52,387 nucleotides of DNA from Dehalococcoidia bacterium (lineage in GTDB: Bacteria; Chloroflexota; Dehalococcoidia; Dehalococcoidales; BS750m-G39): contig DUEC01000014.1 of NCBI GenBank assembly GCA_011176635.1, forward strand, positions 1-52,387. The letters are read 5' to 3'. The notes under the pieces are model-generated. The model did not search any database. It was not told the DNA's origin and worked only from the letters and a program-made list of their open reading frames with translations. How positions within the stretch are numbered: the stretch's first letter is position 1; each line of letters opens with the position of its first letter. A program made the translations under genes and the position numbers. Below, one piece after another: positions 1 to 52,387 of this stretch.

Positions 1-1200
1 CGGATGTATGCTACTAACCGCCCGGCAGCGATTTTCTATGCGATGGGCATTACCCAGCACTCTCACGGCACCGATAACGTCATCGCCACTGCCAACCTGG
101 CAATGCTCACCGGAAACGTGGGCAAGCCGGGCACGGGGGTAAACCCATTGAGGGGGCAGAATAACGTCCAGGGAGCCTGTGACGTGGGTGCCCTGCCTAA
201 CGTCTACCCTGGCTACCAAGCAGTGGCTGACGGCGATATCAGGAGCAAGTTTGAAGCCGCCTGGGGAGGCTCGTTGCCGCAAGAGCCCGGGCTGACCATC
301 ACCGAGATGATTGATGCCGCCTACGACAGGAAGATAAAGGCTATCTACCTTATGGGGGAGAACCCTCTGCTCAGCGAGCCCGATATCAGCCACGCCAGGG
401 AGGCTTTAGAAAAGCTTGATTTCCTGGTGGTCCAGGACATCTTCCTCTCCGAGACGGCCCAGCTGGCCGATGTCGTCCTGCCCGGGGCCAGCTTTGCCGA
501 GAAGGAGGGCACCTTCACCAACACCGAGCGGCGGGTACAGAGGGTAAGAAAGGCGATAGAGCCGATAGGCGACTCCAGGCCCGACTGGTGGATTACCTGC
601 CAGGTAGCTAAGAAAATGGGCAACGGCGGTTTTGATTTCGCCAGCCCGGCCAAGATTATGGACGAGATTGCCTCTCTCACCCCCAGCTACGGGGGAATCA
701 GCTATAAGCGCTTAGAGAAAGGCGGTTTGCAGTGGCCTTGTCCAACCAAAGAGCACCCCGGGACGCCCATTCTTCATACCAAGCAGTTTACCCGGGGCAA
801 GGGGCGCTTTATCCCCCTGGAGTACAAGCCGCCGATGGAGCTTCCCGATAGGAAATACCCGCTGGTCCTGACCACGGGACGCAGTCTCTACCACTTCCAC
901 ACCGGCACCATGACCAGAAGGGTAGAAGGGCTCAATATACTTAAAGGGGAGGCGGTGGAGATGAACCCTGAGGATGCCTCGGCTCTGGGCATCGCTGATG
1001 GCGAGAAGGTAAAGGTCATCTCAAGGCGGGGAGAGGTAACCGCCACTGCCAAAATAACCGGGGTTTCACCGCCGGGGGTGGTATTCATGGCCTTCCACTT
1101 CGCCGAAAGCCCGGCTAATATGCTGACCAACCCCGCTATCGACCCGGTGGCAAAGATACCCGAGTACAAGGTCTGCGCCGCCAGGGTCGAGAAGATATAG
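1..1200 (+). CDS. fdhA: Formate dehydrogenase alpha subunit (molybdopterin oxidoreductase), C-terminal ~400 aa; 5' end outside window
   Basis: The ORF is open to the window edge. The translation reads like the core and C-terminal molybdopterin-dinucleotide-binding domain of Fdh-type enzymes (GRSLYHFHTGTMTRR; VEMNPEDA..GIADGEKVKVISRRGEV; PGVVFMAFHF; DPVAKIPEYKVCAARVEK). Confidence 0.8.
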   Translation, partial: RMYATNRPAAIFYAMGITQHSHGTDNVIATANLAMLTGNVGKPGTGVNPLRGQNNVQGACDVGALPNVYPGYQAVADGDIRSKFEAAWGGSLPQEPGLTITEMIDAAYDRKIKAIYLMGENPLLSEPDISHAREALEKLDFLVVQDIFLSETAQLADVVLPGASFAEKEGTFTNTERRVQRVRKAIEPIGDSRPDWWITCQVAKKMGNGGFDFASPAKIMDEIASLTPSYGGISYKRLEKGGLQWPCPTKEHPGTPILHTKQFTRGKGRFIPLEYKPPMELPDRKYPLVLTTGRSLYHFHTGTMTRRVEGLNILKGEAVEMNPEDASALGIADGEKVKVISRRGEVTATAKITGVSPPGVVFMAFHFAESPANMLTNPAIDPVAKIPEYKVCAARVEKI

Positions 1201-1238
1201 CCGAAGCATGGCTCTGAGTCAGGCGTAAGGGGTAAAAA

Positions 1239-1892
1239 ATGAAAACAATCACGGCACAAAAACCATTTGAGGAGCTGAGCGAAGCTCTCAGCGGAGCGGA
1301 GAGGATATATGTGGTGGGCTGCGGCACCTGCGCCACCATGCTGCACACCGGCGGCAAATCCGAGGTTCTGGATATGAAAGAGAAGCTTGAGGCGGCAGGT
1401 AAAAAGGTTACCGGATGGATGGTCATCCCTACCGCCTGCGACGAACTCAGCAAAGACGCCCTGGGAGAGAGCATTCAGGAAATTGAGCAAGCCGATTGTA
1501 TCCTGGTCATGGCCTGCGCCTTCGGGGTCCAAACCGTTAGCCTTTATAGCGATAAGCCGGTCTATCCGGCACTAAACACCCTGTTCGTCGGCAAGGAAGA
1601 AACACCGGGGCACTTTATCGAGGTCTGCATGCAGTGCGGCAACTGCATTCTAGCCAGGACGGCGGGTATCTGCCCCCTGGTCAGATGCGCCAAGAGCCTG
1701 CTCAACGGGCCCTGCGGCGGCTCGGTAGACGGCAAGTGCGAGGTATCGCCCGATATACCCTGCGCCTGGCAAATAATCTATGACCGCCTGGCGGCTCTGG
1801 GGCAGTTAGACAAACTGGAGGAGATTGTGCCCATTCGGGACTGGAGCACCAGCCGCGAGGGAGGGCCCCGCACCATTATTATATCGGACTAA
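1239..1892 (+). CDS. metV: MetV-like zinc-finger partner of methylene-THF reductase (MTHFR_C-type domain)
   Basis: Cys-rich C-terminal half (CMQCGNC..CPLVRCAKSLLNGPCGG..GKCEV..CAW) is typical of acetogen-type MetV. It lies in the same strand cluster as metF. Confidence 0.65.
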   Translation: MKTITAQKPFEELSEALSGAERIYVVGCGTCATMLHTGGKSEVLDMKEKLEAAGKKVTGWMVIPTACDELSKDALGESIQEIEQADCILVMACAFGVQTVSLYSDKPVYPALNTLFVGKEETPGHFIEVCMQCGNCILARTAGICPLVRCAKSLLNGPCGGSVDGKCEVSPDIPCAWQIIYDRLAALGQLDKLEEIVPIRDWSTSREGGPRTIIISD

Positions 1893-1914
1893 ACCAGACT
1901 TTTAAAGGACGGCA

Positions 1915-3348
1915 ATGAATACCAGCGACAAGAGCGAGCGCTTCTTAAGCCAGGGGGACGAGCCGGAGCACAACCCTGAGGAAGCCGCCATCAGGATGTG
2001 GCTCAGGGTCTTCGTCACCATAAGGTGGATTACCATTCTGGGCATTATTTCAGCCACCCTGGTGGCGTCAAGGATATTCGACATTCAGTTCCCCATAGCC
2101 GCCGCTTTCGGAACATGTGGTTTTGTCGCCCTGTGTAACCTGGCGCTGTTATTCCAGGCTCGAAGAATAGAAAAGATGCCGGCCAGCCAGGTAGTCCGCA
2201 AGGCTAGAACTGTTGGTACCATCCACCTCTTGCTTGACCTGCTGGCATTCATCGTACTGCTTCATTTCACCGGAGGAATAGAGAACCCCTTCGTCTTCTA
2301 CTTTGTGCTCCACATCATCGGGGCTAGCATAATGCTCCACTATAGGGTAGTTTACATGTTAGCCATCTCGAAAATTGTTGCGGTTATGCTGCTGGTCGGC
2401 TTGGAATATAGTGAGGTGATACCTCACGTCAATCTAGCCGGATTTGCTCCCCCCACACTATACCAGCAAGAAAGCTATATTCTGGCTGTTCTTGTTGTTT
2501 TAGCCACCGCTCTCTTCGCCACTGCCTATATGGCCACCTCGGTCCAGGGCGAGCTAAGAAAGAGGCAGCGTGAGGTGGTGCGACTAACTCAGCGCCTGCT
2601 GAAGAAGAGGACCGGGGAGCTGAAGCAGGCTTCAAGGGAAGTAGCCAAGCTGGAAGAGGCCAGGGACCGCTTCCTCCGCTTTCTGGGGGTAACCGTTCAC
2701 GACCTGAAAGCGCCACTCACCGCCATTCAGAGTTACTTCTGGGTCATGCTGGGCGGATTTGCCGGGGAAATCACCGAAAAGCAGAGGAATATGCTGGAGA
2801 GAAGCAGCCAGAGGATTAAAGAACTGCTGACCCTGGTCAGCGACCTTTTGGATATTCCCCGCATTGATACCGGACAGATTACCCAGGAGATGAAAGACGT
2901 CTCTTTGAGCCAGCTAGTCAAGGCTTCTATAGCCGACTTGAGTGAACAGGCGAAGCAGAAGAAGGTAAAGCTAAAGGCAGAAATCCCTCAAGGTCTGCCC
3001 AAGATTCACGGCGCCGGTCCCAGGCTCCAGCAGGCGATAACCAACCTGATAGGCAACGCCATCAACTATACGCCCGAGGGGGTGGTGACCATCAGGGTAA
3101 AGGAAGGGGATAAGGCGATAGAGGTTGAAGTTATTGATACCGGCATTGGTATCCCCCCTGACGACCTGCCCCATGTCTTTGACGACTTCTTCCGCGCCAG
3201 CAATGTGGAGGTGAAGGGGACCGGTCTGGGGCTATCCATAACCAAGAGGATTGTGGAAACTCACGGGGGCAGGATAAGGGCTGAGAGCCCCTGCCCGGAG
3301 ACCAACAAGGGGAGCAGATTTAGTTTTACTCTGCCCAAGAAACGTTAA
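1915..3348 (+). CDS. Membrane sensor histidine kinase
   Basis: N-terminal half is multi-pass hydrophobic, followed by a coiled coil, the H-box VTVHDLKAPLTAI, and HATPase_c boxes (NLIGNAINYT, DTGIGI, GTGLGLS). Confidence 0.85.
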   Translation: MNTSDKSERFLSQGDEPEHNPEEAAIRMWLRVFVTIRWITILGIISATLVASRIFDIQFPIAAAFGTCGFVALCNLALLFQARRIEKMPASQVVRKARTVGTIHLLLDLLAFIVLLHFTGGIENPFVFYFVLHIIGASIMLHYRVVYMLAISKIVAVMLLVGLEYSEVIPHVNLAGFAPPTLYQQESYILAVLVVLATALFATAYMATSVQGELRKRQREVVRLTQRLLKKRTGELKQASREVAKLEEARDRFLRFLGVTVHDLKAPLTAIQSYFWVMLGGFAGEITEKQRNMLERSSQRIKELLTLVSDLLDIPRIDTGQITQEMKDVSLSQLVKASIADLSEQAKQKKVKLKAEIPQGLPKIHGAGPRLQQAITNLIGNAINYTPEGVVTIRVKEGDKAIEVEVIDTGIGIPPDDLPHVFDDFFRASNVEVKGTGLGLSITKRIVETHGGRIRAESPCPETNKGSRFSFTLPKKR

Positions 3349-3369
3349 ACTTAAAGGGAGGAGAGGACG

Positions 3370-4287
3370 ATGAAAGCGGGAACCAACCTGGAGAAGGTCC
3401 TGGAAAGTGGGATGTTTGCCGTCACCGCCGAGGCCGGCCCGCCCAAGGGTACCAGCGCCGCCGTAATGCAGCGGAAGGGAGAGGCGCTTCGTCACTGCTG
3501 TGACGCCGCCAATGTGACCGATAATCAGACAGCTATCGTGCGCATGTCCAGCCTGGCTGGCTGCGTTCTGCTCAAGCAGCAGGGCGTCGACCCGGTGATG
3601 CAGATAGTCTGCCGCGACCGCAACCGGATAGCCATTCAAAGCGACGTCCTGGGGGCTATAGCCCTGGGCATTGGCAATATCCTCTGTCTTTCCGGTGACC
3701 ACCAAAAGTTCGGCAACCACCCCACGGCCAAGAATGTCTTTGATATTGACTCCATTCAGTTGATTCAAGCCCTGAAAAACATGCGCGACGAGAAGAAGTT
3801 CCTCTGCGATGAAGAGGTCTCCGGGGAAGTGCCCATGTTCATCGGGGCCGCCGCCAATCCCTACGCCGACCCCTTTGAGTTCCGCTTAACCAGGCTGGCC
3901 AAGAAGGTCAAGGCGGGAGCCGACTTCATTCAGACCCAGGCGGTCTACGATATAGCCAAGTTCGCCAAGTGGATGAAGATGGTTACCGACCGCGGGCTGG
4001 ACAAAGAGACACACATTCTGGCCGGGGTGATACCCATAAAGTCGGCGGGAATGGCGCGCTACATGAGAGACTATGTTTCCGGGGTAAGCGTCCCCGACGA
4101 GATAGTTTCCAGGATGGAACAGGCCAAGGAGACCAAGGAAGAGGGAGTCAGATTAGCTGTTGAGATTATCGAACAGCTCAAAGAGATACCCGGAATCCAC
4201 GGCGTCCATATTATGGCCGTAGGCTGGGAAGACATCGTCCCTGAAATCGTAGAACAGGCTGGATTATTGCCCAGGCCTGTATTATAA
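3370..4287 (+). CDS. metF: Methylenetetrahydrofolate reductase (acetogen/anaerobe type)
   Basis: MTHFR-like sequence throughout (FAVTAEAGPPKG, ANVTDNQTAIVRMSS, DFIQTQAVYD). An SD-like GGAGGAGAGG lies upstream. Confidence 0.85.
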   Translation: MKAGTNLEKVLESGMFAVTAEAGPPKGTSAAVMQRKGEALRHCCDAANVTDNQTAIVRMSSLAGCVLLKQQGVDPVMQIVCRDRNRIAIQSDVLGAIALGIGNILCLSGDHQKFGNHPTAKNVFDIDSIQLIQALKNMRDEKKFLCDEEVSGEVPMFIGAAANPYADPFEFRLTRLAKKVKAGADFIQTQAVYDIAKFAKWMKMVTDRGLDKETHILAGVIPIKSAGMARYMRDYVSGVSVPDEIVSRMEQAKETKEEGVRLAVEIIEQLKEIPGIHGVHIMAVGWEDIVPEIVEQAGLLPRPVL

Positions 4288-4302
4288 TGGCAAGGAGGAG
4301 AT

Positions 4303-4698
4303 ATGCCTAAGAAGATATTGGCCGTTGATGATGACCCTGACATCCGGGATGCCTTAACCATGATTCTCGAATCTCAAGGTTACAAGGTGATCACCGCCCA
4401 GGACGGGATAGAGGCTTTAGCCAACCTCAAGGCGGAGAAGCCGGACCTGATGATTCTCGACCTGTTGATGCCCAAGATGGACGGCTGGGCGGTCTGCAAA
4501 GAGCTCCAAGACCCGAGGTGGTCAAAGTACCGGGGTATACCCATCCTGATTCTAACCTCGGTGAGGGAGGAAGCCAGCCGCCGGCGCTACGAGCTGGAGA
4601 CCGGCCTGGAGCTGGACGTGGATGACTACGTGGAGAAGCCCTTCAGCCCCGACGTCCTGCTGGAGAGGGTGAGTCGGCTCATTAAAAAGAAGGGCTGA
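4303..4698 (+). CDS. Single-domain response regulator (CheY-like receiver)
   Basis: Acidic pocket VDDDPD, acceptor context LMILDLLMP, conserved T (LTS) and K (EKPF). No output domain. Confidence 0.85.
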   Translation: MPKKILAVDDDPDIRDALTMILESQGYKVITAQDGIEALANLKAEKPDLMILDLLMPKMDGWAVCKELQDPRWSKYRGIPILILTSVREEASRRRYELETGLELDVDDYVEKPFSPDVLLERVSRLIKKKG

Positions 4699-4706
4699 TA
4701 TAAGAA

Positions 4707-5105
4707 ATGGAAAAGCGAGCTAAAATCCTCCTCGTTGACGATGACGCCGATTTCGTGGAGGCGACCCGGCTCGTCCTGGAGAGCCAGCGCTATGAGGTAA
4801 TCGTGGCCTCCGACGGCGATGAGGGACTGCGCAAGGCGAGGGAGGAAAACCCCGATTTAATTCTCCTGGATGTAATAATGCCGGTCAAAGACGGCTTTAC
4901 CGCCGCCGAGCAGCTTAAAAAAGACCCACACCTCAGCCAAATTCCGACCCTGATGCTGACCGGTTTCGCCGCCAAGGGAACGAAAACCTCAATACCGGTC
5001 AGCCGGGGCTTTGCCCTCGAAGCCGAGGACTACATCGATAAGCCGGTCACCCCCGAAGAGCTACTGGCCAGGGTGGAAAAGCACCTGAAGAAGGCGGGCT
5101 CCTAA
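4707..5105 (+). CDS. Single-domain response regulator (CheY-like receiver)
   Basis: VDDDAD, LILLDVIMP, LTG, DKPV. It starts 8 nt after the previous receiver gene. Confidence 0.85.
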   Translation: MEKRAKILLVDDDADFVEATRLVLESQRYEVIVASDGDEGLRKAREENPDLILLDVIMPVKDGFTAAEQLKKDPHLSQIPTLMLTGFAAKGTKTSIPVSRGFALEAEDYIDKPVTPEELLARVEKHLKKAGS

Positions 5106-5280
5106 AGGGTCTTTTAAGAAACGCTCCTCGTTTTTTGAACCAGCTTTTTGTCTAACTATTTTGCCCCCGACGCTCGTCATCCCGAAAGACGCCTTAAGCA
5201 AGGCATCAATCCGGAGCTAGAAGCTCCGTTAAAAAATGCGGCCTGACTCCAACAAAACGTAAGTCAAAGGGGGGATAAAA

Positions 5281-5919
5281 ATGGTGAAGACTGGTGACCA
5301 AGCACCCAGAGAGGGACTGGGTAAGAAACTGAGGAGGCAATTCATAGCCGGCATTCTTGTCGCCATACCCCTCGGCGCCACCATAATAATATTAGTTTGG
5401 ATTTTTAATGCCATCGATAACCTTTTACAGCCGATAATCACCGACATCTGGGGGCGCACCATTCCGGGGGTAGGCTTCGGGGTGACCGTAGTACTGATTT
5501 ACATTGCCGGCGTTATCGCCAGCAATATTCTGGGGAAAAGGCTCATTCGCTACAGCGACTCTCTTCTAGTCAGGATACCGATATTCAGACAGCTCTACAC
5601 CGGCATCAAGCAAATAGTGGACAGCTTCTCGATCCCGGATAAGAGCGGTTTCTTAAGGGTAGTCCTGGTAGAGTTCCCCAGAAAAGGCATGAGGGCGATA
5701 GGCTTTGTCACCAACGAGCTGACCGATAAGTCGGGGCATAAACTCCTCAATATTCTGATACCTAACTCCCCTAACCCGATGAGCGGCTTCCTGCAGATAG
5801 TTAAAGAGGAGGAAGTAGTCCAGACTAAAGTATCGGTGGATGAAGCCCTCAAGATGATCGTCTCGGCGGGTAAAGTGACCCCCACCGGGGTGAGCGATAG
5901 ACTGGCTACTGCCGATTAA
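5281..5919 (+). CDS. DUF502-family membrane protein
   Basis: Two N-terminal TM helices and a conserved-looking core (RIPIFRQLYTGIKQ, FPRKGMRAIGFVT, PNSPNPMSGF). The family assignment is from memory. Confidence 0.55.
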   Translation: MVKTGDQAPREGLGKKLRRQFIAGILVAIPLGATIIILVWIFNAIDNLLQPIITDIWGRTIPGVGFGVTVVLIYIAGVIASNILGKRLIRYSDSLLVRIPIFRQLYTGIKQIVDSFSIPDKSGFLRVVLVEFPRKGMRAIGFVTNELTDKSGHKLLNILIPNSPNPMSGFLQIVKEEEVVQTKVSVDEALKMIVSAGKVTPTGVSDRLATAD

Positions 5920-5946
5920 GCTCCTTGCCTTTATGCCGGAAACTGG

Positions 5947-6576
5947 CTAGCTTTTCGGTTCGGGCCTGAGGGGAGGCCTGACACCAGCCGGCCACGACTT
6001 GGTCTCCAACGGCTTGCAGATAATCTCGGTGACGTGGAGCTCGTTGAGCTTGGTCGAAGGCGCGGCAATAGCCACCACGGCGGTGTCGGAACCGCGGCCG
6101 GTGCCGGTCACGGCGATTACCTTCTCCCCGATAGCCACACAGCCGCCGTCGGTCGCCATCAGGATAATCTCGACGCCGACCTTCATTCCCTGGCACAGGG
6201 TGCGAAGCAGGATAGCCATGACGCTGGGCGTCGTCGCACCGTAGAAGCCGTCGGTGTGGAACAGCATGGTGCCGAAGTGAACGCGGTGCCCCTGCTGCTC
6301 CAGCTCGGAGACCAGCGCCATCGGAAACCTCTGTCTTCCGATGAAGCCGTATTGATGTGGCACCACCACCATCTTAATCCCGGTGCCGTCAAAACGCTCT
6401 GCAGCCAGGCGAGCAGTTTCCCCCGTCGTTGAGGCGAGGACGATTTTAGTTATCCCCCGGGCCTTGGCCCTCTCAGCGGCCAAGCGCAGTGTCTCCTCGG
6501 TGTTTTCCAGGCCTGCCGTCTCAAAGTAGGTTATCTTCTCTTCCAAGTTTTCTCTCCTTCCTTTAAACAGATTCAA
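5947..6576 (-). CDS. Pyruvate kinase C-terminal (alpha/beta) domain-like protein
   Basis: 209-aa ORF (ITKIVLASTTGETARLAAERF ...) resembles stand-alone PK_C-domain proteins. The antisense ORFs on + are judged spurious. Confidence 0.45.
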   Translation of the reverse strand: MNLFKGRRENLEEKITYFETAGLENTEETLRLAAERAKARGITKIVLASTTGETARLAAERFDGTGIKMVVVPHQYGFIGRQRFPMALVSELEQQGHRVHFGTMLFHTDGFYGATTPSVMAILLRTLCQGMKVGVEIILMATDGGCVAIGEKVIAVTGTGRGSDTAVVAIAAPSTKLNELHVTEIICKPLETKSWPAGVRPPLRPEPKS

Positions 6577-6619
6577 TCAAGCCTTAAATAATATTCTAAC
6601 ATACGCACTTATCCCACCG

Positions 6620-6964
6620 TTACCCTGATGGCGGCCGGGTATTGGAGGGCGGTGGGTCCTTCATGCCCAAGCGGAAATACTCCCCGGTGTCCTTGCGCTT
6701 CCAGTTGACCGATATTCTCTGGCTGGTCGGATGAAGCATGGTAATGGCTCCCGGTCGGGGGCACTCTTCAACACAGCCGCCGCAATACCAGCATTCCTCG
6801 GCGTAAAGGACTATGGGCGGTTTCTTCTTCTCCGGGTTGGGCATCATGACATCGGTCGGGCATACCTCCACACAGAGGTTGCAGCCGTTGCAAATATCGG
6901 GATTGAACTCCACCACCTTGTTCGGTGTCGGCGGATTGGATACCATATAAACCTTATCATTCAT
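6620..6964 (-). CDS. 2x[4Fe-4S] ferredoxin, AprB-like partner of the upstream flavoprotein
   Basis: Two cluster motifs, CNGCNLCVEVCP and CWYCGGCVEECP. I prefer the ATG at 6964 (preceded by GAAAGGGGA); the track start at 6994 abuts the upstream stop and is an alternative. Confidence 0.7.
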   Translation of the reverse strand: MNDKVYMVSNPPTPNKVVEFNPDICNGCNLCVEVCPTDVMMPNPEKKKPPIVLYAEECWYCGGCVEECPRPGAITMLHPTSQRISVNWKRKDTGEYFRLGMKDPPPSNTRPPSG

Positions 6965-6994
6965 TTTATTGTATCCCCTTTCTAAATCTTCCAT

Positions 6995-8989
6995 TCAAAG
7001 ACCGCAGTGAAGCTGGTAGTTCTCCTCGTAAGTAGGGGCGTAAGGCGGCTTGAGGTGGTGGTCGAAGGGCAGTTCCCCGACCTTAACCCTGTCGTCCTCA
7101 AGTTTGATGGGAAGCAGCTTTTGCCACTGGGGCGGGTCAAGCTCGGGATAATCAAGCCGGTAAAAGTCCAGATAGAGGCTGCTTGCCTTCCGCACCAGAG
7201 AGGCGTTCATGGTCATCTCGCCAACGGTAATCAGCGAGAAGCATTCCAGCAAGCGCCCCAGCTCATGGGGGTTGGAGGCAAAAGCTTTTGCCCCCTCCGT
7301 CTCTCTTAGTTCTTTGAGTAGTCTCAGGCCCAGATTCAGGGTTAACTCGTTCTTGTACTGGCCGCAGTAGTCTTGCATAACCCTGGCGATAGCGTAGTTT
7401 AACTCCTTCCAGCCGATGCCATCCTTACTCTGTTTCAGCGGCTCATAGGCGATAGCCTTTTCCGCTTCTATCTGCTGGCGGTCTACCACTGGCTCAGGCG
7501 CCATCCTGGCATAGGCGGCTGCCTTTCTGCCGGCATACCTGCCGGTGGTGTGCGATTCGCCATGACAGCCGCCGCCGAAGAGAGAAGAACCGCCGGCGGC
7601 ATACAGGCCTTCCAGAGAAGTCTTTAAGTCCCAGTCAACCAACAAGCCGCCGCCAGCCAAGCCCCGTAGGTAGGGCGGTGACATCCCCGACCAGAAATTG
7701 GAGACGCGGTATGCCTCAGGAAGCATCACCGGCGCCTGGAGCATGTCTTTGTCCGGGTCAAAGCCGGCCTTGGTGAAGGTATCGTATATCGGTATGCGGG
7801 TCTTGCCCTCATTGCCGACCATCATGCCGAATATCGCCCTCCGTTCCGGTTCCGGCAGCCGCGTCAGGTCGGCATAGAGCGGCAGTTTAAACTCCCCTTC
7901 AAGGATGCGCTTGGGCAGGTCGGGAGTAAGCTCATTCAGGACGTACTCCTTGAGGTAATAGTAGAGGCCTATCCCTATGCCCAGCTGGAACTTCTGCCCC
8001 GCTGACGGTAGAAAACGCTCCTCTACCGTTTCCAGCTGCCGTCCCTTAAAATCAACCCAGGGCACCTCTTTGCCCTCAGCATCCACTATGGGCGTGCCGT
8101 GATAGGTGTTGCTGGCATTAGCCATGCTGTAGGGCGCGTAGCCAAAGCCGTACATCCAGCCGGGGCCGGTCTGCTCCATCAGCACGAACTCGGCGCCAGC
8201 CTTCCAGCCCACGGCCTGACCGACACCGGCGCTATTGAGGTCACCCATGGTGCCCGAGGCGGTTAGCTCCGGGGCAAACGACCATAGTCGGCCAACGCCG
8301 CCGGTGGCGATTATGGTGGCTTTCGACCTGAAAACATAGAACTCACCGCTCCGCGTATTGACGCCGGTAGCCCCGACCACTTTTGTTCCTTGCCTGCCGC
8401 CCTCGGTGAGCAGGCTGGTTATGACGATTCTATTATAGACAGCCACACCCAGCCGCTTCATCTGGTTATAGAGGCAGGTCTTGATGTTATACCCCCAGAC
8501 GCGTATAACGTGCCTGTTCTTGTAGTCGTAGGCAAACATTAACTTGGTCTCTTCGTCCCTGAAGTCGGCTCCCTTGAACTCGTCTTCAACATCCCTGATC
8601 CGGACCCCCATTTTTTCACAATCAAGCAGGGTATCCCAGCCCTCCCGGGTGGAAATATAGCGGACAGGGATGCTGGTATAGCCGTGGGCGCTGTCAAATA
8701 CCGCCCTGGTATACATTTCTGGGGTAACCTTAGAGCAGGGATTGGTGCAGGCGCCGTGCCAGTGGTCGACTCCAGCGCCGCCAGCTCCGCTCCTCTTGGC
8801 CATGCCCCTCTCGGCGACGACGGTCTTAGCCCCATTATTAGCCGCGCTTATGGCGACGTGACAGCCAGCGACACCACCACCGATAATAAGGACATCGGCG
8901 GTAACCTCGTTCACCTTGCCGTAGCCTATGGGGTAGGGCCACTCGGGAAGAGTCCCCTCTTTTTGAATATATTCGTGCCAGGTAGCCAT
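6995..8989 (-). CDS. FAD-dependent oxidoreductase of the fumarate reductase / AprA superfamily
   Basis: Dinucleotide fold DVLIIGGGVAGC, RSGAGGAGVDHW, and a C-terminal LVRK..YRLDYPELD segment like AprA/Frd flavoproteins. Length 664 aa. Confidence 0.65.
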   Translation of the reverse strand: MATWHEYIQKEGTLPEWPYPIGYGKVNEVTADVLIIGGGVAGCHVAISAANNGAKTVVAERGMAKRSGAGGAGVDHWHGACTNPCSKVTPEMYTRAVFDSAHGYTSIPVRYISTREGWDTLLDCEKMGVRIRDVEDEFKGADFRDEETKLMFAYDYKNRHVIRVWGYNIKTCLYNQMKRLGVAVYNRIVITSLLTEGGRQGTKVVGATGVNTRSGEFYVFRSKATIIATGGVGRLWSFAPELTASGTMGDLNSAGVGQAVGWKAGAEFVLMEQTGPGWMYGFGYAPYSMANASNTYHGTPIVDAEGKEVPWVDFKGRQLETVEERFLPSAGQKFQLGIGIGLYYYLKEYVLNELTPDLPKRILEGEFKLPLYADLTRLPEPERRAIFGMMVGNEGKTRIPIYDTFTKAGFDPDKDMLQAPVMLPEAYRVSNFWSGMSPPYLRGLAGGGLLVDWDLKTSLEGLYAAGGSSLFGGGCHGESHTTGRYAGRKAAAYARMAPEPVVDRQQIEAEKAIAYEPLKQSKDGIGWKELNYAIARVMQDYCGQYKNELTLNLGLRLLKELRETEGAKAFASNPHELGRLLECFSLITVGEMTMNASLVRKASSLYLDFYRLDYPELDPPQWQKLLPIKLEDDRVKVGELPFDHHLKPPYAPTYEENYQLHCGL

Positions 8990-9117
8990 GCGCCTATCCT
9001 CCTTTTGACAAATATTCTTTCACCCTCGCCCACCGACTCGTTTTCCACTGGATGTTAATTCTTCATTAGCCGAATGTCAACGGTCTCTATGAGTTGGGCC
9101 AAAAAGGGAGGGGAACA

Positions 9118-9179
9118 GTTTTCCCCAGAGTATTGACAGGTAGTAAAAAAAGTGCTATACGGTTGGACAGTTGACAAAC
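9118..9179 (+). promoter_or_regulatory. Promoter plus conserved leader, copy A (-35 TTGACA 9133-9138, 17-nt spacer, -10 TATACG 9156-9161)
   Basis: It matches 53/62 nt, ungapped, to the reverse complement of 13521-13582. It sits just upstream of the 9192 ATG. Confidence 0.6.
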
Positions 9180-9191
9180 AAAGAGGGAATA

Positions 9192-10295
9192 ATGAAAGGG
9201 AAAGCCTCCGCCATTGTTGCCCTGCTAGCTCTTCTGGTGCTAATCGTCACCCTGGTGACCATAGCAAACACCGAGTCAGCCATGGCCCAACCTGTTCTGG
9301 ATACCTGGCAGGTAATTCCCACGCCACCTGATGTAATGTGGAGCCCGGCGCCAGCCACCACCGGTTCATTGATAGATGTAGCTCTTGAGGATAGCACCAC
9401 TCTATATTGTGCTATCGGTTCTAATGTATATACGAGCACCGATAATGGCGCGACTTGGTCATCTGCAGATGCCGGCGTTGACACCATCTTTATGATAGCT
9501 ATGGCACCCGCCTACCCCAATATTCCTGTGGCGGGGCATGTCCTCGTCGGTGGTACTGAAGGCCTTGCCTCCTATTCTACTGATGGCGGGGCTAACTTCA
9601 CGTCACTCCCGCCGCTGCCCGCTGGCGGTAATGTCCAGATGGCGGCTGACACAGACTATGCCACCAACAACACTATCTATGCCGGCAGCAGCAACGGCAA
9701 TGTCTACCGGTGGGTTATCGAGACGAGTACTGATTGGGAGGAGATTAACACCACCATAGCCAATGTCAGCGGGCTGGTTGTTTGCTGCGGGAACCTGTAT
9801 GCCGCCGACGCCACCCCCACTGGCGGCGTATACCGAACGTATAACCCCACAGCCGCCACGCCCGAATGGGAACACCTCACCAACGGCCTTTCCGGCGGAG
9901 AGACTTTTAACCGGGTACCAAGTGCCCTTAGATGCTCTGCTACCGGTGATGGTTATGTTACCCTGTTTGCCATCGATACCGCTAACAATGTTCTTTATGA
10001 ATATATTGAGGCGCCAACGGGTGTGCTATGGCCCCGGATAATTCCACCAATTATCATTATTGCAGGTGGTGTAGGGTTTCTCGTGAAAAAATTACTCGAC
10101 AACAGAGCTAAAAAAATCGTCAGGCAGAAAATCAAGACACGTCTCCGCAAGGGTGCCGGTACTCAGCAAATCAGAGCAGAGAAGCCCATCAAGATAGATT
10201 TTGAAATACGCTTGAGGCCGGTCTCAGACCCCGGCAAGCAAGACATTGAAACAGAAGGTCCTTTAATCACTGATGAAGAGGGGGAGAAACCATGA
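9192..10295 (+). CDS. Membrane-anchored extracytoplasmic Asp-box (BNR) beta-propeller-like protein with basic cytoplasmic tail
   Basis: N-terminal signal/anchor (ASAIVALLALLVLIVTLV), Asp-boxes STDNGATWS and STDGGANFT, a C-terminal TM (IIPPIIIIAGGVGFLV), then a K/R-rich tail. ATG 9192 is preferred over the TTG at 9171. Confidence 0.6.
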   Translation: MKGKASAIVALLALLVLIVTLVTIANTESAMAQPVLDTWQVIPTPPDVMWSPAPATTGSLIDVALEDSTTLYCAIGSNVYTSTDNGATWSSADAGVDTIFMIAMAPAYPNIPVAGHVLVGGTEGLASYSTDGGANFTSLPPLPAGGNVQMAADTDYATNNTIYAGSSNGNVYRWVIETSTDWEEINTTIANVSGLVVCCGNLYAADATPTGGVYRTYNPTAATPEWEHLTNGLSGGETFNRVPSALRCSATGDGYVTLFAIDTANNVLYEYIEAPTGVLWPRIIPPIIIIAGGVGFLVKKLLDNRAKKIVRQKIKTRLRKGAGTQQIRAEKPIKIDFEIRLRPVSDPGKQDIETEGPLITDEEGEKP

Positions 10296-10885
10296 GCGAC
10301 TCACAGATTACCCTAAACCAGTTCTTCTCTCCAGAAAAGAAATTATCGCCTGAACAATTGTCCTCTCTAGAATCGAATAAGAAAGTGTCCTCGCTGAAAG
10401 AGAAGATTTGGAAAGAGACCAAGGTCAAAGGGCCCCTGGTACTCGATTTAATCATCAAGAAGACCGCAGAAATATTAGACATCGGCATCCTGGATATCAT
10501 GGTGAAGGCCTGGAATAAATACAAAATTCTCCTCAAATATCTGGATAAGGAAAAGTATCCTCCGGGTGAAACCTTCTTAGTTCCTCTGGCTGAACATACC
10601 ATCAAATCAGAACACCGTCCTTCCATAGAGATACTGATAAACGACCAACCTGCCGGCAAGATTGAGTTCAGCATCTCTATTTCTATCATGCTCGAAGGTG
10701 TAATCTTGAAAATCCAGGACGGAAAGATTAAGGGGATAACCACGGGGACCTGTAAAGGGAAGGGGGCATTCGCGTGTGAAAATGTTGTACTCCTGGAGAA
10801 GAAAACGGCCTCAATTCCTTTGCCGGGCTCAATCGACCTCGGCGAAGGCATACCTATACCTTCTCCGACCAAGCAACGCGGCTAA
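10292..10885 (+). CDS. Hypothetical protein (197 aa), translationally coupled to the propeller protein
   Basis: ATGA stop/start overlap at 10292-10295. I recognise no motif. The gene is AT-rich. Confidence 0.5.
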   Translation: MSDSQITLNQFFSPEKKLSPEQLSSLESNKKVSSLKEKIWKETKVKGPLVLDLIIKKTAEILDIGILDIMVKAWNKYKILLKYLDKEKYPPGETFLVPLAEHTIKSEHRPSIEILINDQPAGKIEFSISISIMLEGVILKIQDGKIKGITTGTCKGKGAFACENVVLLEKKTASIPLPGSIDLGEGIPIPSPTKQRG

Positions 10886-11013
10886 TCCCAGTCCTTACAC
10901 TCAATAAGGATATCAAAACAAAAAAGTTAACCGACACAAAATAGAGATTGAAAAAAGAAACCAGGGGGGTACGACTTAAGAAATCTATCCCTTTATGCTC
11001 TTTTAGAAACGTG

Positions 11014-13161
11014 CTAATGACCTTGGACTAAAACAAATCCTCTGCTTACCAAGTCCTTTAAGAAATTTACACACCCTGCTTCGGTACCGTCGAGTGATAT
11101 GTGATAGCTTTTTGCTAACTTGGACGCAATTTGATGAACGTTAGCCTTGCCATTGCAAAGTTCAAGGATATCCTTTGCCGACGATGTTATTGAAATCATC
11201 TTACCATCATTAAAGTTATAAACTACATACGTTTCCTCTGGAAGAACCTCGGTATCAACTCCTCGATTTATATTCTCTTGAATTTCCAATAAGTCGAAGT
11301 GGACTGTATTATAAGTCACCCCGTCTTTTAACCTTGGTACTGTATCGAACCATATTCCTTCCTGAGTCGAAGTCATGGATTTGTCCCCATCGGGGCTCTT
11401 CTCACTGATGAGTGACAGATTATTGATTCCATACCGGGAGAGATATAGGAGTAGATGCTCACGGTACAAACTTCCCCAGACTTTGAAGTTGCCATACTCA
11501 TCAGCTATCCGTTCTAAGAAAGCTTTGTATATTTCGCTCGCTTTTTCGTTGTTCAGCCCCGTGTTTACATCATAGTTATACCAAAGTTGAAAATCCTTAT
11601 TTTCATCTATCTGAATGCGACTGATTCCATATTGCTCTGGATGCTTTCTCGCTGGCGAATATTTCCCCAGAGTGAAAACACTGACGCCAACAGAATGGAT
11701 AATGTCCTTGTTGGAAAGTGCGAAATCTATGGTCTCTTGAGCTTCCTCTTCTATCTCTGTTGGGAAGCCAAAAAACAAGAAAGCGTGGTTCCATATTCCA
11801 GCTTTAGAGCTGTTCTTACACACTTCTGTGATGGTCTGTTTATCTATCCCCTTTTTCATCAAAGCCAAAACTCTATCGCATCCAGATTCTAAGCCGAATA
11901 AAAGCATTTTGAACCCGGCTTCGGCAATTTTACAGCAAAGAGCTGGTGTAAACTGGCGTTCGAACCTCGCATCGGCAAGACATTGGATATCTAACTTCCT
12001 TTCGATGATTTTTTCTGAGAGACTTTTGAAAACATTCGGTGCTATTGCCTCGTCAGAAAATGCAAAGTGACTAGTTCTGTACTTTTTAGACAGCTCCTGT
12101 AAATCATCGACTACTCTTTCACTGTGTCTAGGAACATATCTTTTGCCATAAATATAGCTGTGATCACAAAATGCGCACTTTCCCCAATAACAGCCTCTAC
12201 AGGACATGATTGGCAGAATTGGCTCGGGCGAGAAGTATAGATTCAAAGGGAAATCATCAAAACATGGGGTAGGCAGGGAATTTATGTCCTCTGGAGAACC
12301 AGGCTCGTTGACACATACTTCTGTTCCGTCATAATAGATCAGGTTGGGGACGGTACTTAGACTTTTTCCATCAGCGAGACATTTTGCAAGTTCTGATAAT
12401 GGACGCTCTCCTTCATATACAATGACACTATCAAGAAATGTTGAAAATAATTTCTTCACTTGTGGCAAAATGTCAGTCAAACGGGTAAAAATGCTTCCAC
12501 CGACCACAACATGGGCTTTACAGTTTGAGCGCTTAAGCAAGCGTGCCAAGGTTAGTCCAGGAATAATTTGCGAAATACCAACGATAGAGAGTCCTATAAT
12601 ATCTGGATTTTCCCGAAAAATATACGGTAGCAAATTATTCTCATAAATTTCAATGAATGGATTTTTTGCCCTATCCAGTGTAGCTTTTATGACATCACTC
12701 GATGATTTGTAAGAGTAATTCATTTCAAACGAAGTAAAACCTAGTTTTGTGGGGTAATATGCCACTGAGACTAGGGCGAGGGCTTGATTTACGATGCTTT
12801 GACTTCCAGAAAGTTTGGGGAAATTGTAGAAATTTTGCTTACTTCGAAATACCTTCTTTGCTCCATCAATCTCTTTAATTACTTGCGGAGCAAATGCCAT
12901 GACACAAAACAGAGTCTCATAATATTTTTGTTCAGCAGCGGATAACTTTACTTTCGAATCTAGCTTATCGAAATTATGGGATACTCGCTTGTACATTCTC
13001 CTTAAGTATTGCTTCGTCAAAATGATGTCGTAAGCCTCAACATTGAAATCCTTTTGAATTACATTATGACCCTCAGATTGCAAATAACTTGTCAACGAAG
13101 GCAAACTTAGGTACGGCTGAGTTGGCAGCCACTGTGGTGGGAAAATAAGCAGAATTTTCAA
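11014..13161 (-). CDS. Cobalamin-binding-domain (class B-like) radical SAM enzyme with C-terminal PqqD-like peptide-recognition (RRE) domain
   Basis: N-terminus KILLIFPP..IIGLSIVG..VVVGG (B12-binding-like), cluster motif CRGCYWGKCAFC, C-terminus AKDILELCNGKANVHQIASKLAKSY..GCVNFLKDLVSRGFVL (PqqD-like). TTG 13161 sits 7 nt after AAGGAGG; GTG 13167 is an alternative start. Confidence 0.8.
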   Translation of the reverse strand: MKILLIFPPQWLPTQPYLSLPSLTSYLQSEGHNVIQKDFNVEAYDIILTKQYLRRMYKRVSHNFDKLDSKVKLSAAEQKYYETLFCVMAFAPQVIKEIDGAKKVFRSKQNFYNFPKLSGSQSIVNQALALVSVAYYPTKLGFTSFEMNYSYKSSSDVIKATLDRAKNPFIEIYENNLLPYIFRENPDIIGLSIVGISQIIPGLTLARLLKRSNCKAHVVVGGSIFTRLTDILPQVKKLFSTFLDSVIVYEGERPLSELAKCLADGKSLSTVPNLIYYDGTEVCVNEPGSPEDINSLPTPCFDDFPLNLYFSPEPILPIMSCRGCYWGKCAFCDHSYIYGKRYVPRHSERVVDDLQELSKKYRTSHFAFSDEAIAPNVFKSLSEKIIERKLDIQCLADARFERQFTPALCCKIAEAGFKMLLFGLESGCDRVLALMKKGIDKQTITEVCKNSSKAGIWNHAFLFFGFPTEIEEEAQETIDFALSNKDIIHSVGVSVFTLGKYSPARKHPEQYGISRIQIDENKDFQLWYNYDVNTGLNNEKASEIYKAFLERIADEYGNFKVWGSLYREHLLLYLSRYGINNLSLISEKSPDGDKSMTSTQEGIWFDTVPRLKDGVTYNTVHFDLLEIQENINRGVDTEVLPEETYVVYNFNDGKMISITSSAKDILELCNGKANVHQIASKLAKSYHISLDGTEAGCVNFLKDLVSRGFVLVQGH

Positions 13162-13221
13162 AGGCACCGCCTCCTTACCTTGCTGCTAAAAAAGAACAAT
13201 TATCAACTTAAACGGGAGAAA

Positions 13222-13253
13222 GGGCGCTCCGAACCTCTATCTTCGGAGCGCCC
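13222..13253 (-). terminator. Strong hairpin (12-bp perfect stem, 8-nt loop) between peptide gene and radical SAM gene; likely partial terminator/attenuator
   Basis: Minus strand reads GGGCGCTCCGAA-gatagagg-TTCGGAGCGCCC followed by TTTCTCCCGTTT. It lies ~50 nt after the peptide stop codon. Confidence 0.6.
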
Positions 13254-13303
13254 ACGAAGTTGGTCAAGAACTTATCATACTAGTATTGGTTGTGGTTCTT
13301 ACT

Positions 13304-13495
13304 TCACCCTTCTTTCTTTTCGGGTTGAAGAATGTTGTTCTGCCCGCCGTTGATGTTATTTGCGGCAGCTAGCATTGCTTCCATCCCAGGGATTGCTCCA
13401 ATAGCCTCTTTCAGCACCGCCGGTGCAAATACCTTTAAAGCTTCTACCGCCTTTCTAACTTCCGCACTGCCAACTCCTCTTTTTCTCATCACCAT
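13304..13495 (-). CDS. 63-aa candidate precursor peptide (MVMRKRGVGSAEVRKAVEALKVFAPAVLKEAIGAIPGMEAMLAAANNINGGQNNILQPEKKEG)
   Basis: AGGAGG lies 8 nt upstream of ATG 13495. The gene is directly upstream of, and co-directional with, the rSAM/RRE gene. The N-terminus looks helical and a GG motif sits 12 residues from the C-terminus. Confidence 0.55.
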   Translation of the reverse strand: MVMRKRGVGSAEVRKAVEALKVFAPAVLKEAIGAIPGMEAMLAAANNINGGQNNILQPEKKEG

Positions 13496-13520
13496 AATTA
13501 TCACCTCCTTTCTGTTTTTA

Positions 13521-13582
13521 GTTTGTCAGGTGTCCAAATATATAGCACTTTTATTGCTATCTGTCAACACTCTGGGGAAAAC
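13521..13582 (-). promoter_or_regulatory. Promoter plus conserved leader, copy B (-35 TTGACA 13562-13567, 17-nt spacer, -10 TATATA 13539-13544, minus strand)
   Basis: It is an inverted copy of 9118-9179 (53/62 identical) and sits upstream of the peptide gene. Confidence 0.6.
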
Positions 13583-13776
13583 GTTTGCCAGGCTAGGCAA
13601 TAAACGGGTAAGGCGAGACCGCTTCAGAAGGCTTTCAACAAAACATTGTTTTGTGGCCTGGAATCACATCGGTTGCTCTTAAGCCGTGTGGCAATGTCTT
13701 GGCTAGAATAGGCTTATCTAAAGCCGTGTTGGAGAGCGATAACGACTACTGGATGCGGGCGGACGCTCCCGGCTTA

Positions 13777-13795
13777 ATGGTGGGCGGTACTGGAC
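13777..13795. repeat. 19-bp direct repeat = orphan copy of the tRNA-Val 3' end (distal att-like site)
   Basis: ATGGTGGGCGGTACTGGAC is identical to 35288-35306. The flanks do not form a tRNA: the T-loop sequence is absent. Confidence 0.7.
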
Positions 13796-13852
13796 GATAG
13801 ACAGAACTTTTGAGTCGGCTTTTAGTCTTACTATAAGCACCGTCTTTCTACC

Positions 13853-13880
13853 TTGATATCAGGCTGGAAACTAGTATAAT
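13853..13880 (+). promoter_or_regulatory. Candidate sigma70-type promoter of the first AOR gene (TTGATA-16-TATAAT)
   Basis: -35 at 13853-13858 and -10 at 13875-13880, ~40 nt upstream of ATG 13920. Confidence 0.4.
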
Positions 13881-13919
13881 GCTAGTATGCTTAAGAATAG
13901 TGAGAAAGGGACCTAAGAA

Positions 13920-15728
13920 ATGACGGCAGGGTATATGGGAAAGCTATTATTCGTTGATCTTTCCACAGGGGAGATGAAAGAGGAAACACCTGACCAGAGC
14001 CTCTATCGAGATTTCATCGGTGGCTATGGCCTTGGGGCCAGGGTTCTTTACCGCCATCAGAAGGGTGGGGTAGACCCGCTGGGAGTGGAGAATACGCTTG
14101 GCCTGGTTACCGGCCCGCTCACCGGTACTCCGGCACCCTTTGGTTGCCGATACGCCGCTGTAGCCAAATCGCCACTCACTGGCGGGTGGGGAGATGCCAA
14201 TTGCGGGGGGGATTTCGGCCCCAACCTCAGGTTTGCCGGCTATGATGGCGTGTTTTTTAGCGGTATTTCGGAAAAGCCGGTTTACCTCTTTATTGATAAT
14301 GGCAAGGCCCGGTTAAGAGAGGCGGCCCACCTCTGGGGAAAGGTTACCTTTGAAACTGATGACAGGCTGCAGGATGAACACGGCAAAGCGGCCAAAGTTG
14401 TCAGCATCGGGCCGGCTGGGGAAAAACTGTCTCTTGTCTCCTGTCTTATGAACAACAGAGTAGATGCTGCCGGGCGCTCTGGTTTAGGGGCGGTAATGGG
14501 CTCCAAAAAGCTCAAGGCGGTGGTGGTGAAGGGAGAGGGGAAGGTCCCCGTAGCCGATATCAAGGCGGCCGATGATTTAAGAAAAGAGCATATAGCCGAG
14601 ATGAAGGCTCGCCCCTTCCTTGAGGATTTCCACAGGTACGGCACCAGCAGCCACACCGCCGAGTCAGCCCACAGCGGCGATACACCGGTTAAGAACTGGG
14701 GCGGCGTTGGCGTCATTGACCTGCCCGATGTCTCGGCTCTTGAAAAGGAAGTGACCGACGCCATGGTGGAGAGCAGAACCGGCTGCTGGCGTTGTCCGGC
14801 GGCTTGCAAGGGCAGACTAAAGGAGGGAGCCGGCGAGTATAAGTACCCGGCCGGTATTCACCGACCAGAATATGAGACCCAGGCCGCCTTCGGAACCATA
14901 TGCCTCAACAATAACAGCGAGGCAATAGCCATGGCCGGCTACATCTGCGACGGCTACGGGCTGGATACTATCTCCACCGGTACTATCATCGCCTTTGCCA
15001 TGGAATGCTATGAGCATGGTCTTATTACCAAGGCGGATACCGACGGACTAGAGCTAACCTGGGGCAATCACCAGGCTATGATCGCCATGCTCGAGAAGAT
15101 TGCCCGGCGGGAGGGCTTCGGTGACGTCCTCGCCGACGGGGTAAAGGTAGCCGCCGAGAAAATCGGCAAGGGAGCCGAGGAATACGCGGTTCATATCGGG
15201 GGGCAGGAACTGGGGATGCACGACCCCAGATTTGACTTCCCGCCCTTTGCTGGTATACCGGCAGCCGCCAGGTACCAGATGGATGCTACCCCCGGCCGAC
15301 ACACCGCTGGTTTTGGGCCCAGCCAATTTCAGGGTTACGTTGTCAATGCCAGTGGGCTTTGCCTGCACAGCAATCTGGCGGTGGCTGACCCCAACAAGTA
15401 CCTGGTGGCATTCATGAGCGCCGTGACCGGCTGGGACCGCTCCCTCAATGAACTGCTCGAGTGCGGTGAGAGGATTGGCAATATGAGGCACGTCTTTAAC
15501 CTCCGCGAAGGTATCAATCCTCTGGAGCTCAAGGTACACGGCAGAATAATCGGGCGGCCTCCTCAGAAAGAAGGGCCACTGGCCGGGGTATCAGCAGATA
15601 TCAAGGCCCAGGACTACTGGAACCTCGGCGCCCTTGATTGGGACCGGCAAACAACCAAACCTAGCCAGAGAAAGCTGCTGGAATTGGGTTTAGATGATAT
15701 AGCCCGTGAGCTCTGGCCGCCTAAATAA
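13920..15728 (+). CDS. aor: Aldehyde:ferredoxin oxidoreductase (tungsten/molybdopterin AOR family), copy 1
   Basis: AFOR_N-like N-terminus (GGYGLGARVLY, SPLTGGWGDANCGG), Fe-S motif CWRCPAAC, 602 aa. Confidence 0.85.
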   Translation: MTAGYMGKLLFVDLSTGEMKEETPDQSLYRDFIGGYGLGARVLYRHQKGGVDPLGVENTLGLVTGPLTGTPAPFGCRYAAVAKSPLTGGWGDANCGGDFGPNLRFAGYDGVFFSGISEKPVYLFIDNGKARLREAAHLWGKVTFETDDRLQDEHGKAAKVVSIGPAGEKLSLVSCLMNNRVDAAGRSGLGAVMGSKKLKAVVVKGEGKVPVADIKAADDLRKEHIAEMKARPFLEDFHRYGTSSHTAESAHSGDTPVKNWGGVGVIDLPDVSALEKEVTDAMVESRTGCWRCPAACKGRLKEGAGEYKYPAGIHRPEYETQAAFGTICLNNNSEAIAMAGYICDGYGLDTISTGTIIAFAMECYEHGLITKADTDGLELTWGNHQAMIAMLEKIARREGFGDVLADGVKVAAEKIGKGAEEYAVHIGGQELGMHDPRFDFPPFAGIPAAARYQMDATPGRHTAGFGPSQFQGYVVNASGLCLHSNLAVADPNKYLVAFMSAVTGWDRSLNELLECGERIGNMRHVFNLREGINPLELKVHGRIIGRPPQKEGPLAGVSADIKAQDYWNLGALDWDRQTTKPSQRKLLELGLDDIARELWPPK

Positions 15729-15759
15729 CATTAACCAGCATAAATGGGAGCATCAGGCT

Positions 15760-16041
15760 ATGTTTAGATGCGTCGTGGAGATGTTCGGCCTACCGGCTGA
15801 GATAACCGAGCTGCGGGAGGTGGAGGTCGAGTTAGAAAACGGGGCGACCTTAAGAGATGTTGTTGCCGCCATAAGAAGAAAAATCCCGGCGCTGGAGGGA
15901 ACGGCTATCCGTATCGGGGAAGACCAGCTGGTGGAGAATTACAAATTCAATGTCAACGGGCACTTTTACTATGACGACATGGGTCTTAAAATCAAGAGCG
16001 GCGACCGCATCGCCCTGCTTGTCCCCATTACCGGCGGCTGA
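15760..16041 (+). CDS. MoaD/ThiS-family small sulfur-carrier-like protein (C-terminal GG)
   Basis: 93 aa ending ...LLVPITGG. ATG 15760 has a GGGAG SD; the upstream part of the track ORF overlaps the AOR gene. Confidence 0.6.
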   Translation: MFRCVVEMFGLPAEITELREVEVELENGATLRDVVAAIRRKIPALEGTAIRIGEDQLVENYKFNVNGHFYYDDMGLKIKSGDRIALLVPITGG

Positions 16042-16098
16042 ACTGTCTTACCTCCACTGGCTATCTGGAGGCGTCTCTTCCCCAGCCGGTGGCGCTGT

Positions 16099-17544
16099 CT
16101 AAAGAACTTTGGAAAAGCCAGATCTTACCTGAAACGGCTCGGCTATACATAGGTACTGGTCTTTAGCCGCTTCCCAGGCCGGCCACTCTACCAGGCCCTC
16201 CACATTGGGGTCTCCCGTTTTAGCAAACTGTGCCCACATCGCCATCATCGCTTCGGAGACCTTTCTATCTATATGGGTAAGGCCTGGGTCTGGTGATTTA
16301 GCCCCGGACGGGCCGGCGAGAAAATATACTATAAGCCAGTTACCAGAGGTGTTATCCCAGTCGCCGAAAACGTAGCCAAGTTCCATGGCATGGGTAGAGA
16401 CACAACCTGCCTGCTTCCATTTGCTCGGAACATGGTCGAAGATGCAGGCATATCCTCTGGCACCAGCCTTGCTCACCGCGGAGAGCATATCAACATAATC
16501 CGAAATTAAAGAGGGGAACACCAATACCCCGGGGCCGGCCAACTCCCCGAGGTTGGCACACACGATGAGGGGGGCGGTATTCTGTTTGCCTGTCTTGAAG
16601 ATGATGGTTGGCGTATCAGGCAGGAACCAGCCGTCCACCGCTGCTTCCCAAAGACCGCCTGGCCCGAACATAGCCAACTCCCTCATCATGGTGTTATCAG
16701 CTTCTATAATTTCCTCCCAGGGTAGGGAGCGAGCCGCCGCCAGCGGGTCTTTCTCCTTATCGACGCCGAGTTTGGCGAAGAATTTCTCCCCCATAGCTTC
16801 CAGCTCTTTTAGGGGTTTACCGGGCATGAACAACCCCACCGATGTCCCGCTCTCGCAGACGGCGCGGTGGAAAAGCCCCTTGGCTAAGGGTGAAGCCATT
16901 AAATTAGCAACCTTAGCCCCGCCCCCGGACTCGCCAAAGATGGTGACATTTTTGGGATCGCCGCCAAAGGCGGCGATGTTCCTCTGCACCCAGTGGAGAG
17001 AAGCCAGTATATCCAGTAACATGTAGTTACCGGAAACACCCTGGGGTGATTCTTTGGAAAGTAGGGGGTGAGCCAGAAGACCTATGCTGTTAAGCCTCAT
17101 GTTAACGTTAACTATCACGACGCCGTAGCCGGGTAGGCGGGGGACATTGGTGAGCGGGTCACTGGCACTACCCAGCTGGTAGCCACCGCCATGCAGCCAG
17201 ACCATTACCGGTAATTTGTCCGTGGTCTTTTTCGCCGGCGTCAGGATGTTCAGGTAAAGGCAGTCTTCGCTTGACGGCAAGATTTGGGGAAAAGGAGGTA
17301 AATCACCCAGCGCGGCCTGCGGGGCTATTTTTTTGAATTCGGTGCATTGGCGAGTTCCCGACCAGTGAGCAACCGGTTGCGGTGGCCACCAGCGCAACTC
17401 TCCTAGCGGCGGGGCAGCATACGGGATGCCGCGATAGATACGTACCTCTTGGCCGGGCTCACCAATCACCGCCCCGGAAACATGTCCCGCCTCTGTCTTC
17501 ACCGGCTTACTTATCAAGTGATTTATAGAAATCCTCCTTCTCAT
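16099..17544 (-). CDS. Type-B carboxylesterase/lipase family hydrolase
   Basis: VMVWLHGGGY oxyanion region and nucleophile elbow GESGGG. The start is uncertain: ATG 17544 overlaps the crotonase gene by 38 nt, and TTG 17517 or GTG 17502 are alternatives. Confidence 0.75.
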   Translation of the reverse strand: MRRRISINHLISKPVKTEAGHVSGAVIGEPGQEVRIYRGIPYAAPPLGELRWWPPQPVAHWSGTRQCTEFKKIAPQAALGDLPPFPQILPSSEDCLYLNILTPAKKTTDKLPVMVWLHGGGYQLGSASDPLTNVPRLPGYGVVIVNVNMRLNSIGLLAHPLLSKESPQGVSGNYMLLDILASLHWVQRNIAAFGGDPKNVTIFGESGGGAKVANLMASPLAKGLFHRAVCESGTSVGLFMPGKPLKELEAMGEKFFAKLGVDKEKDPLAAARSLPWEEIIEADNTMMRELAMFGPGGLWEAAVDGWFLPDTPTIIFKTGKQNTAPLIVCANLGELAGPGVLVFPSLISDYVDMLSAVSKAGARGYACIFDHVPSKWKQAGCVSTHAMELGYVFGDWDNTSGNWLIVYFLAGPSGAKSPDPGLTHIDRKVSEAMMAMWAQFAKTGDPNVEGLVEWPAWEAAKDQYLCIAEPFQVRSGFSKVL

Positions 17545-18379
17545 GAGCCGCTTTCTTCACTCCTTTGTCCCTTCTCTCCTTGAAGAAATTAAACTCGTCC
17601 GGCTCAAAGCTCAGGTTTGTTCCCATAGTATGCTGTATATAAGAATGGGTAAGCCCCTGGGTTACCCCCATAATGTCGTAGAGGAAATGCCGTGACGCCT
17701 TACCAAGAGCGATGCCATCACGGGGGAACTGGGCTAACCCCTGGGCAAGTTCATTAACCTCGGCTTCCAGTTTGTCGGCGGGGACGGCCCTGTTTATCAG
17801 CCCGATTTCACTGGCTTCCTTGCCGTCAATCATTTTACCGGTGATACAGAGCTCCAGGGCCCGGGTCAACCCGCACCTTAGAACCAGCATTGGTGATATA
17901 GTGTTGCCGGCTAGCCCCAGCCTCTCCTCAACATGACCGAGCTTACAGTCTTCAGAGGCTATAAGGAGGTCGCAATTGAGGAACAGGTCTAATGAGGCAC
18001 CGAGCAGGTAACCATGCGCCTGGGCTATGGTCAACTTGTGGCAGAGCAACAACTCCTGGGACTGTTCCCAGAAGGTGCGCCTATCGAAGTGCAAGCGCAC
18101 TCTCAGACTGGGGCGGCGCCCTTTCTCTCCGGGCTTTGGCTCCTTCCAGCCGTAAACGAAACCGACCTTACTCAAGTCGGCCCCGGCGCTAAGGGCACGG
18201 CCGGCCCCTTTAAAAATCACCACCTTGACATCATCATCCTCGTTGACCTCTTTTATCGCCTTGCTTATATCGTCGCTGAGCTCCGGGCACATGGCATTCA
18301 GTGTTTTGGGGCGGTTCAAGGTCACGCGGGCGATATAATCACTCTTCTCATAGATAATATTCTTGTATTTCATTGGCAC
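17507..18379 (-). CDS. Enoyl-CoA hydratase/isomerase (crotonase) family protein
   Basis: VVIFKGAGRALSAGADL and overall crotonase-like sequence, 290 aa. Confidence 0.8.
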   Translation of the reverse strand: MPMKYKNIIYEKSDYIARVTLNRPKTLNAMCPELSDDISKAIKEVNEDDDVKVVIFKGAGRALSAGADLSKVGFVYGWKEPKPGEKGRRPSLRVRLHFDRRTFWEQSQELLLCHKLTIAQAHGYLLGASLDLFLNCDLLIASEDCKLGHVEERLGLAGNTISPMLVLRCGLTRALELCITGKMIDGKEASEIGLINRAVPADKLEAEVNELAQGLAQFPRDGIALGKASRHFLYDIMGVTQGLTHSYIQHTMGTNLSFEPDEFNFFKERRDKGVKKAAHEKEDFYKSLDK

Positions 18380-18482
18380 CCTCCGTTGTTGCCATATTGT
18401 AATCTATTTTAGGGACTCTTACAAATTGCCTCCAGCTGAAAAATCCTCTCATACTGTGGGCATCGGGCTCGGCTGTGCTATA

Positions 18483-20225
18483 ATGATGAACATGAGTGAT
18501 GCCAGCCATAAGCGGGAGCCCGAAAGCAAGCTTTTGCCCCTCAAGGAAGCGGTGAGACGCCACCTGAAACCGGGGATGAAGCTACATCTTGCCGGTGGCA
18601 TAGGGGGACCCAGCGCCGCCATTTGTGAGATTATCCGCCAATATCATGGTACCACCCCCAATTTCACGCTCATTCAAAGCACCCTGTCGGGCCATGCCCT
18701 GAACCTCCTCCACGGCAACCTGGTGAGTAAGCTGATTTTCTCCGCCGGCGCCGACATATCGACCTCAGGACGCCCCAGCAAGATAATGCAGAAAGTCTGG
18801 GCAGAAAAGAGCCTTGAACTGGAAAACTGGTCTCTCTGCTCCCTCCAGCAGGGGCTGATGGCGGGAGCGCTGGGCGTTAGCTTCATGCCGACCCGTTCTA
18901 TCGCCCGGAGTAGTATGGCGCAGGATAACAAAGATTCTTTTAAGGAGATTGATGACCCCTTCGGGGGTGGAGCCAAGACAGGCGTAGTCAAAGCCATTAA
19001 CCCTGATATCTCCATAGTTCACGGGTGCGTTGCCGATGAACAGGGCAATACCATTTTACCCGCCCCCTATGGCGACGACCTCTGGGGGCCCCTGGCCAGC
19101 ATTAACGGGGTGCTGGTTACCGTCGAGAAGATTGTGCCCGCTGATTCTATAAAGAAATATGCCGCCCTGGTAAAGATACCCAACCATATCGTTAAGGCGG
19201 TGTCGGTAGCGCCTTTGGGGCTTCACCCCTTTTCAATGGCAGACCCGGGGATAAGCGGCTTTAACGCCTATGAGACCGATACCGAGTTTCTAGAGGACTT
19301 GCACCAGGCATCTGCCGACAGCCGGAAACTTGATGCCTGGATAAAGGAGTGGGTAATAGACTGCGCCACGCCGAAAGATTACCTTAATAAATTGGGTAGT
19401 CAAAGGGTAAAGGCCCTCAAGCAGATAACTACCAGGGGCGCTGAGCCCCCCGATTTTTCGGTAAAACCCGCTCCCGAACCGGGGGCAGAATATAGCCCCG
19501 AAGAAATGATGCTGATGGTGGCGGCCAGGGAGATAGCCAGGAGTGTGCTCAAAGCCAAGCACAGGACTATTCTTATGGGCGCCGGCTCTAGAGCTGTTGC
19601 CGTGTTACTGGCCTATTATCAGCTCAGAGCTGAAGGCTATGAACTGGAGCTTATCACCGGTAATGGGCAGATTGGCTACGAGCCCCAACCGGCCGAGCTA
19701 GCCATACCAAGCGTCGCCGGGGTATACAGCTCAAAAATGCTGACCGATACCATAAACACCCAGGGAGTGTTTGTTGGCGGCAGGAACAATAAATGCCTCA
19801 GTGTGCTCGGTGCCGGACAGATTGACCGAAACGGAAACCTTAATTCCACCACAACCGCCGAAGGCCAGTTTCTGGTTGGCTCCGGGGGAGCTAACGATGC
19901 CGCCAATGCCCGGGAAGTGCTCGTAATCCTCAACCAATCAAAAGACCGCTTCCCGGAAACCCTGCCCTACACCACCTGCCCGGGGGACAGGGTAACCACA
20001 GTGGTATCGACTATGGGCGTTTTTACCAAACCAATCGGAAAAACGGAACTGCGCCTGGCGGCATGTCTGCCCGACCCAAAACTACCAGGCCTGGAAGACA
20101 GGATAAAACGGGTGCAGGACAACTGCGGCTGGCTCCTCAAGCTGTCCGATAAGGTTGAAGAGGTAGCCAAACCCACACCAGATGAGTTAAAATTGCTGCG
20201 CTGGCTGGTGCCTTTGCCCTCATGA
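18483..20225 (+). CDS. Fused family-I CoA-transferase-like protein (GctA/AtoD-like N half + GctB/AtoA-like C half)
   Basis: LKPGMKLHLAGGIGG in the A-like half; YSPEEMMLMVAAREIA and GSGGAND in the B-like half. I moved the start to ATG 18483 because the 5' extension in the track overlaps the divergent crotonase gene. Confidence 0.7.
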   Translation: MMNMSDASHKREPESKLLPLKEAVRRHLKPGMKLHLAGGIGGPSAAICEIIRQYHGTTPNFTLIQSTLSGHALNLLHGNLVSKLIFSAGADISTSGRPSKIMQKVWAEKSLELENWSLCSLQQGLMAGALGVSFMPTRSIARSSMAQDNKDSFKEIDDPFGGGAKTGVVKAINPDISIVHGCVADEQGNTILPAPYGDDLWGPLASINGVLVTVEKIVPADSIKKYAALVKIPNHIVKAVSVAPLGLHPFSMADPGISGFNAYETDTEFLEDLHQASADSRKLDAWIKEWVIDCATPKDYLNKLGSQRVKALKQITTRGAEPPDFSVKPAPEPGAEYSPEEMMLMVAAREIARSVLKAKHRTILMGAGSRAVAVLLAYYQLRAEGYELELITGNGQIGYEPQPAELAIPSVAGVYSSKMLTDTINTQGVFVGGRNNKCLSVLGAGQIDRNGNLNSTTTAEGQFLVGSGGANDAANAREVLVILNQSKDRFPETLPYTTCPGDRVTTVVSTMGVFTKPIGKTELRLAACLPDPKLPGLEDRIKRVQDNCGWLLKLSDKVEEVAKPTPDELKLLRWLVPLPS

Positions 20226-20269
20226 GCTTACAATAGCCATCTGGTGAGCTACTAACAAAGGAGGCTTCT

Positions 20270-21490
20270 ATGGCCGGGCCGCTGGAAGGTATCCGAGTTC
20301 TGGAGTGTGGCGGTTATCTCAGTGCTCCCTCGGCCGGCTATATGCTGGGTGACCTGGGGGCTGAGGTAATCAAGATAGAAGACAGGGTCAAAGGAGACCC
20401 GGTCCGGGGTATGTCATCCACCTTTGGTAGAGGCATGATTATGCCCGACGGCACCAACATCCTGTTTGAAACCGCCAATAGAAACAAGAAAAGCATAACG
20501 CTGGATTTAAAAAAGGAAAAGGGGAAAGAACTGCTATACCGTTTAGTCGGCGTATCAGACGTATTCTGCACTAACTTCTCCCGCTCCGCCATTGATAGCC
20601 TGGGTATAGATTACCAGACCCTTAAGAAGCATAATAAAAAGATTATTTACGGTTTGGCCACGGGCTACGGTTCACTGGGGCCCGAGAGCGAGAAACGCGC
20701 CTTCGATACCATCGCCCAGGCGCGCTCAGGGATAATGGGTACTATCGGTGAGCCGGATGGCCCCCCCTTGCAGATAGCCGGGGCGATATTTGACCAGGTG
20801 ACGGGGACACTCCTGGTAAACGGCATATTAGCCTCGCTGGTAGCTCGGGACAAACAGGGGGCCGGCCAGGAGGTTGAAGTATCTCTGCTCGGCTCGGGAA
20901 TACACATGCAGGCCTATAACATCAACGTGGCCCTGCTGCGCGGGCGCCCGATGCCAAAACCTTCCAGACAGACGCTTAAAAATCCCCTGGCCAATCACTA
21001 CCAATGCGCCGATGGCAAATGGCTGCTGTTGGCCGAGCCCCAGTCCGACCGGTTTTGGCACAACTTTTGCCTCGCCCTGGGCATCGGAAAACTGGAAAAG
21101 GATGCCAAATTCGCCACCGCCAAAGACAGGCGTGATAATTTCCTGGAGCTTGCCGCCACTCTGGAGAAGGTATTTAAAACCAAGACCAGAGACGAATGGA
21201 TAAGCATTCTGCAGACCAAGGGCGGTGGCATCGCCTTTTCCCCTGTCCTTGAGCTGACCGAACTGCCTTTAGACCCACAGGTACTGGCTAACGAGTATAT
21301 TACCGAAGTTGACCATCCTACACTGGGCAAGGTCAAAACGATAGGTATCCCCATCAAGTTCAGCCAGACGCCGGCCCAGATTAAAAGCTGTGCCCCCAAC
21401 TTCGGCCAGCACACCGAAGAGGTGCTGATGGATGTCCTCGGCTACAGCTGGGAAGAGATACAGACACTGAAAGACGAGGAAATAATCTAG
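20270..21490 (+). CDS. Family-III (CaiB/BaiF/Frc-type) CoA-transferase, copy 1
   Basis: GIRVLECGGYLSAPSAGYMLGDLGAEVIKIE and FDTIAQARSGIM motifs. Confidence 0.85.
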   Translation: MAGPLEGIRVLECGGYLSAPSAGYMLGDLGAEVIKIEDRVKGDPVRGMSSTFGRGMIMPDGTNILFETANRNKKSITLDLKKEKGKELLYRLVGVSDVFCTNFSRSAIDSLGIDYQTLKKHNKKIIYGLATGYGSLGPESEKRAFDTIAQARSGIMGTIGEPDGPPLQIAGAIFDQVTGTLLVNGILASLVARDKQGAGQEVEVSLLGSGIHMQAYNINVALLRGRPMPKPSRQTLKNPLANHYQCADGKWLLLAEPQSDRFWHNFCLALGIGKLEKDAKFATAKDRRDNFLELAATLEKVFKTKTRDEWISILQTKGGGIAFSPVLELTELPLDPQVLANEYITEVDHPTLGKVKTIGIPIKFSQTPAQIKSCAPNFGQHTEEVLMDVLGYSWEEIQTLKDEEII

Positions 21491-21527
21491 AGATTTAGAG
21501 CGTCCGGCCGGACTTTAGGAGAAAACG

Positions 21528-22988
21528 ATGGAAATTAGGGTTAAGCAAAAGCGCATAGACGAAGAGCGCTTCCTGGAAATGCGCAAGGAGGTGCTGGCCC
21601 AATGGCCGACGGGCAAGGAGGTTGACCTTGAGGAGGCGGTAGCCTACCAGCTGAGTCTGCCGGAAAGCAAGAACTTCATGAAAGTTACCGAAAAAGCGCG
21701 CCAGGAAGGGGAAACCCTTATCTGGCCCAGGGCCGGCACCCCGGTCCTCGAGGACGAGATTGCCCTGGTCAAGACCCTGGTAGATGCCGGCATACGCCAC
21801 ATTCCGGTGACCATTGATAGCTATACTCGTTTGCTGCAGTTTGAAAAAGCTCAGCAGGCCCTGGAGGAGTCAATTAAGACTGGCCGCCCCATGCTCAACG
21901 GCTACCCCATCGTTAACCACGGCGTTAAGAAGACCAGGAAGGTGGTGGAAAGCGTTGAGGCCGCCTTTGTCCCTAGAGGCGCCGGCAGACTGGCCATGGA
22001 AATTGCCCTTGCCTCGGGTATGACGGCGGCGGGGAAGAGTTCACTCTTTGAATTTGGTAGCTACGAGAAAAAAACCACCCTGGAAGAATGCTTTGAACAC
22101 AGCCAGTATACGGACAGGCTGGCCGGATATTACACCGAAAGAGGCGCCATAATATCCACGGATATCCATGGACTTGTACCATCCGGCGTTTTTCCCTTCA
22201 GTGTCAATATAGCCTGTATAATCATAGACTCTCTGGTCGCCGCCGAGCAGGGGGTTAAAAGCATAATGCCCCAGACCCACTGTTTGGGACACATGGCGCA
22301 GGATATAGCCTGGATGAGGTTGATACCAAGATTGATGAGGGAGTACCTGGAAAAATTCGGCTATAAGGACGTTGTGGTCCCAGGCATACTGGCCAATCAG
22401 ATTCCTCTTTTCCCGGTTCCGCAGGGAATGGGCGGGGCCTTCGCCTACCTAAACTATACGGCCATGGTGGCGGCATTAGCTGAAGCCGAAGCGGTGTTTG
22501 TCAGGACTATTGATGAAGGGGCCGGTGTGGCCACAAGGGAGAGCCACGCTCTCAGCTATGAGTCGGCAAACTGGATTTTGAATGTGGTGAGGACACAAAA
22601 GATTAAATGTGAGATTGACGGTGTGGAAACAGAAGAGAAGGTAACCGATGTGGAAGTGAGGGCAATACTTGATAAGGTCCTGGAGCTCGGCGATGGTGAT
22701 GTAGTCATTGGCTCAATAAAGGGGGTCGAAGCTGGGGTGATTGATTCACCATTCAGCCCTAATATCAACATCAAAGACAAGGTGCTCGGCGTCAAGGATG
22801 TTACCGGAGCCTGCCGCTACCTTGAGTTCGGCAATCTGCCCATACCGGATGAGATTAAGGAGTTCCACCGGGAAAAGATAGCCGAGAGGGAGCGAGCCGA
22901 GGGAAGAAAGCTGGACTACCAGGTGGCGGTTGAGGACCTTTGGGCCTTAAGCAAGGGAAGAATAGTCGGCGCCCCCTCGGCCAGCTGA
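21528..22988 (+). CDS. Glutamate mutase epsilon (E) subunit-like adenosylcobalamin mutase component
   Basis: 486 aa. EVLAQWPTGKEVDLEEAV, WPRAG, TIDSYTR, AAEQGVK, RYLEFGN and SKGRIVG match my recollection of clostridial GlmE. Confidence 0.8.
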   Translation: MEIRVKQKRIDEERFLEMRKEVLAQWPTGKEVDLEEAVAYQLSLPESKNFMKVTEKARQEGETLIWPRAGTPVLEDEIALVKTLVDAGIRHIPVTIDSYTRLLQFEKAQQALEESIKTGRPMLNGYPIVNHGVKKTRKVVESVEAAFVPRGAGRLAMEIALASGMTAAGKSSLFEFGSYEKKTTLEECFEHSQYTDRLAGYYTERGAIISTDIHGLVPSGVFPFSVNIACIIIDSLVAAEQGVKSIMPQTHCLGHMAQDIAWMRLIPRLMREYLEKFGYKDVVVPGILANQIPLFPVPQGMGGAFAYLNYTAMVAALAEAEAVFVRTIDEGAGVATRESHALSYESANWILNVVRTQKIKCEIDGVETEEKVTDVEVRAILDKVLELGDGDVVIGSIKGVEAGVIDSPFSPNINIKDKVLGVKDVTGACRYLEFGNLPIPDEIKEFHREKIAERERAEGRKLDYQVAVEDLWALSKGRIVGAPSAS

Positions 22989-23012
22989 GAGTTCTTAAGA
23001 CAAGGAGAGGTA

Positions 23013-23438
23013 ATGAAAAAACAAGCCACGGTGATAACCGGAACGGTAGGGATGGATGCCCATGTCATCGGCACTAAAATCCTATCTCGCGCCCTGAAGG
23101 ATGCCGGGTTCAATGTTGTTGAACTGGGCATTCAGGTATCACCGGAGGAGTTCACTGAAGTGGCTAAAAAAACAAAAGCCGATGCCATCTTAATGACTTC
23201 ACTCTATGGTATGGCTGAGCTGGACTTAAGAGGATTCAAAGAGAAGTGTAAACAAGCCGGCCTTGAAGACTTGATTCTCTATATTGGCGGTGTCCTCGGG
23301 GTGGGCAGACAGGACTTCAAAGAAGTGGAGAAGAGATTCAAGAAGCTGGGATTTGAAAGAGTCTACCCACCCGAAGCCAATTTGGAATCAGTTATCGAAG
23401 ACCTCTGGAATGACCTGAGAGCAAAAGGGAAGACTTAA
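23013..23438 (+). CDS. Glutamate mutase sigma (S) subunit-like B12-binding protein
   Basis: 141 aa. DxHxxG motif (MDAHVIG), plus AGFNVVELG, KADAILMTSLYG, YIGG and VEKRFKKLGFERVY. Confidence 0.85.
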   Translation: MKKQATVITGTVGMDAHVIGTKILSRALKDAGFNVVELGIQVSPEEFTEVAKKTKADAILMTSLYGMAELDLRGFKEKCKQAGLEDLILYIGGVLGVGRQDFKEVEKRFKKLGFERVYPPEANLESVIEDLWNDLRAKGKT

Positions 23439-23448
23439 AAAGGAGCTT

Positions 23449-24675
23449 GTGCTAAACGGTTGTCGGGCATTAGACCTAACTGGTGAAAACGGCTTTCTCT
23501 GCGGCAAAATCCTGGCTGACCTCGGCGTTGACGTAATCAAGGTTGAGAAGCCCGGGGGCGACCCTGCCCGCCGAAGGGGGCCTTTCTGGGCTGACGCTCC
23601 GCACCCGGAGAAAAGCCTGTACTGGTTTGCTTACAACTCAAACAAAAGAGGTATCACCCTCAATATTGAAGCCGATAAAGGCAAAGAGATACTGAAAAAG
23701 CTAGTCAAGACGGCGGACTTCATAATTGAGTCATTCCCCCCCGGATTTATGGACAGCCTGGGACTGGGCTATTCCGCGCTCAACAGTATCAAGAAGGGAA
23801 TAATCCTGACCTCCATTACGCCGTTTGGTCAAGCTGGACCCTATAAGGACTACCAGGCCTCAGATATCGTGATTATGGGTATGGCCGGAATTCTTTACCA
23901 GACTGGCGACCCCGACCGTCCCCCGGTACAGATAAGCCTGCCGCAGGCCTGCCTTCACGCTGGAGCCGATGCCGCCGTGGCAACGATGATTGCCTATTAC
24001 CACCGGGAAATGAGCGGAGAAGGGCAGCAGGTAGATATATCAATGCAACAGAGCGCTGCCTGGTTTCTGGCCAATGCCATACCGCTCTGGGAGCTGAGCG
24101 GGGTGGCCTTGAAAAGGGCGGGGGCTTTTCGCTGGACTGTCAACTCCACGCAGCGGCAGGTCTGGCAGTGCCAGGACGGCTATGTCTTCTTCTTCATGGT
24201 AGGTGGCCGAGCCGGCGCTAAGAGCTTTCACGAGCTGGTGAGCTGGATGGACAGCCAAGGCATGACTAACGAATACCTGCGTTCCGTTGACTGGGAGAAC
24301 CTGGACATGTTCAAAGTCAGCCAGGATGTAGTCGACCAGATTTCCCAACCGATAGAAAAGTTCTTTCTGGCGCACACCAAGAAAGAGATTGCCCAGGGGG
24401 CAGCCGAGAGAAGTATATCAATCTGCCCCCTATCCAGCATGGCTGACCTGATGAATGACGGCCAGCTTGAATCCCGAAACTTCTGGATGGAAATAGAGCA
24501 CCCCGAATTTAATACCCAAATCACCTATCCCAGAGAATTTGTTAAGTCATCTCAAGAAACCTGCGCTACCCGATTCAGGGCTCCGCTTACCGGCGAGCAT
24601 AACGGGGAAATCTATGGCCAGATAGGGCTCTCTAAAAAAGAGCTGGTTGCCTTAAAACAGGCTTGGATTATCTAG
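23449..24675 (+). CDS. Family-III CoA-transferase, copy 2 (GTG start)
   Basis: CRALDLTGENGFLCGKILADLGVDVIKVEKPGGDP. 408 aa. Confidence 0.8.
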   Translation: MLNGCRALDLTGENGFLCGKILADLGVDVIKVEKPGGDPARRRGPFWADAPHPEKSLYWFAYNSNKRGITLNIEADKGKEILKKLVKTADFIIESFPPGFMDSLGLGYSALNSIKKGIILTSITPFGQAGPYKDYQASDIVIMGMAGILYQTGDPDRPPVQISLPQACLHAGADAAVATMIAYYHREMSGEGQQVDISMQQSAAWFLANAIPLWELSGVALKRAGAFRWTVNSTQRQVWQCQDGYVFFFMVGGRAGAKSFHELVSWMDSQGMTNEYLRSVDWENLDMFKVSQDVVDQISQPIEKFFLAHTKKEIAQGAAERSISICPLSSMADLMNDGQLESRNFWMEIEHPEFNTQITYPREFVKSSQETCATRFRAPLTGEHNGEIYGQIGLSKKELVALKQAWII

Positions 24676-24696
24676 AAAGGGGTATAACATTAGGAA

Positions 24697-25920
24697 ATGG
24701 AGGCTAGAAACGGCGTATTCAGCGGCATAAAAATAGCCGGCTTCGGCTGGGCCATAGTCGGCCCGCTAACCATGAAATACTTCGCCGACTACGGGGCAAC
24801 CGTGATTCGCGTGGAGAGCAGCCAACGCCCCTGCACCCTGAGGATATCAGCCCCCTATAAGGATGACAAGCCCGGCTTAGACCGCAGCGGCTACTTCAAT
24901 CATTTCAGCGCCAACATGTTCAGCCTGGCGCTTAACATGGAGCACCCTCAAGCCCGGCAGGTAGCCAGAAGGCTGGTGGCCGAGTCTGACGTGGTCATGG
25001 ATAACTTCACCCCCGGGGTGATGGAGAGCTGGGGGTTGGATTATGAGGAACTAAAAAAGGTCAAGCCCGACATCATTATGCTGCGGCAGAGCGGCTTTGG
25101 TTCCTGGGGTCCCTATGCCCAACAACCAGCCTTTGGCATGATACTGGCGGCTATGGCCGGCTTACCCAATTTCATAGGCTGGCCGGACAGAGGGCCACTA
25201 CCGGTTGGTGTCTCAGCCTATACCGACTGTATCTCCCCCCGTTTTGCCTCGGCCGCCCTGATTGCCGCCCTCGATTACCGCAATAAGACCGGAAAAGGCC
25301 AGCTGCTCGATTTATCACAGTTTGAAACGACGCTCTACTTTATAATGCCGGCTATCCTGGAATACATTTCAAGCGGCAGAGAACCATCAAGGTTAGGCAA
25401 CCGCCACCCCCACGCCGCCCCCCACGGCGTCTATCCCTGCAAGGGCGATGACCGCTGGTGCACTATAGCCGTATTCAGCGATGAGCAGTGGGCTAGCCTG
25501 TGCCGGGTGATGGGTAAGACCGAGTACATAGACGACCCCCGCTTCAGTACCCTGCCCAGCAGAAAGCAGAACGAGGATGAAATCAACCAACTGATAAGCG
25601 GCTGGACGGTTGACTTCACGCCGGAAGAGGTGATGGCCGAGATGCAGTCGGTCGGTGTGCCCGCCGGGGTGGTCAAGAATGCCGCTGACATATATAATGA
25701 CCCTCAACTGAGACAGCGCAACCTCTTCTGGCCCATAAATCACCCCGATATGGGGTTATTTACCCATCTGGGGCAGGGCTTTGAGCTGTCAAGAACGCCG
25801 GCGAAAGCCCAAACGCCCAGCCCCCGGCTGGGTGAACATACCGAGTATGTCTGTAATAAGATACTGGGCATGACTAGCGAAGAGTTTGCTAAGCTCTTCG
25901 GCGCCGGGGTGTTTGTTTGA
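24697..25920 (+). CDS. Family-III CoA-transferase, copy 3
   Basis: GIKIAGFGWAIVGPLTMKYFADYGATVIRVES. 407 aa. Confidence 0.8.
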   Translation: MEARNGVFSGIKIAGFGWAIVGPLTMKYFADYGATVIRVESSQRPCTLRISAPYKDDKPGLDRSGYFNHFSANMFSLALNMEHPQARQVARRLVAESDVVMDNFTPGVMESWGLDYEELKKVKPDIIMLRQSGFGSWGPYAQQPAFGMILAAMAGLPNFIGWPDRGPLPVGVSAYTDCISPRFASAALIAALDYRNKTGKGQLLDLSQFETTLYFIMPAILEYISSGREPSRLGNRHPHAAPHGVYPCKGDDRWCTIAVFSDEQWASLCRVMGKTEYIDDPRFSTLPSRKQNEDEINQLISGWTVDFTPEEVMAEMQSVGVPAGVVKNAADIYNDPQLRQRNLFWPINHPDMGLFTHLGQGFELSRTPAKAQTPSPRLGEHTEYVCNKILGMTSEEFAKLFGAGVFV

Positions 25921-25949
25921 ATTTACTTTAAAGAAAACAGGGGGCGATT

Positions 25950-26735
25950 ATGGACTTAAAACTAACCGACAAGGTAGCCTTGATAACCGGTACCGGCAGC
26001 CAGATAGGCTTCGGTAAGGGTATAGCCCTGGCTCTAGCCAGGGAAGGGTGCCACATAATTAGCGTCGATGTAGACCTTGAAGGAGCCCAAAAAACAGCGG
26101 CTGAGGTCAGGGCTTTAGGGCGTAAGGCTATTGCCATCAAGGCAGATATAACTAAAAAGGCCCAAGTTGACAAGGCAGTTAAGGAAGCCCTGGCTGAATT
26201 TGGTAAAATAGACATACTGGTAAATAATGCCGGCCGTGCCAGCGGCGTGCGGCCCTTCGTCACCACCACCGAAGCGCAGTGGGACATAGATATAGATGTT
26301 AACCTCAAGGGCACGCTATATTTCACCCAGGCCGTTCTCCCTCACATGCTTGAGCGCAAATACGGCAAGATTGTCAATTTCTCGACACATGCCGCCCACC
26401 AGCCAACAGGTCTGGCTGGTGCCGGTCCCTACATCGCGGCTAAGGCAGGAGTGGTGATGTTCAGTAAAACGCTTGCCGGCGAGGTGGGGCCTTCGGGAAT
26501 AAATATAAACATAATCGCCCCCGGCCCAGGGGCTACCAATTTCCACCGTACCAGCGGGGCTCCTCCTCAAATGGTAGAACTCGTCGAATCAATGGCCAAG
26601 GAAGGCCTGGCTGCCACGCCCCAGGATATTGCCAATACGGTAGCTTTTCTGGTCTCGGACGTAGCCAAGAAACTCTCAGGGCAGGTTATTGAGGTCTTTG
26701 CCCCCGCCGGGAGTCCTGGTGGCGGGGCCAATTAA
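25950..26735 (+). CDS. Short-chain dehydrogenase/reductase (SDR)
   Basis: TGTGSQIGFG, NNAG, and Y..AAKAG (YxxxK). Confidence 0.85.
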   Translation: MDLKLTDKVALITGTGSQIGFGKGIALALAREGCHIISVDVDLEGAQKTAAEVRALGRKAIAIKADITKKAQVDKAVKEALAEFGKIDILVNNAGRASGVRPFVTTTEAQWDIDIDVNLKGTLYFTQAVLPHMLERKYGKIVNFSTHAAHQPTGLAGAGPYIAAKAGVVMFSKTLAGEVGPSGININIIAPGPGATNFHRTSGAPPQMVELVESMAKEGLAATPQDIANTVAFLVSDVAKKLSGQVIEVFAPAGSPGGGAN

Positions 26736-26749
26736 ATTGGAGGTTTACC

Positions 26750-27607
26750 ATGAGCTTTACTCAAGAAGTAAAGAAATTTGCCGCTGAAGAACTGGATATG
26801 GACTATACCGGCATAGCCAGCGTGGACAGGCTCTCGGGAGCCCCTGAAGGCCACCGGCCCACCGACCTCCTTCCCGGTGCCAGAGCCGTAATCGCGATGG
26901 CGGTCCGACTATCACAAGGGGCGGTACAGACAATTTTTAGGGCCTATGAGGATGGATTAAGGCATGCCCAGTGCATCTACGGGACACACGGCTATGCCCT
27001 CACCCCAAACCTCCATTTGAAGTTTGCCGCCTATAGAATGGCCAGATTTCTGGAGAAGAAAGGCCATATAACGACACCATTACCATCCGGGCCTGGCGCT
27101 GGCGGCGCTCCTTTTAGCCACCGACATGCCGCCGTAGCCGCCGGACTTGGTGAGTTCGGCTGGTTGGGCATCATCATAACACCTGATTGCGGACCGAGGC
27201 TCAGGCTGGTCAGCGTCATAACCAGGGCTGAGCTTGAGCCCGACCCCCTCTACCAGGGGCCGAGGCTATGCGACCCGACCAAGTGCGACATATGCGTAAA
27301 AATCTGCCCGACAAATGCCATAAGTGAAAAGGAGTCAAAAAGCGTGGTCATGGCTGGCCGAACCTTTGAATACGGGAAAGTGGATTTCGCCAAATGCCGT
27401 GTCGGTTCGGAGGGCCTCCTTAAAAAGAGCCTCGGTTTCAAGGATTTACCCATCCCGGAGAATCCTACCTGGGAAGATGTCGATAAGGCCCGCCAGAGCA
27501 TAGACCCCAGGCAGTTGCAGGAGGCTATCCTACCCGCCGACCGAGCCACATGGTACTGCGGCAAATGCCTGGCCTATTGCCCTGTCGGGCAAAAAATAGC
27601 CGAATAA
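26750..27607 (+). CDS. QueG/RdhA-related 2x[4Fe-4S] protein without an obvious corrinoid domain
   Basis: The N-terminus resembles epoxyqueuosine-reductase-like proteins. Cluster motifs CDICVKICPTNAI and CGKCLAYCPVG. Confidence 0.55.
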   Translation: MSFTQEVKKFAAEELDMDYTGIASVDRLSGAPEGHRPTDLLPGARAVIAMAVRLSQGAVQTIFRAYEDGLRHAQCIYGTHGYALTPNLHLKFAAYRMARFLEKKGHITTPLPSGPGAGGAPFSHRHAAVAAGLGEFGWLGIIITPDCGPRLRLVSVITRAELEPDPLYQGPRLCDPTKCDICVKICPTNAISEKESKSVVMAGRTFEYGKVDFAKCRVGSEGLLKKSLGFKDLPIPENPTWEDVDKARQSIDPRQLQEAILPADRATWYCGKCLAYCPVGQKIAE

Positions 27608-27617
27608 AGGAGGAAAA

Positions 27618-29087
27618 ATGAAGACAGGAAAGGCTGAGAACAGCAATTACGATGTCGCTATCATTGGTGGTGGGGCTTCCGGGTTGGCCGCCGCCCTGAC
27701 TGCGGCCGAAGGGGGCGCCAGAGTCGTCCTTCTGGAGAAGAGGAACCACATGGGAGGAAGCTCTAATTTCGCTGAAGGGCTGTTCGCCGTGGAGAGCGAA
27801 ATGCAGCGCCCGATGTACATGAACTACTCCCGCGCCCAGGCCTTCAGGAACGTGATGGAGTATAACCACTGGAAGGCCAACGCGCGCCTGGTTCGGGCCT
27901 TTATCGACGAATCGGCGGCCACTATCAGCTGGTTGCTGAACCGCGGGGTCGAATTTACCGAGGCGATAACCAATATACCGGACGGTTGGCGGACACTGCA
28001 TTGCCTGAAAGGGCCCTTCGGGGCGATGGGGTCGCCCATGATAAAGACCCTGACCCGCCGGGCCAGAGAAAAAGGCGTTGATATCAGGCTGGCAACGCCG
28101 GCTAAAAAGATTCTAAGAAAAGGAGACAATATCAACGGCGTCATCGCCGAAAGAGAGGGCGAACCGGAGCCAATCGAGGCCAAAACGGTTGTTATCGCCA
28201 GCGGTGGTTATGCCAACAACAAGGAGTGGATTAAGAAGTATACCGGTTATGACCTGGGGGTCAACGCCATTCCAATCCGCAACTATGATAAGGTCGGGGA
28301 CGGCATCCGCCTGGGTTGGGAAGTCGGCGCCGCCGAAGAAGGCATGGGCGTTCTGCATTTCTTCCGCGTCGGCCCCATGGGGCCGGGAGTCCGCATGCTG
28401 TGCCACGTCGAGTGCGCCTGCCTCCAGCCCTTCCTCTGGGTCAACCAGCAGGGAGAGCGTTTCTGCGATGAGTCCATCGCCTTTAACGATACCTTCGAGG
28501 GTAATGCCAGCGCCCGCTTAAAAGAGGGCTACAGCTACACCATATTCGACGATGCCACCAAGGAGCTCATGGTAGAACACGGCATTGAAAAGAGCGTCTC
28601 CAACAAGAACCTGACTGGCACCCGGCTTACCAACTTTGATAGAGACCTGAAGAAGGCCTTGGACAAAAAGAACACTGAGATAGCCGTTGCCGGCACTATA
28701 GAAGAGCTGGCCCGGAAAATAAAGGTGGAGCCTTCCGTACTCAAGGCAACCGTTGACGAGTATAACCGCTTCTGTGACACCGGCTGCGATGAGGTCTTTG
28801 CCAAGGAGCCGAAGTACCTCCTGCCGGTGAAGAAGCCGAAATTCTACGCCATGAAGGGCCATACCGTTTTCCTGGGAACCTTGGGCGGCATCAAGATTAA
28901 CCACCGCATGGAGGTAGTTGACGAGAAGGAAAAAGCTATCCCCGGCCTCTACACCGTGGGCACGGATGCCGGCGGGCTCTACGGGGACAGTTACTGCTTC
29001 CTGCCGGCTTCGGGGACGACGCTCGGCTTTGCCGTCAATTCGGGGCGGATTGCCGGTAGAAATGCCTTAAGGTACATCGGAAAGTAG
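27618..29087 (+). CDS. FAD-dependent oxidoreductase (FAD_binding_2; soluble fumarate reductase / KstD-like)
   Basis: YDVAIIGGGASGLAAALTAAEGGARVVLLEK, and C-terminal GLYTVGTDAGG. Confidence 0.8.
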   Translation: MKTGKAENSNYDVAIIGGGASGLAAALTAAEGGARVVLLEKRNHMGGSSNFAEGLFAVESEMQRPMYMNYSRAQAFRNVMEYNHWKANARLVRAFIDESAATISWLLNRGVEFTEAITNIPDGWRTLHCLKGPFGAMGSPMIKTLTRRAREKGVDIRLATPAKKILRKGDNINGVIAEREGEPEPIEAKTVVIASGGYANNKEWIKKYTGYDLGVNAIPIRNYDKVGDGIRLGWEVGAAEEGMGVLHFFRVGPMGPGVRMLCHVECACLQPFLWVNQQGERFCDESIAFNDTFEGNASARLKEGYSYTIFDDATKELMVEHGIEKSVSNKNLTGTRLTNFDRDLKKALDKKNTEIAVAGTIEELARKIKVEPSVLKATVDEYNRFCDTGCDEVFAKEPKYLLPVKKPKFYAMKGHTVFLGTLGGIKINHRMEVVDEKEKAIPGLYTVGTDAGGLYGDSYCFLPASGTTLGFAVNSGRIAGRNALRYIGK

Positions 29088-29101
29088 CTGGATAGTTCGC
29101 C

Positions 29102-30484
29102 CTATCCCAGCAGCCGGATGATTTCGGTGGCATCATCCAGTTTCTCAAGCCGCCCGATAAGCTCTATAACCATAGCCACCTCATTATCGGCCAGCGGCTT
29201 GATAGAGCCGGCGGCGCACTGGCGGAACTTGGCCGCACAATCGGCGAAGGTCATCGGCCTTTCAACACTGCCCAGGCAGTGCTCCACTTCCTCAGTGTAC
29301 TCCGTGCCGTCTGCCATGACTATCTTTACCCGTCCCGGACCGACCCCATGGCGGCTCATCGCCTTGTCCAGTACGCCGGTTACCTTGCCGGAGATTCTTA
29401 AGACATCCTCTCTTCTGATGGCTTCCTCGGTGAAGTCTTCCCCGCCGACCCTGCCTTTAACGATGGCGGTAGCTATCGCCCAGGGTAGACTGAACTGGGC
29501 ATCGACGATATTCCTGGGAATGCGCTTTACCTCCGGGGGCACCACGCATATTTCGTAGACTGACTCGCCGCCGTAGGCGGTAATGCTTTTTACCTGGTCA
29601 GCCTTGATATCGTGTTTTGACTTTAGCAGGAGCACGGCATCAATAAAGGGATGGCTAAACCCGCAGCAGGGATAGGGCTTATCGCCTATGTTGACTCCCT
29701 CAAACCTCTTGCCCAGGTCTGCGGTCAGGACTTTAGCGTCATAATCTCCTCCGTGGTACTGGTAAAACATGCCGTATTCACCCTCCAGGATGTTCCTGGC
29801 ACCGGTAATCCCCCTCTCAGCCATGAGGGCAGCGGTAATGCCTCCCTTCGCCGCCAGTCCCGGCCCCATCCTCTTGGTTAGAGCGCCGTCATTAACACAT
29901 TGAGAATTACCGGCACACTGGTGATAGGCAATGCCTATGGCGTTAACCATTCTTTCCTGGTCAAGCCCCATTATCCTTCCCGCCATAGCGGCGGCGCCCA
30001 GGTAGCCGTAAAGGGCGGTGGGGTGCCAGCCGGATTTCACCAGGTTAGACCCCGGGCGGCTGGCCAGTCCCAGCCTGGCCAGGAAATCGGCTCCCAGCGC
30101 CAGAGCCGTGATGAACTCCTGGCCGCTTATCCCTCCCATCCGCTCGGCCACGGCAAAACAGGTGGGCACGGCCACACAGCCGATGTGCACCTGGGCCACC
30201 GGGTGACCGTCATCATAGTCCAGGGCGTGTGTCATGGTAGCGTTGACCTGGGCGGCATTCGGGGCCGGGCACCTGAGCCCATAGGCGATGATGGTGCTCT
30301 GCTCATTACCTCCCCACTCCTTAGCCATAGCCACCAGCTCACCAACGCCCGCCTGTGACGAACCGCCCAGGGAAGCAGCCAGGCTATCCAGGACTTCCTT
30401 CTTAGCCGCCTCTACGGCCGGGCCGGGGATATCCTCATACCTGGTTCGGGTAAAGTTTTTCACGAAGTCAAATATCGCATCCAT
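29102..30484 (-). CDS. MmgE/PrpD-family protein (2-methylcitrate dehydratase-like)
   Basis: The N-terminus FVKNFTRTRYEDIPGPAVEAAKKEVLDSLAASLGG is typical of the family. 460 aa. Confidence 0.8.
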   Translation of the reverse strand: MDAIFDFVKNFTRTRYEDIPGPAVEAAKKEVLDSLAASLGGSSQAGVGELVAMAKEWGGNEQSTIIAYGLRCPAPNAAQVNATMTHALDYDDGHPVAQVHIGCVAVPTCFAVAERMGGISGQEFITALALGADFLARLGLASRPGSNLVKSGWHPTALYGYLGAAAMAGRIMGLDQERMVNAIGIAYHQCAGNSQCVNDGALTKRMGPGLAAKGGITAALMAERGITGARNILEGEYGMFYQYHGGDYDAKVLTADLGKRFEGVNIGDKPYPCCGFSHPFIDAVLLLKSKHDIKADQVKSITAYGGESVYEICVVPPEVKRIPRNIVDAQFSLPWAIATAIVKGRVGGEDFTEEAIRREDVLRISGKVTGVLDKAMSRHGVGPGRVKIVMADGTEYTEEVEHCLGSVERPMTFADCAAKFRQCAAGSIKPLADNEVAMVIELIGRLEKLDDATEIIRLLG

Positions 30485-30508
30485 AAAACTACCCTTGATA
30501 GAGTTACT

Positions 30509-31345
30509 TTAGGTAAGACCGCCGCTGATGCCGATGGCTTCTCCGGTGATATAGGTGGACATGTCAGAAACCAGGAAATAGGCCAGGTCGGCGACTTCGT
30601 CAGTGGTACCGAGCCGACCCAGCGGTATGAGAGCGCCCATCTTCTGGTAGTCCTTTTCCCTAGCCTCATCCCAGGTGATGCCCTCCGCCTTGCTCATTTT
30701 AGCAAAGGCTTCGTCCCTCAGGTTAGTGATGACGGCGCCGGGATTAATGGCGTTGACGTTTATCTTATGCGGCCCCAACTCCAGAGCCAGCGTTTTTACC
30801 AGGCTGATGACTCCGTACTTAGAGACACTATAAGCAACGCTCCCGGCGACGCCGTGCGTCCCCGCCATTGAGGCTATAAGCACAATCCGGCCGCCTTCGC
30901 CGCGGGCAATCATGCTTTTAGCCACCGCTTTTGAAATGAGAAAGGAGCCGGTGGTATTGACATCAAGAATATCCCGCCAGTCTTTCTCAGAAAGCTCGAC
31001 GGCCGGCTTTCCCACCGGGCCGCGAATGGCGGCGCAATGCACCAGGATATCAATCCTGCCGAATTTTCCCAGCGTTTTGTTTACCATTTCATCGACGTTT
31101 TTACTATTGCTTATATCCAGCACCAGGGCCATGGCTTGCCTGCCCAGGGCTTCTATTTCGGCGACCTCGGCCTCAAGACCACCCCACTCCTCGTCACCGG
31201 GGAAAAGGCTCTGGGGGGCTGGATACTTATCGGTAATGACCAGGTCAGCCCCTTCCCTGGCCAGGCGCAGGGCGATGGCATGCCCCATGCCTCTCTTGCT
31301 GGCAGTGCCGGTAACTATGGCCACCTTACCCTCAAGGCTACTCAT
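30509..31345 (-). CDS. Short-chain dehydrogenase/reductase (SDR)
   Basis: TGTASKRGMG and YSVSK (YxxxK). Confidence 0.85.
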   Translation of the reverse strand: MSSLEGKVAIVTGTASKRGMGHAIALRLAREGADLVITDKYPAPQSLFPGDEEWGGLEAEVAEIEALGRQAMALVLDISNSKNVDEMVNKTLGKFGRIDILVHCAAIRGPVGKPAVELSEKDWRDILDVNTTGSFLISKAVAKSMIARGEGGRIVLIASMAGTHGVAGSVAYSVSKYGVISLVKTLALELGPHKINVNAINPGAVITNLRDEAFAKMSKAEGITWDEAREKDYQKMGALIPLGRLGTTDEVADLAYFLVSDMSTYITGEAIGISGGLT

Positions 31346-31387
31346 TAATGATGTTACCTCCTTTCACCGATATGCTTAAGTCTGTTA

Positions 31388-33232
31388 TTAGCCGAGTTCT
31401 TGAGCAACATCCTCCAGCCCAAGTTCTTTTAGTTTCTTATTGCTGGGTCTGGCTGTTTTCTGGTCCCAATCCATGGCGGCCAGGTATTCCCTGACCAGGG
31501 TATCTTCGTCGACGGTAACCCCGGCCAGGGGTCCCGCTTTTAGCGGCGGCTTGCCCACTAACCGACCTGAGATCTGGTAGGGCAGGGGACTAATCCCTTC
31601 GCGAATGTTAAAGGCCTGCCGGATATTGCCGATTCTCTCCCCGGTTAATACCAGCTCGTCGGTGGTTACGTCCCAGCCGGTAACGGCCCTCATAAACTCG
31701 ATGACGGCATCAACATTAGGCAGGGCGTTGTAGACAAAGAGACAGAACCCGGAAGCCATCAAGAAGTGCTGGAAGTTGCTGCCTTTTCTATATACTTGCC
31801 CCCGGCCGCTGAATGACTGCTTGTTGAATTTGGGTAATAGTCCATCAATATGATGCTCCTCAGAGCCTTGAGTATGGCGGGCGGGGGTGGCGTTGGTGAT
31901 ATAGGTGGTGGCTAAAGCAAAACCGGCGATGGGGTTGTGGGCGGGAATCTCCTGCCCCCGAACATGTATGGCATACTGGTCGGCGCCCTTGCCGATTTTC
32001 TGGGCGGCTGACTTCACTCCGTCAGCTAATATGTCGCCGAAACCTTCTCTCCTGGCCATTTTTTCGGTCATGGCCACTATGGCTTTATGGTTTCCCCAGG
32101 TCATTTCAATGCCATCGGTGTCCTTTTTATTGATGAGCCCTTTCTCATAGCATTCCATGGCGAAGGCAATGATGGCTCCGGCAGAGATGGTATCAACCCC
32201 GTAGCGGTTACAGATATCGTTTACCTTAATTATTGATTCAACATTGTCGTTGAGACAATCGCTGCCAAACATAGCCGATGTCTCGTACTCAGGTCTATGA
32301 CAGCCTGCCTGATATTTATATTCTCCCGTCCCTTCCTTCATAATTGCTTCACAGCCGATAGGACATAGATAGCAGCTAGCCCTCTTCAACCAGTGGCCTC
32401 TCACGGCCTCGGCGCCGATGGGTTTGGCATCGGGAAAATCAACCACGGCTACCCCTCCCCAGTTTTTTACCGGCGAATCCCCGCTCTCTATGGAGGAAAC
32501 AGTAACGAAGGTCGTCCCGAACTTCTTCAGCTGGTCAAGAGGCCCCTGCAGTTCACCGAGGTACTTTTTTCTTAATTGCTTAGTTCTTTCTTCATCGGCA
32601 ACCGGCACTTTCATCTTGCCTCTTACCGCCACTGCTTTGAGCTTCTTGGCCCCCATCACGGCGCCTAAACCCGAGCGGGCCGCAGCATGACCGTGGTCGT
32701 GGATAATGCTAGCGACGCGGGATAGTTTTTCTCCCGACTGGCCGATGCAGGCCACGGCTGCATCCTTGCCCAATTCAGATTTTAGCGTGTCTTCGGTCTG
32801 GTAGGTATCCTTACCCCATAGCTGCGCGGCATCCCTGAGCTCAGGCCTGCCGTTATCAATAAAGAGGTAAACCGGCTTTTCTGATATGCCGGTGAAGAAC
32901 AGGCCGTCATAGCCGGCGAATTTCAGGTAAGCGCCGAAATAACCGCCTGAATTAGCGTCACCCCAGCACCCGGTCAACGGCGATTTCCCGACCACGGTGA
33001 ATCTTGTACCGGAAATGGCCTGGGTGCCGGTAAAGGGACCGGTCAGAATACCCAGGATATTATCCGGCCCCAGGGGTTCGACGCCAGCCTTCTGCTCACT
33101 GAAGATAGTCCTGGCGCCAATGCCATAACCGCCGATGAACTGACGTCCCAGTTTTTCATCGAGCGGCTCGTCCTTGAGCTCATTTTTGGATAAATCCACT
33201 CTAAGTATCTTGCCCATGTAACCGCAAGCCAT
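31388..33232 (-). CDS. aor: Aldehyde:ferredoxin oxidoreductase (AOR family), copy 2
   Basis: Paralog of 13920-15728 (SPLTGCWGDANSGG, CYLCPIGC). ATG 33232 lies 7 nt after GGGAGG; the track start at 33265 is unlikely. Confidence 0.85.
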   Translation of the reverse strand: MACGYMGKILRVDLSKNELKDEPLDEKLGRQFIGGYGIGARTIFSEQKAGVEPLGPDNILGILTGPFTGTQAISGTRFTVVGKSPLTGCWGDANSGGYFGAYLKFAGYDGLFFTGISEKPVYLFIDNGRPELRDAAQLWGKDTYQTEDTLKSELGKDAAVACIGQSGEKLSRVASIIHDHGHAAARSGLGAVMGAKKLKAVAVRGKMKVPVADEERTKQLRKKYLGELQGPLDQLKKFGTTFVTVSSIESGDSPVKNWGGVAVVDFPDAKPIGAEAVRGHWLKRASCYLCPIGCEAIMKEGTGEYKYQAGCHRPEYETSAMFGSDCLNDNVESIIKVNDICNRYGVDTISAGAIIAFAMECYEKGLINKKDTDGIEMTWGNHKAIVAMTEKMARREGFGDILADGVKSAAQKIGKGADQYAIHVRGQEIPAHNPIAGFALATTYITNATPARHTQGSEEHHIDGLLPKFNKQSFSGRGQVYRKGSNFQHFLMASGFCLFVYNALPNVDAVIEFMRAVTGWDVTTDELVLTGERIGNIRQAFNIREGISPLPYQISGRLVGKPPLKAGPLAGVTVDEDTLVREYLAAMDWDQKTARPSNKKLKELGLEDVAQELG

Positions 33233-33261
33233 AGCTTTTCCTCCCTGTATATTTGATGGTG

Positions 33262-34215
33262 TCAAGAGGCGAGGAGATGCCGATAACTTTCAGGGTGTTT
33301 TTCCAGGTACTCAGCCAGCGACTGCGCCAGGTGTCCGGCAAGCTTGGGTACGGTGTCGCTGACGGTGTCCAGTTCGCCGGTGGCTATCTGCAGGAAGTGG
33401 CTAACCCAGACCTCGACACCATAGTCATCCAGCCCGCTACCCGTCAACCTTATTTGCTCAGCCTCGAACTTGTCCAGGCCACTCGTCGTATGCGTAGTCC
33501 TTGCCTGGTGGGGAGTCTGCGCTTGGTAGGTTATCTTCCGGCCGGTGGCGTAAGACAACCGCTCGGCGGTCTCTACCATGGTAAGTGCCTCCGGGCCGGT
33601 GACATCGTAGGTGCACCCTTCGTGTCCACTCCCCGTCATAACGGCCACAGCTACATCGGCAAGGTCATCACGAGTCAGCCAGCAGGCGCGCCCTTCGCCG
33701 GCGGGCGCCCGTATAACTCCGCCGTCTGAGACATGTAGCGGCACATTTTCGGTATAAAGGCTCATCCGCAGAAAGGTGAATGGCATACCAAGGGCGCGTA
33801 TGTGCTCCTCGGTATGGAAGTGGTCACGGGCCAGGACGAATGTTGAGTCCGCCGCCGCGTTTAGAAACGACAGGTAAATAATATGCCGGACGCCTGCCGC
33901 CGCGGCAGCATCAACCGCCGTTACCTGCTGCGTGGTGCGGTCGTAGGTCGGGTTCGGAGCTTTCTCGGCGGCGCTACGCTGAACGGCCCCCATACGGTCC
34001 TGTGCCGAAACCAGGAACAGCGTGTCCACACCAGATAAAGCCCTGCCCATGGCCACCGCATCGCCATATGAGGAAGCCGGCACGACCTCGGCATCGGGCA
34101 GGTCCGGTGCGCGTGCCGGGTCGCGGACGATAAGCCGTTGTTTCCGTCCCAGCTCTGCCAGACGGGCGGCAACCCTGCCCCCGACTTGACCAGTAGCCCC
34201 GGTAACCGCTAACAT
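33262..34215 (-). CDS. NmrA-like / atypical SDR NAD(P)-binding protein
   Basis: VTGATGQVGGRV Rossmann motif. 317 aa. Confidence 0.7.
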   Translation of the reverse strand: MLAVTGATGQVGGRVAARLAELGRKQRLIVRDPARAPDLPDAEVVPASSYGDAVAMGRALSGVDTLFLVSAQDRMGAVQRSAAEKAPNPTYDRTTQQVTAVDAAAAAGVRHIIYLSFLNAAADSTFVLARDHFHTEEHIRALGMPFTFLRMSLYTENVPLHVSDGGVIRAPAGEGRACWLTRDDLADVAVAVMTGSGHEGCTYDVTGPEALTMVETAERLSYATGRKITYQAQTPHQARTTHTTSGLDKFEAEQIRLTGSGLDDYGVEVWVSHFLQIATGELDTVSDTVPKLAGHLAQSLAEYLEKHPESYRHLLAS

Positions 34216-34299
34216 AGTCTACACCCCTTTGCAGTGAGATAGTATAACATATAAATTGACCAAACCGATAGAGAGAAAATACCCTTTAGGAGGCAGAAG

Positions 34300-35094
34300 G
34301 TGTTACTTGAGAATAGAGTCGCCATTATTACCGGTGGTGCCATGGGAATCGGTAGAGGCATCGCCCTCAAATTCGCCGCCGAGGGTTGCTCGGTGGTTAT
34401 CGCCGATGTTGCCGCGGCCGAAGGGAAGAAAACAGCCGAGGAGGTCTCCCAAAAAGGCGGTGAGGGGATTTTCCTCCCCTGTGACGTCACCGCCAGCCGC
34501 CAGGTAAAGGATATGGTGGGCAAGGCTATCAGCAAATTTAGGAAAATTGATATCCTGGTCAATAATGCCGGAGGAGTCCCCGACCCAAAGGGCTCTCTTG
34601 ATGAGGTGAGTGAAGAGCAGTGGGATAAGTCCTTAAACCTGAATCTAAAGAGCGTCTTTTTATGCTGCCAGGCGGTTGTGCCCCACATGAAAAAGAATAA
34701 ATACGGCAAGATTATAAACGTCTCTTCTTTAGGAGCGGTCCACCCGGCCGTTTCCGTTGTCCATTATCACGCGGCTAAGGCCGGGGTCCTGGGGTTAACC
34801 TATAACCTGGCCTTTGAATTGGCCCCTTTCAATATCACGGTGAATGTTATTCTACCGGGGCCCATCCGCACCCCATTCTGGGAGCCCGTAACCAAAGACG
34901 TCCCGGATAAAGATGCCTATTTTGCCGAGATAGCCAAAAAAGAGGTACCCATGCAGAGAGTAGGTACGCCGGAGGATATCGCCGGAGCCGCCTTATTCCT
35001 GGCATCAGAGCTTTCAGCATTTGTTAGCGGTGAAACCATAAATGTTGCCGGCGGACTACCCCAGTTGCCACACGATGCTACCATTGGTGGTTAG
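34300..35094 (+). CDS. Short-chain dehydrogenase/reductase (SDR), GTG start
   Basis: ITGGAMGIGRG, NNAG, YHAAK. Confidence 0.85.
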   Translation: MLLENRVAIITGGAMGIGRGIALKFAAEGCSVVIADVAAAEGKKTAEEVSQKGGEGIFLPCDVTASRQVKDMVGKAISKFRKIDILVNNAGGVPDPKGSLDEVSEEQWDKSLNLNLKSVFLCCQAVVPHMKKNKYGKIINVSSLGAVHPAVSVVHYHAAKAGVLGLTYNLAFELAPFNITVNVILPGPIRTPFWEPVTKDVPDKDAYFAEIAKKEVPMQRVGTPEDIAGAALFLASELSAFVSGETINVAGGLPQLPHDATIGG

Positions 35095-35287
35095 GGATGC
35101 CGAGTCAGCAAATTTGGTGGGGCTTGTATCCTCTACCCTTTTTCGTAAATACGAGTTTACGGTAGGGTCTATTTAATGTTGAGAGAGGTCAAGGTAACTG
35201 GCAACGAAGCAGTCCTGAGTTACTCAATACCTCTCCTACCTGAGAAGATAGCTATTGAAAAAGAGGGAGTTCTACCTACCGTACAGT

Positions 35288-35306
35288 ATGGTGGGCGGTA
35301 CTGGAC
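35288..35306. repeat. 19-bp direct repeat, tRNA-proximal copy (att-like)
   Basis: Identical to 13777-13795. It covers CCA, the discriminator base, the 3' acceptor strand and part of the T-stem of tRNA-Val, plus 1 nt beyond. Confidence 0.7.
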
Positions 35307-35364
35307 TTGAACCAGTGACCTCTTGCGTGTGAAGCAAGCGCTCTAACCACTGAGCTAACCGCCC
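35289..35364 (-). tRNA. tRNA-Val (anticodon CAC), CCA encoded
   Basis: Minus strand reads GGGCGGTTAGCTCAGTGGTTAGAGCGCTTGCTTCACACGCAAGAGGTCACTGGTTCAAGTCCAGTACCGCCCACCA. It has a 7-bp acceptor stem, anticodon loop TTCACAC and T-loop TTCAAGT. Confidence 0.9.
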
Positions 35365-35427
35365 CAAATCAGCACTATTTTAGCCTCAAAAGACAACTTT
35401 GTAAAGATAAACCCCCAATTTTGGTGA

Positions 35428-35456
35428 TTGACACGGCTTACACGTAAGCCTATTAT
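35428..35456 (+). promoter_or_regulatory. Near-consensus promoter (TTGACA-17-TATTAT) only 6 nt upstream of the ATG; likely leaderless transcript
   Basis: -35 at 35428-35433 and -10 at 35451-35456, with the ATG at 35463. The spacer contains the palindrome GGCTTAC-AC-GTAAGCC. There is no SD. Confidence 0.5.
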
Positions 35457-35462
35457 TAAATA

Positions 35463-37115
35463 ATGAAACACGGCAAGATTTATTACCTGCTGGCACTGAG
35501 CATTGTCCTTGCCCTGCTGTTACCGGTATCGGCTACCCCTGCTCACGCCGCCGCCGGGGCTTTTCGGCTTGACCCCACCGAAGGCGAAATCGGCACCCTG
35601 ATTATAGTTGAAGGCTTCGCTTTCAATGTCGACACGATAGTCCATGTCTACTTCTCCAGCAATGAGGCCGTTTTCGGTGATGCCATTGACGTTAACGTTA
35701 CCGCCTACGAAAGGTTAGCGGCAACCTCGATTAACATTGACGGTGAGTTCACCACTCCCTACGCTTTCGCCGTGCCCGATGAGCTCAACGACGGCCCAGT
35801 TATCGAAGATGTGCACGGCGGCGACTATTATTTCTATGCCACTTACCTGGGCAGCCCGAACATAATAGCCCTGGCCAAATTTACCGTCATCGATGGTGAG
35901 ATTGTGCTATCCCATGCCGAGGGCGCGGTGGGCACCGAGGTCCAGATTAACGGTGAAGGTCTCCGTCCTAGCCAGAACATCACCGTCCAATATGATGGCG
36001 ACAACATCCCCATAGACAGCGGCGACACTACCACCGACGAAGACGGCTCGTTTACCTGCGCCATTACCATCCCGGAGAGCGTTAGCGGCAGCCATGTCAT
36101 CACCGTCATTGATGAGTCCGGCGACAGACCCGAGGCCGAGTTCAACGTGGTAGCGGAAATAGGCATAGAGCCAACCGAGCAGACAGCCGGGGAAGTGGTG
36201 ATAATCAGCGGCACCGGCTTTGGGCAGAGAGAGGATATAGCCATCACCCTGGCCAGCGAGGAGGTTGACACCACGCCAACAAGCATAAGCACCGATTTCT
36301 CTGGTAGCTTCTATGGCAGCTTTCTGGTACCTTTCCAGGGTGTCTCTGGTCCAATGGAAGTGGCCGCCATTGATGAGAGCCTCAACAGGGCTGAAGTCCA
36401 GTTGACTGTCTGGGGCGGCATTGTTTTAAACCCGACCACCAGCCTGGTTGCGCCCGGTCACGCCGGCATGGAGCTTGCCGTCCGCGGTGCCGGTTTTACC
36501 GTCGGGGCTACGGTTACCGTCAGCTACGGCAATAACGATGAGAGCACACCGATGGCTACGGTCCCCGTGGCTATTAATGGAGGTTTCCTGATAGAGTTTA
36601 TCGTCCCTTCAAGTCCGGCGGGGAGCTATATCATAACCGCCACCGACGGCACCAGCACGGCAACAGCCACCTTTATCATGGAATCACAGCCGCCGCCGAT
36701 GCCGGTGGCGCTACAGCCGAATGTTGGCGGTACCGCCGCGACCAGGGCATACTTTGACTGGCAAGATGCCGACGACGACAGCCAACCGGTAACCTATACC
36801 CTCCAGATTGCCTCCGATGCCGATTTCAACAACGTATTGCTGGAGCGGGAAGGCCTGCTCCTCTCGGCATACACCCTGTCTGAGGACGAGCGGCTGGAGC
36901 CAACCGAAGAGCGAGACCCCTACTACTGGAGGGTAAGGGCGGTAGACGGCGCTTTCAATGAGGGCGAGTGGACCTATCCCGTACTATTCTACGTTGGCTT
37001 TTCCTGGGCTGCAATACCCGCCTGGGCATGGTATATCTTCGGCGGGCTCATTATAGCCTTGGTCGGTATCTTCGGCTTGCGGGGGCGGAAAAAGGCGACA
37101 GGCGAAAAGAAATAG
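35463..37115 (+). CDS. Cell-surface protein with signal peptide, repeated IPT/TIG-like Ig domains, FN3-like domain and C-terminal membrane anchor
   Basis: Signal LALSIVLALLLPVSATPAHA. Recurrent G..I.V.G.GF strands (EGEIGTLIIVEGFAF, GTEVQINGEGL, GEVVIISGTGFG, MELAVRGAGF). YYWRVRAVD. C-terminal TM plus RGRKK. Confidence 0.65.
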   Translation: MKHGKIYYLLALSIVLALLLPVSATPAHAAAGAFRLDPTEGEIGTLIIVEGFAFNVDTIVHVYFSSNEAVFGDAIDVNVTAYERLAATSINIDGEFTTPYAFAVPDELNDGPVIEDVHGGDYYFYATYLGSPNIIALAKFTVIDGEIVLSHAEGAVGTEVQINGEGLRPSQNITVQYDGDNIPIDSGDTTTDEDGSFTCAITIPESVSGSHVITVIDESGDRPEAEFNVVAEIGIEPTEQTAGEVVIISGTGFGQREDIAITLASEEVDTTPTSISTDFSGSFYGSFLVPFQGVSGPMEVAAIDESLNRAEVQLTVWGGIVLNPTTSLVAPGHAGMELAVRGAGFTVGATVTVSYGNNDESTPMATVPVAINGGFLIEFIVPSSPAGSYIITATDGTSTATATFIMESQPPPMPVALQPNVGGTAATRAYFDWQDADDDSQPVTYTLQIASDADFNNVLLEREGLLLSAYTLSEDERLEPTEERDPYYWRVRAVDGAFNEGEWTYPVLFYVGFSWAAIPAWAWYIFGGLIIALVGIFGLRGRKKATGEKK

Positions 37116-38072
37116 CTATCTGACTTTAAGCGTAACCTGAATTTCGCCGCCTTTCCTGACCACCTGTTCCACAACCGGAATCTCTCTCAGGATGCCGAGC
37201 AGAGGAATCGGCTCCTCGGCGGAGACGACAATTCGGCTGCCCTTATCCACCGAACCCCCGACCAATACCAGGCGCAGGTTTTCCACCTGGCCCAGCTCTT
37301 TCCCCAGATTCTCCAGCTGAGCTAAGTCTATCGGCGGCATTATGACCAGTTCCACCATCCCCTCATAGGGCCTGGCCATTACCGCCGCCTCCGCTTCCTC
37401 CCCACCTGCCTCCTCAGCTTGTTTGGCCTCTTTGGCTTCCCGCTTAGCCTTATCCTTGGCCTCTTTAGCCTCTTTTTTGGCCTTCTCCTTGGCTTCTTTG
37501 GCCTCCTGCTTCGCCTTCTCTTCAACTTCTTTGGCTGCCTTTTGAGCTTGCTCTGCGGTCGTTTCCTCGGCTGACTCTTTGGTTTGCTCTTCAGCCTCTT
37601 TAGGTTCTTCCTTAGCTATTTCCTCAGCTTCTTTGGCTTCCTCTTCGGCCGCCTTGGCCTCTTTAGCCTCTTTTTTGACTTCTTCTTTTGCCTTCTCCCC
37701 GGCCTCTTTCTCAACTTCCTTAGCTTCTTCCTTAGCCTTCTCCTCAGCCTCTTTCTCGGCTTCCTGCTTCGCCTTTTCCTCGGCTGCCTGTTTAGCCTGC
37801 TCCTCGGCTTCCTTTCGAGCTTGCTCTTCAGCCTCTCTTTGAGCTTCTTCTTCAGCTTCCCTTTGAGCCTTCTCTTCGGCCGCCTTAGCTTCCTCCCTGG
37901 CCCTCTCCTCAGCCTCCTGAGCTTCCCTCTCGGCCCTCTCCTGGGCTTCCTTAGCCTCCCCACCCCCCTTCCTTATCTTGGGCTTATTGCCCGGGCTGCT
38001 CCTCATCACGGGGTAGCCGCACCACTGGCAATAGTCACCGGTAGTCTCTCGGCCGCAATTAGGACAAATCAT
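37116..38072 (-). CDS. Zinc-ribbon protein with long Lys/Glu/Ala-rich coiled-coil-like repeat and small C-terminal globular domain
   Basis: N-terminus MICPNCGRETTGDYCQWCGYP, then ~200 aa of EEKA/KEAE repeats, then a C-terminal ~90 aa non-repetitive domain. A promoter lies upstream. Confidence 0.7.
   Translation of the reverse strand: MICPNCGRETTGDYCQWCGYPVMRSSPGNKPKIRKGGGEAKEAQERAEREAQEAEERAREEAKAAEEKAQREAEEEAQREAEEQARKEAEEQAKQAAEEKAKQEAEKEAEEKAKEEAKEVEKEAGEKAKEEVKKEAKEAKAAEEEAKEAEEIAKEEPKEAEEQTKESAEETTAEQAQKAAKEVEEKAKQEAKEAKEKAKKEAKEAKDKAKREAKEAKQAEEAGGEEAEAAVMARPYEGMVELVIMPPIDLAQLENLGKELGQVENLRLVLVGGSVDKGSRIVVSAEEPIPLLGILREIPVVEQVVRKGGEIQVTLKVR
37390..37960. repeat. Degenerate coding tandem repeat (GCCTC/TTCCTT-rich on +; encodes the KE-rich segment on -)
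   Basis: The low complexity is visible in the sequence and produces long spurious ORFs in other frames. Confidence 0.7.
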
Positions 38073-38106
38073 TTTGCACCCAGCCTGCTTTTAAACGCTG
38101 GTCTAA

Positions 38107-38135
38107 AGTATAGAGACTGATAAAAGCCTTGTCAA
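38107..38135 (-). promoter_or_regulatory. Promoter of the KE-rich zinc-ribbon gene (TTGACA-17-TATACT)
   Basis: On the minus strand, -35 is at 38130-38135 and -10 at 38107-38112, ~35 nt upstream of ATG 38072. Confidence 0.5.
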
Positions 38136-38143
38136 TCACTTTT

Positions 38144-38159
38144 TAGGACTTTAGTCCTA
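38144..38159. promoter_or_regulatory. Palindrome TAGGACT-TT-AGTCCTA in the divergent intergenic region (candidate operator)
   Basis: 7-bp perfect arms located 9 nt upstream of the -35 above. The GGACTA half-site recurs in the region upstream of the pilin gene. Confidence 0.4.
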
Positions 38160-38266
38160 TGACCATTGGCTATTCAATTTGACCCATTTGGGTGATTGCG
38201 CCTCGAAATGAGATAAGTTATATTAGTTAGTGTGAGTTTAAGGTAGCCTGAGGGAGGAAGCTAGCC

Positions 38267-38539
38267 ATGGTAAATTCAAAAAAAATCGACCCCATGCTGA
38301 CGACGAGCGATGTCGCTCGCCTTCTCAACATACACATAAACACGGTAAGGCGATGGAGCAACCAGGGGATACTAAAGACATACCGCATCGGCTCCCGAGG
38401 TGACCGCAGGTTCCGCCAGGAGGATATTACCAGCTTCCTCTCACAAGAATTAAAAAGGGCGGAAGTGGGGGGAGGGGAAAACTTTGAAAAACCACCCGCT
38501 GGAGACGTCAATAAGTTATTAGTCAATTCCAAGGTATAA
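38267..38539 (+). CDS. Excisionase/MerR-type helix-turn-helix DNA-binding protein
   Basis: MLTTSDVARLLNIHINTVRRWSNQGILKTYRIGSRGDRRFRQEDI is a classic HTH_17-like sequence. GGGAGG SD upstream. Confidence 0.75.
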   Translation: MVNSKKIDPMLTTSDVARLLNIHINTVRRWSNQGILKTYRIGSRGDRRFRQEDITSFLSQELKRAEVGGGENFEKPPAGDVNKLLVNSKV

Positions 38540-38561
38540 AACTTAAATCAGGAGGTGACTG

Positions 38562-39257
38562 GTGGACAAAATCACGGTGATGATAATCGACGAGCAAGAA
38601 TTTTTTCGGACCGGTGTACGCCAGGTACTATCGCAGCAACAGGACTTCAAAATAATAGACTGCGACCCAGCCCAGAAGCCATTGGAGCTAATTGAAGCCA
38701 ACCTCCCTGATGTCGCCCTGTTGGGCTCCGACCTGGCTACCTTCAGCGGTCTGGAACTGGGCAGAACAATCGCCCGGCTCTACCCCAATACCAAAGTGAT
38801 AATGCTGAGCCCCAATCCCAACGACGAGGAGCTCTTCGAGGTTATTAAGACCGCCGCCGTAGCCTGCTTAAATAAGAAGGCTTCCGCCGAAGAGCTGGTC
38901 AGCACTATCAGACGGGCCTCAAACGGGGAATACCCCATCAATGAAAGCCTTACCACCAGACCCACCATTGCCAAGCAGGTCTTAAAGCAATTTCAGGATA
39001 TAGCATCAATAGGAAAAGCCATGGAGGCGGTATCCGCCCCCCTCACCAAAAGGGAGGCGCAGATTCTGAACTATATCGCCGCCGGCAACTCAAATAAACA
39101 AATCGCCTACATCCTGAGTATCAGTGAGCAGACAATCAAGAACCATGTCAGTTCCATTCTACGCAAACTAAACGCCAATGATAGAGCCCATGCTGTTGCC
39201 CTGGCCATGCGCAACGGCTGGCTTTTAGGTGAGCAAAAACCAGGGGAGGCGTCCTAA
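38562..39257 (+). CDS. NarL/LuxR-family response regulator (receiver + GerE-type HTH), GTG start
   Basis: Receiver-like N-terminus, and C-terminal LTKREAQILNYIAAGNSNKQIAYILSISEQTIKNHVSSILRKL. Confidence 0.8.
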   Translation: MDKITVMIIDEQEFFRTGVRQVLSQQQDFKIIDCDPAQKPLELIEANLPDVALLGSDLATFSGLELGRTIARLYPNTKVIMLSPNPNDEELFEVIKTAAVACLNKKASAEELVSTIRRASNGEYPINESLTTRPTIAKQVLKQFQDIASIGKAMEAVSAPLTKREAQILNYIAAGNSNKQIAYILSISEQTIKNHVSSILRKLNANDRAHAVALAMRNGWLLGEQKPGEAS

Positions 39258-39268
39258 TAAGCTCTGGA

Positions 39269-41710
39269 ATGAAAGCCGAACATCGGTTTCAGGTCCGGGA
39301 TTTTAAGGATGGAGAGAATAAAGTGCCGCAATTAGGAATTAAACAAGACGCAAAGTCCCAGGTCATAGAACACCTGGAAGAACAGGGTTACAAAGTAACC
39401 GAAGGGGCTAAACTCCTGGGGAAGTCAGGGGTTGAGCATACCTTTGACATACTGGCGCAGAGGGATAACGGCTCTACCCCTCACACCATTGCTATCTGTA
39501 TTACCGCCGGAAGCGATAGCGAGACCGAGGGGGGCTCTGTCTTTAGCTTTGCCACCAGAGCCTACGACGCCAGCGTTGAGGAAAAGATTCTTATCGCCAT
39601 CCCTGAGCTTGGCCAGGAAGCCAAGGAACTGGCCAAAAAGCAACGGATAAAGGTCATCGATGAGGAAGAAATAGGTTCGTTGCTTGACTTCAAGCCCCTA
39701 TCGCCATTCAAGCTGGAGGAGCTCAGCTTTGAAAGCAAGAAGCAACTGACGGAATCCCTGGCCGAGATGGGCTACCAGATTGAGGAAAAATCCAAGGTTA
39801 GAGGCCGGTCAGGGGTTGAACATACCTTTGATATATTGGCTTATGCCGACATAGAGGGAGTTGGTCACAGCCTGGGCATAGATTTCCTGGAGGGGGAAAG
39901 GGAGATAACCCTGGAACAGTTAGCCATATTTGATACCAAAGCCTACGAGGTGGGCATTGACGACAAGGTCATCGCCACCTCACTGCCGCTAAGCCCCCAG
40001 GCCCAGCAATTTACCCAGCAACAGCGGATAAGGGTCATTAAGTCAAAGAAGGGGAAGGGAAGCGCCGCTCAAGCCACCTCGGGCAAAGAAAAGCCGGCCC
40101 TAACAGATGAGAAGCCGACCATGATGGAGGAGAAACCGGCATCAGCAGAGGAGAAGCCGACCATGATAGAGGAGAGGCCGGCCAAAGAAGAGAAGCCAGC
40201 GGCTCCAGTGGCTGGACCCGAGTTCAAACAGTTGAGGCACGCGCCTCAGCCTGAAGCACTGCAGTTAATCCCCGAGGTGATAGCCAGAAGGTACAATGCC
40301 ATGCCCCTGGCTATATCCGGTCACACATTACAGGTAGCTATGGCCGACCCCAGCGATATATTCGCCCTGGAGGCTTTCTCCGCCTTAAGCCGGATGAGGA
40401 TTAAACCTATAGCCGCCGGCGCCAACGAGGTCAGGGAGGCTATCGACTTTAACTATAAAGGCTACGGCGAGATTGAAAAACAGCTTTCCCGTATCTCTTC
40501 CCCCGATGAGACCAACGCCGAGAGACTAGCCATTACCGCCGATACCGATGCCCCCTTAGCTCAGGCCCTTAACCTTATTATTGAAGAGGCGGTCAAAGCC
40601 CGCTCATCTGATATCCACATCGAGCCGGAAGAGGACCGCTTAAGGGTGCGCTACCGCATCGACGGCACCCTCCAGGACATGATGTCCCTGCCGCTGAACA
40701 TACACCTGGCCCTCGTTTCCCGAATCAAAATCCTGGCCGATTTGAACATCGCCGACCGCCACCGCCCCCAGGACGGCCAGTTCTCCACCGAGGCTAAAGG
40801 GCGGCAAATAGATATCAGGGTGGCTACTGCCCCCACGGTCAGTGGCGAGATGGCGTCGCTGCGCCTGTTGGACAAGTCGGTGGCTACTATAGGCATACCC
40901 GAGCTTGGCATGCTACCTGATAGCCTGGAAAAGTATGAAAATATGCTAAAAGTGCCCTACGGCATGATTCTGATTAGCGGTCCTACCGGCGCTGGTAAGA
41001 CTACCACCCTTTATGCCTCAATCAACTCCCTTGACTGCCTGGGGAGAAACATCATCACCATTGAAGACCCCGCCGAGTATCGGTTTAAGGATATCAACCA
41101 GATTCAGGTCAACCCTCAAGCCGGCATCACCTTTGCCACTGGCTTGAGGAGCATACTCCGCCTTGACCCCGACGTGATAATGGTCGGTGAGATACGTGAC
41201 GGCGAAACAGCTAACATAGCGGTTCAAGCCGCCCTGACCGGCCACCTGATGCTATCTTCTGTCCATGCCAGCGATTCAGCCGGCGTGCTATCCCGTCTAC
41301 TTGACCTGGACATAGAGCCCTTCCTAATCGCCTCAGCCGTTATCGGGGTTGTGGCCCAGCGGATGGTGCGCCGCGTTTGTCCTGATTGTGGCCATCCTAT
41401 TGAGGCCCCAATGGTAGAGCAGATGGCTTACCAAAAGGAAATCGGGGAGAAGCGGGCTGAATTCGTATACGGCACCGGCTGCAAGTCATGTGCTTACACC
41501 GGTTATCTGGGGCGAACCGGAATCTTCGAGATTCTAGCCATGAGCGACACCATAAGGGCGATGATTACCAGCCAGACGAACAGTAGTGATATCCATGCCC
41601 AGGCAATTAAGGAGGGCATGGTAACCATGATGAACGATGGTATGCGTAAAGTTAAGGAAGGCATCACCACACCCTCCGAGGTGTTGCGCAATGCCTACTC
41701 TGCAGACTAG
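39269..41710 (+). CDS. pilB: PilB/GspE-family pilus assembly ATPase with an unusual N-terminal extension (two Mrr-like modules + EKP repeat)
   Basis: T2SSE_N-like region (LIPEVIARRYNAMPLA..), Walker A GPTGAGKTTT, Asp/His boxes, and a tetracysteine motif (CPDC..CKSC). An alternative start is GTG 39323. Confidence 0.85.
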   Translation: MKAEHRFQVRDFKDGENKVPQLGIKQDAKSQVIEHLEEQGYKVTEGAKLLGKSGVEHTFDILAQRDNGSTPHTIAICITAGSDSETEGGSVFSFATRAYDASVEEKILIAIPELGQEAKELAKKQRIKVIDEEEIGSLLDFKPLSPFKLEELSFESKKQLTESLAEMGYQIEEKSKVRGRSGVEHTFDILAYADIEGVGHSLGIDFLEGEREITLEQLAIFDTKAYEVGIDDKVIATSLPLSPQAQQFTQQQRIRVIKSKKGKGSAAQATSGKEKPALTDEKPTMMEEKPASAEEKPTMIEERPAKEEKPAAPVAGPEFKQLRHAPQPEALQLIPEVIARRYNAMPLAISGHTLQVAMADPSDIFALEAFSALSRMRIKPIAAGANEVREAIDFNYKGYGEIEKQLSRISSPDETNAERLAITADTDAPLAQALNLIIEEAVKARSSDIHIEPEEDRLRVRYRIDGTLQDMMSLPLNIHLALVSRIKILADLNIADRHRPQDGQFSTEAKGRQIDIRVATAPTVSGEMASLRLLDKSVATIGIPELGMLPDSLEKYENMLKVPYGMILISGPTGAGKTTTLYASINSLDCLGRNIITIEDPAEYRFKDINQIQVNPQAGITFATGLRSILRLDPDVIMVGEIRDGETANIAVQAALTGHLMLSSVHASDSAGVLSRLLDLDIEPFLIASAVIGVVAQRMVRRVCPDCGHPIEAPMVEQMAYQKEIGEKRAEFVYGTGCKSCAYTGYLGRTGIFEILAMSDTIRAMITSQTNSSDIHAQAIKEGMVTMMNDGMRKVKEGITTPSEVLRNAYSAD

Positions 41711-41731
41711 AGGACTGGGGAGAGCTAAAAA

Positions 41732-42943
41732 ATGGATTATCAATATGTAGCCTATACCGAAGATAGAACGCTGGTCAAAGGCAGGCTTTCGGCTACCAAC
41801 GAAGAAGCCGCCATAAATCTGCTCAGCTACGGCGGCTATCAAACAGTCAGCCTGAAGGAGATAACTCCCTTTTTCAATAGAGAAAAGCTGGCCGCCCGCT
41901 TTACCCGGGTAAAGTCAAGAGAAATTATAATGTTTGCCCGCCAGCTAGCTTTGCTGCTTGAATCGGGCACTGATATCGTTACCTCTCTAGAGCTACTACA
42001 GAGCCAGGTAACCAACAAAACCCTGCAGCGGGTAATTGGCGCGGTAGCCGCCGACATTCGCGGCGGTAGCTCGTTATCCAACGCCCTGAGCAAGCACCCC
42101 CGGGCTTTCCCTGAACTCTTCCACCGGACAATAGCCGCCGGCGAGCAGAGCGGCAACCTGGAGATAGTCTTAAGACAGATTGCCGATTATATGGAGAGAG
42201 GGGCCAACACCGAAAAGAGGATTAAAAGCGCCTTGACCTACCCCATTATCATTGTCGTTGTCGCCGTGTTGGTGATAAGCGTACTGGTCATCTTTGTTCT
42301 GCCCGCCTTTACCAGCCTGTACTCCAGCCTCGGCGCCGAACTACCCCTGATCACCAGGATGCTTATTGGCATATCCGACTTTCTCATCAGTTACGGGCTC
42401 TTTATTCTGCTGGCGCTGGTAGCGGCCGTTGTCGTTGGCTACCTTTATGCCAGAACGCCAGCCGGGAAATACCAGCTTGATAAACTATTACTCCGTGCCC
42501 CCGTAATCGGGCGGATTACCCAGCTCAGCGAGCTTTCCCGTTGTTGCCGGACGATGTCACTCCTGTTCAGAGTCGGCTTACCCTTACCCGACGTCATGAC
42601 TCAGGCTATCCACGGCACCAAGAATAAGATTGTGCGCCAGTCTCTGAGCGAGGTCCAGCAGGAGCTGATTAGAGGCGAAGGCTTATCCAAGCCTATGGCC
42701 AAGAGGAAGCTCTTCCTGCCCTTGATGGTGCAGATGGCCGGAGTCGGCGAGGAAACCGGTAACCTTGATAACACGCTGGCTACAGTAGCCCAGACCTACG
42801 AGGTTGAGGCTGATGACAGGACCAGCTCGGCGGTAGGGCTTATTCAGCCAGCCATAACCGTAGCCATAGGCTTAGCCGTTGCTTTCCTGGCCGTAGCCCT
42901 GGTCTCATCCATGTATTCTATCTACGGGCAGACGACTTTCTAG
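41732..42943 (+). CDS. pilC: PilC/GspF-family pilus platform membrane protein
   Basis: Two T2SSF-like repeats, three TM segments, 403 aa. Confidence 0.85.
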   Translation: MDYQYVAYTEDRTLVKGRLSATNEEAAINLLSYGGYQTVSLKEITPFFNREKLAARFTRVKSREIIMFARQLALLLESGTDIVTSLELLQSQVTNKTLQRVIGAVAADIRGGSSLSNALSKHPRAFPELFHRTIAAGEQSGNLEIVLRQIADYMERGANTEKRIKSALTYPIIIVVVAVLVISVLVIFVLPAFTSLYSSLGAELPLITRMLIGISDFLISYGLFILLALVAAVVVGYLYARTPAGKYQLDKLLLRAPVIGRITQLSELSRCCRTMSLLFRVGLPLPDVMTQAIHGTKNKIVRQSLSEVQQELIRGEGLSKPMAKRKLFLPLMVQMAGVGEETGNLDNTLATVAQTYEVEADDRTSSAVGLIQPAITVAIGLAVAFLAVALVSSMYSIYGQTTF

Positions 42944-42955
42944 AGGTAAAGATAG

Positions 42956-43414
42956 ATGAAAAACGAAAAAGGCTTTACCTTAATCGGAGTGATGATAGCC
43001 CTGGCCCTGCTGGGCGTAATTGCCGTCGCCTTCCTCGGCGCTCTGGCTACGGCATCCCACGCTATCATTGTCGCCGATGAGCATGCCACTGCCGAGAGCA
43101 TAGCCAGAAGCCAGATGGAATACGTTAAAAACCAGCCCTACATCCCCGCCACTGATTATGACCCTGACGTACCTGGAAGCGGCCAGGTAACCTATGAAAT
43201 ACTTACCGTACTTACCGACATCCCCGATGGCTATGTTATCTGCAGTATCGACCGTAACGGTTATACCGTCCCCAACGCCGTATTTGGCGTTCCCTGGGAC
43301 AGCCAGAATAACCAGCCGGCGGACACCGATTCCGGGATACAGAGAATAAGTTTGATTATCATGCACTACGATAAGGAAATAATGACATTAGAGAACTACA
43401 AGGTGAACCGATGA
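42956..43414 (+). CDS. Prepilin-type minor pilin/pseudopilin
   Basis: N-terminus MKNEKG/FTLIGVMIALALLGVIAV, a class III signal peptide. Confidence 0.75.
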   Translation: MKNEKGFTLIGVMIALALLGVIAVAFLGALATASHAIIVADEHATAESIARSQMEYVKNQPYIPATDYDPDVPGSGQVTYEILTVLTDIPDGYVICSIDRNGYTVPNAVFGVPWDSQNNQPADTDSGIQRISLIIMHYDKEIMTLENYKVNR

Positions 43415-43941
43415 AACTAGCTAAACTTGGCTTAAATCAGAACCAGAGGGGTTTTGCTCTGCTGACTATGATGATAGCTCTGGCCATATCAGGCATTATC
43501 GTGACGGCGGCTACCATGACCACCTTCCAGGTGATGAACGGGAGTAACCGCACCTCCAATCACATGGTCGCCATCAGACAGGTGCAGAATGCCGGTTACT
43601 GGATAAGCTATGACGTCCAGATGTCTCAAACCGTGGAACCAGCCGCCGCACCGGACCAGGACGGGCTTCCCCTGACCCTGACCTGGAACGAGTACGCCAG
43701 CGGCATCGAGCACCAGATTGTCTACGAGCTGGTAGGCGACGAGCTCAGGCGCAGCTACTCCATCAACGGCGGGGCGCCGACGGAGTCCACCGTGGCTGAA
43801 TTCATTGTCTCCGGCACCAATTGTGAATATAGCGGCGGTGTGCTCACCTTCACCGTAGTCGCCACTGTGGGCGCCGGCTCACAGGAAATAACCGAGACCG
43901 GGATATATGAGATTATTCCCCGGCCAAGCGGGCAGAGCTAA
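43411..43941 (+). CDS. Prepilin-type minor pilin/pseudopilin
   Basis: NQRG/FALLTMMIALAISGIIV. ATGA overlap with the previous gene. Confidence 0.7.
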   Translation: MKLAKLGLNQNQRGFALLTMMIALAISGIIVTAATMTTFQVMNGSNRTSNHMVAIRQVQNAGYWISYDVQMSQTVEPAAAPDQDGLPLTLTWNEYASGIEHQIVYELVGDELRRSYSINGGAPTESTVAEFIVSGTNCEYSGGVLTFTVVATVGAGSQEITETGIYEIIPRPSGQS

Positions 43942-43963
43942 TAATTGAGCAGAGGGGAGGCTG

Positions 43964-45085
43964 ATGAAGATGAAAAGAATAATAAAGAAGATAATAAGGG
44001 GAGAGAAGGGTCAAGCGCTGATGATAACCTTGATTCTGCTCCTTCTGGGCAGTCTAATCACCGTTCCTCTTCTGGGTTTTGTGGGCACCGGGGTGGAAAC
44101 GGGTGCCGTCTATGAGGAGGACATGCTTGAGCTTTATGCCGCCGATTCCGGTATAGAGGATGCCATACAGCAGATAATAATCGGCGCCGAGGGCTTGCCC
44201 AGCGAGACCGACCCGATATGGTCATACCAGATAGCCGACGTGAACGGCAAAGAGGTATACGTTACCATAACCTATCTAGATAACGCCGCTTATAAAATCA
44301 CCTCCACAGCCGGCAACACTCAAATTACTGTCTTCATTGCCCCGTTGTACGGTGACTATGGCGGCATACTTGATAACGTCATCACCAGTCAGGGCGATTA
44401 TACATTGCAAGGTCCGACTACTGTTGAGCCCCCAGAGGGAGAAGAGCACGGACCTGTAGACAACTATGAAGGAGACTGGCCTACGCCTGAGCAACTTATC
44501 TTATTTTACTCTGAGGATGTAGAAGGTGTAGACCCCTACCCTAGCGGTACTCTGGATGTGGCCGACTATGCTGCTACTGGAATTGGGCCGCTTTATAGAG
44601 ATGGCACACTATCAATTGTAAACAGTGGGTCTGCGGGGCTAACAGTTTCACTTAATGACACTCTCTATATTACCGGCAACACCCAGATTGGGGCGACAGG
44701 ACATGATTTCACCCTCAACCTCAACGGGCAGACAATATTCGTCGAGAGTGACGAGACAGGCGGATATGCTCTTCAAATCGGGGGTAAATGCAACCTCACC
44801 GGTTCGGGAGTCATTATTGCCATTGGTAGTATTCAATTTAAACCTAATATGAGCTCCGGTCCCTCCGATTACATTCTTGTCATGTCGGTAATAGGTACGA
44901 CTTATATGCAGCCCAATGGCGATTTTTACGGCACTTTAGCCGGCTCCTCTGAAGTCTATATACAAAATGGTAGTGTCCACTGGTCACAGCCAGGCGAAGG
45001 TGGAATAAACTTCCCCGGCGAGGGTGGCAGCGGCAGCGAAGGTACTCAATACCTGATTCACTCTTGGGAGATTGGCCAACCATAG
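43964..45085 (+). CDS. PilX_N-like pilus-associated protein, paralog 1
   Basis: N-terminus MKMKRIIKKIIRGEKGQALMITLILLLLG and LYAADSGIEDAI (PilX_N-like). The second ATG (43970) is better spaced from the SD. Confidence 0.6.
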   Translation: MKMKRIIKKIIRGEKGQALMITLILLLLGSLITVPLLGFVGTGVETGAVYEEDMLELYAADSGIEDAIQQIIIGAEGLPSETDPIWSYQIADVNGKEVYVTITYLDNAAYKITSTAGNTQITVFIAPLYGDYGGILDNVITSQGDYTLQGPTTVEPPEGEEHGPVDNYEGDWPTPEQLILFYSEDVEGVDPYPSGTLDVADYAATGIGPLYRDGTLSIVNSGSAGLTVSLNDTLYITGNTQIGATGHDFTLNLNGQTIFVESDETGGYALQIGGKCNLTGSGVIIAIGSIQFKPNMSSGPSDYILVMSVIGTTYMQPNGDFYGTLAGSSEVYIQNGSVHWSQPGEGGINFPGEGGSGSEGTQYLIHSWEIGQP

Positions 45086-45106
45086 AAAGGCCGAGGGGAG
45101 GAGGCG

Positions 45107-46288
45107 ATGAAGATGAAAAGAATAGCCAAGAAGATAATAAGGGGGGAGAAGGGGCAATCACTGATTGCGGTCCTGATTCTGCTCCTCCTGGGCGGTCTGG
45201 TCACCGCTCCGGTTCTGAGTTTGGTGACCACCGGTGTGGATACGAATGCCGTCTATGAGGATGACATGAACGAGCTTTACGCCGCCGATGGCGGCATTGA
45301 GGACGCCATAAGGAATATAATAGCCGGCGCCGAGGGCTTGCCTAGCGAGAGTGACCCAATAGTGTCATACCAAATAGATGTGAATGACAAAAATGTAGAC
45401 GTTACCATAACCTACATAGATGACACCACCTATAGAATCACCTCCACCGCCACCACCGATGAAGAATCCAGCACCACCATTGAATCTTACCTTACCTCAA
45501 GCGGCGGTTCTGGCATCTTTGACAATGCCATTACCGCCCTCAACGGCGATATAACCCTTGGCGGCAACGCCCGGGTTATCTCATCGCCAACCAGCGGCGA
45601 GGGCGATATCTTCGCCAACGGTGACATTAACCTGAGTGGTAACGCCAGAGTAGAAGGCGACGGTACCGCCACCGGAGAAATCGATTTAAGCGGTAACTCC
45701 CAAATCGAGGGTGATGAGACCGAAGGCGCGACACCGGTAACTCCGCCCGATATAGACAGCGCCCCATACCTGCAGGAGGCGGAGATGGGCGGCGTCCATG
45801 AAGGTAACCTGAGCCTCAGTGGTAACGGCACTTACGACTTAGGGCCGCTGCATATTACCGGAAACCTTTCCATTTCCGGCAACCGCACGGTAACACTGGA
45901 AGGAACGGTTTATGTTGATGGCACCATCAGTATGAGCGGTAACACCCGCATCGAGGGCGGGTTTACCATTGTGGCCGATGGCAATATTGGTCTAACGGGA
46001 AATAGTAAACTCGACCTTGAGGACATCCCCTTCGTCTTTTCCACCAACGGCAACATTTCAACTACCGGCAATAACTGGACATCAGCCATAGTATACGCCC
46101 CTAACGGTCACGTCAACTTGACAGGAAACAGTAGGATATACGGGACTGTGCTCGGGCTTAGCGTTACCGGCTCGGGCAACAACAAGATTGAGTACCCCAT
46201 AGGGCTGAGCGACAGCGAGAGCCTGCCCGGCACCGGAGATGGCACCTACCAGATTCGCACCTGGGATATCAGTCACCAGCAGGAGTAG
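45107..46288 (+). CDS. PilX_N-like pilus-associated protein, paralog 2, with beta-helix-like (L/I)x(S/T)GN repeats
   Basis: Its N-terminal ~110 aa align to paralog 1. About ten copies of LSGN/LTGN/ISGN occur at ~20-aa spacing. Confidence 0.6.
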   Translation: MKMKRIAKKIIRGEKGQSLIAVLILLLLGGLVTAPVLSLVTTGVDTNAVYEDDMNELYAADGGIEDAIRNIIAGAEGLPSESDPIVSYQIDVNDKNVDVTITYIDDTTYRITSTATTDEESSTTIESYLTSSGGSGIFDNAITALNGDITLGGNARVISSPTSGEGDIFANGDINLSGNARVEGDGTATGEIDLSGNSQIEGDETEGATPVTPPDIDSAPYLQEAEMGGVHEGNLSLSGNGTYDLGPLHITGNLSISGNRTVTLEGTVYVDGTISMSGNTRIEGGFTIVADGNIGLTGNSKLDLEDIPFVFSTNGNISTTGNNWTSAIVYAPNGHVNLTGNSRIYGTVLGLSVTGSGNNKIEYPIGLSDSESLPGTGDGTYQIRTWDISHQQE

Positions 46289-46291
46289 TCG

Positions 46292-46921
46292 ATGAGGTTA
46301 AGGTTAAGTAGAACAGCTTGGTTAATTCTAGGGGGTGGTATTTTCGTTATCGTCCTGGGTATCCTTCTCTTAGGCTACGGCCGCCTCTCCGGTGAGCACG
46401 CCAATGTGGAGGGTGACCTGTCTGCAGCTCAGAATCTCCTGCCCACTGTTGTCTCTGAGAGGGAGTATTGGGAAAACCAACTGGCCCAGTTGGAAGACCA
46501 ACTGGCTGAAGGCACGTCATCGCTCAACGCCAGCAAGGCGAGATTCCCCCGAAGCGTGGATAGCATTGAATACGATGAGGAGTTATTTATCATTGCTCAC
46601 GCCCACGACCTGGAAATAGCCAGCATCACCGCCTCAGAGCCTTACCAGGAAGATATACTGGGTATTATCTACACTACCACCATTTTTGAGGTAGAGGTAA
46701 TGGCAGGGGAGCACTCCTATGTAACCTGGACCCAGGGGCACATCGACCAGGTCGTTGACAATATAGTCGGCTTCCTCAACGCTTTAGTCACCAGCGATTA
46801 CTTCGATACGGCTTCCATAGACCTGGTAAGTATAATTGCCCCGGCTGATGAAGAAGGGGAGGAAGTAACAGAGCCTTCAGCCATCATCACCCTGGTTATC
46901 TACAGTTACCAAGAGGAATAA
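46292..46921 (+). CDS. PilO-like bitopic pilus alignment protein
   Basis: N-terminal TM (AWLILGGGIFVIVLGILLLG), a coiled coil, position between the minor pilins and pilM/N. Confidence 0.5.
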   Translation: MRLRLSRTAWLILGGGIFVIVLGILLLGYGRLSGEHANVEGDLSAAQNLLPTVVSEREYWENQLAQLEDQLAEGTSSLNASKARFPRSVDSIEYDEELFIIAHAHDLEIASITASEPYQEDILGIIYTTTIFEVEVMAGEHSYVTWTQGHIDQVVDNIVGFLNALVTSDYFDTASIDLVSIIAPADEEGEEVTEPSAIITLVIYSYQEE

Positions 46922-46923
46922 TC

Positions 46924-48393
46924 ATGGCCAAGAAAGTTGTTACCTTATTTATTAGAGATGATTCCGTTAACCTGCTGATAATGGCGGGTAAACGAGTGGA
47001 AAAGTGGGCCAGCCTGCCGCTGGAGCCGGGGCTGGTCAGCCAAGGGCTCGTCGTTGAGGAAGCCCAGGTAGCTAACAAGCTTAAGGAGCTATTTAAGCTG
47101 GAAAAGATAGCCGCGGGGAGGATTATTGCCGGCTTAAGCGGCCATAACTCCGTATACCGCATAATAAACCTGCCCGAGTTGCCCGAAGCGGTACTGCCTG
47201 AGGCGGTCAAGCGTGAGGCCAAAAGGGTGATACCAGTGCCTCTGGAGGAGGTCTACCTTTCCTACCAGCCTCTTCCCCCCACCGAGGGAGAAACACGCCT
47301 TTTCCTGGCCGCTTTCCCGCGCAATGCGGCTGACGCCCTGCACCGGACGCTACACCAGGCCGGGCTTCAGCCCTACATCATGGATTTAGCTCCCCTGGCC
47401 CTGTGCCGAGCGGTGAATGAACCCAGGTCCATAATCGTAAACACCAAGTCAGACAACACCGACATTATAGTGATGACGGAGAGAATACCCCAGGTAATCC
47501 ACAGGCTATCCCTACCTGGTGAGGCTGAATCGTCAGCGGAAAGGTTATCAGCCATAGCCGAAGAGATTGACCGGACGATTACCTTCTACAATTCCAGCCA
47601 CCAGGATGCGCCCTTAGATTCAACGGTGCCCATGCTGGTCTGCGGCGACCTGGCCGGGGAACCGGAGAGTTGGGAATCGCTGGCTGGCAAGTCGGGGTGC
47701 ACCGTCTCAGTACTGCCCTCGCCCGTGGAAACCCCCGATGGCTTTAACCCCAACGGGTTTATGGTCAACATAGGGCTGGCCCTTAAGGAGCTGCTGGCCG
47801 AAAGAGGAGAGTCTAACTTTTCCCTGGTCAACCTCAACACCATGCCCGAGGTTTACCGGCCCAAGCCCGTCCGCTTACCGAACATCTTTGCCCCCGTTGC
47901 CCTAGCCGTCGGTATCAGCATACTCCTCGGCGTGGGATTCCTCGTCTTCAACACGGCTTCTCACACCGGCGTATTGCGCTCCGAACTGGAGTCCCTGGAG
48001 AGCCTTATCGCCCAGGAGACGGCGACAACAGGCTTACTGCAGAGCCAGGTTACGCTCATAGAGCCGCAGATTACGGAGGTAGAGGCTACCAGAGATATCT
48101 TTGACGGCACCTTCAACACCCTGGCCGATATTCGCATAGAGGTTAACGCCGATGTGAGCCAGATTGTAACCTCCTGCCCCACGGAGATAGGCCTGACCGG
48201 GGTTGACCACGTGATTAATAGCGCCACCGTAGGCGGCGTGTCCCCGACCGAGCACAGCATCTTCGTATACGCCAGAAGTCTAAGAGCCAGCGGACGGTTT
48301 TCCACGGTGACTATCTCCTCCATAGAAGCTATAGAGGAAGAGGGGGAGGTCACCGGCTTTGAATTTGAGATTCTCCTGGGACCCAAGGAATAA
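46924..48393 (+). CDS. pilM: PilM (actin-like ATPase fold) fused to a PilN-like TM + periplasmic domain
   Basis: PilM-like N-terminal ~310 aa, TM IFAPVALAVGISILLGVGFLVF, then a coiled coil and a PilN-like C-terminus. Confidence 0.7.
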   Translation: MAKKVVTLFIRDDSVNLLIMAGKRVEKWASLPLEPGLVSQGLVVEEAQVANKLKELFKLEKIAAGRIIAGLSGHNSVYRIINLPELPEAVLPEAVKREAKRVIPVPLEEVYLSYQPLPPTEGETRLFLAAFPRNAADALHRTLHQAGLQPYIMDLAPLALCRAVNEPRSIIVNTKSDNTDIIVMTERIPQVIHRLSLPGEAESSAERLSAIAEEIDRTITFYNSSHQDAPLDSTVPMLVCGDLAGEPESWESLAGKSGCTVSVLPSPVETPDGFNPNGFMVNIGLALKELLAERGESNFSLVNLNTMPEVYRPKPVRLPNIFAPVALAVGISILLGVGFLVFNTASHTGVLRSELESLESLIAQETATTGLLQSQVTLIEPQITEVEATRDIFDGTFNTLADIRIEVNADVSQIVTSCPTEIGLTGVDHVINSATVGGVSPTEHSIFVYARSLRASGRFSTVTISSIEAIEEEGEVTGFEFEILLGPKE

Positions 48394-48398
48394 GAGAA

Positions 48399-49469
48399 GT
48401 GGATATTTTGGCTTTACTTCATACAGCCAAGTCAAAGGCGGCCTCGGACGTGCACCTGGTTGTCTCCAGTCCGCCGCTGCTGCGCATTGACGGCTCGCTA
48501 ACGCCGGTGGACAGCACCGCGCCGCTCAGTGAGGACGATATAAGCCAGGCTTTCAACCAGATAACCACCGCCGAGCAAAGGGAGGACTTCAACAAGAACC
48601 TGGAGCTCGATTTTAGCTACGTCCTGCCCGATATCGGTCACGTGCGCTGCAACGCCGCTCAACAGCGCGGGGCTATCAGCCTTGCCCTGCGCCTTTTGCC
48701 CCCGGAAGTCCCCACCATAGATGAGATGGAGCTGCCGGCGATATGCAAGGAGCTGGCCATGAAGCCGAGGGGGCTGGTAATAGTTACCGGACCTACCGGC
48801 AGCGGTAAGAGCACCACCCTGGCGGCTATGATTAACCACCTGAATACCAATGAAAGCCGCCATATAGTCACTATTGAAGACCCCATAGAATACGTATACA
48901 CCAGTAAAAAGTGCGCAATAACCCAGCGCCAGTTAGGCAGCGATACCGTATCCTTTGCCGCCGCCTTAAAGCACGTCCTGAGGCAGGACCCCGATGTGAT
49001 TCTGGTGGGAGAGATGAGGGACCTGGATACGGCAGCGGCGGCGCTTACCATAGCCGAGACCGGCCACCTGGTATTAACCACCGGTCATGCCCCCAGCGCC
49101 ACTCAAGCCATGGAGAGAGTAATAGACCTGTTCCCCCCCGATGAGCGTCACCTGGCCCAGACGCGGTTAGCTTCTCTGCTGATTGCTGTGCTATGTCAGG
49201 TGCTCGTCCCCCGGGCTAACGGCTCGGGCAGGACAGTCGCCGTTGAGATTATGCTGGCTAATCCACCGGTGAGAAACCTCATCCGTGAGGGCAAAATCTA
49301 CCAGCTGCCCAATGTAATCCGCACTCACCGGGAAATAGGCATGATCTCACTGGATGAAGCCCTGGTCAACCTCTATCTTAAAAAGACCATCACCGGTGAA
49401 GTCCTGCTCGCTACCTGCAACGACCGCCAGGAAGTAGAAAAGCTCATCGGCAAGGTCGAGGTCAAATAA
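48399..49469 (+). CDS. pilT: PilT-type retraction ATPase (GTG start)
   Basis: DILALLHTAKSKAASDVHL, Walker A GPTGSGKSTT, AALKHVLRQDPDVILVGEMRD, GHLVLTTGH. Confidence 0.9.
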   Translation: MDILALLHTAKSKAASDVHLVVSSPPLLRIDGSLTPVDSTAPLSEDDISQAFNQITTAEQREDFNKNLELDFSYVLPDIGHVRCNAAQQRGAISLALRLLPPEVPTIDEMELPAICKELAMKPRGLVIVTGPTGSGKSTTLAAMINHLNTNESRHIVTIEDPIEYVYTSKKCAITQRQLGSDTVSFAAALKHVLRQDPDVILVGEMRDLDTAAAALTIAETGHLVLTTGHAPSATQAMERVIDLFPPDERHLAQTRLASLLIAVLCQVLVPRANGSGRTVAVEIMLANPPVRNLIREGKIYQLPNVIRTHREIGMISLDEALVNLYLKKTITGEVLLATCNDRQEVEKLIGKVEVK

Positions 49470-49694
49470 CCTCTTAAATCTTTAAAAGCCCTCCCCCTAA
49501 TAATTACCCCCCGCTAAACGGCCTTCTTCCCCCATGGCGACAAGCCGATAATAACAGAAAAGCTCATTGGCAAGGCCTTAAAAGATAACCTCACCAATAA
49601 GCTTTTCTAACTTGCTTTTGCTATCAGCCAGGGCTTCGAAGCCCTCTAGCTATGATTACAAATGAGTGCCTTGGCTAGTTCAGATGGCTAGGAT

Positions 49695-50057
49695 TTACTC
49701 AGCTACTGCTGGACAAGGTGAAGACTGCGTTACGGTGCAGTTAGGATAAGTGCCACCAAAGGTGTAGCCGCCCATTAACTCGCTCATGGGGCTCTCAAAG
49801 TAAACAGCCAGCTGAGTTAAATAGTCAGCAGTAGTGGGGCAGGCTTGATTCTCGGCAACATAGGCCATGGTAGCAGTTGCCATCATTCGGTCTTCAATGT
49901 CACACGCCTCATCTTGGCCCTGACCGAAGAAACGGCCAAAGTTAGGCACCACTATTGCCGCCAGGATACCGAGGATAGCAATCACCACCAGCAACTCAAT
50001 CAGGGTGAACCCCTTCTCGCCATAGCGAAAGCTCTTGAATAACCGCTTTAGTCTCAT
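49695..50057 (-). CDS. pilA: Type IV major pilin (prepilin with 16-aa leader)
   Basis: MRLKRLFKSFRYGEKG/FTLIELLVVIAILGILAAIV is a canonical G/FTLIE site. Four Cys in the C-terminal half. Strong SD GGGAGGTG. Confidence 0.85.
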   Translation of the reverse strand: MRLKRLFKSFRYGEKGFTLIELLVVIAILGILAAIVVPNFGRFFGQGQDEACDIEDRMMATATMAYVAENQACPTTADYLTQLAVYFESPMSELMGGYTFGGTYPNCTVTQSSPCPAVAE

Positions 50058-50120
50058 TTGTCACCTCCCTTCTCTTGGTTATTTAGACTCAATTTAGCCT
50101 AACTATTGTTAGGTATGTTC

Positions 50121-50149
50121 ATGATATAATCTGCCCCTTTTAGGGTCAA
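50121..50149 (-). promoter_or_regulatory. Candidate pilin promoter (TTGACC-17-TATCAT)
   Basis: On the minus strand, -35 is at 50144-50149 and -10 at 50121-50126. It is overlapped and flanked by the repeat motif below. Confidence 0.4.
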
Positions 50150-50250
50150 TAGTCCGTTAGTAACGGTTAGCGGCGATAACGTATAGTCATATGGGGCTAA
50201 TAATGGGAGGCTTTTGCTGTCAGTAGTCCGATAGTAATGGTTGGAGGGCG
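50146..50250. repeat. Two ~30-bp imperfect direct repeats 74 bp apart (TCARTAGTCCGWTAGTAAYGGTT..)
   Basis: 50146-50175 versus 50220-50250 match at 21 of the first 25 positions. The core CCGATAGTAA recurs at 51720-51729. Confidence 0.5.
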
Positions 50251-50298
50251 TTAAAAAGGGCTGAAAATAGCGTTTTAAGGAGGGGCTAGCCAGAGGGC

Positions 50299-51672
50299 TT
50301 ATAATTCCTTGGCTTCAAAGACCTTGATTCTCTGCCTCTGGGCGAACTGGTTGGCTTCCTTGGCCAGGCCGGGAACGGCGATGAAGACCTTGTCCATGAT
50401 GCCTATATCATAGGCCTTATTATCAAAAGCGAATACCTTGTCCAGTCCCACCGCTCCCCTGGCCGCCTCGGTGCCGATGGCGATATCATGGACAACAATG
50501 CCGTCATCCCTGGTAGCCAGTATATCTATTTCATGAGTCGCCCCGGAGCGGCCGCTAACCTTAGCCTTCTCCTTCACCTCGTAGCCGCACCGCTTCAAGT
50601 ATTCTATGAGCTGGGCTTTGGACTTAACGGCAAAGGGCTCTTTGGGCGCTTCCACGGCGGGCTTGGCGGCACTGCTGGCCAGCACTGTCTCCAGGCTCTT
50701 AATCTCGAGCACCTTTATCCTCTGCTGGCTGGCAAACTTCTCGGCTTCCTTGGTCAACCCGGGGAGGACGACCAGGACTTTATCATGAATGCCGATATCA
50801 TAGACCTTATCATCAAAGTCACACACCTCCCCCAGCTCTATCGCCTCGCCGGCTACCTTAATGCCGATGGCAATATCATGGACAACGATGCCGTCGTCCT
50901 TGGTAGCCATTATATCTATGCTGTGCTCCGCCCCGGAACGGCCCTTGACGACGGCGTCTTCCTTTACTTCGTAGCCGAGCCGCTTCAGAGATTGTATGAG
51001 CTGTGCTTTGGGCTTGGCCTCAAACTCCAGCCAGCCCCTCTTTGCCTCGTTAAAACTATAAGAATAGATAATTACCTCTTCAATTCTATCCTGGGGGGTG
51101 AGGGCATCGCACTTCAGGCAGCGCCATTGTATCTCCGGCTGGCTGAATATCTCGGAGCAATCGTAGCACTTGCACATCAAGCCCAGGCTCTGGTAGTCAC
51201 CGCCGCCGATGCGCAGTTCCACACCGCACCGTGGGCAGATATAGCCCTCACCGGAAACAAACTCGTCCTCCAGCCCGCCGAACTTGCAGGAGAGGTGCTC
51301 AAAGACGCGGCCCCGGGCAAAGTTCCCCGAGCCGCATTGGGGACAACAGCTGTAGGGTCTTATATTCACCGAGCGGCACTGGGGGCAGCGGAGCAGTCTA
51401 TCAAAGAAGTTTCTTACCAGCGTGTCCTTAGAAACTAAGGATTCCAGAATCGATAATACTTCCCTGCCCTTGACCTTTAAGGCTTGCTCCACCACCGGGT
51501 AGCTGAAGCCCAGCTCGCTGGTGAAATCAAGCTCCGGTCTAATGTCAACAATCCTCCCCGCCAGCAGCTCGGCCACCAGTTTCTTCACCCCTTCATTCCC
51601 TACCCCGCTGGCGGCTGGTGGGATTTCGGCTGCCCTGGGATTATCGCCTGTCGGCTGGCTCACTTCTGCCAT
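50299..51672 (-). CDS. Multi-zinc-ribbon protein carrying two copies of the same ~105-aa Mrr-like module found in PilB
   Basis: CxxC pairs at residues 96/99, 110/113, 146/149, 169/172 and 185/188. Modules at residues ~221-328 and ~350-457 (KGRSGAEHSIDIMA.. / SGRSGATHEIDILA..). Confidence 0.7.
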   Translation of the reverse strand: MAEVSQPTGDNPRAAEIPPAASGVGNEGVKKLVAELLAGRIVDIRPELDFTSELGFSYPVVEQALKVKGREVLSILESLVSKDTLVRNFFDRLLRCPQCRSVNIRPYSCCPQCGSGNFARGRVFEHLSCKFGGLEDEFVSGEGYICPRCGVELRIGGGDYQSLGLMCKCYDCSEIFSQPEIQWRCLKCDALTPQDRIEEVIIYSYSFNEAKRGWLEFEAKPKAQLIQSLKRLGYEVKEDAVVKGRSGAEHSIDIMATKDDGIVVHDIAIGIKVAGEAIELGEVCDFDDKVYDIGIHDKVLVVLPGLTKEAEKFASQQRIKVLEIKSLETVLASSAAKPAVEAPKEPFAVKSKAQLIEYLKRCGYEVKEKAKVSGRSGATHEIDILATRDDGIVVHDIAIGTEAARGAVGLDKVFAFDNKAYDIGIMDKVFIAVPGLAKEANQFAQRQRIKVFEAKEL

Positions 51673-51707
51673 TTTACGGCTCCAAACAACTTAAGCAGTT
51701 AAAGCCC

Positions 51708-51736
51708 AGTATAGTTTGACCGATAGTAAAAGTCAA
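51708..51736 (-). promoter_or_regulatory. Promoter of the zinc-ribbon/module gene (TTGACT-17-TATACT)
   Basis: On the minus strand, -35 is at 51731-51736 and -10 at 51708-51713. The spacer contains TTACTATCGG, the reverse complement of the CCGATAGTAA motif. Confidence 0.5.
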
Positions 51737-51801
51737 TATTACTTTCCTACTGCCTGGCTGTATTGACTTTAGCCGCCGAAGCGTAGAAAATAGAGAGCGT
51801 A

Positions 51802-52387
51802 ATGGAAGCCGCTCTTATAGTTATCTTCATCCTCGTCGGGATGACCATAGCCAGCTTCCTCAATGTCTGCATCGACCGCCTGCCCGCCAACGAGTCGCTG
51901 ATTTTCCCCGCCTCTCACTGCGCCTCCTGCCAGCGCCGCCTGACGGTAAAAGACCTGATTCCCGTTTTCAGCTACCTGTGGCTGCGCGGCCGCTGCCGCT
52001 ACTGCCAGGCCCAAATCCCCAGGCGCATACTCTGGGTGGAGCTCGGCACCGGCCTCCTTTTCGGCTACCTCTACTGGCACTACGGCTTGAGCGCCGAGCT
52101 GACTATCGCCGCCTTCTACAGCTGTCTTTTCATCGTGCTTATGGTCATCGACCTGGAGCGGGGGCTTATCCTGAATAAGATAGTCTACCCGGCTATGGGG
52201 GTGGCTCTGCTCCTCAGCACCTTCTTCAGCATCTTCCTGCCCGATATAGAGATTGTCCCCTTCATCGGCAGGGCGGCTATCGGCGGCGGCATGGGGCTGG
52301 TGGTTTTCTTTCTCATAGTCATTATCTCCCGGGGGGGGATGGGCTGGGGAGACGTTAAGCTGGCGGCGCTAATCGGCCTGGTCACCG
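51802..52387 (+). CDS. pilD: Prepilin peptidase (A24 family, PilD), 3' end outside window; not in the supplied ORF track
   Basis: My manual translation from ATG 51802 gives MEAALIVIFILVGMTIASFLNVCIDRLP..HCASCQRRL..IPVFSYLWLRGRCRYCQAQI..LMVIDLERG..GMGWGDVKLAA. The frame stays open to the window end. Confidence 0.85.
   Translation, partial: MEAALIVIFILVGMTIASFLNVCIDRLPANESLIFPASHCASCQRRLTVKDLIPVFSYLWLRGRCRYCQAQIPRRILWVELGTGLLFGYLYWHYGLSAELTIAAFYSCLFIVLMVIDLERGLILNKIVYPAMGVALLLSTFFSIFLPDIEIVPFIGRAAIGGGMGLVVFFLIVIISRGGMGWGDVKLAALIGLVT

Follow-up and report, generated by a model that had tools for sequence, protein, structure and literature searches.

The nisA and nisF promoters, found in RiPP clusters, are recognised by NisR. 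Operons of this type are, of course, inherited together as parts of one cluster, and that cluster encodes its own two-component regulator.

Promoters may also be shared by genes that have no such common history. [quoted passage not shown] More than 4000 families are reported, the survey window running from -150 to -50 of the start codon, and their proposed role is the rapid rewiring of transcription. A related process is known in Salmonella, where horizontally acquired genes have been recruited into ancestral regulons as targets of PhoP and SsrB (PMC2650801, PMC3098285).

The locus described here has points in common with each of the three. It lies in the window, the whole stretch of 52,387 nucleotides from a Dehalococcoidia bacterium that was analysed. 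One putative promoter module is present twice in this strain, and the features of the locus are as follows.

9118 to 9179 (extended, 9111 to 9182), forward strand: copy A of the promoter module, from alignment and repeat search
9133 to 9138, 9153 to 9154 and 9156 to 9161, forward strand: copy A elements, namely -35 TTGACA, extended -10 TG and -10 TATACG
9163 to 9179, forward strand: conserved start-site region of copy A, TTGGACAGTTGACAAAC
9192 to 10295, forward strand: 367-aa protein, predicted to be driven by copy A (JGI gene call)
10292 to 10885, forward strand: 197-aa protein, family uncharacterised, encoded by the second gene of operon A, whose start overlaps the stop of the propeller gene
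10919 to 13702 (about 2.8 kb): low-GC island (41% GC) with the radical SAM gene, the peptide gene and copy B, delimited by blastn of L009 and L014 against the window and by junction sequences
11014 to 13161, reverse strand: 715-aa B12-binding radical SAM enzyme with a C-terminal PqqD (peptide-recognition) domain, from Pfam Radical_SAM, B12-binding and PqqD
13304 to 13495, reverse strand: 63-aa precursor-like peptide, the first gene behind copy B, with the Shine-Dalgarno (SD) sequence AGGAGG 8 nt upstream
13521 to 13582 (extended, 13518 to 13589), reverse strand: copy B of the promoter module, inside the strain-specific island
13567 to 13562, 13547 to 13546 and 13544 to 13539, reverse strand: copy B elements, namely -35 TTGACA, TG and -10 TATATA
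13537 to 13521, reverse strand: start-site block of copy B, TTGGACACCTGACAAAC
13853 to 13880, forward strand: promoter of the AOR gene, separate from the repeat, consensus-like (TTGATA-16-TATAAT)

The first-pass annotation of this DNA had paired 9118-9179 on the forward strand with the reverse complement of 13521-13582, and the match was recovered as it had been described, without gaps at 53 of 62 positions (85%). Repeat finding extends it to 72 nt at 82%. No other long repeat pair in the window is intergenic; the rest are found within paralogous coding genes. Either half of the repeat, with up to three mismatches allowed, occurs exactly twice in the 52 kb, where dinucleotide shuffles give 0.00 expected matches. 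The edges are sharp: over 120 nt upstream and 118 nt downstream, similarity between A and B does not rise above that of shuffled sequence, and a search for longer, decayed homology around the repeat found none. The orientations were also correctly given, copy A facing the propeller ATG at 9192 and copy B the peptide ATG at 13495. An assembly artefact was considered as a source of this layout and ruled out, as independent assemblies from three further samples give an identical arrangement. Their contigs (L019, 18.6 kb; L020, 5.3 kb; L021, 1.7 kb) are all 100% identical to the window, and the first two span both copies.

Both copies have the form of complete sigma-70-type promoter modules heading two convergent operons, with TTGACA, a 17-nt spacer and TATACG (A) or TATATA (B), again as had been claimed. 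To these elements can be added, in each copy, the "TG" of an extended -10, set one base before the hexamer, which had escaped the earlier description. The module runs from about -49 to +12, comprising the -35 TTGACA, the 17-nt spacer, the extended -10 TGcTATAnn and the start-site block. Within it, a 46-nt core can be written as TTGACAGNTAGNAANAAAAGTGCTATANNNTTGGACANNTGACAAA, with AAAAGTGC as its spacer block, and a 17-nt block around and after the predicted start site, TTGGACAnnTGACAAAC, is conserved. An SD sequence and an ATG follow 25-45 nt downstream in both copies. Neither -10 hexamer ends in the usual T, and neither was listed by a simple promoter scan. The consensus-like promoter of the AOR gene makes sigma-70-type promoters plausible in this organism, and from their elements A and B would both be expected to act as promoters. 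A dyad upstream of each copy (GGGGAA-N5-TTCCCC in A, GGCAAAC/GTTTTCC in B) was considered as an activator site and rejected, since A and B disagree in its left half and it is missing from the orthologous A copies.

Comparison with relatives indicates which copy is the older. An orthologous copy A stands at the same syntenic place, as a single copy, in L009, L014/15, L022/23 and L007, and L008 has it at that position too. The invariant blocks are TTGACAG.TAG.AA.AAAAGTGCTATA...TTGGACA..TGACAAA. Between the window and L009 the core is identical at 45 of 46 positions, against 88% at third codon positions and 120/141 in the rest of the spacer; for L007 the figures are 42/46 for the core, 85/147 for the rest of the spacer and, in the adjacent gene, 76% for third codon positions. 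The core of copy A is thus more conserved than either third codon positions or the remaining spacer. From this orthology and constraint, copy A would be the native, ancestral promoter of the operon encoding the propeller and the 197-aa protein.

The same constraint bears on copy B. Five of the nine differences between A and B fall on the six positions (of 51) that vary among orthologues (hypergeometric P = 3e-4, a statistic that, like the other measures of constraint, rests on few sequences, four distinct module versions in all). Since the shared blocks are constrained, common transcriptional control of A and B is plausible. The two copies are also mosaic in their relationships. Over the 14 nt that precede the -35 element, A and B agree throughout (14/14), whereas A agrees with L009 at 9/14 positions and with L007 at 6/14. 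Over the other 48 nt, A shares 47/48 positions with L009 and only 39/48 with B. At the level of divergence seen in the core, a 14/14 upstream match has a chance of about 5%. This pattern suggests that A and B exchanged sequence in this lineage by gene conversion.

The resident operon appears to serve the cell surface. Its 367-aa product has a signal peptide, a BNR/Asp-box beta-propeller-like ectodomain, a transmembrane helix and a Lys-rich tail, with weak matches to Pfam BNR and NCBIfam F510_1955; its distant homologues are "PSII stability/assembly factor-like" BNR propellers. The 197-aa partner belongs to a family of 153 homologues with no Pfam entry, and it has no match in Pfam, NCBIfam, PADLOC or PDB sequences that would indicate a function. 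Its AlphaFold2 model (pLDDT 82), compared by Foldseek with the PDB, gave gasdermin pores as the best hits, which are not significant (E about 0.03, TM 0.15).

The island has a different history. Its left junction lies at 10886/10887 against L014 and at 10918/10919 against L009; its right junction lies at 13702/13703 and 13792/13793, respectively. L009 has 99 nt in place of window positions 10919-13792, and L014, L015, L022 and L023 have a gene for a 490-aa PD40 propeller in place of 10887-13702. In L007 the right flank is different. Copy B is absent from L009, L014 and L007. GC at third codon positions is 0.40 in the radical SAM gene, against 0.62-0.70 in the flanks, and the closest homologues of that gene, at 37-42% GC, come from scattered phyla. 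The island is thus polymorphic for presence and absence, and its composition is foreign.

Its genes fit a peptide-modifying system. The 715-aa enzyme resembles NCBIfam TIGR03975, with a score below the cut-off, and has homologues in Dehalococcoidia, Methanoperedens, Aminicenantes and Theionarchaea. Across the locus, the named relatives of the genes lean, though loosely, towards Chloroflexota/Dehalococcoidia-like bacteria. The 63-aa peptide has a helical leader and an Asn-rich tail, both conserved in L001, L003 and L004. A conserved peptide beside a B12-binding radical SAM enzyme with a PqqD domain is the arrangement expected of a RiPP gene cluster, and the enzyme is a putative RiPP-type maturase, its chemistry being predicted. 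No regulator gene is found among the island genes. Between the convergent operons, a search for intrinsic terminators gave only weak hairpins (z about 0). The nearest radical SAM/peptide modules, at 70-81% amino acid identity, have unrelated upstream DNA, and a search for the motif in the closest such loci (L001-L004) did not find it. This implies that copy B did not arrive with the module.

The reading that we consider rather probable is that the promoter of a resident operon was reused. Here, the promoter of the propeller/197-aa operon would have been copied, in inverted orientation, to head an acquired RiPP-like island of about 2.8 kb, placing the two operons under joint regulation. The slot that the island occupies, bounded by the 197-aa gene and the AOR gene, is hypervariable. 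Where PD40 fills it, the cargo gene begins 15 nt past the stop of the 197-aa gene, with its own SD sequence, and from that position it too would depend on this promoter type. The genes of the island would be read by the same sigma factor as the neighbouring operon, and would also answer to any regulator recognising the shared blocks. The island is thereby probably wired into the regulation of its neighbour, although co-regulation of the two operons, like the direction and mechanism of copying, is our interpretation of the comparisons above.

Of the described systems, mobile promoters come closest. The pair is 85% identical over 62 nt, therefore above 80% over 50 nt, and is unaccompanied by an IS element; its coding sequences are unrelated, the products (a BNR-propeller protein and a 63-aa peptide) being non-paralogous. 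However, copy A lies at -74 to -13 and copy B at -87 to -26, so that only part of each falls within the -150 to -50 of the survey, and this pair, lying nearer to the start codons than that range, includes the -10 element and the start site. The comparative data here also identify the ancestral copy and a strain-specific, acquired recipient island. With Salmonella the locus shares foreign genes under the control signals of the resident genome. There, short binding sites usually arise in the foreign DNA or pre-exist in it, whereas here a whole promoter of about 62-72 nt would have been copied from the neighbour. As with nis-type operons, a precursor-peptide operon and a second operon nearby have the same promoter-proximal sequence, and coordinated induction would be expected. 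The second operon here, however, is a resident surface-protein operon with a distribution of its own; the operons are separate in relatives and the island is without a regulator gene, which sets the locus apart from RiPP clusters with a shared operator.

Two similar sequences in inverted orientation, flanking a 4.3 kb segment, call to mind transposons, MITEs and invertible promoters, of course, and the first-pass annotation had offered terminal inverted repeats of a mobile cassette of about 4.5 kb (9118-13582) as its alternative. That idea, together with its variant in which the copies are recombination sites of an invertible segment, is now scarcely credible. The check that had been proposed, looking for genomes in which the 9.1-13.6 kb segment is absent exactly at the repeats, refutes the cassette, since the boundaries among strains lie off the repeat: the variable segment, from about 10887/10919 to 13702/13792, holds copy B only, and copy A and its operon stay where that segment is missing. 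Composition shifts inside the segment, not at copy A. The four enclosed genes encode the propeller, the 197-aa protein, the radical SAM enzyme and the peptide, and the genes called within about 10 kb (L005, L018) include no transposase, invertase or other recombinase. The flanks of the repeat are unrelated, with no target-site duplication, and all three assemblies give a single orientation. It is also very unlikely, if a shade less so, that the transcribed part is a cis-regulatory RNA leader, a riboswitch or attenuator, as the mention of an RNA element had implied. The 17-nt block is kept around and past the predicted start site, and CACCU in copy B is able to pair with the SD sequence AGGUG; but at most about 13 nt of the repeat would be transcribed, copy A offers no such SD pairing, the predicted folding is no more favourable than in shuffled sequence (z = +0.71, -0.74, +0.59 and -0.04), and Rfam gave no match at the gathering score or at E<=1.

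More weight, though still little, can be given to the suggestion that the two operons form one functional system, the peptide acting with or on the surface propeller and a shared promoter or operator securing their joint production. Their genes are adjacent, the module with its constrained blocks is common to both, and the layout is unchanged in three samples. Against this stands their independent inheritance. In all related strains found, six loci, the propeller/197-aa operon occurs at the same place without the peptide and the radical SAM gene, while four close radical SAM/peptide loci have neither the propeller/197-aa genes nor the 62-mer; the two operons are therefore no obligate system. 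Other surface proteins too, such as CARDB in L010, are followed by members of the 197-aa family; in L010, where the 197-aa operon has a 70% orthologue, the 62-mer motif is absent. It is similarly doubtful that the 62-mers belong to a larger dispersed family, either a promoter serving a multi-operon regulon or a MITE-like element, with A and B possibly converted from a third copy. Such a donor would also explain the 14 upstream nucleotides that A and B have in common and the orthologous A copies lack, and the searched part of this strain amounts to only about 61 kb. Yet a fuzzy scan of those 61 kb, the window and 9 kb more of the contig, found no third copy even at 13-14 substitutions in 38 specified positions. 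Scanned for exact pattern matches, 185,579 species genomes yielded a single hit, a chance one in a Lachnospiraceae MAG, and metagenome contigs yielded orthologous copy-A sites only, a weak test in that their collection evidently lacks the window's own sample. The repeat has neither internal terminal inverted repeats nor a target-site duplication, and no comparable promoter repeat was found in relatives. The proposal that the 62-mer be sought elsewhere has yielded, within the roughly 61 kb scanned of this strain, A and B only, and in related strains a single orthologous copy A; further copies in this genome are conceivable.

Promoter reuse, the reading preferred here, has been described before, and its general significance is modest. 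The value of the locus is that of a well-resolved natural example, in which an acquired biosynthetic island would be expressed via the promoter of the adjoining resident operon, and in which related strains display the "before" state, an alternative cargo in the slot and a promoter core under constraint. Two misreadings are corrected as well, the inverted repeats not being transposon ends and the four genes not being one gene cluster. For the latter reason, the propeller operon should be kept out of the RiPP cluster by genome-mining tools.

The slot itself invites a bolder proposal, that the space between the 197-aa and AOR genes is a dedicated "expression slot" for exchangeable cargo under one promoter type. 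We regard this as improbable. The PD40 cargo would be appended to the operon, and the radical SAM cargo would be reversed and equipped with a promoter copy of its own, whose similarity gene conversion would maintain. On that view, the blocks under constraint in the spacer and at the start site would be an operator for the regulator of a strain-variable set of functions, surface or secreted, and the RiPP-like peptide and the surface propeller might work in concert. On the far side of the slot, the promoter region of the AOR gene is 100% conserved in L009.

The first-pass annotation had described an ungapped match between 9118-9179 (+), here copy A, and 13521-13582 (-), here copy B. This match is reproduced at 53 of 62 positions, and a repeat finder extends it to 72 nt at 82% (9111-9182 / 13518-13589). 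The promoter elements that had been claimed for both copies are borne out as well, and in each an extended -10 TG lies one base ahead of the hexamer. The promoters, as read from the sequence, and the genes behind them are as follows.

Predicted promoters and genes of the two operons
9133-9138, TTGACA; 17-nt spacer; 9156-9161, TATACG; + strand: copy A promoter
9192-10295, + strand: propeller gene, 367 aa, with signal peptide, BNR/Asp-box propeller-like ectodomain, TM helix and Lys-rich tail
10292-10885, + strand: 197-aa gene of an uncharacterised family, second in operon A
13567-13562, TTGACA; 17-nt spacer; 13544-13539, TATATA; - strand: copy B promoter
13495-13304, - strand: precursor-like peptide gene, 63 aa, first behind copy B
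13161-11014, - strand: rSAM gene, 715 aa, a B12-binding radical SAM enzyme with a C-terminal PqqD domain

Outside the repeat, similarity breaks off sharply: over 120 nt on the upstream side and 118 nt on the downstream side it is at the level of shuffled sequence. The repeated unit therefore begins near -49 of the predicted promoter and ends near +12, short of either gene's ribosome-binding site. With up to three mismatches, each repeat half finds exactly two sites in the 52 kb window, where dinucleotide shuffles give an expectation of 0.00. The pair is the window's sole long repeat located in intergenic DNA; the others lie within coding genes that are paralogues of each other (AOR and SDR). 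No additional copy of the 62-mer was found in about 61 kb of this strain, nor in public scans that required exact pattern matches and included a metagenome collection evidently without the source sample. Three independent assemblies from other samples (L019, L020, L021) are 100% identical to the window, and because L019 and L020 include both copies in the same layout, the arrangement is no assembly artefact.

In reverse complement, the window corresponds to a JGI metagenome contig of 78.6 kb. Related strains, retrieved via the 197-aa protein and a DNA pattern scan, are 84-93% identical to the window at the nucleotide level over shared blocks, and all share the left-hand synteny (histidine kinase, MTHFR, two receiver proteins, PK_C-like and FAD-binding genes). 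Every one recovered carries the propeller/197-aa operon at the same locus, preceded by one copy of the promoter module, in which the blocks TTGACAG.TAG.AA.AAAAGTGCTATA...TTGGACA..TGACAAA are invariant; none carries the peptide/rSAM genes.

Copy A is ancestral and constrained. Its 46-nt core matches the related-strain locus L007 at 42/46, against 76% at the adjacent gene's third codon positions and 85/147 in the remainder of the intergenic spacer; for L009, a second such locus, the values are 45/46, 88% and 120/141. Of the nine differences between A and B, five are at the 6 positions (of 51) where the orthologous A copies also differ from one another (P = 3e-4), so the blocks protected in those orthologues are protected in the copy B paralogue also.

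Copy B, in turn, lies in a hypervariable slot between the 197-aa and AOR genes (10886-13792), which holds at least three alleles among strains 91-99% identical elsewhere: one consists of 99 nt, another of a gene for a 490-aa PD40 beta-propeller, and a third of the peptide and rSAM island. L009 has 99 unrelated nt (8628-8726) in place of window 10919-13792, while L014, L015, L022 and L023, also loci with operon A, have the PD40 gene in place of 10887-13702 (2682-4159 in L014), starting 15 nt past the stop codon of the 197-aa gene; in L007 the right flank is entirely different. The peptide/rSAM segment, which takes in copy B together with some 120 nt on its upstream side, is therefore one allele of the slot. 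The junctions are nested: at the left one the window has 33 nt in common with L009 only, at the right one 90 nt with L014 only.

The segment is compositionally foreign: GC3 is 0.40 in the rSAM gene, whereas the genes on either side reach 0.62-0.70. The nearest homologues of the rSAM gene have 37-42% GC and are spread across Dehalococcoidia, Methanoperedens, Aminicenantes and Theionarchaea. Peptide and enzyme read as a typical RiPP precursor/maturase pair, and relatives keep the peptide's helical leader and Asn-rich tail. At the closest rSAM/peptide loci (L001-L004; 70-81% amino acid identity) the DNA upstream of the peptide is unrelated and propeller/197-aa neighbours are absent. The foreign module, then, came without copy B.

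Copy B's kinship is specifically to copy A of the window's own lineage. Ahead of the -35, both copies have the same 14 nt, GTTTTCCCCAGAGT; L009 agrees with these at only 9/14 and L007 at 6/14, and the region is otherwise the most variable among orthologous copies. The other 48 nt have the opposite pattern, copy A equalling L009 at 47/48 and copy B at 39/48. This mosaic is most simply read as an older promoter duplication whose upstream part was more recently exchanged by gene conversion; an unseen third copy is a possible alternative donor.

Other readings fare less well. The two copies had been proposed, alternatively, as terminal inverted repeats of a mobile cassette of about 4.5 kb. This is refuted by the related strains, where the variable unit holds copy B only and ends 1.7 kb and 0.1-0.2 kb from the repeats; no transposase or recombinase is among the called genes, and the segment between the copies was seen in one orientation only. 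An RNA element, suggested for the leader, is unlikely, as the transcript would include only about 13 conserved nt, folding energies are on a par with shuffled sequences, and Rfam gives no match at gathering score or at E<=1. The proposal that both operons form one functional system finds no support in their distribution among loci; a strain-specific functional association is possible.

Under promoter re-use, a copy of the neighbour's promoter would transcribe the island. The peptide/rSAM genes would answer to the same sigma factor as the propeller operon, and any regulator acting on the conserved spacer and start-site blocks would act on both; no regulator was found. The activity of the promoters, their start sites and the co-regulation are inferred. 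Ahead of the AOR gene lies a consensus-like promoter, TTGATA-16-TATAAT, which points to the use of sigma-70-type signals in this organism. In the PD40 allele the cargo gene is simply added to the operon's end, so that cargo in both alleles would rely on the same promoter type.

By identity and non-paralogy the pair belongs with the "putative mobile promoters", of which one survey counts more than 4000 families in 1362 genomes, proposing that reused promoters allow transcription to be rewired rapidly (PMC3575422). That acquired genes are recruited into resident regulons is likewise well known (e.g., PMC2650801). The pair is therefore a further example of a phenomenon already described; its value is that ancestor, recipient and slot alleles are cleanly resolved by comparison. 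The practical warning is that the two operons should not be merged into one biosynthetic cluster.

Both flanks carry redox genes: a FAD-binding/ferredoxin pair on the left, aldehyde:ferredoxin oxidoreductase (AOR) and ThiS on the right. The left pair (~6929-8861; FAD-binding protein 664 aa) is a strongly divergent allele, matching L009 and L014 only in short patches (~71%), with DNA either side 85-93% identical, so the promoter/propeller block has variable segments on both sides. The single tRNA-Val (CAC; 35289-35364, -) does not adjoin the island, and hence there is no sign of tRNA-targeted integration.

A short dyad precedes each copy (9110-9126, GGGGAA-N5-TTCCCC; 13575-13589, GGCAAAC/GTTTTCC), its right half, GTTTTCC(CC), being the repeat's start. 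On the minus strand the copy A dyad resembles a terminator, with a T-run after the hairpin; it is absent from orthologous A copies. A perfect 17-bp palindrome, ACAAAACATTGTTTTGT (13638-13654), lies within the 120 nt that precede copy B and are specific to the island, about 80 nt upstream of the -35; about one is expected per 52 kb by chance.

The propeller protein diverges faster than its 197-aa partner (71% vs 84% amino acid identity to L007 orthologues), and its gene has GC of 0.45 in the TM helix and Lys-rich tail vs 0.55 in the ectodomain. The 197-aa family is compact (~150 members; homologues P0121-P0240), has no match in Pfam, NCBIfam, PADLOC or PDB, and is always encoded directly 3' of a secreted or surface protein gene (BNR propeller; CARDB at locus L010). 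In the AlphaFold2 model of the 197-aa protein (pLDDT 82) the N-terminal half is helical and the beta-hairpins are very long; the model has no significant structural neighbours.

A 318-aa ORF (37116-38072, -), with no Pfam match, is composed of degenerate 33-nt and related tandem repeats (37384-37958); the CT-rich + strand here would make Lys, Glu and Ala abundant in the product. The inverted repeat pairs 15411-15524 / 31583-31696 and 25971-26048 / 31250-31327 are explained by two AOR genes and two short-chain dehydrogenases as paralogues. Direct repeats of 73-81% identity lie in the type IV pilus/pseudopilin gene region (43963-44311 / 45106-45451) and within the 457-aa TackOD1/Mrr_cat gene (50321-50620 / 50711-51010).

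Follow-up and report, generated by a model that had tools for sequence, protein, structure and literature searches.

A probable minimal two-gene pathway for a modified peptide, pairing a small Asn-rich peptide with a B12-type radical SAM enzyme that carries a C-terminal RRE

Among the most difficult reactions in peptide chemistry are several catalysed by cobalamin-dependent radical SAM enzymes, of which only a small number acting on peptides have been characterised. ApyD, an RRE-containing B12-type radical SAM enzyme of aminopyruvatide biosynthesis, methylates the C-beta of a peptide Tyr and is encoded in a cluster without a protease (PMC11117315). Like the enzyme described here, it joins a class B radical SAM protein to an RRE; it acts on a ribosomal precursor, with +14 Da observed on co-expression with cobalamin uptake genes. 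PoyB/PoyC and MpcB (clavusporins) are also cobalamin radical SAM enzymes; they place methyl groups, often iteratively, on unactivated carbons of ribosomal peptides. The cluster motif of PoyC is Cx7Cx2C (PMC11285071), and MpcB requires a separate partner protein, DUF5825, possibly an RRE according to its authors (clavusporin preprint). MgmA (PDB 9CCB; TIGR04014), another class B enzyme, C-methylates glutamine, an amide-bearing residue, in methyl-coenzyme M reductase. Precursors of the proteusin type bear NHLP/Nif11-type leaders. Haft and Basu reportedly described SCIFF/ranthipeptide pairs in 2011 as minimal two-gene radical SAM peptide systems; there, as in the locus below, the precursor gene directly precedes one radical SAM maturase, and no dedicated protease or transporter is encoded.

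The window analysed here is a stretch of 52,387 nucleotides from a Dehalococcoidia genome. A small peptide gene, a hairpin and the gene of a B12-type radical SAM enzyme follow one another on its minus strand (Table 1). All of these features had been described in an initial annotation, which left the strand unstated.

Table 1. Coordinates of the peptide-enzyme cassette and associated elements in the window
Feature	Position	Strand	Evidence
Left arm of 72-nt inverted repeat, same promoter-like sequence, reading inward	9111..9182	+	repeat search
Convergent two-gene operon behind left repeat arm	9171..10885	+	ORF list, domain searches
B12-type radical SAM enzyme with C-terminal RRE; ORF from GTG 13167, 717 aa	11014..13167	-	ORF, Pfam, NCBIfam, model
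C-terminal PqqD-like RRE, domain residues 603-717	11017..11361	-	Pfam, model
Radical SAM core, residues 323-483	11719..12201	-	PF04055, 53.6 bits vs cut-off 29.5
Cluster motif CYWGKCAFC, C326-x4-C331-x2-C334	12166-12192	-	invariant in 25 homologues
N-terminal cobalamin-binding-type Rossmann domain, about residues 1-300	12268..13167	-	PF02310, DSSP of model, Foldseek
Shine-Dalgarno AAGGAGG of enzyme gene	13170..13176	-	read from sequence
Intergenic hairpin and tail UUUCUCCCGUUU	13210..13253	-	sequence, stem search
Precursor-like peptide gene, ATG 13495 to TGA 13304, 63 aa	13304..13495	-	ORF
Peptide variable Asn-rich tail ANNINGGQNNILQPEKKEG, residues 45-63	13307-13363	-	family alignment
Peptide conserved leader, about residues 10-44	13364-13468	-	family alignment
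Shine-Dalgarno AAGGAGG, 8 nt ahead of peptide ATG	13504..13510	-	read from sequence
Promoter-like region of peptide-enzyme operon, right arm of 72-nt inverted repeat	13518..13589	-	read from sequence

Since ApyD has already been described as an RRE-containing B12-type radical SAM enzyme, the architecture found here is not unprecedented; this kind of maturase is known, and the present pair is a further variant of it. The two systems differ in several ways. The enzyme scored 102.8 bits against NF050148 (cut-off 750), with only the B12/radical SAM core aligned, and no MNIO (ApyH/ApyI), P450 or methyltransferase partner stands beside its gene. The precursors are unrelated, with an Asn-rich tail here in place of G-Y-L-Y-D, and the ApyD precursor ends in Asp while the peptide here ends in KKEG. 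PoyC and MpcB have the Cx7Cx2C motif, whereas the enzyme here has an invariant Cx4Cx2C. Its best NCBIfam match was TIGR03975 (rSAM_ocin_1), yet at 123 bits against a cut-off of 281.85. Unlike the proteusin-type precursors, the peptide matched no leader family of Pfam or NCBIfam.

The best structural match was OxsB (PDB 5UL4; E 5e-18, about 670 aligned columns), which is similar in size and multi-domain layout and shares the Cx4Cx2C spacing (PMC9204698), but has 14% identity and acts on a nucleotide in oxetanocin biosynthesis, not on a peptide. The matches to the C-terminal domain on its own did not include OxsB, so nothing suggests that OxsB has an RRE. By sequence, MgmA alone was retrieved among solved structures (E 1.3e-9). 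MgmA differs in its score (67.6 bits vs cut-off 360), its Cx3Cx2C motif, canonical in the alignment, and its length of 450 aa, and it lacks both the helical insertion and the RRE. SCIFF/ranthipeptide maturases are SPASM enzymes working on Cys-rich peptides, in contrast to a cobalamin-type enzyme beside a Cys-free peptide in the window.

Domains and fold of the enzyme

The start codon of the enzyme gene is more likely TTG 13161, giving 715 aa, because AAGGAGG stands 8 nt ahead of it, homologues have their ATG at the aligned position, and a 715-aa database entry (P0001) agrees with it. The large protein of the initial annotation exists, with a length of 715 aa (TTG start) or 717 aa (GTG start).

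The full-length AF2 model had a pLDDT of 92.5. According to DSSP, Rossmann strands occur at residues 4-40 and 140-250 and are split by helices at about 41-136, which form the helical insertion. A cobalamin-binding-like N-terminal domain with such an insertion had been proposed; fold and insertion were recovered in the model, while the B12-binding profile PF02310 (residues 179-260, 27.7 bits, E 2.6e-6) stayed below its gathering score of 32.1. A precomputed PF02310 match is present in most homologues. OxsB, TsrM, MgmA, AprD4 and CysS were the top PDB matches in Foldseek, with alignments spanning more than 600 columns for OxsB and TsrM, and both domains aligned to OxsB, TsrM, MgmA and CysS.

Radical_SAM and PqqD were both found above cut-off, as the earlier reading of the protein had anticipated, and its unusual Cx4Cx2C spacing held in all 25 homologues, in which the extra Cys of 'SCRGC' is not conserved. 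The PqqD match (PF05402) covers residues 647-712 (11032-11229) with 39 bits against 23.4, and takes in profile positions 2-67 of 67. The preceding linker (residues 591-601) was modelled with low confidence. When the RRE domain was modelled alone (pLDDT 92.4), a three-stranded sheet and a three-helix fold were obtained as in solved RREs, and the best PDB matches were PqqD 5SXY (TM-score 0.73 on target), TbiB1 5V1U, 6JX3, TglI 8HI7 and CteB 5WGG. TbiB1 (5V1U, with bound leader) and 6JX3 are lasso-peptide leader-binding proteins.

The best NCBIfam matches of the enzyme were all class B radical SAM families, its scores for the curated methylase families were all far below cut-off, and no curated family model in Pfam or NCBIfam covered either the enzyme or the peptide. 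More than 2,000 database proteins match the Cx4Cx2C family, in which a fused RRE is frequent in Dehalococcoidia and Methanoperedens, and RRE-less forms exist in Nitrospira, Nitrospina and anammox bacteria. The enzyme family, common in hard-to-culture Dehalococcoidia, Aminicenantes and Methanoperedens, has no curated model or studied member.

The peptide family, its pairing with the enzyme and the intergenic hairpin

The small ORF is co-directional with the enzyme gene and preceded by a good Shine-Dalgarno sequence, as first noted; its context AAGGAGGTGATAATT is identical in L165 and similar in L003, L164 and L169. An exhaustive HMM search gave a peptide family of nine sequence clusters, of which a word-indexed protein search with the peptide profile reached 4. 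The leader E-V-x-K-A-V-E-x-L-K-x-F-x-P-E-V-L..A-I..I-P-G-M is common to all nine, with K15, A16, L20, P25 and V27 invariant. Identical leader residues are encoded with synonymous differences in 31 of 101 codon pairs, the third codon position being the most variable, and this substitution pattern fits a coding sequence.

The tail is Asn-rich in eight of the nine clusters and variable in sequence. Hydrophobic residues alternate with Asn in the cores (N-I-N, N-F-N, N-L-N), the Asn run reaches 9 in L165, and the cores have none of the paired aromatic or Cys residues that are typical where RiPPs are cross-linked. The member without an Asn-rich tail is P0124 (L164), whose ORF continues through the hairpin into the enzyme start. 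The peptide matched nothing in Pfam and NCBIfam, precursor and leader families included, in agreement with the earlier impression that it fits no recognised family. A GG motif had also been listed as a feature of the peptide. It occurs in the window peptide and in none of the other eight family members, and a double-glycine leader cleavage site was ruled out for this reason.

Does the small ORF precede the enzyme in other genomes as well? An enzyme 69-83% identical lies directly downstream of the peptide in 8 of 9 clusters, window included. Adjacency was strict in all eight lineages checked, with no other gene conserved beside the two. The small ORF, which adjoins a maturase gene and joins a conserved recognition region to a variable core, fits the layout of a RiPP precursor (nine clusters, eight verified adjacent). 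The annotated neighbours of the cassette are an FAD enzyme, AOR, a 374-aa ORF and a 197-aa ORF, and no homologue of any of them was found in the other peptide-enzyme loci; with no further neighbour gene in common, the module consists of two genes.

A six-frame ORF HMM scan of 163 loci of distant enzyme homologues (at most 45% identity) revealed no peptide homologue, so the peptide family is confined to the clade whose enzymes share about 70% identity or more. Many homologues 42-45% identical in Dehalococcoides and Methanoperedens keep the RRE without an adjacent small ORF. Other distant RRE-bearing relatives adjoin different precursor-like ORFs: two ORFs ending in CCCCCC (L099), a repeat peptide with two further radical SAM genes, one having a SPASM domain (L168), multi-copy 88-aa ORFs (L113/L118) and a 67-aa ORF (L175).

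Between the two genes of the window, the hairpin at 13222-13253 has a perfect 12-bp stem (arms GGGCGCUCCGAA and UUCGGAGCGCCC), an 8-nt loop and a deltaG of -26.1 kcal/mol. No other perfect stem of at least 11 bp with a 3-10 nt loop exists in the 52-kb window, and a single stem of this kind arose in 20 block-shuffle trials. The stem, about 50 nt from the peptide stop codon, stood up as first described; the T-rich tract said to follow it proved weak, its tail UUUCUCCC holding 4 U only, where an intrinsic terminator has at least 5 U in 8 nt directly after a GC-rich stem, and the consensus terminator scan of the window made no call at the hairpin. A hairpin with a U-run is found at the equivalent position in L164, L165, L003, L169, L172 and L174, that is in 7 of 8 lineages with the window, with stems unrelated in sequence, and 6-10 U occur at the sites of L164, L165, L169, L172 and L174. 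The L170/L171 lineage has a 57-nt spacer between the genes and no hairpin. The element probably acts as a leaky terminator or stabilises the transcript.

Proposed pathway and alternative explanations

The preferred reading, with a probability of about 0.68, is that the two genes form a module which makes a ribosomal peptide and modifies it after translation, by a mechanism that likely includes C-methylation. Since the pair recurs in at least eight other uncultured microbes, it probably represents a new minimal pathway for a modified peptide. In the 63-aa product, the conserved leader would form the N-terminal part and a short Asn-rich core of variable sequence the C-terminal part. The PqqD-like domain of the enzyme would dock the leader, and the core could then reach the active site, where the [4Fe-4S] cluster (Cys326, Cys331, Cys334) would cleave SAM to a 5'-deoxyadenosyl radical, with cobalamin held beside it by the Rossmann domain. 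The likeliest outcome would be C-methylation, once or repeatedly and with +14 Da for each methyl group, of unactivated carbons either of Asn or of the hydrophobic residues alternating with Asn. C-methylation as the type of chemistry is a guess. The hairpin and U-run may end or stabilise most transcripts, so that peptide mRNA would greatly outnumber enzyme mRNA.

Several observations speak against the module. Known RREs bind the leader as a beta-strand (PMC11117315), while the leader here looks helical and HEAT-like. The PF02310 match is sub-threshold, the window U-tract is poor, L170/L171 is hairpin-less and the P0124 tail is not Asn-rich. The many 42-45% identical RRE-bearing homologues without an adjacent small ORF also count against it.

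A more specific version, in which the enzyme would perform a chemistry new to RiPPs, namely a radical, cobalamin-dependent Asn modification (e.g. C-methylation) in an N-x-N-type core, is tentative and on balance doubtful. The Asn-rich core type was not found as a known target of B12-type radical SAM enzymes, nor was C-methylated Asn found, in a limited literature search. Searches of the literature on B12-type radical SAM enzymes with RRE, on Dehalococcoidia RiPPs and on Dehalococcoides PqqD returned nothing on this family, an absence that is weak evidence. If the Asn-modification reading is true, a first-in-class peptide family from a self-sufficient two-gene module and a first functional handle on the large uncharacterised Cx4Cx2C family would be gained; plain C-methylation of hydrophobic residues would be a routine addition to RiPP genome mining. 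In practical terms the pair is compact and directly testable, comprising a single peptide and a single enzyme that brings its own predicted docking domain. If the peptide proved to be modified when co-expressed with the enzyme, a new peptide modification would be defined and thousands of 'BchE-like/Fe-S oxidoreductase' genes would be opened to functional annotation.

The strongest alternative, though unlikely, keeps the same precursor-maturase pair and replaces methylation by a C-C or C-heteroatom cross-link, a rearrangement or an Asn side-chain conversion. Such chemistry is known among the relatives: PbsB, a B12-type radical SAM enzyme of a RiPP pathway, makes biaryl cross-links, OxsB, the best structural match with the same Cx4Cx2C, catalyses a ring contraction, and AprD4, another top structural match, is a dehydratase. 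The low scores against all curated methylase families point the same way. However, the class B enzymes characterised with peptide substrates are mostly C-methylases (PoyB/C, MpcB, ApyD, TmoD, MgmA), the sole PDB match by sequence is MgmA, and the lack of aromatic or Cys pairs in the cores argues against cross-linking.

It is improbable that the small ORF encodes a mini-protein with an accessory or regulatory role, folded as one HEAT-like helical hairpin, and that the substrate of the enzyme is encoded elsewhere. A substrate elsewhere must hold for the peptide-less Dehalococcoides homologues, the RRE is kept without an adjacent small ORF in D. mccartyi and in many Dehalococcoidia and Methanoperedens homologues, and the leader profile also matches HEAT-repeat proteins. 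These points are set against a conserved leader with a hypervariable tail, which is the layout of a RiPP precursor, against an adjacency that was strict in all 8 lineages checked and accompanied by no other conserved gene, and against the other obvious precursor-like ORFs adjoining other RRE-bearing relatives.

A short ORF with Asn runs (up to 9, L165) close to its 3' end, followed by a hairpin and U-run, could recall the leader peptide of a ribosome-stalling attenuator in which Asn codons sense charged tRNA-Asn and set read-through into the enzyme gene; this explanation is very improbable and was rejected, because no consistent antiterminator pairing between the Asn-codon region and the left arm of the terminator occurs in six lineages, and it is further opposed by a 35-residue N-terminal part whose protein sequence is conserved through synonymous changes, a constraint not required of an attenuator, by the distance from stop codon to stem in the window, by L164 without an Asn run and L170 without a hairpin, and by the RRE domain, which it leaves unexplained.

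Surroundings of the cassette and the inverted repeat

The peptide-enzyme module lies in a low-GC island (0.41 vs 0.55) of a Dehalococcoidia genome, and was therefore probably acquired horizontally, as judged from base composition. No protease or exporter is encoded in the cassette, which had been stated correctly before, and MNIO was absent among the annotated neighbours. An Rfam scan of the whole window yielded only a tRNA, with no cobalamin riboswitch upstream of the operon. PADLOC gave no match for the peptide, the enzyme or the two convergent ORFs, and thus no sign of a known defence system.

In the right arm of the repeat, TTGACA (13567-13562), a 17-nt spacer and TATATA (13544-13539) are followed by TTGGACAccTGACAAAC. 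This promoter-like sequence was absent from the consensus promoter scan because, under the scan rule, the sixth base of the -10 hexamer must be T. The 72-nt repeat was not found in any of the 174 loci searched and is therefore specific to the source genome; within the window it has only two copies, where none is expected by chance. Behind the left arm stands a 374-aa ORF (likely ATG 9192) with hydrophobic segments at both its N- and C-terminal ends and weak BNR/Asp-box matches, joined by an ATGA overlap to a 197-aa ORF without function assignment. This operon would be tied to the cassette by the shared promoter-like repeat only. The inverted repeat, overlooked in the initial annotation, thus places the same promoter-like sequence ahead of both the cassette and the convergent operon.

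Candidate precursor peptide and its family

The peptide and enzyme genes were found at the coordinates proposed in the initial annotation, but both were located on the minus strand. A four-sequence profile used in a word-indexed search of 5.8 billion proteins recovered only 4 peptide clusters, and an exhaustive HMM search of 1.84 billion representatives gave a total of nine. The leader E-V-x-K-A-V-E-x-L-K-x-F-x-P-E-V-L-x-x-A-I-x-E-I-P-G-M was common to all nine, with K15, A16, L20, P25 and V27 invariant, and eight members ended in a short, variable, Asn-rich C-terminal tail (NNINGGQNNILQPEKKEG in the window; INLNNTFNNNKQPTPKPTK, NNNNNNNNNPEVKS, HNFQNHNNSKEVQRQI, GNNINVSK, FDNNNNNKKDDKK, HNFNFNL and KDNNFNINNKKR in the others). 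The GG motif pointed out earlier was confined to the window peptide and thus is no cleavage site shared by the family.

Whether a similar small ORF precedes the enzyme elsewhere, a question raised by the initial annotation, could be answered at DNA level for eight loci (all members but P0129): in all of them an enzyme gene, 69-83% identical, lay directly downstream of the peptide ORF. The Shine-Dalgarno (SD) context of the peptide ORF was conserved too. Of 101 codon pairs that encode identical residues in the leader, 31 differed synonymously, and differences at codon positions 1, 2 and 3 numbered 67, 57 and 82; judged by these counts, the substitution pattern fits translated sequence.

At locus L164 (3771-4049; P0124, on 9 contigs; enzyme 81% identical), the peptide ORF had no Asn-rich tail, ran through the hairpin and overlapped the enzyme start (ATGA). 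In an alternative frame the product would end in ...ENHPNPTKD, with a stop ahead of the hairpin; compared with the rest of the family, this ORF has probably been frameshifted. The leader profile (window 13364-13468) also matched P0125, P0130 and P0131, large HEAT-repeat proteins with 7-10 such stretches each (e.g. DVRKAAVETLGKLAPEVL), and the leader thus resembles a single HEAT-like helical hairpin.

Features of the peptide-enzyme region and other window features discussed in the text
Feature	Position	Strand	Details
Peptide ORF, 63 aa	ATG 13495 to TGA 13304	minus	AAGGAGG 8 nt upstream
Hairpin, perfect 12-bp stem, 8-nt loop	13222-13253	minus	deltaG -26.1 kcal/mol; about 50 nt past peptide stop
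Enzyme ORF as listed, 717 aa	from GTG 13167	minus	GTG only 2 nt past AAGGAGG
B12-binding domain	residues 179-260		Pfam, E 2.6e-6, below cut-off
Radical_SAM domain	residues 323-483		Pfam, above cut-off
PqqD domain	residues 647-712		Pfam, 39 bits against cut-off 23.4
72-nt inverted repeat, left arm	9111-9182	plus	82% identity between arms
72-nt inverted repeat, right arm	13518-13589	minus	precedes peptide-enzyme operon
22-nt direct repeats	13668-13689; 13708-13729		40 nt apart, 77% identity
Low-GC stretch	about 10000-13900		GC 0.38-0.45 against 0.55-0.60 in flanks
Mutase E-chain homologue	21528-22988	plus	methylaspartate/glutamate type
PilB/T2SSE-type ATPase	39269-41710	plus	N-terminal Mrr_cat match

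Domains, fold and cluster motif of the enzyme

A TTG at 13161, 8 nt past AAGGAGG, corresponded to the ATG of the homologues (MKILLIFPPQW) and fitted the 715-aa database entry. Among the domains predicted earlier, Radical_SAM and PqqD were recovered by Pfam, while B12-binding did not reach its cut-off. The 15 best NCBIfam matches, and most others, were cobalamin-type (class B) radical SAM families, led by TIGR03975 (PoyB/C-type RiPP C-methyltransferase, 123 bits) and ApyD (103 bits); no match came near its curated cut-off, which places the enzyme outside every curated family.

In an AlphaFold2 model built from 25 homologues (pLDDT 92.5, pTM 0.91), the N-domain was predicted to be Rossmann-type; helices at about residues 41-136, the helical insertion noticed before, interrupt it. 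The radical SAM barrel came next, then a helical region, and a disordered linker (591-601) led to a compact C-terminal domain. Foldseek matched the model to OxsB, TsrM, MgmA, AprD4 and CysS; MgmA, the glutamine C-methylase of methyl-coenzyme M reductase, was the only solved structure reached by sequence. Modelled alone (pLDDT 92.4), the C-terminal domain best matched PqqD (5SXY), TbiB1 (5V1U), 6JX3, TglI and CteB, of which TbiB1, solved with bound leader, and 6JX3 are lasso-peptide leader-binding proteins. The proposed PqqD-like RiPP recognition element (RRE) is thus supported by both the Pfam score and the predicted fold.

Across 25 aligned homologues (41-81% identical), the motif C326-Y-W-G-K-C331-A-F-C334 did not vary; the preceding Cys of 'SCRGC' was not conserved. 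The Cx4Cx2C spacing, already contrasted with the canonical Cx3Cx2C in the initial annotation, is therefore a family trait instead of a local oddity. OxsB, the best structural match, gives a precedent for it (PMC9204698), whereas the known iterative peptide C-methylases PoyC and MpcB carry Cx7Cx2C.

An RRE-containing B12-type radical SAM enzyme acting on a ribosomal peptide is already known in ApyD (PMC11117315). What is new here is a precursor family with an Asn-rich core and no database annotation, an enzyme clade outside every curated model that combines Cx4Cx2C spacing with a C-terminal RRE and a split Rossmann domain, and a self-contained pair of genes separated by a conserved hairpin. A literature search of limited coverage found no paper on the peptide-enzyme pair.

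Proposed reaction and intergenic hairpin

In the best-supported model (probability about 0.7), the leader would dock on the RRE of the enzyme, and cobalamin and 5'-deoxyadenosyl-radical chemistry would then modify the Asn-rich tail, with C-methylation as the most likely outcome. Taken by itself, C-methylation is a tentative call at somewhat less than even odds, made by analogy with ApyD, PoyB/C, MpcB, TmoD and MgmA. Other chemistry on the tail, such as cross-linking or rearrangement, is rather unlikely, and it is improbable that the small ORF is not the substrate. A ribosome-stalling attenuator, suggested by the runs of Asn codons in the peptide ORF, is very improbable, because no consistent antiterminator pairing was found in the six lineages tested and the conserved leader and RRE would be left unexplained.

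The perfect hairpin reported between the two genes was present, and it was the sole perfect stem of at least 11 bp with a short loop in the 52-kb window; 20 block shuffles together produced a single one. The tail past the stem, UUUCUCCCGUUU, was T-rich as described but fell short of the consensus terminator rule, and a terminator scan called none at this hairpin. A stem-loop followed by a U-run lay between the peptide and enzyme genes in seven lineages (the window, L164, L165, L003/L004, L169, L172/L173 and L174), with unrelated stem sequences and U-runs of 4-10, weakest in the window; L170/L171 had only a 57-nt spacer without a stem. That the position is kept while the stem sequence drifts points to a function. 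The usual reading, a leaky terminator or 3'-stabiliser that would raise precursor mRNA over enzyme mRNA, is plausible; such arrangements occur in lantibiotic operons.

Wider enzyme family and genomic setting

More than 2,000 database proteins matched the enzyme. Of the best 120, 82 had a precomputed PqqD match, and most of the remainder were equal in length; the sources were Dehalococcoidia (D. mccartyi and Dehalogenimonas among them), Methanoperedens and Aminicenantes. RRE-less forms of about 590 aa (L009-L083; 35-43% identical, same GCYWxKCxF motif) were common in Nitrospira, Nitrospina and anammox (Scalindua) genomes.

Other precursor-like ORFs stood beside some distant RRE-bearing members. 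Upstream of a 34% identical homologue, L099 had tandem small ORFs (3415-3522 and 3740-3844) ending in MTCCCCCC (MIRVEELDLYVEELEDIEAAAEDIEINMTCCCCCC and a near copy), which look like a different precursor family. In what looks like a larger RiPP-type cluster, L168 had a peptide of repeated YVDDCLRSYSQKTGQPEI units (3-272), followed by two further radical SAM genes (287-3182), a SPASM domain being recorded only for the first, and a 48% identical homologue (3185-5341). L113 (6560-6832) and L118 (6901-8109, minus) each had three or four ORFs, paralogues of about 88 aa (KPxIxTEQSFETSALACGKT...GLCGNWV), downstream of a 32-33% identical homologue; they look like multi-copy precursors. In L175, a 67-aa ORF with a good SD (300-503; …DWLNDILDRMPELDIC, ending ELDIC) preceded a 54% identical enzyme; it bore no relation to the Asn-rich family, and the precursor type therefore changes between about 59% and 70% enzyme identity. 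These ORFs support a general peptide-maturase role with changing substrates. Many RRE-bearing homologues had no adjacent small ORF, which is the main reason against extending the conclusion to the whole family; the Dehalococcoides mccartyi copy (L001, CP019999, 5001-7133; 42% identical) kept the PqqD domain, had no upstream small ORF and was surrounded by rdhA/rdhB, MarR and MFS transporter genes. At L094 and L096, an rdhA-rdhB pair lay immediately 5' of the homologue.

None of the window neighbours (FAD enzyme, AOR, 374-aa and 197-aa ORFs) had a homologue in any other peptide-enzyme locus. Those loci shared no common surroundings either, their neighbours varying among XRE-type regulators, GNAT, PIN, O-methyltransferase and LysE genes. 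The conserved unit is thus two genes without protease or exporter, as first described; the characterised apy cluster likewise has no protease. Besides the cassette, the low-GC stretch took in the 197-aa ORF and, of the 374-aa ORF, the 3' third. Cassette GC was 0.41 against 0.55 for the rest of the window, and similar (0.37-0.42) in the other cassettes. Window PilC was 74-78% identical to proteins named as Dehalococcoidia, which is probably the host lineage, and horizontal acquisition of the cassette would be the simple reading.

The 72-nt inverted repeat, not mentioned in the initial annotation, occurred only twice in the window, with none expected by chance. Either arm carried an inward-facing sigma-70-like promoter core (TTGACA, 17-nt spacer, TATAnn, then TTGGACAnnTGACAAAC). 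The left arm preceded a convergent operon, encoding first the 374-aa ORF (hydrophobic segments near both ends, weak BNR/Asp-box matches) and then the 197-aa ORF without assigned function, and the arms together bracketed both operons. They could be a shared promoter and operator co-regulating the two, or could mark where a 4.5-kb element begins and ends after insertion; no other locus had the repeat, so any operon link would be specific to the window genome. The 22-nt direct repeats, each containing a GGCTT-N5/6-AAGCC-type palindrome, lay in the intergenic stretch that separates the peptide promoter from the divergently oriented AOR gene, and a regulator may bind them.

Elsewhere in the window, the PilB/T2SSE-type ATPase with the restriction endonuclease (Mrr_cat) domain match adjoined PilC and a prepilin-type gene. 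The mutase E-chain homologue lay among CoA-transferase genes; this enzyme class is cobalamin-dependent, and if that holds here, the host would use corrinoids elsewhere too.

Follow-up and report, generated by a model that had tools for sequence, protein, structure and literature searches.

How a 21.5 kb stretch of catabolic genes came to lie between the 3′ end of a tRNA gene and a detached copy of that end is the question raised by this locus of an uncultured Dehalococcoidales bacterium. The sequence-only reading of the window (the whole stretch of DNA that was analysed, 52,387 nucleotides) had proposed that integrase-mediated insertion into the tRNA gene left the two copies as a direct repeat, that everything between them arrived as one island, and that this island is now probably immobilised.

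The repeat and its tRNA target

The + strand carries the 19-mer ATGGTGGGCGGTACTGGAC in exactly two copies, at 13777-13795 and 35288-35306, and no further copies with up to three mismatches were found in the window. ARAGORN and Rfam confirm that the second copy forms the 3′ end of an intact tRNA-Val(CAC) gene, and the first copy does indeed lack any tRNA context. The features on the tRNA side of the question are as follows.

13706..13776, no strand assigned: attR outer flank, presumed original tRNA-Val trailer (B′ side), from conservation in the sister lineage
13777..13795, + strand: repeat copy 1, attR core, a displaced tRNA 3′ end without a tRNA body
[quoted passage not shown]
35289..35364, - strand: intact tRNA-Val(CAC), the integration target and attB side of attL (ARAGORN; Rfam RF00005, 74.8 bits)

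The repeat spans the final two nucleotides of the T-loop, the 3′ strand of the T-stem, the 3′ strand of the acceptor stem, the discriminator, CCA, and 1 nt beyond. The two copies form a direct repeat on the 3′ side of the tRNA, an orientation that suits insertion at the tRNA-Val 3′ end, as had been proposed. The tRNA sequence is identical in relatives L007, L009, L094, L095, and L186, and repeat copy 1 stands at the same position in the sister lineage (L179-L182). That the 19-mer matches by chance, or belongs to a dispersed repeat, is exceedingly improbable, and nothing but its short length speaks for such a reading. The chance expectation is 0.01 matches, with two or more matches in 0 of 100 shuffles, and the repeat is the exact end of a tRNA, bordered by the recombinase half-sites described below. 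Across related loci totalling 2.5 Mb, the 18-mer is confined to tRNA-Val(CAC) genes, the attR position of the sister lineage, and a single further tRNA fragment. The 19-mer is not a dispersed repeat.

The site is variable in other genomes. Synteny extends over the tRNA and pilus side in at least 14 Dehalococcoidales relatives, but what follows downstream of the tRNA is different DNA in nearly every lineage, among it intact elements with a large serine recombinase (LSR) or a tyrosine integrase. For example, a pho regulon follows the tRNA in L007 and two tyrosine-integrase genes follow it in L009, while L100 and L106 carry tandem att sites. In L011-13, IS1595 is at the corresponding position and the tRNA was not found there. 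Different DNA occupies the site in L007, L009, L094, L095, L098, L123, L156, L158, and others. The predicted empty tRNA-Val site, joining 13776 to 35307, had 0 matches in metagenome and genome collections. The first ~11 nt of the attR outer flank show a weak likeness to the DNA just downstream of tRNA-Val in L095 (28/30 including the 19-mer).

A serine recombinase remnant and its attachment half-sites

Tyrosine integrases are the usual assumption for tRNA sites, and Williams (2002) reportedly set out tRNA sublocation rules for integrative elements. The inner ends of the bracketed DNA carry features of a different recombinase.

35176..35310, + strand: remnant of an LSR gene, its last 44 codons and TGA stop (tblastn, BLASTP)
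35268..35280, + strand: attL inner half-site (P′), AGTTCTACCTACC, 7 nt from the repeat
13796..13808, + strand: attR inner half-site (P), GATAGACAGAACT, abutting the repeat, the inverted partner of P′

The 44-codon frame (35176-35307) continues through repeat copy 2, and its TGA stop is inside the tRNA. Compared with residues 479-522 of the 522-aa LSR of L098, 37 of 44 residues are identical (84%; E 3e-16 with tblastn and 6e-24 with BLASTP). In the L098 protein, whose gene likewise ends inside tRNA-Val, the domains Resolvase, Recombinase, and Zn_ribbon_recom were identified. Resolvase, Recombinase, and zinc-ribbon domains are present in both the L098 and L156 homologues, and the window keeps only the equivalent of residues 479-522. 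The earlier statement that no intact integrase remains is therefore correct as to intact genes, but overlooks the surviving 44-codon recombinase tail.

Intact LSR homologues are found beside tRNA-Val(CAC) in L156 (65% identical) and in L100 (29% identical, with a Gp3-like directionality factor nearby), beside tRNA-Val(GAC) in L189 (67%), and beside tRNA-Ala(GGC) in L190 (50%). Shorter LSR tails, of 15-20 codons, are next to tRNA-Val in L123, L158, and L106. In this LSR family, the gene ends within its own attachment site, running into the tRNA. The tail is near-identical in distant relatives, in which the neighbouring protein is only 53-56% identical, and is missing from the close relative L094 (neighbouring protein 89%), the patchy distribution that a mobile element gives. 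The best NCBIfam match of the relatives' recombinases is CcrB, at 145-155 bits. These scores are below the CcrB, CcrA, and CcrC cut-offs, and so far under the CcrB value of 900 that the relatives' recombinases are not members of the CcrB family. Judged by sequence similarity, the recombinase behind the att scars is a large serine recombinase of the CcrB/DsiB type, with DsiB compared by description.

Within the reading frame of the recombinase tail, the P′ half-site specifies the conserved motif GVLPT. The half-site is near-identical beside tRNA-Val in L098, L123, L158, L106, and L088, and a related form, AGTTCTGTCTATT, is present in L156 and L189. At the other end, the P half-site matches the exact inverse of the L156 P′ half-site at 12 of 13 positions (read by eye). 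Joining both inner ends through the 19-mer rebuilds a dyad-symmetric attP of ~52 bp, in which 18 of 26 positions are symmetric about the dyad centre ATGGTG|GGCGG, a value reached in 0 of 2000 shuffles. This fits an attP of LSR type, about 50 bp with an imperfect dyad about a central crossover. From the symmetry only, we infer that strand exchange took place at this centre, in the 3′ acceptor strand. With a tRNA-end repeat, a fitting orientation, and paired half-sites, the proposal of site-specific insertion at the tRNA-Val 3′ end, with the repeats as its attL and attR scars, is well founded.

A classical tRNA island inserted by a tyrosine integrase, P4-like or phage-type, as the wording of the sequence-only reading suggests, is very unlikely. 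Such elements do use the same tRNA in relatives, with a Phage_integrase gene directly at the tRNA 3′ end in L009, and the attR outer flank is weakly like the trailer in L095 and L009. Against this, the LSR tail, which reads through the repeat, is the sole trace of a recombinase in the window, the inner ends are half-sites of the LSR family with dyad symmetry, and a Phage_integrase domain was found by Pfam in 0 of the ORFs of the interval.

The best explanation, to which a probability of about 0.7 is given, is that 13777-35306 is a decayed integrative element, inserted by an LSR at the 3′ end of tRNA-Val(CAC). The LSR would have exchanged strands at the attP dyad centre, inside the 3′ acceptor strand of the tRNA, so that the element provided the last bases of the tRNA and the original 3′ end was displaced by 21.5 kb.

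The gene block between the repeats

Between the half-sites, the bracketed DNA consists of three parts.

13796..13902, + strand: left arm of the element, common only to the sister lineage
13903..35100, no strand assigned: catabolic gene block of 18 genes, g15-g32 (Pfam; synteny in relatives)
35101..35175, no strand assigned: deletion junction, like neither the relatives' block (which ends at 35100) nor the LSR genes (which start at ~35176-35184)

Based on Pfam domains, the block encodes two aldehyde:ferredoxin oxidoreductases (AORs), a ThiS-like protein, a carboxylesterase, an enoyl-CoA hydratase, one family-I and three family-III CoA-transferases, MutE-like and B12-binding mutase subunits, three SDRs, an Fe-S protein, an FAD oxidoreductase, a PrpD/MmgE protein, and an NmrA-like protein. 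Genes g15-g32 are syntenic in three close relatives (L174/L185, L175-177/L184, and L179-186), with 79-98% protein identity, and in two of the three they are in contexts other than tRNA-Val. Similarity to the relatives starts at 13903 and stops at 35100, just inside the att sites. From 13799 onward, the left arm matches L179-L183 at every position, L179 has a single SNP at 13798, and similarity to lineages Z and J begins only at 13903. The arm contains promoter-like hexamers, TTGATA (13853) and TATAAT (13875) with a spacing of 16 nt (read by eye), upstream of the first AOR gene. The end point of the deletion is also identical in the sister lineage, which has the same island in the same decayed state.

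It is very improbable, even more so than insertion by a tyrosine integrase, that the region accreted through repeated insertion at the same tRNA, in two or more rounds, with loss of the intervening att site and repeats left by different events. Tandem att sites are present in relatives L100 and L106, and are described for the Dehalococcoides ssrA islands (PMC3146451) and for Prochlorococcus tRNA islands (bioRxiv 10.1101/2020.12.28.424599). However, g15-g32 are one syntenic unit in relatives without any att site, there is no degenerate third copy of the repeat with up to three mismatches, and the half-sites at both ends pair as a single attP.

The claim that everything between the repeats arrived as one island is not shown by these comparisons, since the block is found elsewhere in relatives and has core-like divergence and flank-like composition, and since the collections contained no exact empty site. 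Nor was the compositional or phylogenetic discordance expected of a foreign island seen. Codon usage (r 0.92), tetranucleotide frequencies (r 0.86-0.92), and GC content are like those of both flanks, and identity to lineage J is about 90% for the block against about 87% for the adjacent core genes of the right flank. As there is neither an excess nor a deficit of divergence relative to core genes, horizontal arrival is indistinguishable from relocation inside the clade. Only a low-GC radical-SAM cassette stands out as foreign by composition, and it lies immediately beyond the bracketed interval.

It is unlikely, although to be taken more seriously than the alternatives above, that the block, between att scars that are themselves real, is not original cargo. 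The interior of a small LSR element would then have been replaced or invaded later by resident chromosomal genes, through recombination or several rearrangements, and the 21.5 kb would not be one arriving island. Consistent with this, the block is in all four close lineages with core-like divergence and host-like composition, and the intact relatives of the element in L098, L156, and L100 are, in the parts sampled, small mobility backbones rather than carriers of metabolic cargo. The region is also a mosaic: g25-g26 are in the window and lineage J and missing from lineages S and Z, the sister lineage has a 44-59% paralogue in place of g09-g10, and the radical-SAM cassette is swapped. In lineage Z, the block adjoins g08-g10 at its other end, which in the window stand beyond attR; this arrangement hints at rearrangements outside a simple insertion model. 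On the other side, replacement needs two new junctions (about 13903 and about 35100-35175), where cargo with a single deletion needs one. The left junction is 107 nt from attR, in a stretch that holds the promoter-like hexamers before the first block gene, and the other backbone genes left no trace.

Under the preferred reading of a decayed LSR element, the 21.2 kb block would have been inside the element at integration or would later have replaced its interior, since recombinase half-sites face the interior at both ends. Most likely the source of the block, whether it was carried in or relocated, lies within the same clade. Most probably it was cargo acquired from a closely related Dehalococcoidales genome, which fits its host-like composition and its occurrence elsewhere in the chromosomes of relatives. 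The rest of the recombinase gene (about 478 codons) and any backbone genes would have been lost later, in one deletion. The sister lineage is already identically decayed; the event is thus old, and the order of the steps cannot be set.

The proposed immobility holds in that the element is unable to move by itself. A Pfam domain search of the interval ORFs revealed no recombination directionality factor, and no copy of the block with an intact recombinase was found. Immobility is less certain with respect to other elements, because both att sites are intact and a related recombinase with a directionality factor could in principle, on this sequence evidence, excise it in trans. No circular junction of the element was found.

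Relation to known systems

The closest known system is that of the Dehalococcoides ssrA genomic islands, in which the DsiB integrase targets the tmRNA gene ssrA (McMurdie et al. 2011, PMC3146451). Both are in the same bacterial class, and in both the gene for a serine recombinase of ~520-540 aa adjoins attL and has a ~20-bp repeat, starting in the T-loop, embedded in its 3′ end (compared with the description in PMC3146451). The nearest characterised relatives of both are the CcrB recombinases of SCCmec, on the DsiB side by description. Tandem arrays are also common to both, as are islands without an integration module, perhaps fixed or mobilisable only in trans. The target differs, being tRNA-Val(CAC) here, and tRNA-Val(GAC) and tRNA-Ala(GGC) in relatives, rather than the tmRNA gene. 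So does the cargo, with reductive dehalogenases in the ssrA islands and CoA-transferase/AOR catabolism here. The six-gene Dsi integration module (DsiB, DsiA, RecF-like, ParB, Mom, and an RNA-polymerase-domain protein; PMC3146451) was not seen beside the intact LSR genes of L098, L156, and L100, whose neighbours are a Zn-ribbon tyrosine-recombinase-like gene, a DnaN-like gene, or HTH/ImmA genes with a Gp3-like factor.

Other systems share parts of this arrangement. Cassettes of the SCCmec type are likewise inserted by LSRs, CcrA and CcrB, which place the cargo at the 3′ terminus of a conserved housekeeping gene, with short direct repeats left behind, but a single recombinase is seen here and the target is a tRNA gene, whereas that of SCCmec is rlmH. 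Prochlorococcus tycheposons (bioRxiv 10.1101/2020.12.28.424599) also form a hypervariable region 3′ of a conserved tRNA, with partial tRNA copies and integrase fragments as relics and cargo that stays after the element has decayed. They use tyrosine recombinases, in contrast to the LSR relic here and its intact relatives, in which the gene overlaps the att site. As in cis-mobilisable elements (CIMEs), intact attL and attR surround DNA without its own recombinase gene, although mobilisation in trans is only putative here, and no intact cognate recombinase is known from the one 78.6 kb contig seen of the host genome.

The island is an ordinary, though well-preserved, kind of genomic island, and the general concept of such islands is unchanged. 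What it adds is that the mechanism of Dehalococcoides, in which a serine-recombinase island is inserted into a small RNA gene at its 3′ end, extends to tRNA genes of uncultured, non-dehalogenating relatives, with a fermentative or catabolic gene module between the att scars. This offers a concrete, testable route to the heavy gene-order scrambling among these streamlined genomes. A wider proposal, possible but tentative, is that a CcrB/DsiB-like LSR family of the Dehalococcoidia encodes half of its own att site in its last codons (GVLPT, AGTTCTnCCTAC), has been retargeted to the 3′ ends of Val-CAC, Val-GAC, and Ala-GGC tRNAs, and shuttles 20-kb catabolic modules among uncultured subsurface Dehalococcoidales, with the block in the window being mobilisable in trans by a co-resident member. 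Natural LSR-att pairs that have tRNA targets are now available as a set, and these are directly testable because the ~52-bp attP has been reconstructed and attB is the tRNA 3′ end.

The tRNA-Val duplication and its recombinase remnant

The 19-mer ATGGTGGGCGGTACTGGAC occurs exactly at 13777–13795 and 35288–35306, both on the plus strand (chance expectation 0.01). ARAGORN and Rfam place the single tRNA of the window, a tRNA-Val(CAC), at 35289–35364 on the minus strand, which bears out the sequence-only reading that the 3′ end of this gene is duplicated. On the tRNA strand the repeat spans the last two T-loop bases (GT), the 3′ T-stem strand (CCAGT), the 3′ acceptor strand (ACCGCCC), the discriminator (A), CCA, and one further base (T); the copy at 13777–13795 has no tRNA body. 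No further copy was found in the window with up to three mismatches, and so no third degenerate copy as in tandem islands. Another sequence, TTGATATCAGGCTGGAAAC, common to 13853 and 28078 (18/19), was taken as chance, there being no extended similarity between the sites; roughly 0.6 such pairs are expected all-against-all by our own estimate.

Relatives, all of them Dehalococcoidales MAGs, were located via the 550-aa surface protein gene adjoining the tRNA. Directly after the tRNA, the window has ~30 nt that are near-identical in L098, L123, and L158, whose 550-aa proteins are only 53–56 % identical, and are absent downstream of tRNA-Val in L094, where this protein is 89 % identical. Mobile elements are typically distributed in such a patchy way. 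L098 carries the sequence as the 3′ end of a large serine recombinase (LSR) gene, which runs into the tRNA and encodes 522 aa with Resolvase, Recombinase, and Zn_ribbon_recom domains. Window positions 35176–35307 code for a 44-residue match, 84 % identical, to residues 479–522 of this LSR (E 3e-16 by tblastn, 6e-24 by BLASTP), in a reading frame that crosses the second repeat copy and stops at a TGA within the tRNA. It had been proposed that no intact integrase remains; Pfam finds no integrase domain in the 18 ORFs of the interval, but the LSR tail survives within 35101–35310, the only space for a pseudogene among these tightly packed ORFs. The TGTAC end is the coding tail of the LSR gene, and a Tn7-like or CAST interpretation was dropped on that ground.

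Inner half-sites of the two att sites
35268–35280, attL: AGTTCTACCTACC
13796–13808, attR: GATAGACAGAACT

The attR half-site matches the exact inverse of the corresponding L156 site at 12 of 13 positions. When the right end of the interval is joined through the 19-mer to the left end, 18 of 26 positions are dyad-symmetric, which is reached by 0 of 2000 shuffles. At about 52 bp, the rebuilt site is organised as an LSR attP should be, and its symmetry suggests that crossover is at the dyad centre, ATGGTG/GGCGG. Recombinase half-sites point into the interval from both ends, which makes the interior topologically part of the integrated element. With high confidence, an LSR-mediated insertion into tRNA-Val left the two repeats as its attL and attR scars. 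The earlier suggestion of att scars from an integrase-type insertion is thus upheld by the LSR tail and the dyad-symmetric attP, but not by an exact empty site. The predicted empty tRNA-Val site joining 13776 to 35307 (left flank, 19-mer, and tRNA body) had 0 matches in metagenome_contigs and genome_contigs, and the circular attP junction had 0 matches in IMG/VR. A metagenome search anchored on the left-flank gene g10 (FAD-binding protein) gave 80 loci, but these keep only a two-gene FAD/Fe-S pair; being paralogous contexts, they cannot be used to define an empty site. The element is immobile by itself, but could in principle be mobilised in trans, since both att sites are intact.

The tRNA-Val locus in relatives and the DNA beside attR

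At least 14 relatives keep the gene order on the other side of the tRNA, where MerR, a response regulator, PilB/PilC pilus proteins, and the 550-aa surface protein are encoded. Past the tRNA 3′ end, almost every lineage has different DNA.

DNA at the downstream position in relatives
L007: pho regulon
L009: tyrosine-integrase element (4066–6827) at tRNA-Val(CAC), with two integrase genes; also a prokaryotic ubiquitin-like system
L123, L158: unrelated metabolic genes
L100, 8599–8751, and L106, 457–640: tandem att sites, with recombinase end, tRNA 3′ fragment, ~55-nt homologous spacer, and full tRNA
L011–L013: IS1595 transposase at the corresponding position, with no tRNA-Val detected there

Based on this variation and the presence of both LSR and tyrosine-integrase elements, the tRNA is an integration hotspot for at least two recombinase families. 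In three Logan contigs from different runs (L003, L008, and L010), assembly stops inside or at tRNA-Val, about 121 nt upstream of the 550-aa gene. Co-occurring genomes with a common tRNA and different downstream DNA would give such breaks, which were not taken as evidence of excision.

Two genes on this side contain repeats. A 318-aa ORF (37116–38072, minus strand) is composed of degenerate repeats, in which a 93-nt unit recurs 10 times with overlaps (37461–37916), and has extreme strand skew (GC skew −0.29, AT skew −0.48); its counterparts in relatives are 199 to 416 aa. The PilB-type ATPase (39269–41710) has a 21-nt (7-aa) repeat tract at 40088–40192 and an N-terminal Mrr_cat restriction-endonuclease-like domain, a fusion kept in several relatives.

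The only compositionally foreign DNA is at 9.1–13.8 kb, just outside the bracket, with GC of about 0.39–0.45 over 10–14 kb, GC3 of 0.46, and a tetranucleotide r of 0.2–0.35 to the rest.

Features of the low-GC cassette
9111–9182 and 13518–13589: arms of a 72-nt inverted repeat bracketing the cassette (9111–13589)
9171–10885: two proteins without a significant Pfam domain
11014–13167, minus strand: radical-SAM/B12-binding/PqqD enzyme, 717 aa
13304–13504, minus strand: candidate precursor, 63–66 aa

The inverted repeat holds a sigma70-like promoter (TTGACA-17 nt-TATAnn), predicted to drive two convergent units, and the cassette looks like a horizontally acquired RiPP-type locus. In the sister lineage, the conserved flanks enclose a 490-aa PD40/beta-propeller ORF instead of the radical-SAM and precursor genes (window 10886–13705, L179 8305–9783), a cassette swap beside attR.

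The catabolic block and its origin

Of the window's ORFs, numbered g01–g48 in order, eighteen (g15–g32) fill 13920–35094 in tight succession.

Products of g15–g32
Two aldehyde:ferredoxin oxidoreductases (AORs), ThiS-like protein, carboxylesterase, enoyl-CoA hydratase
One family-I and three family-III CoA-transferases, MutE-like subunit, B12-binding mutase subunit
Three SDRs, Fe-S protein, FAD oxidoreductase, PrpD/MmgE protein, NmrA-like protein

There is no compositional island signal for the 21.5 kb, in which GC, codon usage, and tetranucleotides are indistinguishable from either flank (codon-usage r = 0.92, tetranucleotide r = 0.86–0.92). The block was compared across four lineages and is not unique to the window. 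The sister lineage S (L179–183, L186) is arranged as in the window: attR is identical, the 44-codon tail is kept, the deletion ends at the same point, the junction is 99 % identical, and the first AOR is 94 % identical. In the close relative Z (L175–177, L184; 83–95 %), the block is between tRNA-Arg(CCT) and g08–g10, with no att scar. In lineage J (L174/L185; 79–96 %), it is between another AOR gene and two-component-system genes. L007, from the same sample, has tRNA-Val(CAC), then a ~20-nt LSR-end relic, then the pho regulon; judging by sample and divergence, L007 and L174/L185 probably belong to one genome. Z and J are similar to the window between 13903 and 35100, limits that lie slightly inside the att sites. 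Mean protein identity to J, by our own arithmetic, is about 90 % for the block versus about 87 % for right-flank core genes, and there is therefore no phylogenetic discordance.

Gene order and content around the block also differ. In lineage Z, 23 nt separate the end of tRNA-Arg(CCT) from the start of the first AOR gene (L184 9902–10001), and no direct repeat of its 3′ end surrounds the block in the available sequence. Genes g08–g10 (PK_C-like, ferredoxin, and FAD protein; 84–92 % identical) abut the g32 end there, and in the window sit 4.8 kb beyond the opposite end (L175 4956–8950 versus window 5947–8989 and 34300–35094), with order swapped and orientation kept, as in circular permutation. 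The sister lineage lacks the window gene g07 (DUF502). Its g09 and g10 reach only 59 % and 44 % identity, against 97 % and 91 % for the neighbours g08 and g11 (L179 4109–6410 versus window 6620–8989); here a paralogous FAD/ferredoxin pair has replaced the two genes locally. The SDR and Fe-S protein genes g25 and g26 (25950–27607) are in the window and lineage J and absent from the sister lineage and lineage Z, an indel polymorphism within the block.

Neither composition nor phylogeny gives a discordance that would mark everything between the repeats as one foreign island, and the block is also in S, Z, and J. With moderate confidence, the block was inside the element; most simply, it would be cargo picked up from a close relative and carried within an LSR element, from which a single later deletion would have removed the recombinase gene and backbone. 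In the main rival model, the interior of the element was later taken over by a resident block. The core-like divergence of the block would agree with such a replacement, as would the mosaic nature of the region: g25–g26 come and go by lineage, g09–g10 are exchanged for a 44–59 % paralogue, the radical-SAM cassette is replaced by the PD40 gene, and g08–g10 are at the opposite block end in lineage Z. Replacement needs more junctions than the cargo model.

The LSR family and described islands

The closest described system is the ssrA genomic islands of Dehalococcoides (PMC3146451). In these, the repeat is embedded in dsiB, CcrB recombinases are the closest characterised relatives, tandem arrays form, and some islands have no integration module (PMC3146451). 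Likened by description, the window case has all of these architectural points in common, whereas its target is tRNA genes rather than ssrA, and its accessory module and cargo are different; the Dsi six-gene module was not seen beside the intact LSR genes of L098, L156, and L100. The general picture also matches the tRNA-seeded islands of Prochlorococcus, built by decaying elements. The island itself is ordinary, of a kind already known. The more interesting by-product is a tRNA-specific LSR family, seemingly retargetable to different tRNAs, with an att half-site inside the recombinase's own last codons.

LSR homologues and their tRNA genes
L156: intact, 65 % identical, adjoins tRNA-Val(CAC)
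L100: intact, 29 % identical, adjoins tRNA-Val(CAC), Gp3-like recombination directionality factor close by
L189 (IMG/VR): intact, 67 % identical, ends inside tRNA-Val(GAC), 7245–7321
L190 (IMG/VR): intact, 50 % identical, ends inside tRNA-Ala(GGC), 6477–6552
L191 (IMG/VR): ends in another tRNA-like 3′ end, about 11575

An IMG/VR search with a single LSR protein gave no match, and an alignment-based search did succeed. The AGTTCTGCC half-site is within the last codons of each LSR gene in L189, L190, and L191. The best NCBIfam match of these recombinases is CcrB, far under its cut-off. Truncated LSR tails of 15–20 codons are present in L123, L158, and L106, and one of 82 codons in L088. The latter contig has two tRNA-Val 3′ fragments (759–782 and 8850–9177) that are inverted relative to each other, with about 8 kb and a FAD/ferredoxin pair between them; one follows the 82-codon tail and a degenerate tRNA-Val(GAC)-like sequence.

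Follow-up and report, generated by a model that had tools for sequence, protein, structure and literature searches.

Two adjacent genes of an uncultured Dehalococcoidales bacterium (positions 21528-23438 of the 52,387-nt stretch of DNA analyzed here, called the window in the following) probably encode a two-subunit AdoCbl-dependent carbon-skeleton mutase, which would interconvert a free C5 dicarboxylate other than glutamate and a 3-methyl-branched succinate, with partner proteins encoded nearby processing the product. This reading draws on the fold of the catalytic (E) subunit, the presence of a cofactor-binding (S) subunit, the residue pattern of the active site, the separation of the E subunit from true glutamate mutases and the conserved neighborhoods of its relatives.

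Genomic context of the mutase genes

The E and S genes lie among three genes for family-III CoA-transferases, termed a, b, and c (Table 1). Open reading frames and profile matches agree with the gene order given in the original prediction (CoA-transferase a, E with 486 aa, S with 141 aa, CoA-transferases b and c), and the tight spacing on one strand was likewise confirmed, as the intergenic gaps within 20270-25920 amount to 37, 24, 10, and 21 nt and all five genes are located on the plus strand. They are part of a larger plus-strand operon of nine genes spanning approximately 18483 to 29087, around which divergent and convergent partner genes are found between 13.9 and 34 kb. Since four independent assemblies carry an identical E protein with the same neighbors in the same order, the locus is not an assembly artifact. 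For the family-I CoA-transferase the mechanically called reading frame begins at TTG 18363; ATG 18483, which yields 580 aa (homologue median 583 aa), is the likely start. The likely start of the crotonase gene is ATG 18373, preceded by GGAGGG.

Profile searches among the sizeable open reading frames of the window yielded no match to the families of methylaspartate ammonia-lyase, GlmL/MutL or citramalate lyase, and a tblastn search of the window with a GlmL homologue was also negative, in agreement with the absences stated originally. A thiolase, an acyl-CoA dehydrogenase and a C-C lyase are missing from the cluster as well, and the proposed pathway is therefore without a visible end.

Table 1. 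Features of the mutase locus (positions refer to the window).
Feature	Position	Strand	Remarks
Second aldehyde:ferredoxin oxidoreductase	13920..15728	+	AFOR_N/AFOR_C
111-aa ORF after second AFOR	15706-16041		Cluster 20, travels with AFOR, 5 loci
Type-B carboxylesterase	16099..17544	-	COesterase E 4.6e-95
Crotonase-type enoyl-CoA hydratase/isomerase	17507..18373	-	ECH_1/ECH_2; divergent; generic PDB matches
Family-I CoA-transferase, fused glutaconate-CoA-transferase-like	18483..20225	+	580 aa; PF01144 E 2.8e-20
Family-III CoA-transferase a	20270..21490	+	406 aa; PF02515 (CoA_transf_3) E 8e-110
GlmE-like catalytic (E) subunit, AdoCbl carbon-skeleton mutase	21528..22988	+	486 aa; active-site loop MTAAGKSSLFEFGSYE
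GlmS-like cobalamin-binding (S) subunit	23013..23438	+	141 aa; B12-binding domain
Family-III CoA-transferase b	23449..24675	+	408 aa, CoA_transf_3; benzylsuccinate CoA-transferase subunit-like
Family-III CoA-transferase c	24697..25920	+	407 aa, CoA_transf_3; other benzylsuccinate CoA-transferase subunit-like
SDR1, short-chain dehydrogenase/reductase	25950..26735	+	adh_short E 1e-52; below all NCBIfam equivalog cutoffs
4Fe-4S protein, distantly QueG/reductive-dehalogenase-like	26750..27607	+	Fer4 families; weak TIGR02486/TIGR00276
FAD flavoprotein, fumarate-reductase/TcuA/vinylphenol-reductase family	27618..29087	+	FAD_binding_2 E 9.5e-53
MmgE/PrpD-family protein	29102..30484	-	PF03972 + PF19305
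SDR2, short-chain dehydrogenase/reductase	30509..31345	-	adh_short_C2 E 1.5e-57
Tungsten/molybdenum aldehyde:ferredoxin oxidoreductase (AOR type)	31388..33265	-	AFOR_N + AFOR_C

Fold, active site and phylogeny of the mutase

The E subunit matches PF06368 (Met_asp_mut_E) over its full length (E 7.6e-139) and is 40% identical to glutamate mutase (PDB 6H9E_B/1CB7_B). Its AF2 model (pLDDT 89) superimposes on glutamate mutase epsilon with a TM-score of 0.94 and an rmsd of 1.9 Å; the next-best folds, those of aminomutases and MCM, reach a TM-score of about 0.5, and the PF01642 domain had no match in the profile search of the window. On the NCBI equivalog model TIGR01503 (methylaspartate mutase subunit E) the protein scores 416 bits and thus exceeds the cutoff of 390 by 26, while other members of its clade reach 359-375 bits and true GlmE proteins 773-888 bits, so that the clade straddles the cutoff. 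The S subunit scores 186.5 bits on NF002612 (methylaspartate mutase S; cutoff 110) and 160.8 bits on TIGR01501 (cutoff 135.8). Its DxHxxG motif, predicted as MDAHVIG, was read as GMDAHVIG and is followed downstream by SLYG and YIGG.

In the HMMER alignment of the E subunit with C. cochlearium GlmE (PDB 1CCW/1CB7 chain B; E 1.5e-103), TAAGKSSLFEFGSY stands ungapped opposite TSNEGGGISYNVPY, a pairing that gives Glu171 to Gly, Tyr177 to Glu and His150 to Gly. In total, H150G, E171G, Y177E, and K326R are changed and a 3-residue deletion follows position 150, while Arg66 (WPRAG), Arg100 (TIDSYTR), Arg149, Tyr181, and Glu330 are kept. The expectation of an altered Glu171 stretch next to retained WPRAG and TIDSYTR motifs thus holds, and the mapping of the substrate-binding residues suggested along with it found three of them replaced and the arginine triad intact. 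In the C. cochlearium enzyme, positions 150, 171, and 177 are taken to be the non-arginine substrate contacts, with His150, Glu171, and Tyr177 presumably lining the amino-group pocket and Arg66, Arg100, and Arg149 acting as the arginine "claws" that hold two carboxylates; the role of position 181 is assumed likewise.

Position 171 is never Glu in the 120 nearest E homologues (58-97% identity). Glu177 and Lys172 are invariant within the window protein's own group, to which Lys172 is specific. Not every member of the clade has lost Glu171, since a neighboring group keeps Glu at this position in a T-x-x-E-G-G context like that of GlmE. At least five variants of the active-site loop exist within the clade, a diversity that speaks for several substrates among its members.

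A phylogeny of the E subunits, proposed earlier as a check, placed the window clade as a monophyletic group in a neighbor-joining tree, apart from the clade of true glutamate mutases, which comprises 31 representatives, among them GlmE_Cc and almost every carrier of the R-R-R-H-E-Y-Y signature. When searched for exhaustively, the window clade condensed to 2 representatives scoring about 560 bits, the next match reaching only 370 bits. Species-representative genomes from many anaerobic phyla contain it at 145 or more places. Several databases name clade members "methylaspartate mutase," no source gives any of the 240 listed members the name "2-methyleneglutarate mutase," and no literature on this mutase clade was found. 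A separate PF06368 group, P0303 (35% identity), has nicotinate-pathway-like neighbors, namely hydroxyacid dehydrogenases and an ICL/PEP-mutase lyase.

Conserved neighborhoods and partner proteins

A survey of gene neighborhoods, likewise suggested earlier, covered 80 genome loci of E relatives. None of these contained a methylaspartase gene within 10 kb, nor did the remaining neighbor clusters of 330-520 aa, and no aminotransferase, ammonia-lyase or amino-acid dehydrogenase was conserved in the 80 neighborhoods. PrpF-family methylitaconate isomerase, dimethylmaleate hydratase and dimethylmalate lyase were absent from the window and from the recurrent neighbor clusters. Recurrent neighbors are S (after E in 45 of the 80 loci, or fused to the C-terminus of E), the CoA-transferase-III pair, SDRs beside E (47 loci), GlmL (36), a PrpD-like protein (31), AFORs (27), crotonase-type ECH orthologues (23), and the family-I CoA-transferase (19). 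The GlmL-type accessory gene stands immediately after S and its product scores 542 bits on NF040745 (cutoff 475); the missing GlmL reactivase of the original prediction is therefore correct for the window but not clade-wide, being a peculiarity of the window sub-lineage. In some relatives E and S are fused into a single chain, with a GlmL/MutL-type gene behind it. Some clade groups that share the R/R/R/Y181/D214/H216 core occur in loci without any CoA-transferase, either of the GRE type or of the Actinomycetota PrpD-HyuAB-SDR-AFOR type. Carboxylate transporters of the TRAP (DctP/DctM), Tct or MFS type adjoin several related loci.

S and GlmL aside, the most constant enzymatic partner of the clade is the MmgE/PrpD-like protein, which the original prediction did not mention. 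Its orthologues (47-86% identity) stem from Chloroflexota, Bacillota, Actinomycetota, Desulfobacterota, Acidobacteriota, and Thorarchaeota, and a PrpD-like gene also adjoins P0241 and the sister-group representative P0243. The protein is a candidate dehydratase, isomerase or decarboxylase for the branched acid; its best PDB matches are to IDS epimerase (141 bits) and to Irg1/cis-aconitate decarboxylase.

CoA-transferase a, located directly upstream of E in loci of the window type and of the delta/Acidobacteriota type, falls below all NCBIfam equivalog cutoffs, and judged by its best PDB matches (YfdW, 190 bits; succinate-hydroxymethylglutarate CoA-transferase, 181 bits) it is of a generic dicarboxylate or formyl-CoA-transferase-like type. 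The neighboring CoA-transferases b and c are paralogues of each other (26% identity), and b always adjoins c in related loci. Each has its best PDB match in a different subunit of BbsEF, the succinyl-CoA:(R)-benzylsuccinate CoA-transferase (PDB 9FN0), b in the 9fn0_A chain (211 bits, near full length) and c in the 9fn0_B chain (284 bits). While c carries the conserved Asp177 of its group, Cys168 in b replaces the Asp that is invariant in groups a and c, and b is likely to be the non-catalytic one of the two. A crotonase and SDRs accompany the b/c pair, as they do in the bbs operon; in contrast to that system, BbsG-type acyl-CoA dehydrogenase, BbsAB thiolase and benzylsuccinate synthase are lacking in the window, and the substrate of b/c is presumably a small methyl-branched succinate, not benzylsuccinate. 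The family-I CoA-transferase had two PDB matches only, the better one to GctA, subunit A of glutaconate CoA-transferase (1poi_A, 74 bits), and the other to 5mzw_A, also a subunit A of the Gct family (34 bits).

The FAD flavoprotein has counterparts in 13 related loci and scores 383 bits on the VprA model (cutoff 600) and 205 bits on TcuA. It is a candidate enoate reductase or substituted-succinate dehydrogenase, and the 4Fe-4S protein, restricted to the closest relatives (L031), is probably its electron-transfer partner. BbsD is among the top PDB matches of SDR2, though not the best. The AOR-type enzyme scores 383 bits against AOR 9mqx_D versus 190 against BamB 4z3w; the second AFOR keeps its upstream position in L002-L005 and L031, the relatives closest to the window. 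The carboxylesterase is peripheral, with orthologues only in close relatives (L003, L005).

Proposed reaction and alternative readings

By analogy with GlmES, we infer a radical mechanism in which Co-C homolysis would generate a 5'-deoxyadenosyl radical that abstracts hydrogen from the substrate. Migration of the carbon bearing the 2-substituent would then interconvert a linear 2-X-glutarate-type and a branched 2-X-3-methylsuccinate-type diacid. As the three arginine claws still hold two carboxylates, a free di- or tri-carboxylic acid is the most likely substrate, and because the amino-group pocket has been rebuilt (His150Gly, Glu171Gly, Tyr177Glu, plus Lys172), X is most likely hydroxyl, oxo or methylene, or bears an additional acidic group, rather than being NH3+. 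In the place of methylaspartase, the MmgE/PrpD-like protein would dehydrate, isomerize or decarboxylate the branched acid. The BbsEF-like pair b/c would activate the substituted succinate, the GctA-like enzyme and CoA-transferase a would handle the linear C5 acid, and crotonase, SDRs, the FeS/FAD pair, and the aldehyde oxidoreductases would contribute the remaining hydration and redox steps.

The original prediction had offered a dicarboxylate or a CoA ester as substrate. That the mutase acts on a dicarboxylic acid CoA thioester, made and recycled by the flanking CoA-transferases as in methylmalonyl-CoA mutase-like metabolism, is unlikely, although the operon includes four CoA-transferase genes, of which three directly flank E-S, and a crotonase is conserved too. 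MCM, ICM, HCM, and ECM are likewise AdoCbl-dependent carbon-skeleton mutases amid CoA-ester metabolism, but they differ in the catalytic domain: E has the GlmE-type fold and no PF01642 domain, and all three carboxylate-binding arginines are kept. This fold, together with same-core relatives in CoA-transferase-free loci, makes a free dicarboxylate the more likely substrate. Another pathway that unites such activities is the haloarchaeal methylaspartate cycle, which employs glutamate mutase, methylaspartase, a family-III succinyl-CoA:mesaconate CoA-transferase and mesaconyl-CoA hydratase and is, to our knowledge, the only one known to combine a GlmE-type mutase, a family-III CoA-transferase and a C5-branched-diacid hydratase. 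The window differs from it in lacking methylaspartase and in its crotonase-type hydratase; matches to the NCBIfam mesaconate CoA-transferase model reach 162-194 bits (cutoff 700).

The AdoCbl-dependent 2-methyleneglutarate mutase (Mgm) of Eubacterium barkeri (EC 5.4.99.4) converts a free, non-amino C5 dicarboxylate to a 3-methyl-branched product. Orthology to this enzyme in a nicotinate-like or related pathway, which would leave only the context as new, fits a substrate with two carboxylates and no amino group, the retained arginines, the lost Glu171, and the aldehyde- and alcohol-oxidizing enzymes close by. In their arrangement, the E-S fusions with a MutL-like gene among the relatives also resemble mgm, a single-chain E-S fusion with a GlmL/MutL-type gene behind it. 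Still, orthology is quite improbable: the window enzyme is encoded by two separate genes and lacks downstream nicotinate-fermentation genes, the isomerase, hydratase and lyase named above are missing from the window and the recurrent neighbor clusters, none of the 240 listed clade members bears the name, nicotinate-pathway-like neighbors belong to P0303, and the loop variants speak for several substrates.

Glu177 might reach the place of the lost Glu171, and for this reason another amino-dicarboxylate, such as an N- or beta-substituted glutamate, has to be considered, with Glu177/Lys172 replacing Glu171 and the PrpD-like protein serving as epimerase. The invariance of both residues, the Glu171 of the neighboring group and the similarity of the PrpD-like protein to its best solved relative, IDS epimerase, which acts on an N-substituted aspartate, would suit such a substrate; it is nevertheless quite improbable, as no amino-acid-converting enzymes of the types sought are conserved in the neighborhoods and the partners are of the kind usual in carboxylic-acid and CoA-ester catabolism.

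A close known system is glutamate mutase, GlmES/MutES of C. cochlearium and C. tetanomorphum (EC 5.4.99.1; PDB 1CCW, 1CB7, 1I9C, 6H9E), which shares with the window enzyme the TIM-barrel E, the small DxHxxG cobalamin-binding S, the kept residues listed above and, with many relatives, a GlmL-type accessory gene. The gene order, however, is E-S-(L) in the window clade and S-L-E in glutamate mutase, and the locus is devoid of the methylaspartase, mesaconase and citramalate lyase of the classical pathway (PMC8473912). An ordinary glutamate mutase with methylaspartase and the rest of its pathway encoded elsewhere and coincidental neighbors is very improbable, for the exceeded E and S equivalog cutoffs, the database labels, and the retained arginines and Tyr181 are outweighed by the three substitutions, a score half that of true GlmE in a clade lying on either side of the cutoff, the separate phylogenetic position and the cross-phylum neighborhood free of methylaspartase in 80 loci.

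The same observations support the original prediction of a carbon-skeleton mutase with a different substrate. Because the amino-group residues are lost and the gene set is conserved across many phyla, the enzyme most likely acts on a different dicarboxylic acid in an anaerobic pathway and, if this reading is true, the pathway that it serves is most likely an undescribed one.

Operon structure and CoA-transferases

The original prediction had placed a glutamate-mutase-like E subunit and a GlmS-like, B12-binding S subunit in close succession between family-III CoA-transferases (gene a upstream, genes b and c downstream). The ORF list and the Pfam assignments returned the same five plus-strand genes in this order and at these coordinates, and the expected tight spacing was found as well, with intergenic gaps of 10-44 nt (10 nt between S and the next gene), which indicates an operon. 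The five genes are the centre of a nine-gene plus-strand operon whose last gene ends at 29087 and which reads: a fused, glutaconate-CoA-transferase-like family-I CoA-transferase (CoAT-I), a, E, S, b, c, a short-chain dehydrogenase/reductase (SDR), a 4Fe-4S protein and a flavoprotein of the fumarate-reductase/TcuA/VprA family. Upstream of the operon lie a second aldehyde:ferredoxin oxidoreductase (AFOR) and a carboxylesterase. Four independent assemblies carry an identical E protein in the same gene surroundings. The mechanical ORF of CoAT-I begins at a TTG (18363) and would overlap the start of the divergent crotonase gene; the likely start is an in-frame ATG yielding the median length of the homologues. 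Because a TATAAT-like hexamer directly abuts this ATG on its 5' side, the CoAT-I transcript may have no leader or only a very short one.

Features of the mutase operon and of other parts of the window
Feature	Position	Strand or orientation	Description
Methylenetetrahydrofolate reductase (MTHFR) gene	1239-1892
MTHFR-C-terminal-like gene	3370-4287		DUF5981
B12-binding radical-SAM protein	11014-13167	-	717 aa, C-terminal PqqD-like (peptide-recognition) domain
Crotonase	17507-18373	divergent from operon
CoAT-I	from ATG 18483	+	580 aa
CoA-transferase a	20270-21490	+	406 aa, CoA_transf_3, E 8e-110 (Pfam)
E subunit	21528-22988	+	486 aa, Met_asp_mut_E (PF06368), E 7.6e-139, full length
S subunit	23013-23438	+	141 aa, B12-binding (Pfam)
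CoA-transferase b	23449-24675	+	408 aa, CoA_transf_3 (Pfam)
CoA-transferase c	24697-25920	+	407 aa, CoA_transf_3 (Pfam)
MmgE/PrpD-family protein, second SDR, AFOR (AFOR2), NmrA-like protein	29102-34215	convergent on operon
AFOR2	31388-33265
PilB-type secretion ATPase	39269-41710	-	N-terminal Mrr_cat (restriction-endonuclease-like) domain
Type IV pilus gene set	41732-49469
Mrr_cat-TackOD1 protein	50299-51672	-	second Mrr_cat, fused to TackOD1 output domain

In agreement with the absences noted originally, no ORF of the window matched the methylaspartase, GlmL/MutL or citramalate-lyase families, and a tblastn search of the window with a GlmL relative was negative (E > 1). The cluster lacks a C-C lyase, a thiolase and an acyl-CoA dehydrogenase and so does not reveal how the pathway ends; acyl-CoA dehydrogenase and thiolase are absent from the whole window. 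Outside the cluster, a search for a lyase, a thiolase or end-points of the pathway found none, the genes at 0-13 kb being unrelated and those at 38.5-52 kb forming a type IV pilus cluster. The remaining genes, i.e., type IV pilus, MTHFR, two-component and radical-SAM genes, are unrelated to the cluster. Among these, the 717-aa protein lies inside a low-GC patch at 10-14 kb (GC 0.42 vs ~0.55 elsewhere in the window) and could be a maturase that modifies peptides (RiPP type), encoded on a segment that was acquired. The two Mrr_cat genes flank the pilus gene set. A histidine kinase gene separates the MTHFR and DUF5981 genes, which, like the truncated molybdopterin oxidoreductase at the window start, may be related to the Wood-Ljungdahl pathway.

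The adjacent and paralogous transferases b and c are 26% identical to each other and, like BbsEF, each match a different Bbs subunit. Gene b matched chain A of benzylsuccinate CoA-transferase (9fn0_A) with 211 bits and c matched chain B (9fn0_B) with 284 bits, whereas the cross-matches to the opposite 9FN0 chains reached 81 bits only. Cys168 of b, a residue shared by 87% of the b group, takes the place of an aspartate that is invariant in a (Asp175) and c (Asp177) and stands in a D-x-x-(T/S) context. This aspartate, which we equate with Asp169 of formyl-CoA transferase, is probably the catalytic residue of family III, and its replacement in b suggests that c is the catalytic and b the non-catalytic subunit. 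Given the Bbs-subunit matches and the missing aspartate of b, the two probably form an obligate heteromer that acts on a 2-substituted succinate. Transferase a resembles formyl-CoA and succinate-hydroxymethylglutarate transferases, and the best solved relative of CoAT-I is glutaconate CoA-transferase. Judged by these nearest relatives, the four transferases suggest dicarboxylic acids of two types, C5-linear acids and substituted succinates. Glutaconate CoA-transferase belongs to the 2-hydroxyglutarate pathway of glutamate fermentation, which has an alternative in the 3-methylaspartate pathway, with glutamate mutase as its hallmark (PMC8473912).

Two further assignments were considered and rejected. 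A bbs-like beta-oxidation of an arylsuccinate does not fit, as specific similarity to Bbs proteins is confined to the CoA-transferase pair, the crotonase and the SDRs are of generic type and, unlike the bbs set, the window has neither a BbsG acyl-CoA dehydrogenase nor a BbsAB thiolase. AFOR2 as a BamB-type ring reductase, which would hint at aromatic catabolism, is contradicted by its scores (AOR 383 bits vs BamB 190 bits); it is a genuine AOR-type enzyme.

Fold, pocket residues and placement of the E subunit

Residues 44-483 of E cover positions 1-441 of the PF06368 profile and thereby the complete Met_asp_mut_E TIM-barrel domain. An AlphaFold2 model of E, generated from an input alignment of 24 clade sequences (pLDDT 89, pTM 0.92), matched the epsilon subunit of glutamate mutase (6H9E_B) with a TM score of 0.94 and an rmsd of 1.9 A. 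The next-best folds, lysine/ornithine aminomutases and methylmalonyl-CoA mutases (MCM), reached a TM score of ~0.5, and Pfam gave no match to the MCM catalytic domain in E. According to the model, E is a GlmE-type barrel and not one of the MCM type, in which the CoA ester is threaded through the barrel axis. The S subunit carries the DxHxxG base-off/His-on motif as D-A-H-V-I-G, as had been read from the sequence before, and passes both methylaspartate mutase subunit S models (NF002612, 186.5 bits, cutoff 110; TIGR01501, 160.8 bits, cutoff 135.8).

HMMER aligned E to the epsilon subunit of Clostridium cochlearium glutamate mutase (GlmE_Cc; 1CB7/1CCW chain B) with E 1.5e-103, the stretch from Thr168 to Tyr181 being free of gaps (TAAGKSSLFEFGSY in window E, TSNEGGGISYNVPY in GlmE). 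Glu171 is replaced by Gly, Tyr177 by Glu and His150 by Gly, and three residues are deleted after position 150. From the C. cochlearium structures, we take Glu171, His150 and Tyr177 to be the residues on the amino-group/C2 side of the substrate. Window E retains Arg66 (WPRAG), Arg100 (TIDSYTR), Arg149, Tyr181 and Glu330. In an alignment of window E with its 120 nearest homologues, each of the carboxylate-binding arginines 66, 100 and 149 is present in 120-121 of the 121 sequences, window E among them. These homologues (58-97% identical) carry G, A, P, S or N at position 171 but never Glu, and keep the three arginines, Tyr181, Asp214, His216 and Glu330. On the TIGR01503 equivalog model, window E scored 416.4 bits vs a cutoff of 390.1, compared to 773-888 for true GlmE proteins, while other clade members stayed under the cutoff at 359-375.

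An exhaustive HMMER scan of 1.84 billion cluster representatives yielded 893 relatives, among which the window clade collapses to two representatives at ~560 bits, followed by the next one at 370 bits (43% identity). In a neighbour-joining tree of 120 sequences, the window clade is monophyletic, its sister group lacks Arg66, and GlmE_Cc falls into another clade of 31 representatives. Among 111 full-length representatives, the signature R66/R100/R149/H150/E171/Y177/Y181 occurs almost solely in this latter clade. Within PF06368 as a whole (representatives P0241-P0390), ~31 of the 111 full-length representatives at 50% identity have the glutamate-binding signature; dozens of other clusters differ at positions 66, 149, 150, 171, 177 and 181, and several are without the arginines. 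Most of this 'methylaspartate mutase E' family therefore seems functionally unexplored.

Distribution, gene neighbourhoods and substrate-loop groups

A genome scan with clade-specific peptide patterns found at least 145 stretches encoding relatives of window E among 185,579 species-representative genomes, with several genomes holding multiple clade paralogues. A Dehalococcoidales MAG encodes an E protein 97% identical to that of the window; further carriers belong to the Syntrophorhabdaceae, Desulfobacteraceae and other Thermodesulfobacteriota, Moorellales, Clostridia/Oscillospiraceae, Actinomycetota, Acidobacteriota, spirochaetes and Bacteroidota and include one Thorarchaeota MAG. Neighbourhoods were taken from the best 80 of the 145 stretches. 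All of these 80 loci derive from MAGs, and one named cultured carrier was found, Sporobacter termitidis, in which E and S are fused.

Clustering of all ORFs from the 80 loci, combined with tblastn searches using the window proteins, revealed a conserved set of partners. SDRs were present in 47 loci, S as a separate ORF in 45 (C-terminal fusions to E left out), family-III CoA-transferases in 41, MmgE/PrpD-like orthologues in 31 (47-86% identity), AFORs in 27, crotonases in 23, a family-I CoA-transferase in 19 and the flavoprotein in 13. TRAP, Tct or MFS carboxylate transporters are frequent beside the clade loci. No methylaspartase was found within 10 kb in any of the 80 loci, the 67 remaining neighbour clusters of 330-520 aa included. 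Since a PrpD-like gene is also found next to P0243, which represents the sister group, and next to the clade representative P0241, the pairing of mutase and PrpD-like gene is older than the window clade. A GlmL-type accessory protein (NF040745, 542 bits, cutoff 475) is encoded directly after S in 36 of the 80 loci, including other Dehalococcoidales (loci L007, L009, L011, L012 and L018), and is missing at this place in the window and its closest relatives; its absence is thus a recent, local feature.

Clade members can be divided by their substrate loop (positions 167-182) into at least five groups, and gene context follows this division. The pattern suggests that one catalytic scaffold has been adapted to a series of related acids.

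Substrate-loop groups of the window clade and their gene contexts (ECH, crotonase; CoAT, CoA-transferase; GRE, glycyl radical enzyme)
Group	Loop	Taxa	Gene context
1 (window)	MTAAGKSSLFEFGSYE	Dehalococcoidales	CoAT-I, CoAT-a, E, S, (GlmL), CoAT-b, CoAT-c
2	(M/L)TTxEGG...GSYS	Dehalococcoidales	two SDRs, E, S, GlmL, CoAT-b, c, ECH, PrpD, CoAT
3	MTAMPNSFFGWIxGYD	many phyla	two contexts: GRE type, Actinomycetota type
4	MTGxSxGPFISWGAYE	Desulfobacterota, Syntrophorhabdaceae	as window type (context in 2/6 loci)
5	MTALPPSIFQLFGNYE	Desulfobacteraceae, Leptospirales	CoAT-III, E, S, GlmL, CoAT pair, three crotonases

Group 2 often retains Glu at position 171. In the GRE context of group 3, E directly follows an uncharacterised GRE and its activase, some loci contain Fe-alcohol dehydrogenases, and one related locus has aldehyde dehydrogenases. 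The GRE-linked loci (L022, L023, L028, L055, L072-L079 and L081, the last from S. termitidis DSM 10068, genes 3471-13481) encode E relatives that are 52-57% identical to window E, most of them E-S fusions. The upstream GRE (~841 aa, PFL2-3 subfamily) stays under every NCBIfam equivalog cutoff, and several of these loci, L081 included, contain Fe-alcohol dehydrogenases, a PucR regulator and a GlmL/MutL gene. In the literature searched, no operon combining a B12 radical enzyme with a GRE was found. The Actinomycetota context of group 3 comprises the PrpD-like gene, hydantoinase/oxoprolinase-type A and B subunits, an SDR and an AFOR; in L052, L053, L057 and L059, the E gene comes after IclR and these genes, and L056 has a partial version without the hydantoinase genes. 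ORF clustering detected no separate S gene beside E in L052, L053, L057 and L059, so that the B12 subunit is either encoded elsewhere or was missed by the clustering.

Outside the clade, the contig of representative P0303 (L083) encodes a fused E-S protein 35% identical to window E. Its neighbours, a 3-hydroxyisobutyrate-dehydrogenase-like protein, a 2-hydroxyacid dehydrogenase, an ICL/PEP-mutase-family lyase, TctA/TctC and an RraA-like protein, are reminiscent of the late steps of nicotinate fermentation. This group may be the true 2-methyleneglutarate-mutase-like one or represent yet another specificity.

Candidate substrates and competing explanations

GlmE-type enzymes interconvert a 2-substituted glutarate and a 2-substituted 3-methylsuccinate by hydrogen abstraction through the adenosyl radical and migration of the C2 fragment. 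The window enzyme is predicted to work like glutamate mutase (EC 5.4.99.1), with which it shares the fold, the cofactor subunit and the carboxylate-binding arginines, and probably like 2-methyleneglutarate mutase (Mgm). It differs from glutamate mutase in the C2-side residues, the phylogenetic placement and the missing linkage to methylaspartase. The radical scaffold is the same in both, and what differs is the pocket and the pathway context, which is conserved.

The retained arginine triad and the existence of clade members without a nearby CoA-transferase argue for a free acid as substrate. A CoA ester, the other option raised in the original prediction, would fit the flanking transferases but is at odds with the fold, with the arginines and with the CoA-transferase-free relatives, and we regard it as a minor possibility. 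The loss of Glu171, His150 and Tyr177, the gain of Lys172, Glu177 and His216 and the presence of a PrpD-family protein in place of methylaspartase all speak against an amino group as the 2-substituent. A pocket without amino-group residues, as well as the fused E-S and MutL arrangement of some relatives, would be in line with an orthologue of Eubacterium barkeri Mgm (EC 5.4.99.4). However, the nicotinate-pathway partners are absent: neither the window nor the recurrent neighbour clusters contain methylitaconate isomerase, dimethylmaleate hydratase or dimethylmalate lyase, and nicotinate-like neighbours belong to the different PF06368 group of P0303, the only place where the ICL/PEP-mutase neighbour was seen. 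The name 2-methyleneglutarate mutase is also missing among the listed homologues of a fused clade member and of the fused outgroup P0303. Judged by gene context and names, orthology to Mgm appears rather improbable, and we are just as doubtful about another amino-dicarboxylate bound through Glu177. An ordinary glutamate mutase is very improbable in view of the separate clade, the replaced residues, the lower equivalog score and a neighbourhood that is conserved across phyla with no methylaspartase found in 80 loci. At the level of sequence and comparative genomics, the predicted non-glutamate substrate was supported by residue alignment, E-subunit phylogeny and neighbourhood survey, with a CoA ester as the less likely option.

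From the fold, the cofactor subunit, the residue pattern, the clade and the neighbourhoods we infer candidate substrates and fluxes for what is most likely a mutase of non-amino free acids. The rearrangement might connect 2-hydroxyglutarate and 3-methylmalate, which is a slow side reaction of true glutamate mutase, 2-oxoglutarate and 3-methyloxaloacetate, or 2-methyleneglutarate and 3-methylitaconate. A 2,2-disubstituted case such as homocitrate and 2-methylcitrate is also conceivable; Lys172, the PrpD-like partner and the transporters of the tricarboxylate type would be in keeping with it. Members of the PrpD family catalyse the dehydration, decarboxylation or epimerisation of polycarboxylates, and the best solved relatives of the window PrpD-like protein are IDS epimerase and Irg1. 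The branched acid could accordingly be dehydrated or isomerised by the PrpD-like enzyme and activated by the BbsEF-like transferase b/c, after which the crotonase may catalyse hydration and the SDRs oxidation. The FeS/FAD pair could act as an enoate reductase or a substituted-succinate dehydrogenase, and the GctA-like transferase together with transferase a may serve the linear acid.

It is quite possible, although we propose it tentatively, that window E belongs to an unrecognised radiation of GlmE-type adenosylcobalamin mutases that are permanently paired with MmgE/PrpD-like enzymes and catalyse undescribed rearrangements (2-hydroxyglutarate to and from 3-methylmalate, 2-oxoglutarate to and from 3-methyloxaloacetate, or homocitrate to and from 2-methylcitrate). 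These mutases would form the core of a widespread anaerobic route by which Dehalococcoidales, Desulfobacterota, Actinomycetota, Bacillota, Acidobacteriota and Asgard archaea break down or interconvert di- and tricarboxylic acids, both linear and methyl-branched, with at least five specificity groups, one of them coupled to an uncharacterised GRE. No description of the window clade, the mutase-PrpD-like pairing or the GRE-linked variant was found in the full-text literature searched.

Because the clade scores straddle the TIGR01503 cutoff, the NCBI equivalog model and the JGI annotation call some clade proteins 'methylaspartate mutase' and others 'hypothetical', and a glutamate fermentation or methylaspartate cycle reconstructed from these genes is therefore probably wrong. 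To our knowledge, only a handful of adenosylcobalamin carbon-skeleton mutases have been described, and glutamate mutase and 2-methyleneglutarate mutase are the only ones we know of that act on free acids. A third substrate class in the GlmE fold would, if true, be new radical chemistry. A new class of this kind, widespread among uncultured anaerobes, is probable for this very small family of enzymes and would explain a gene cluster that recurs in abundant uncultured anaerobes of sediments and the subsurface whose carbon sources are poorly understood.
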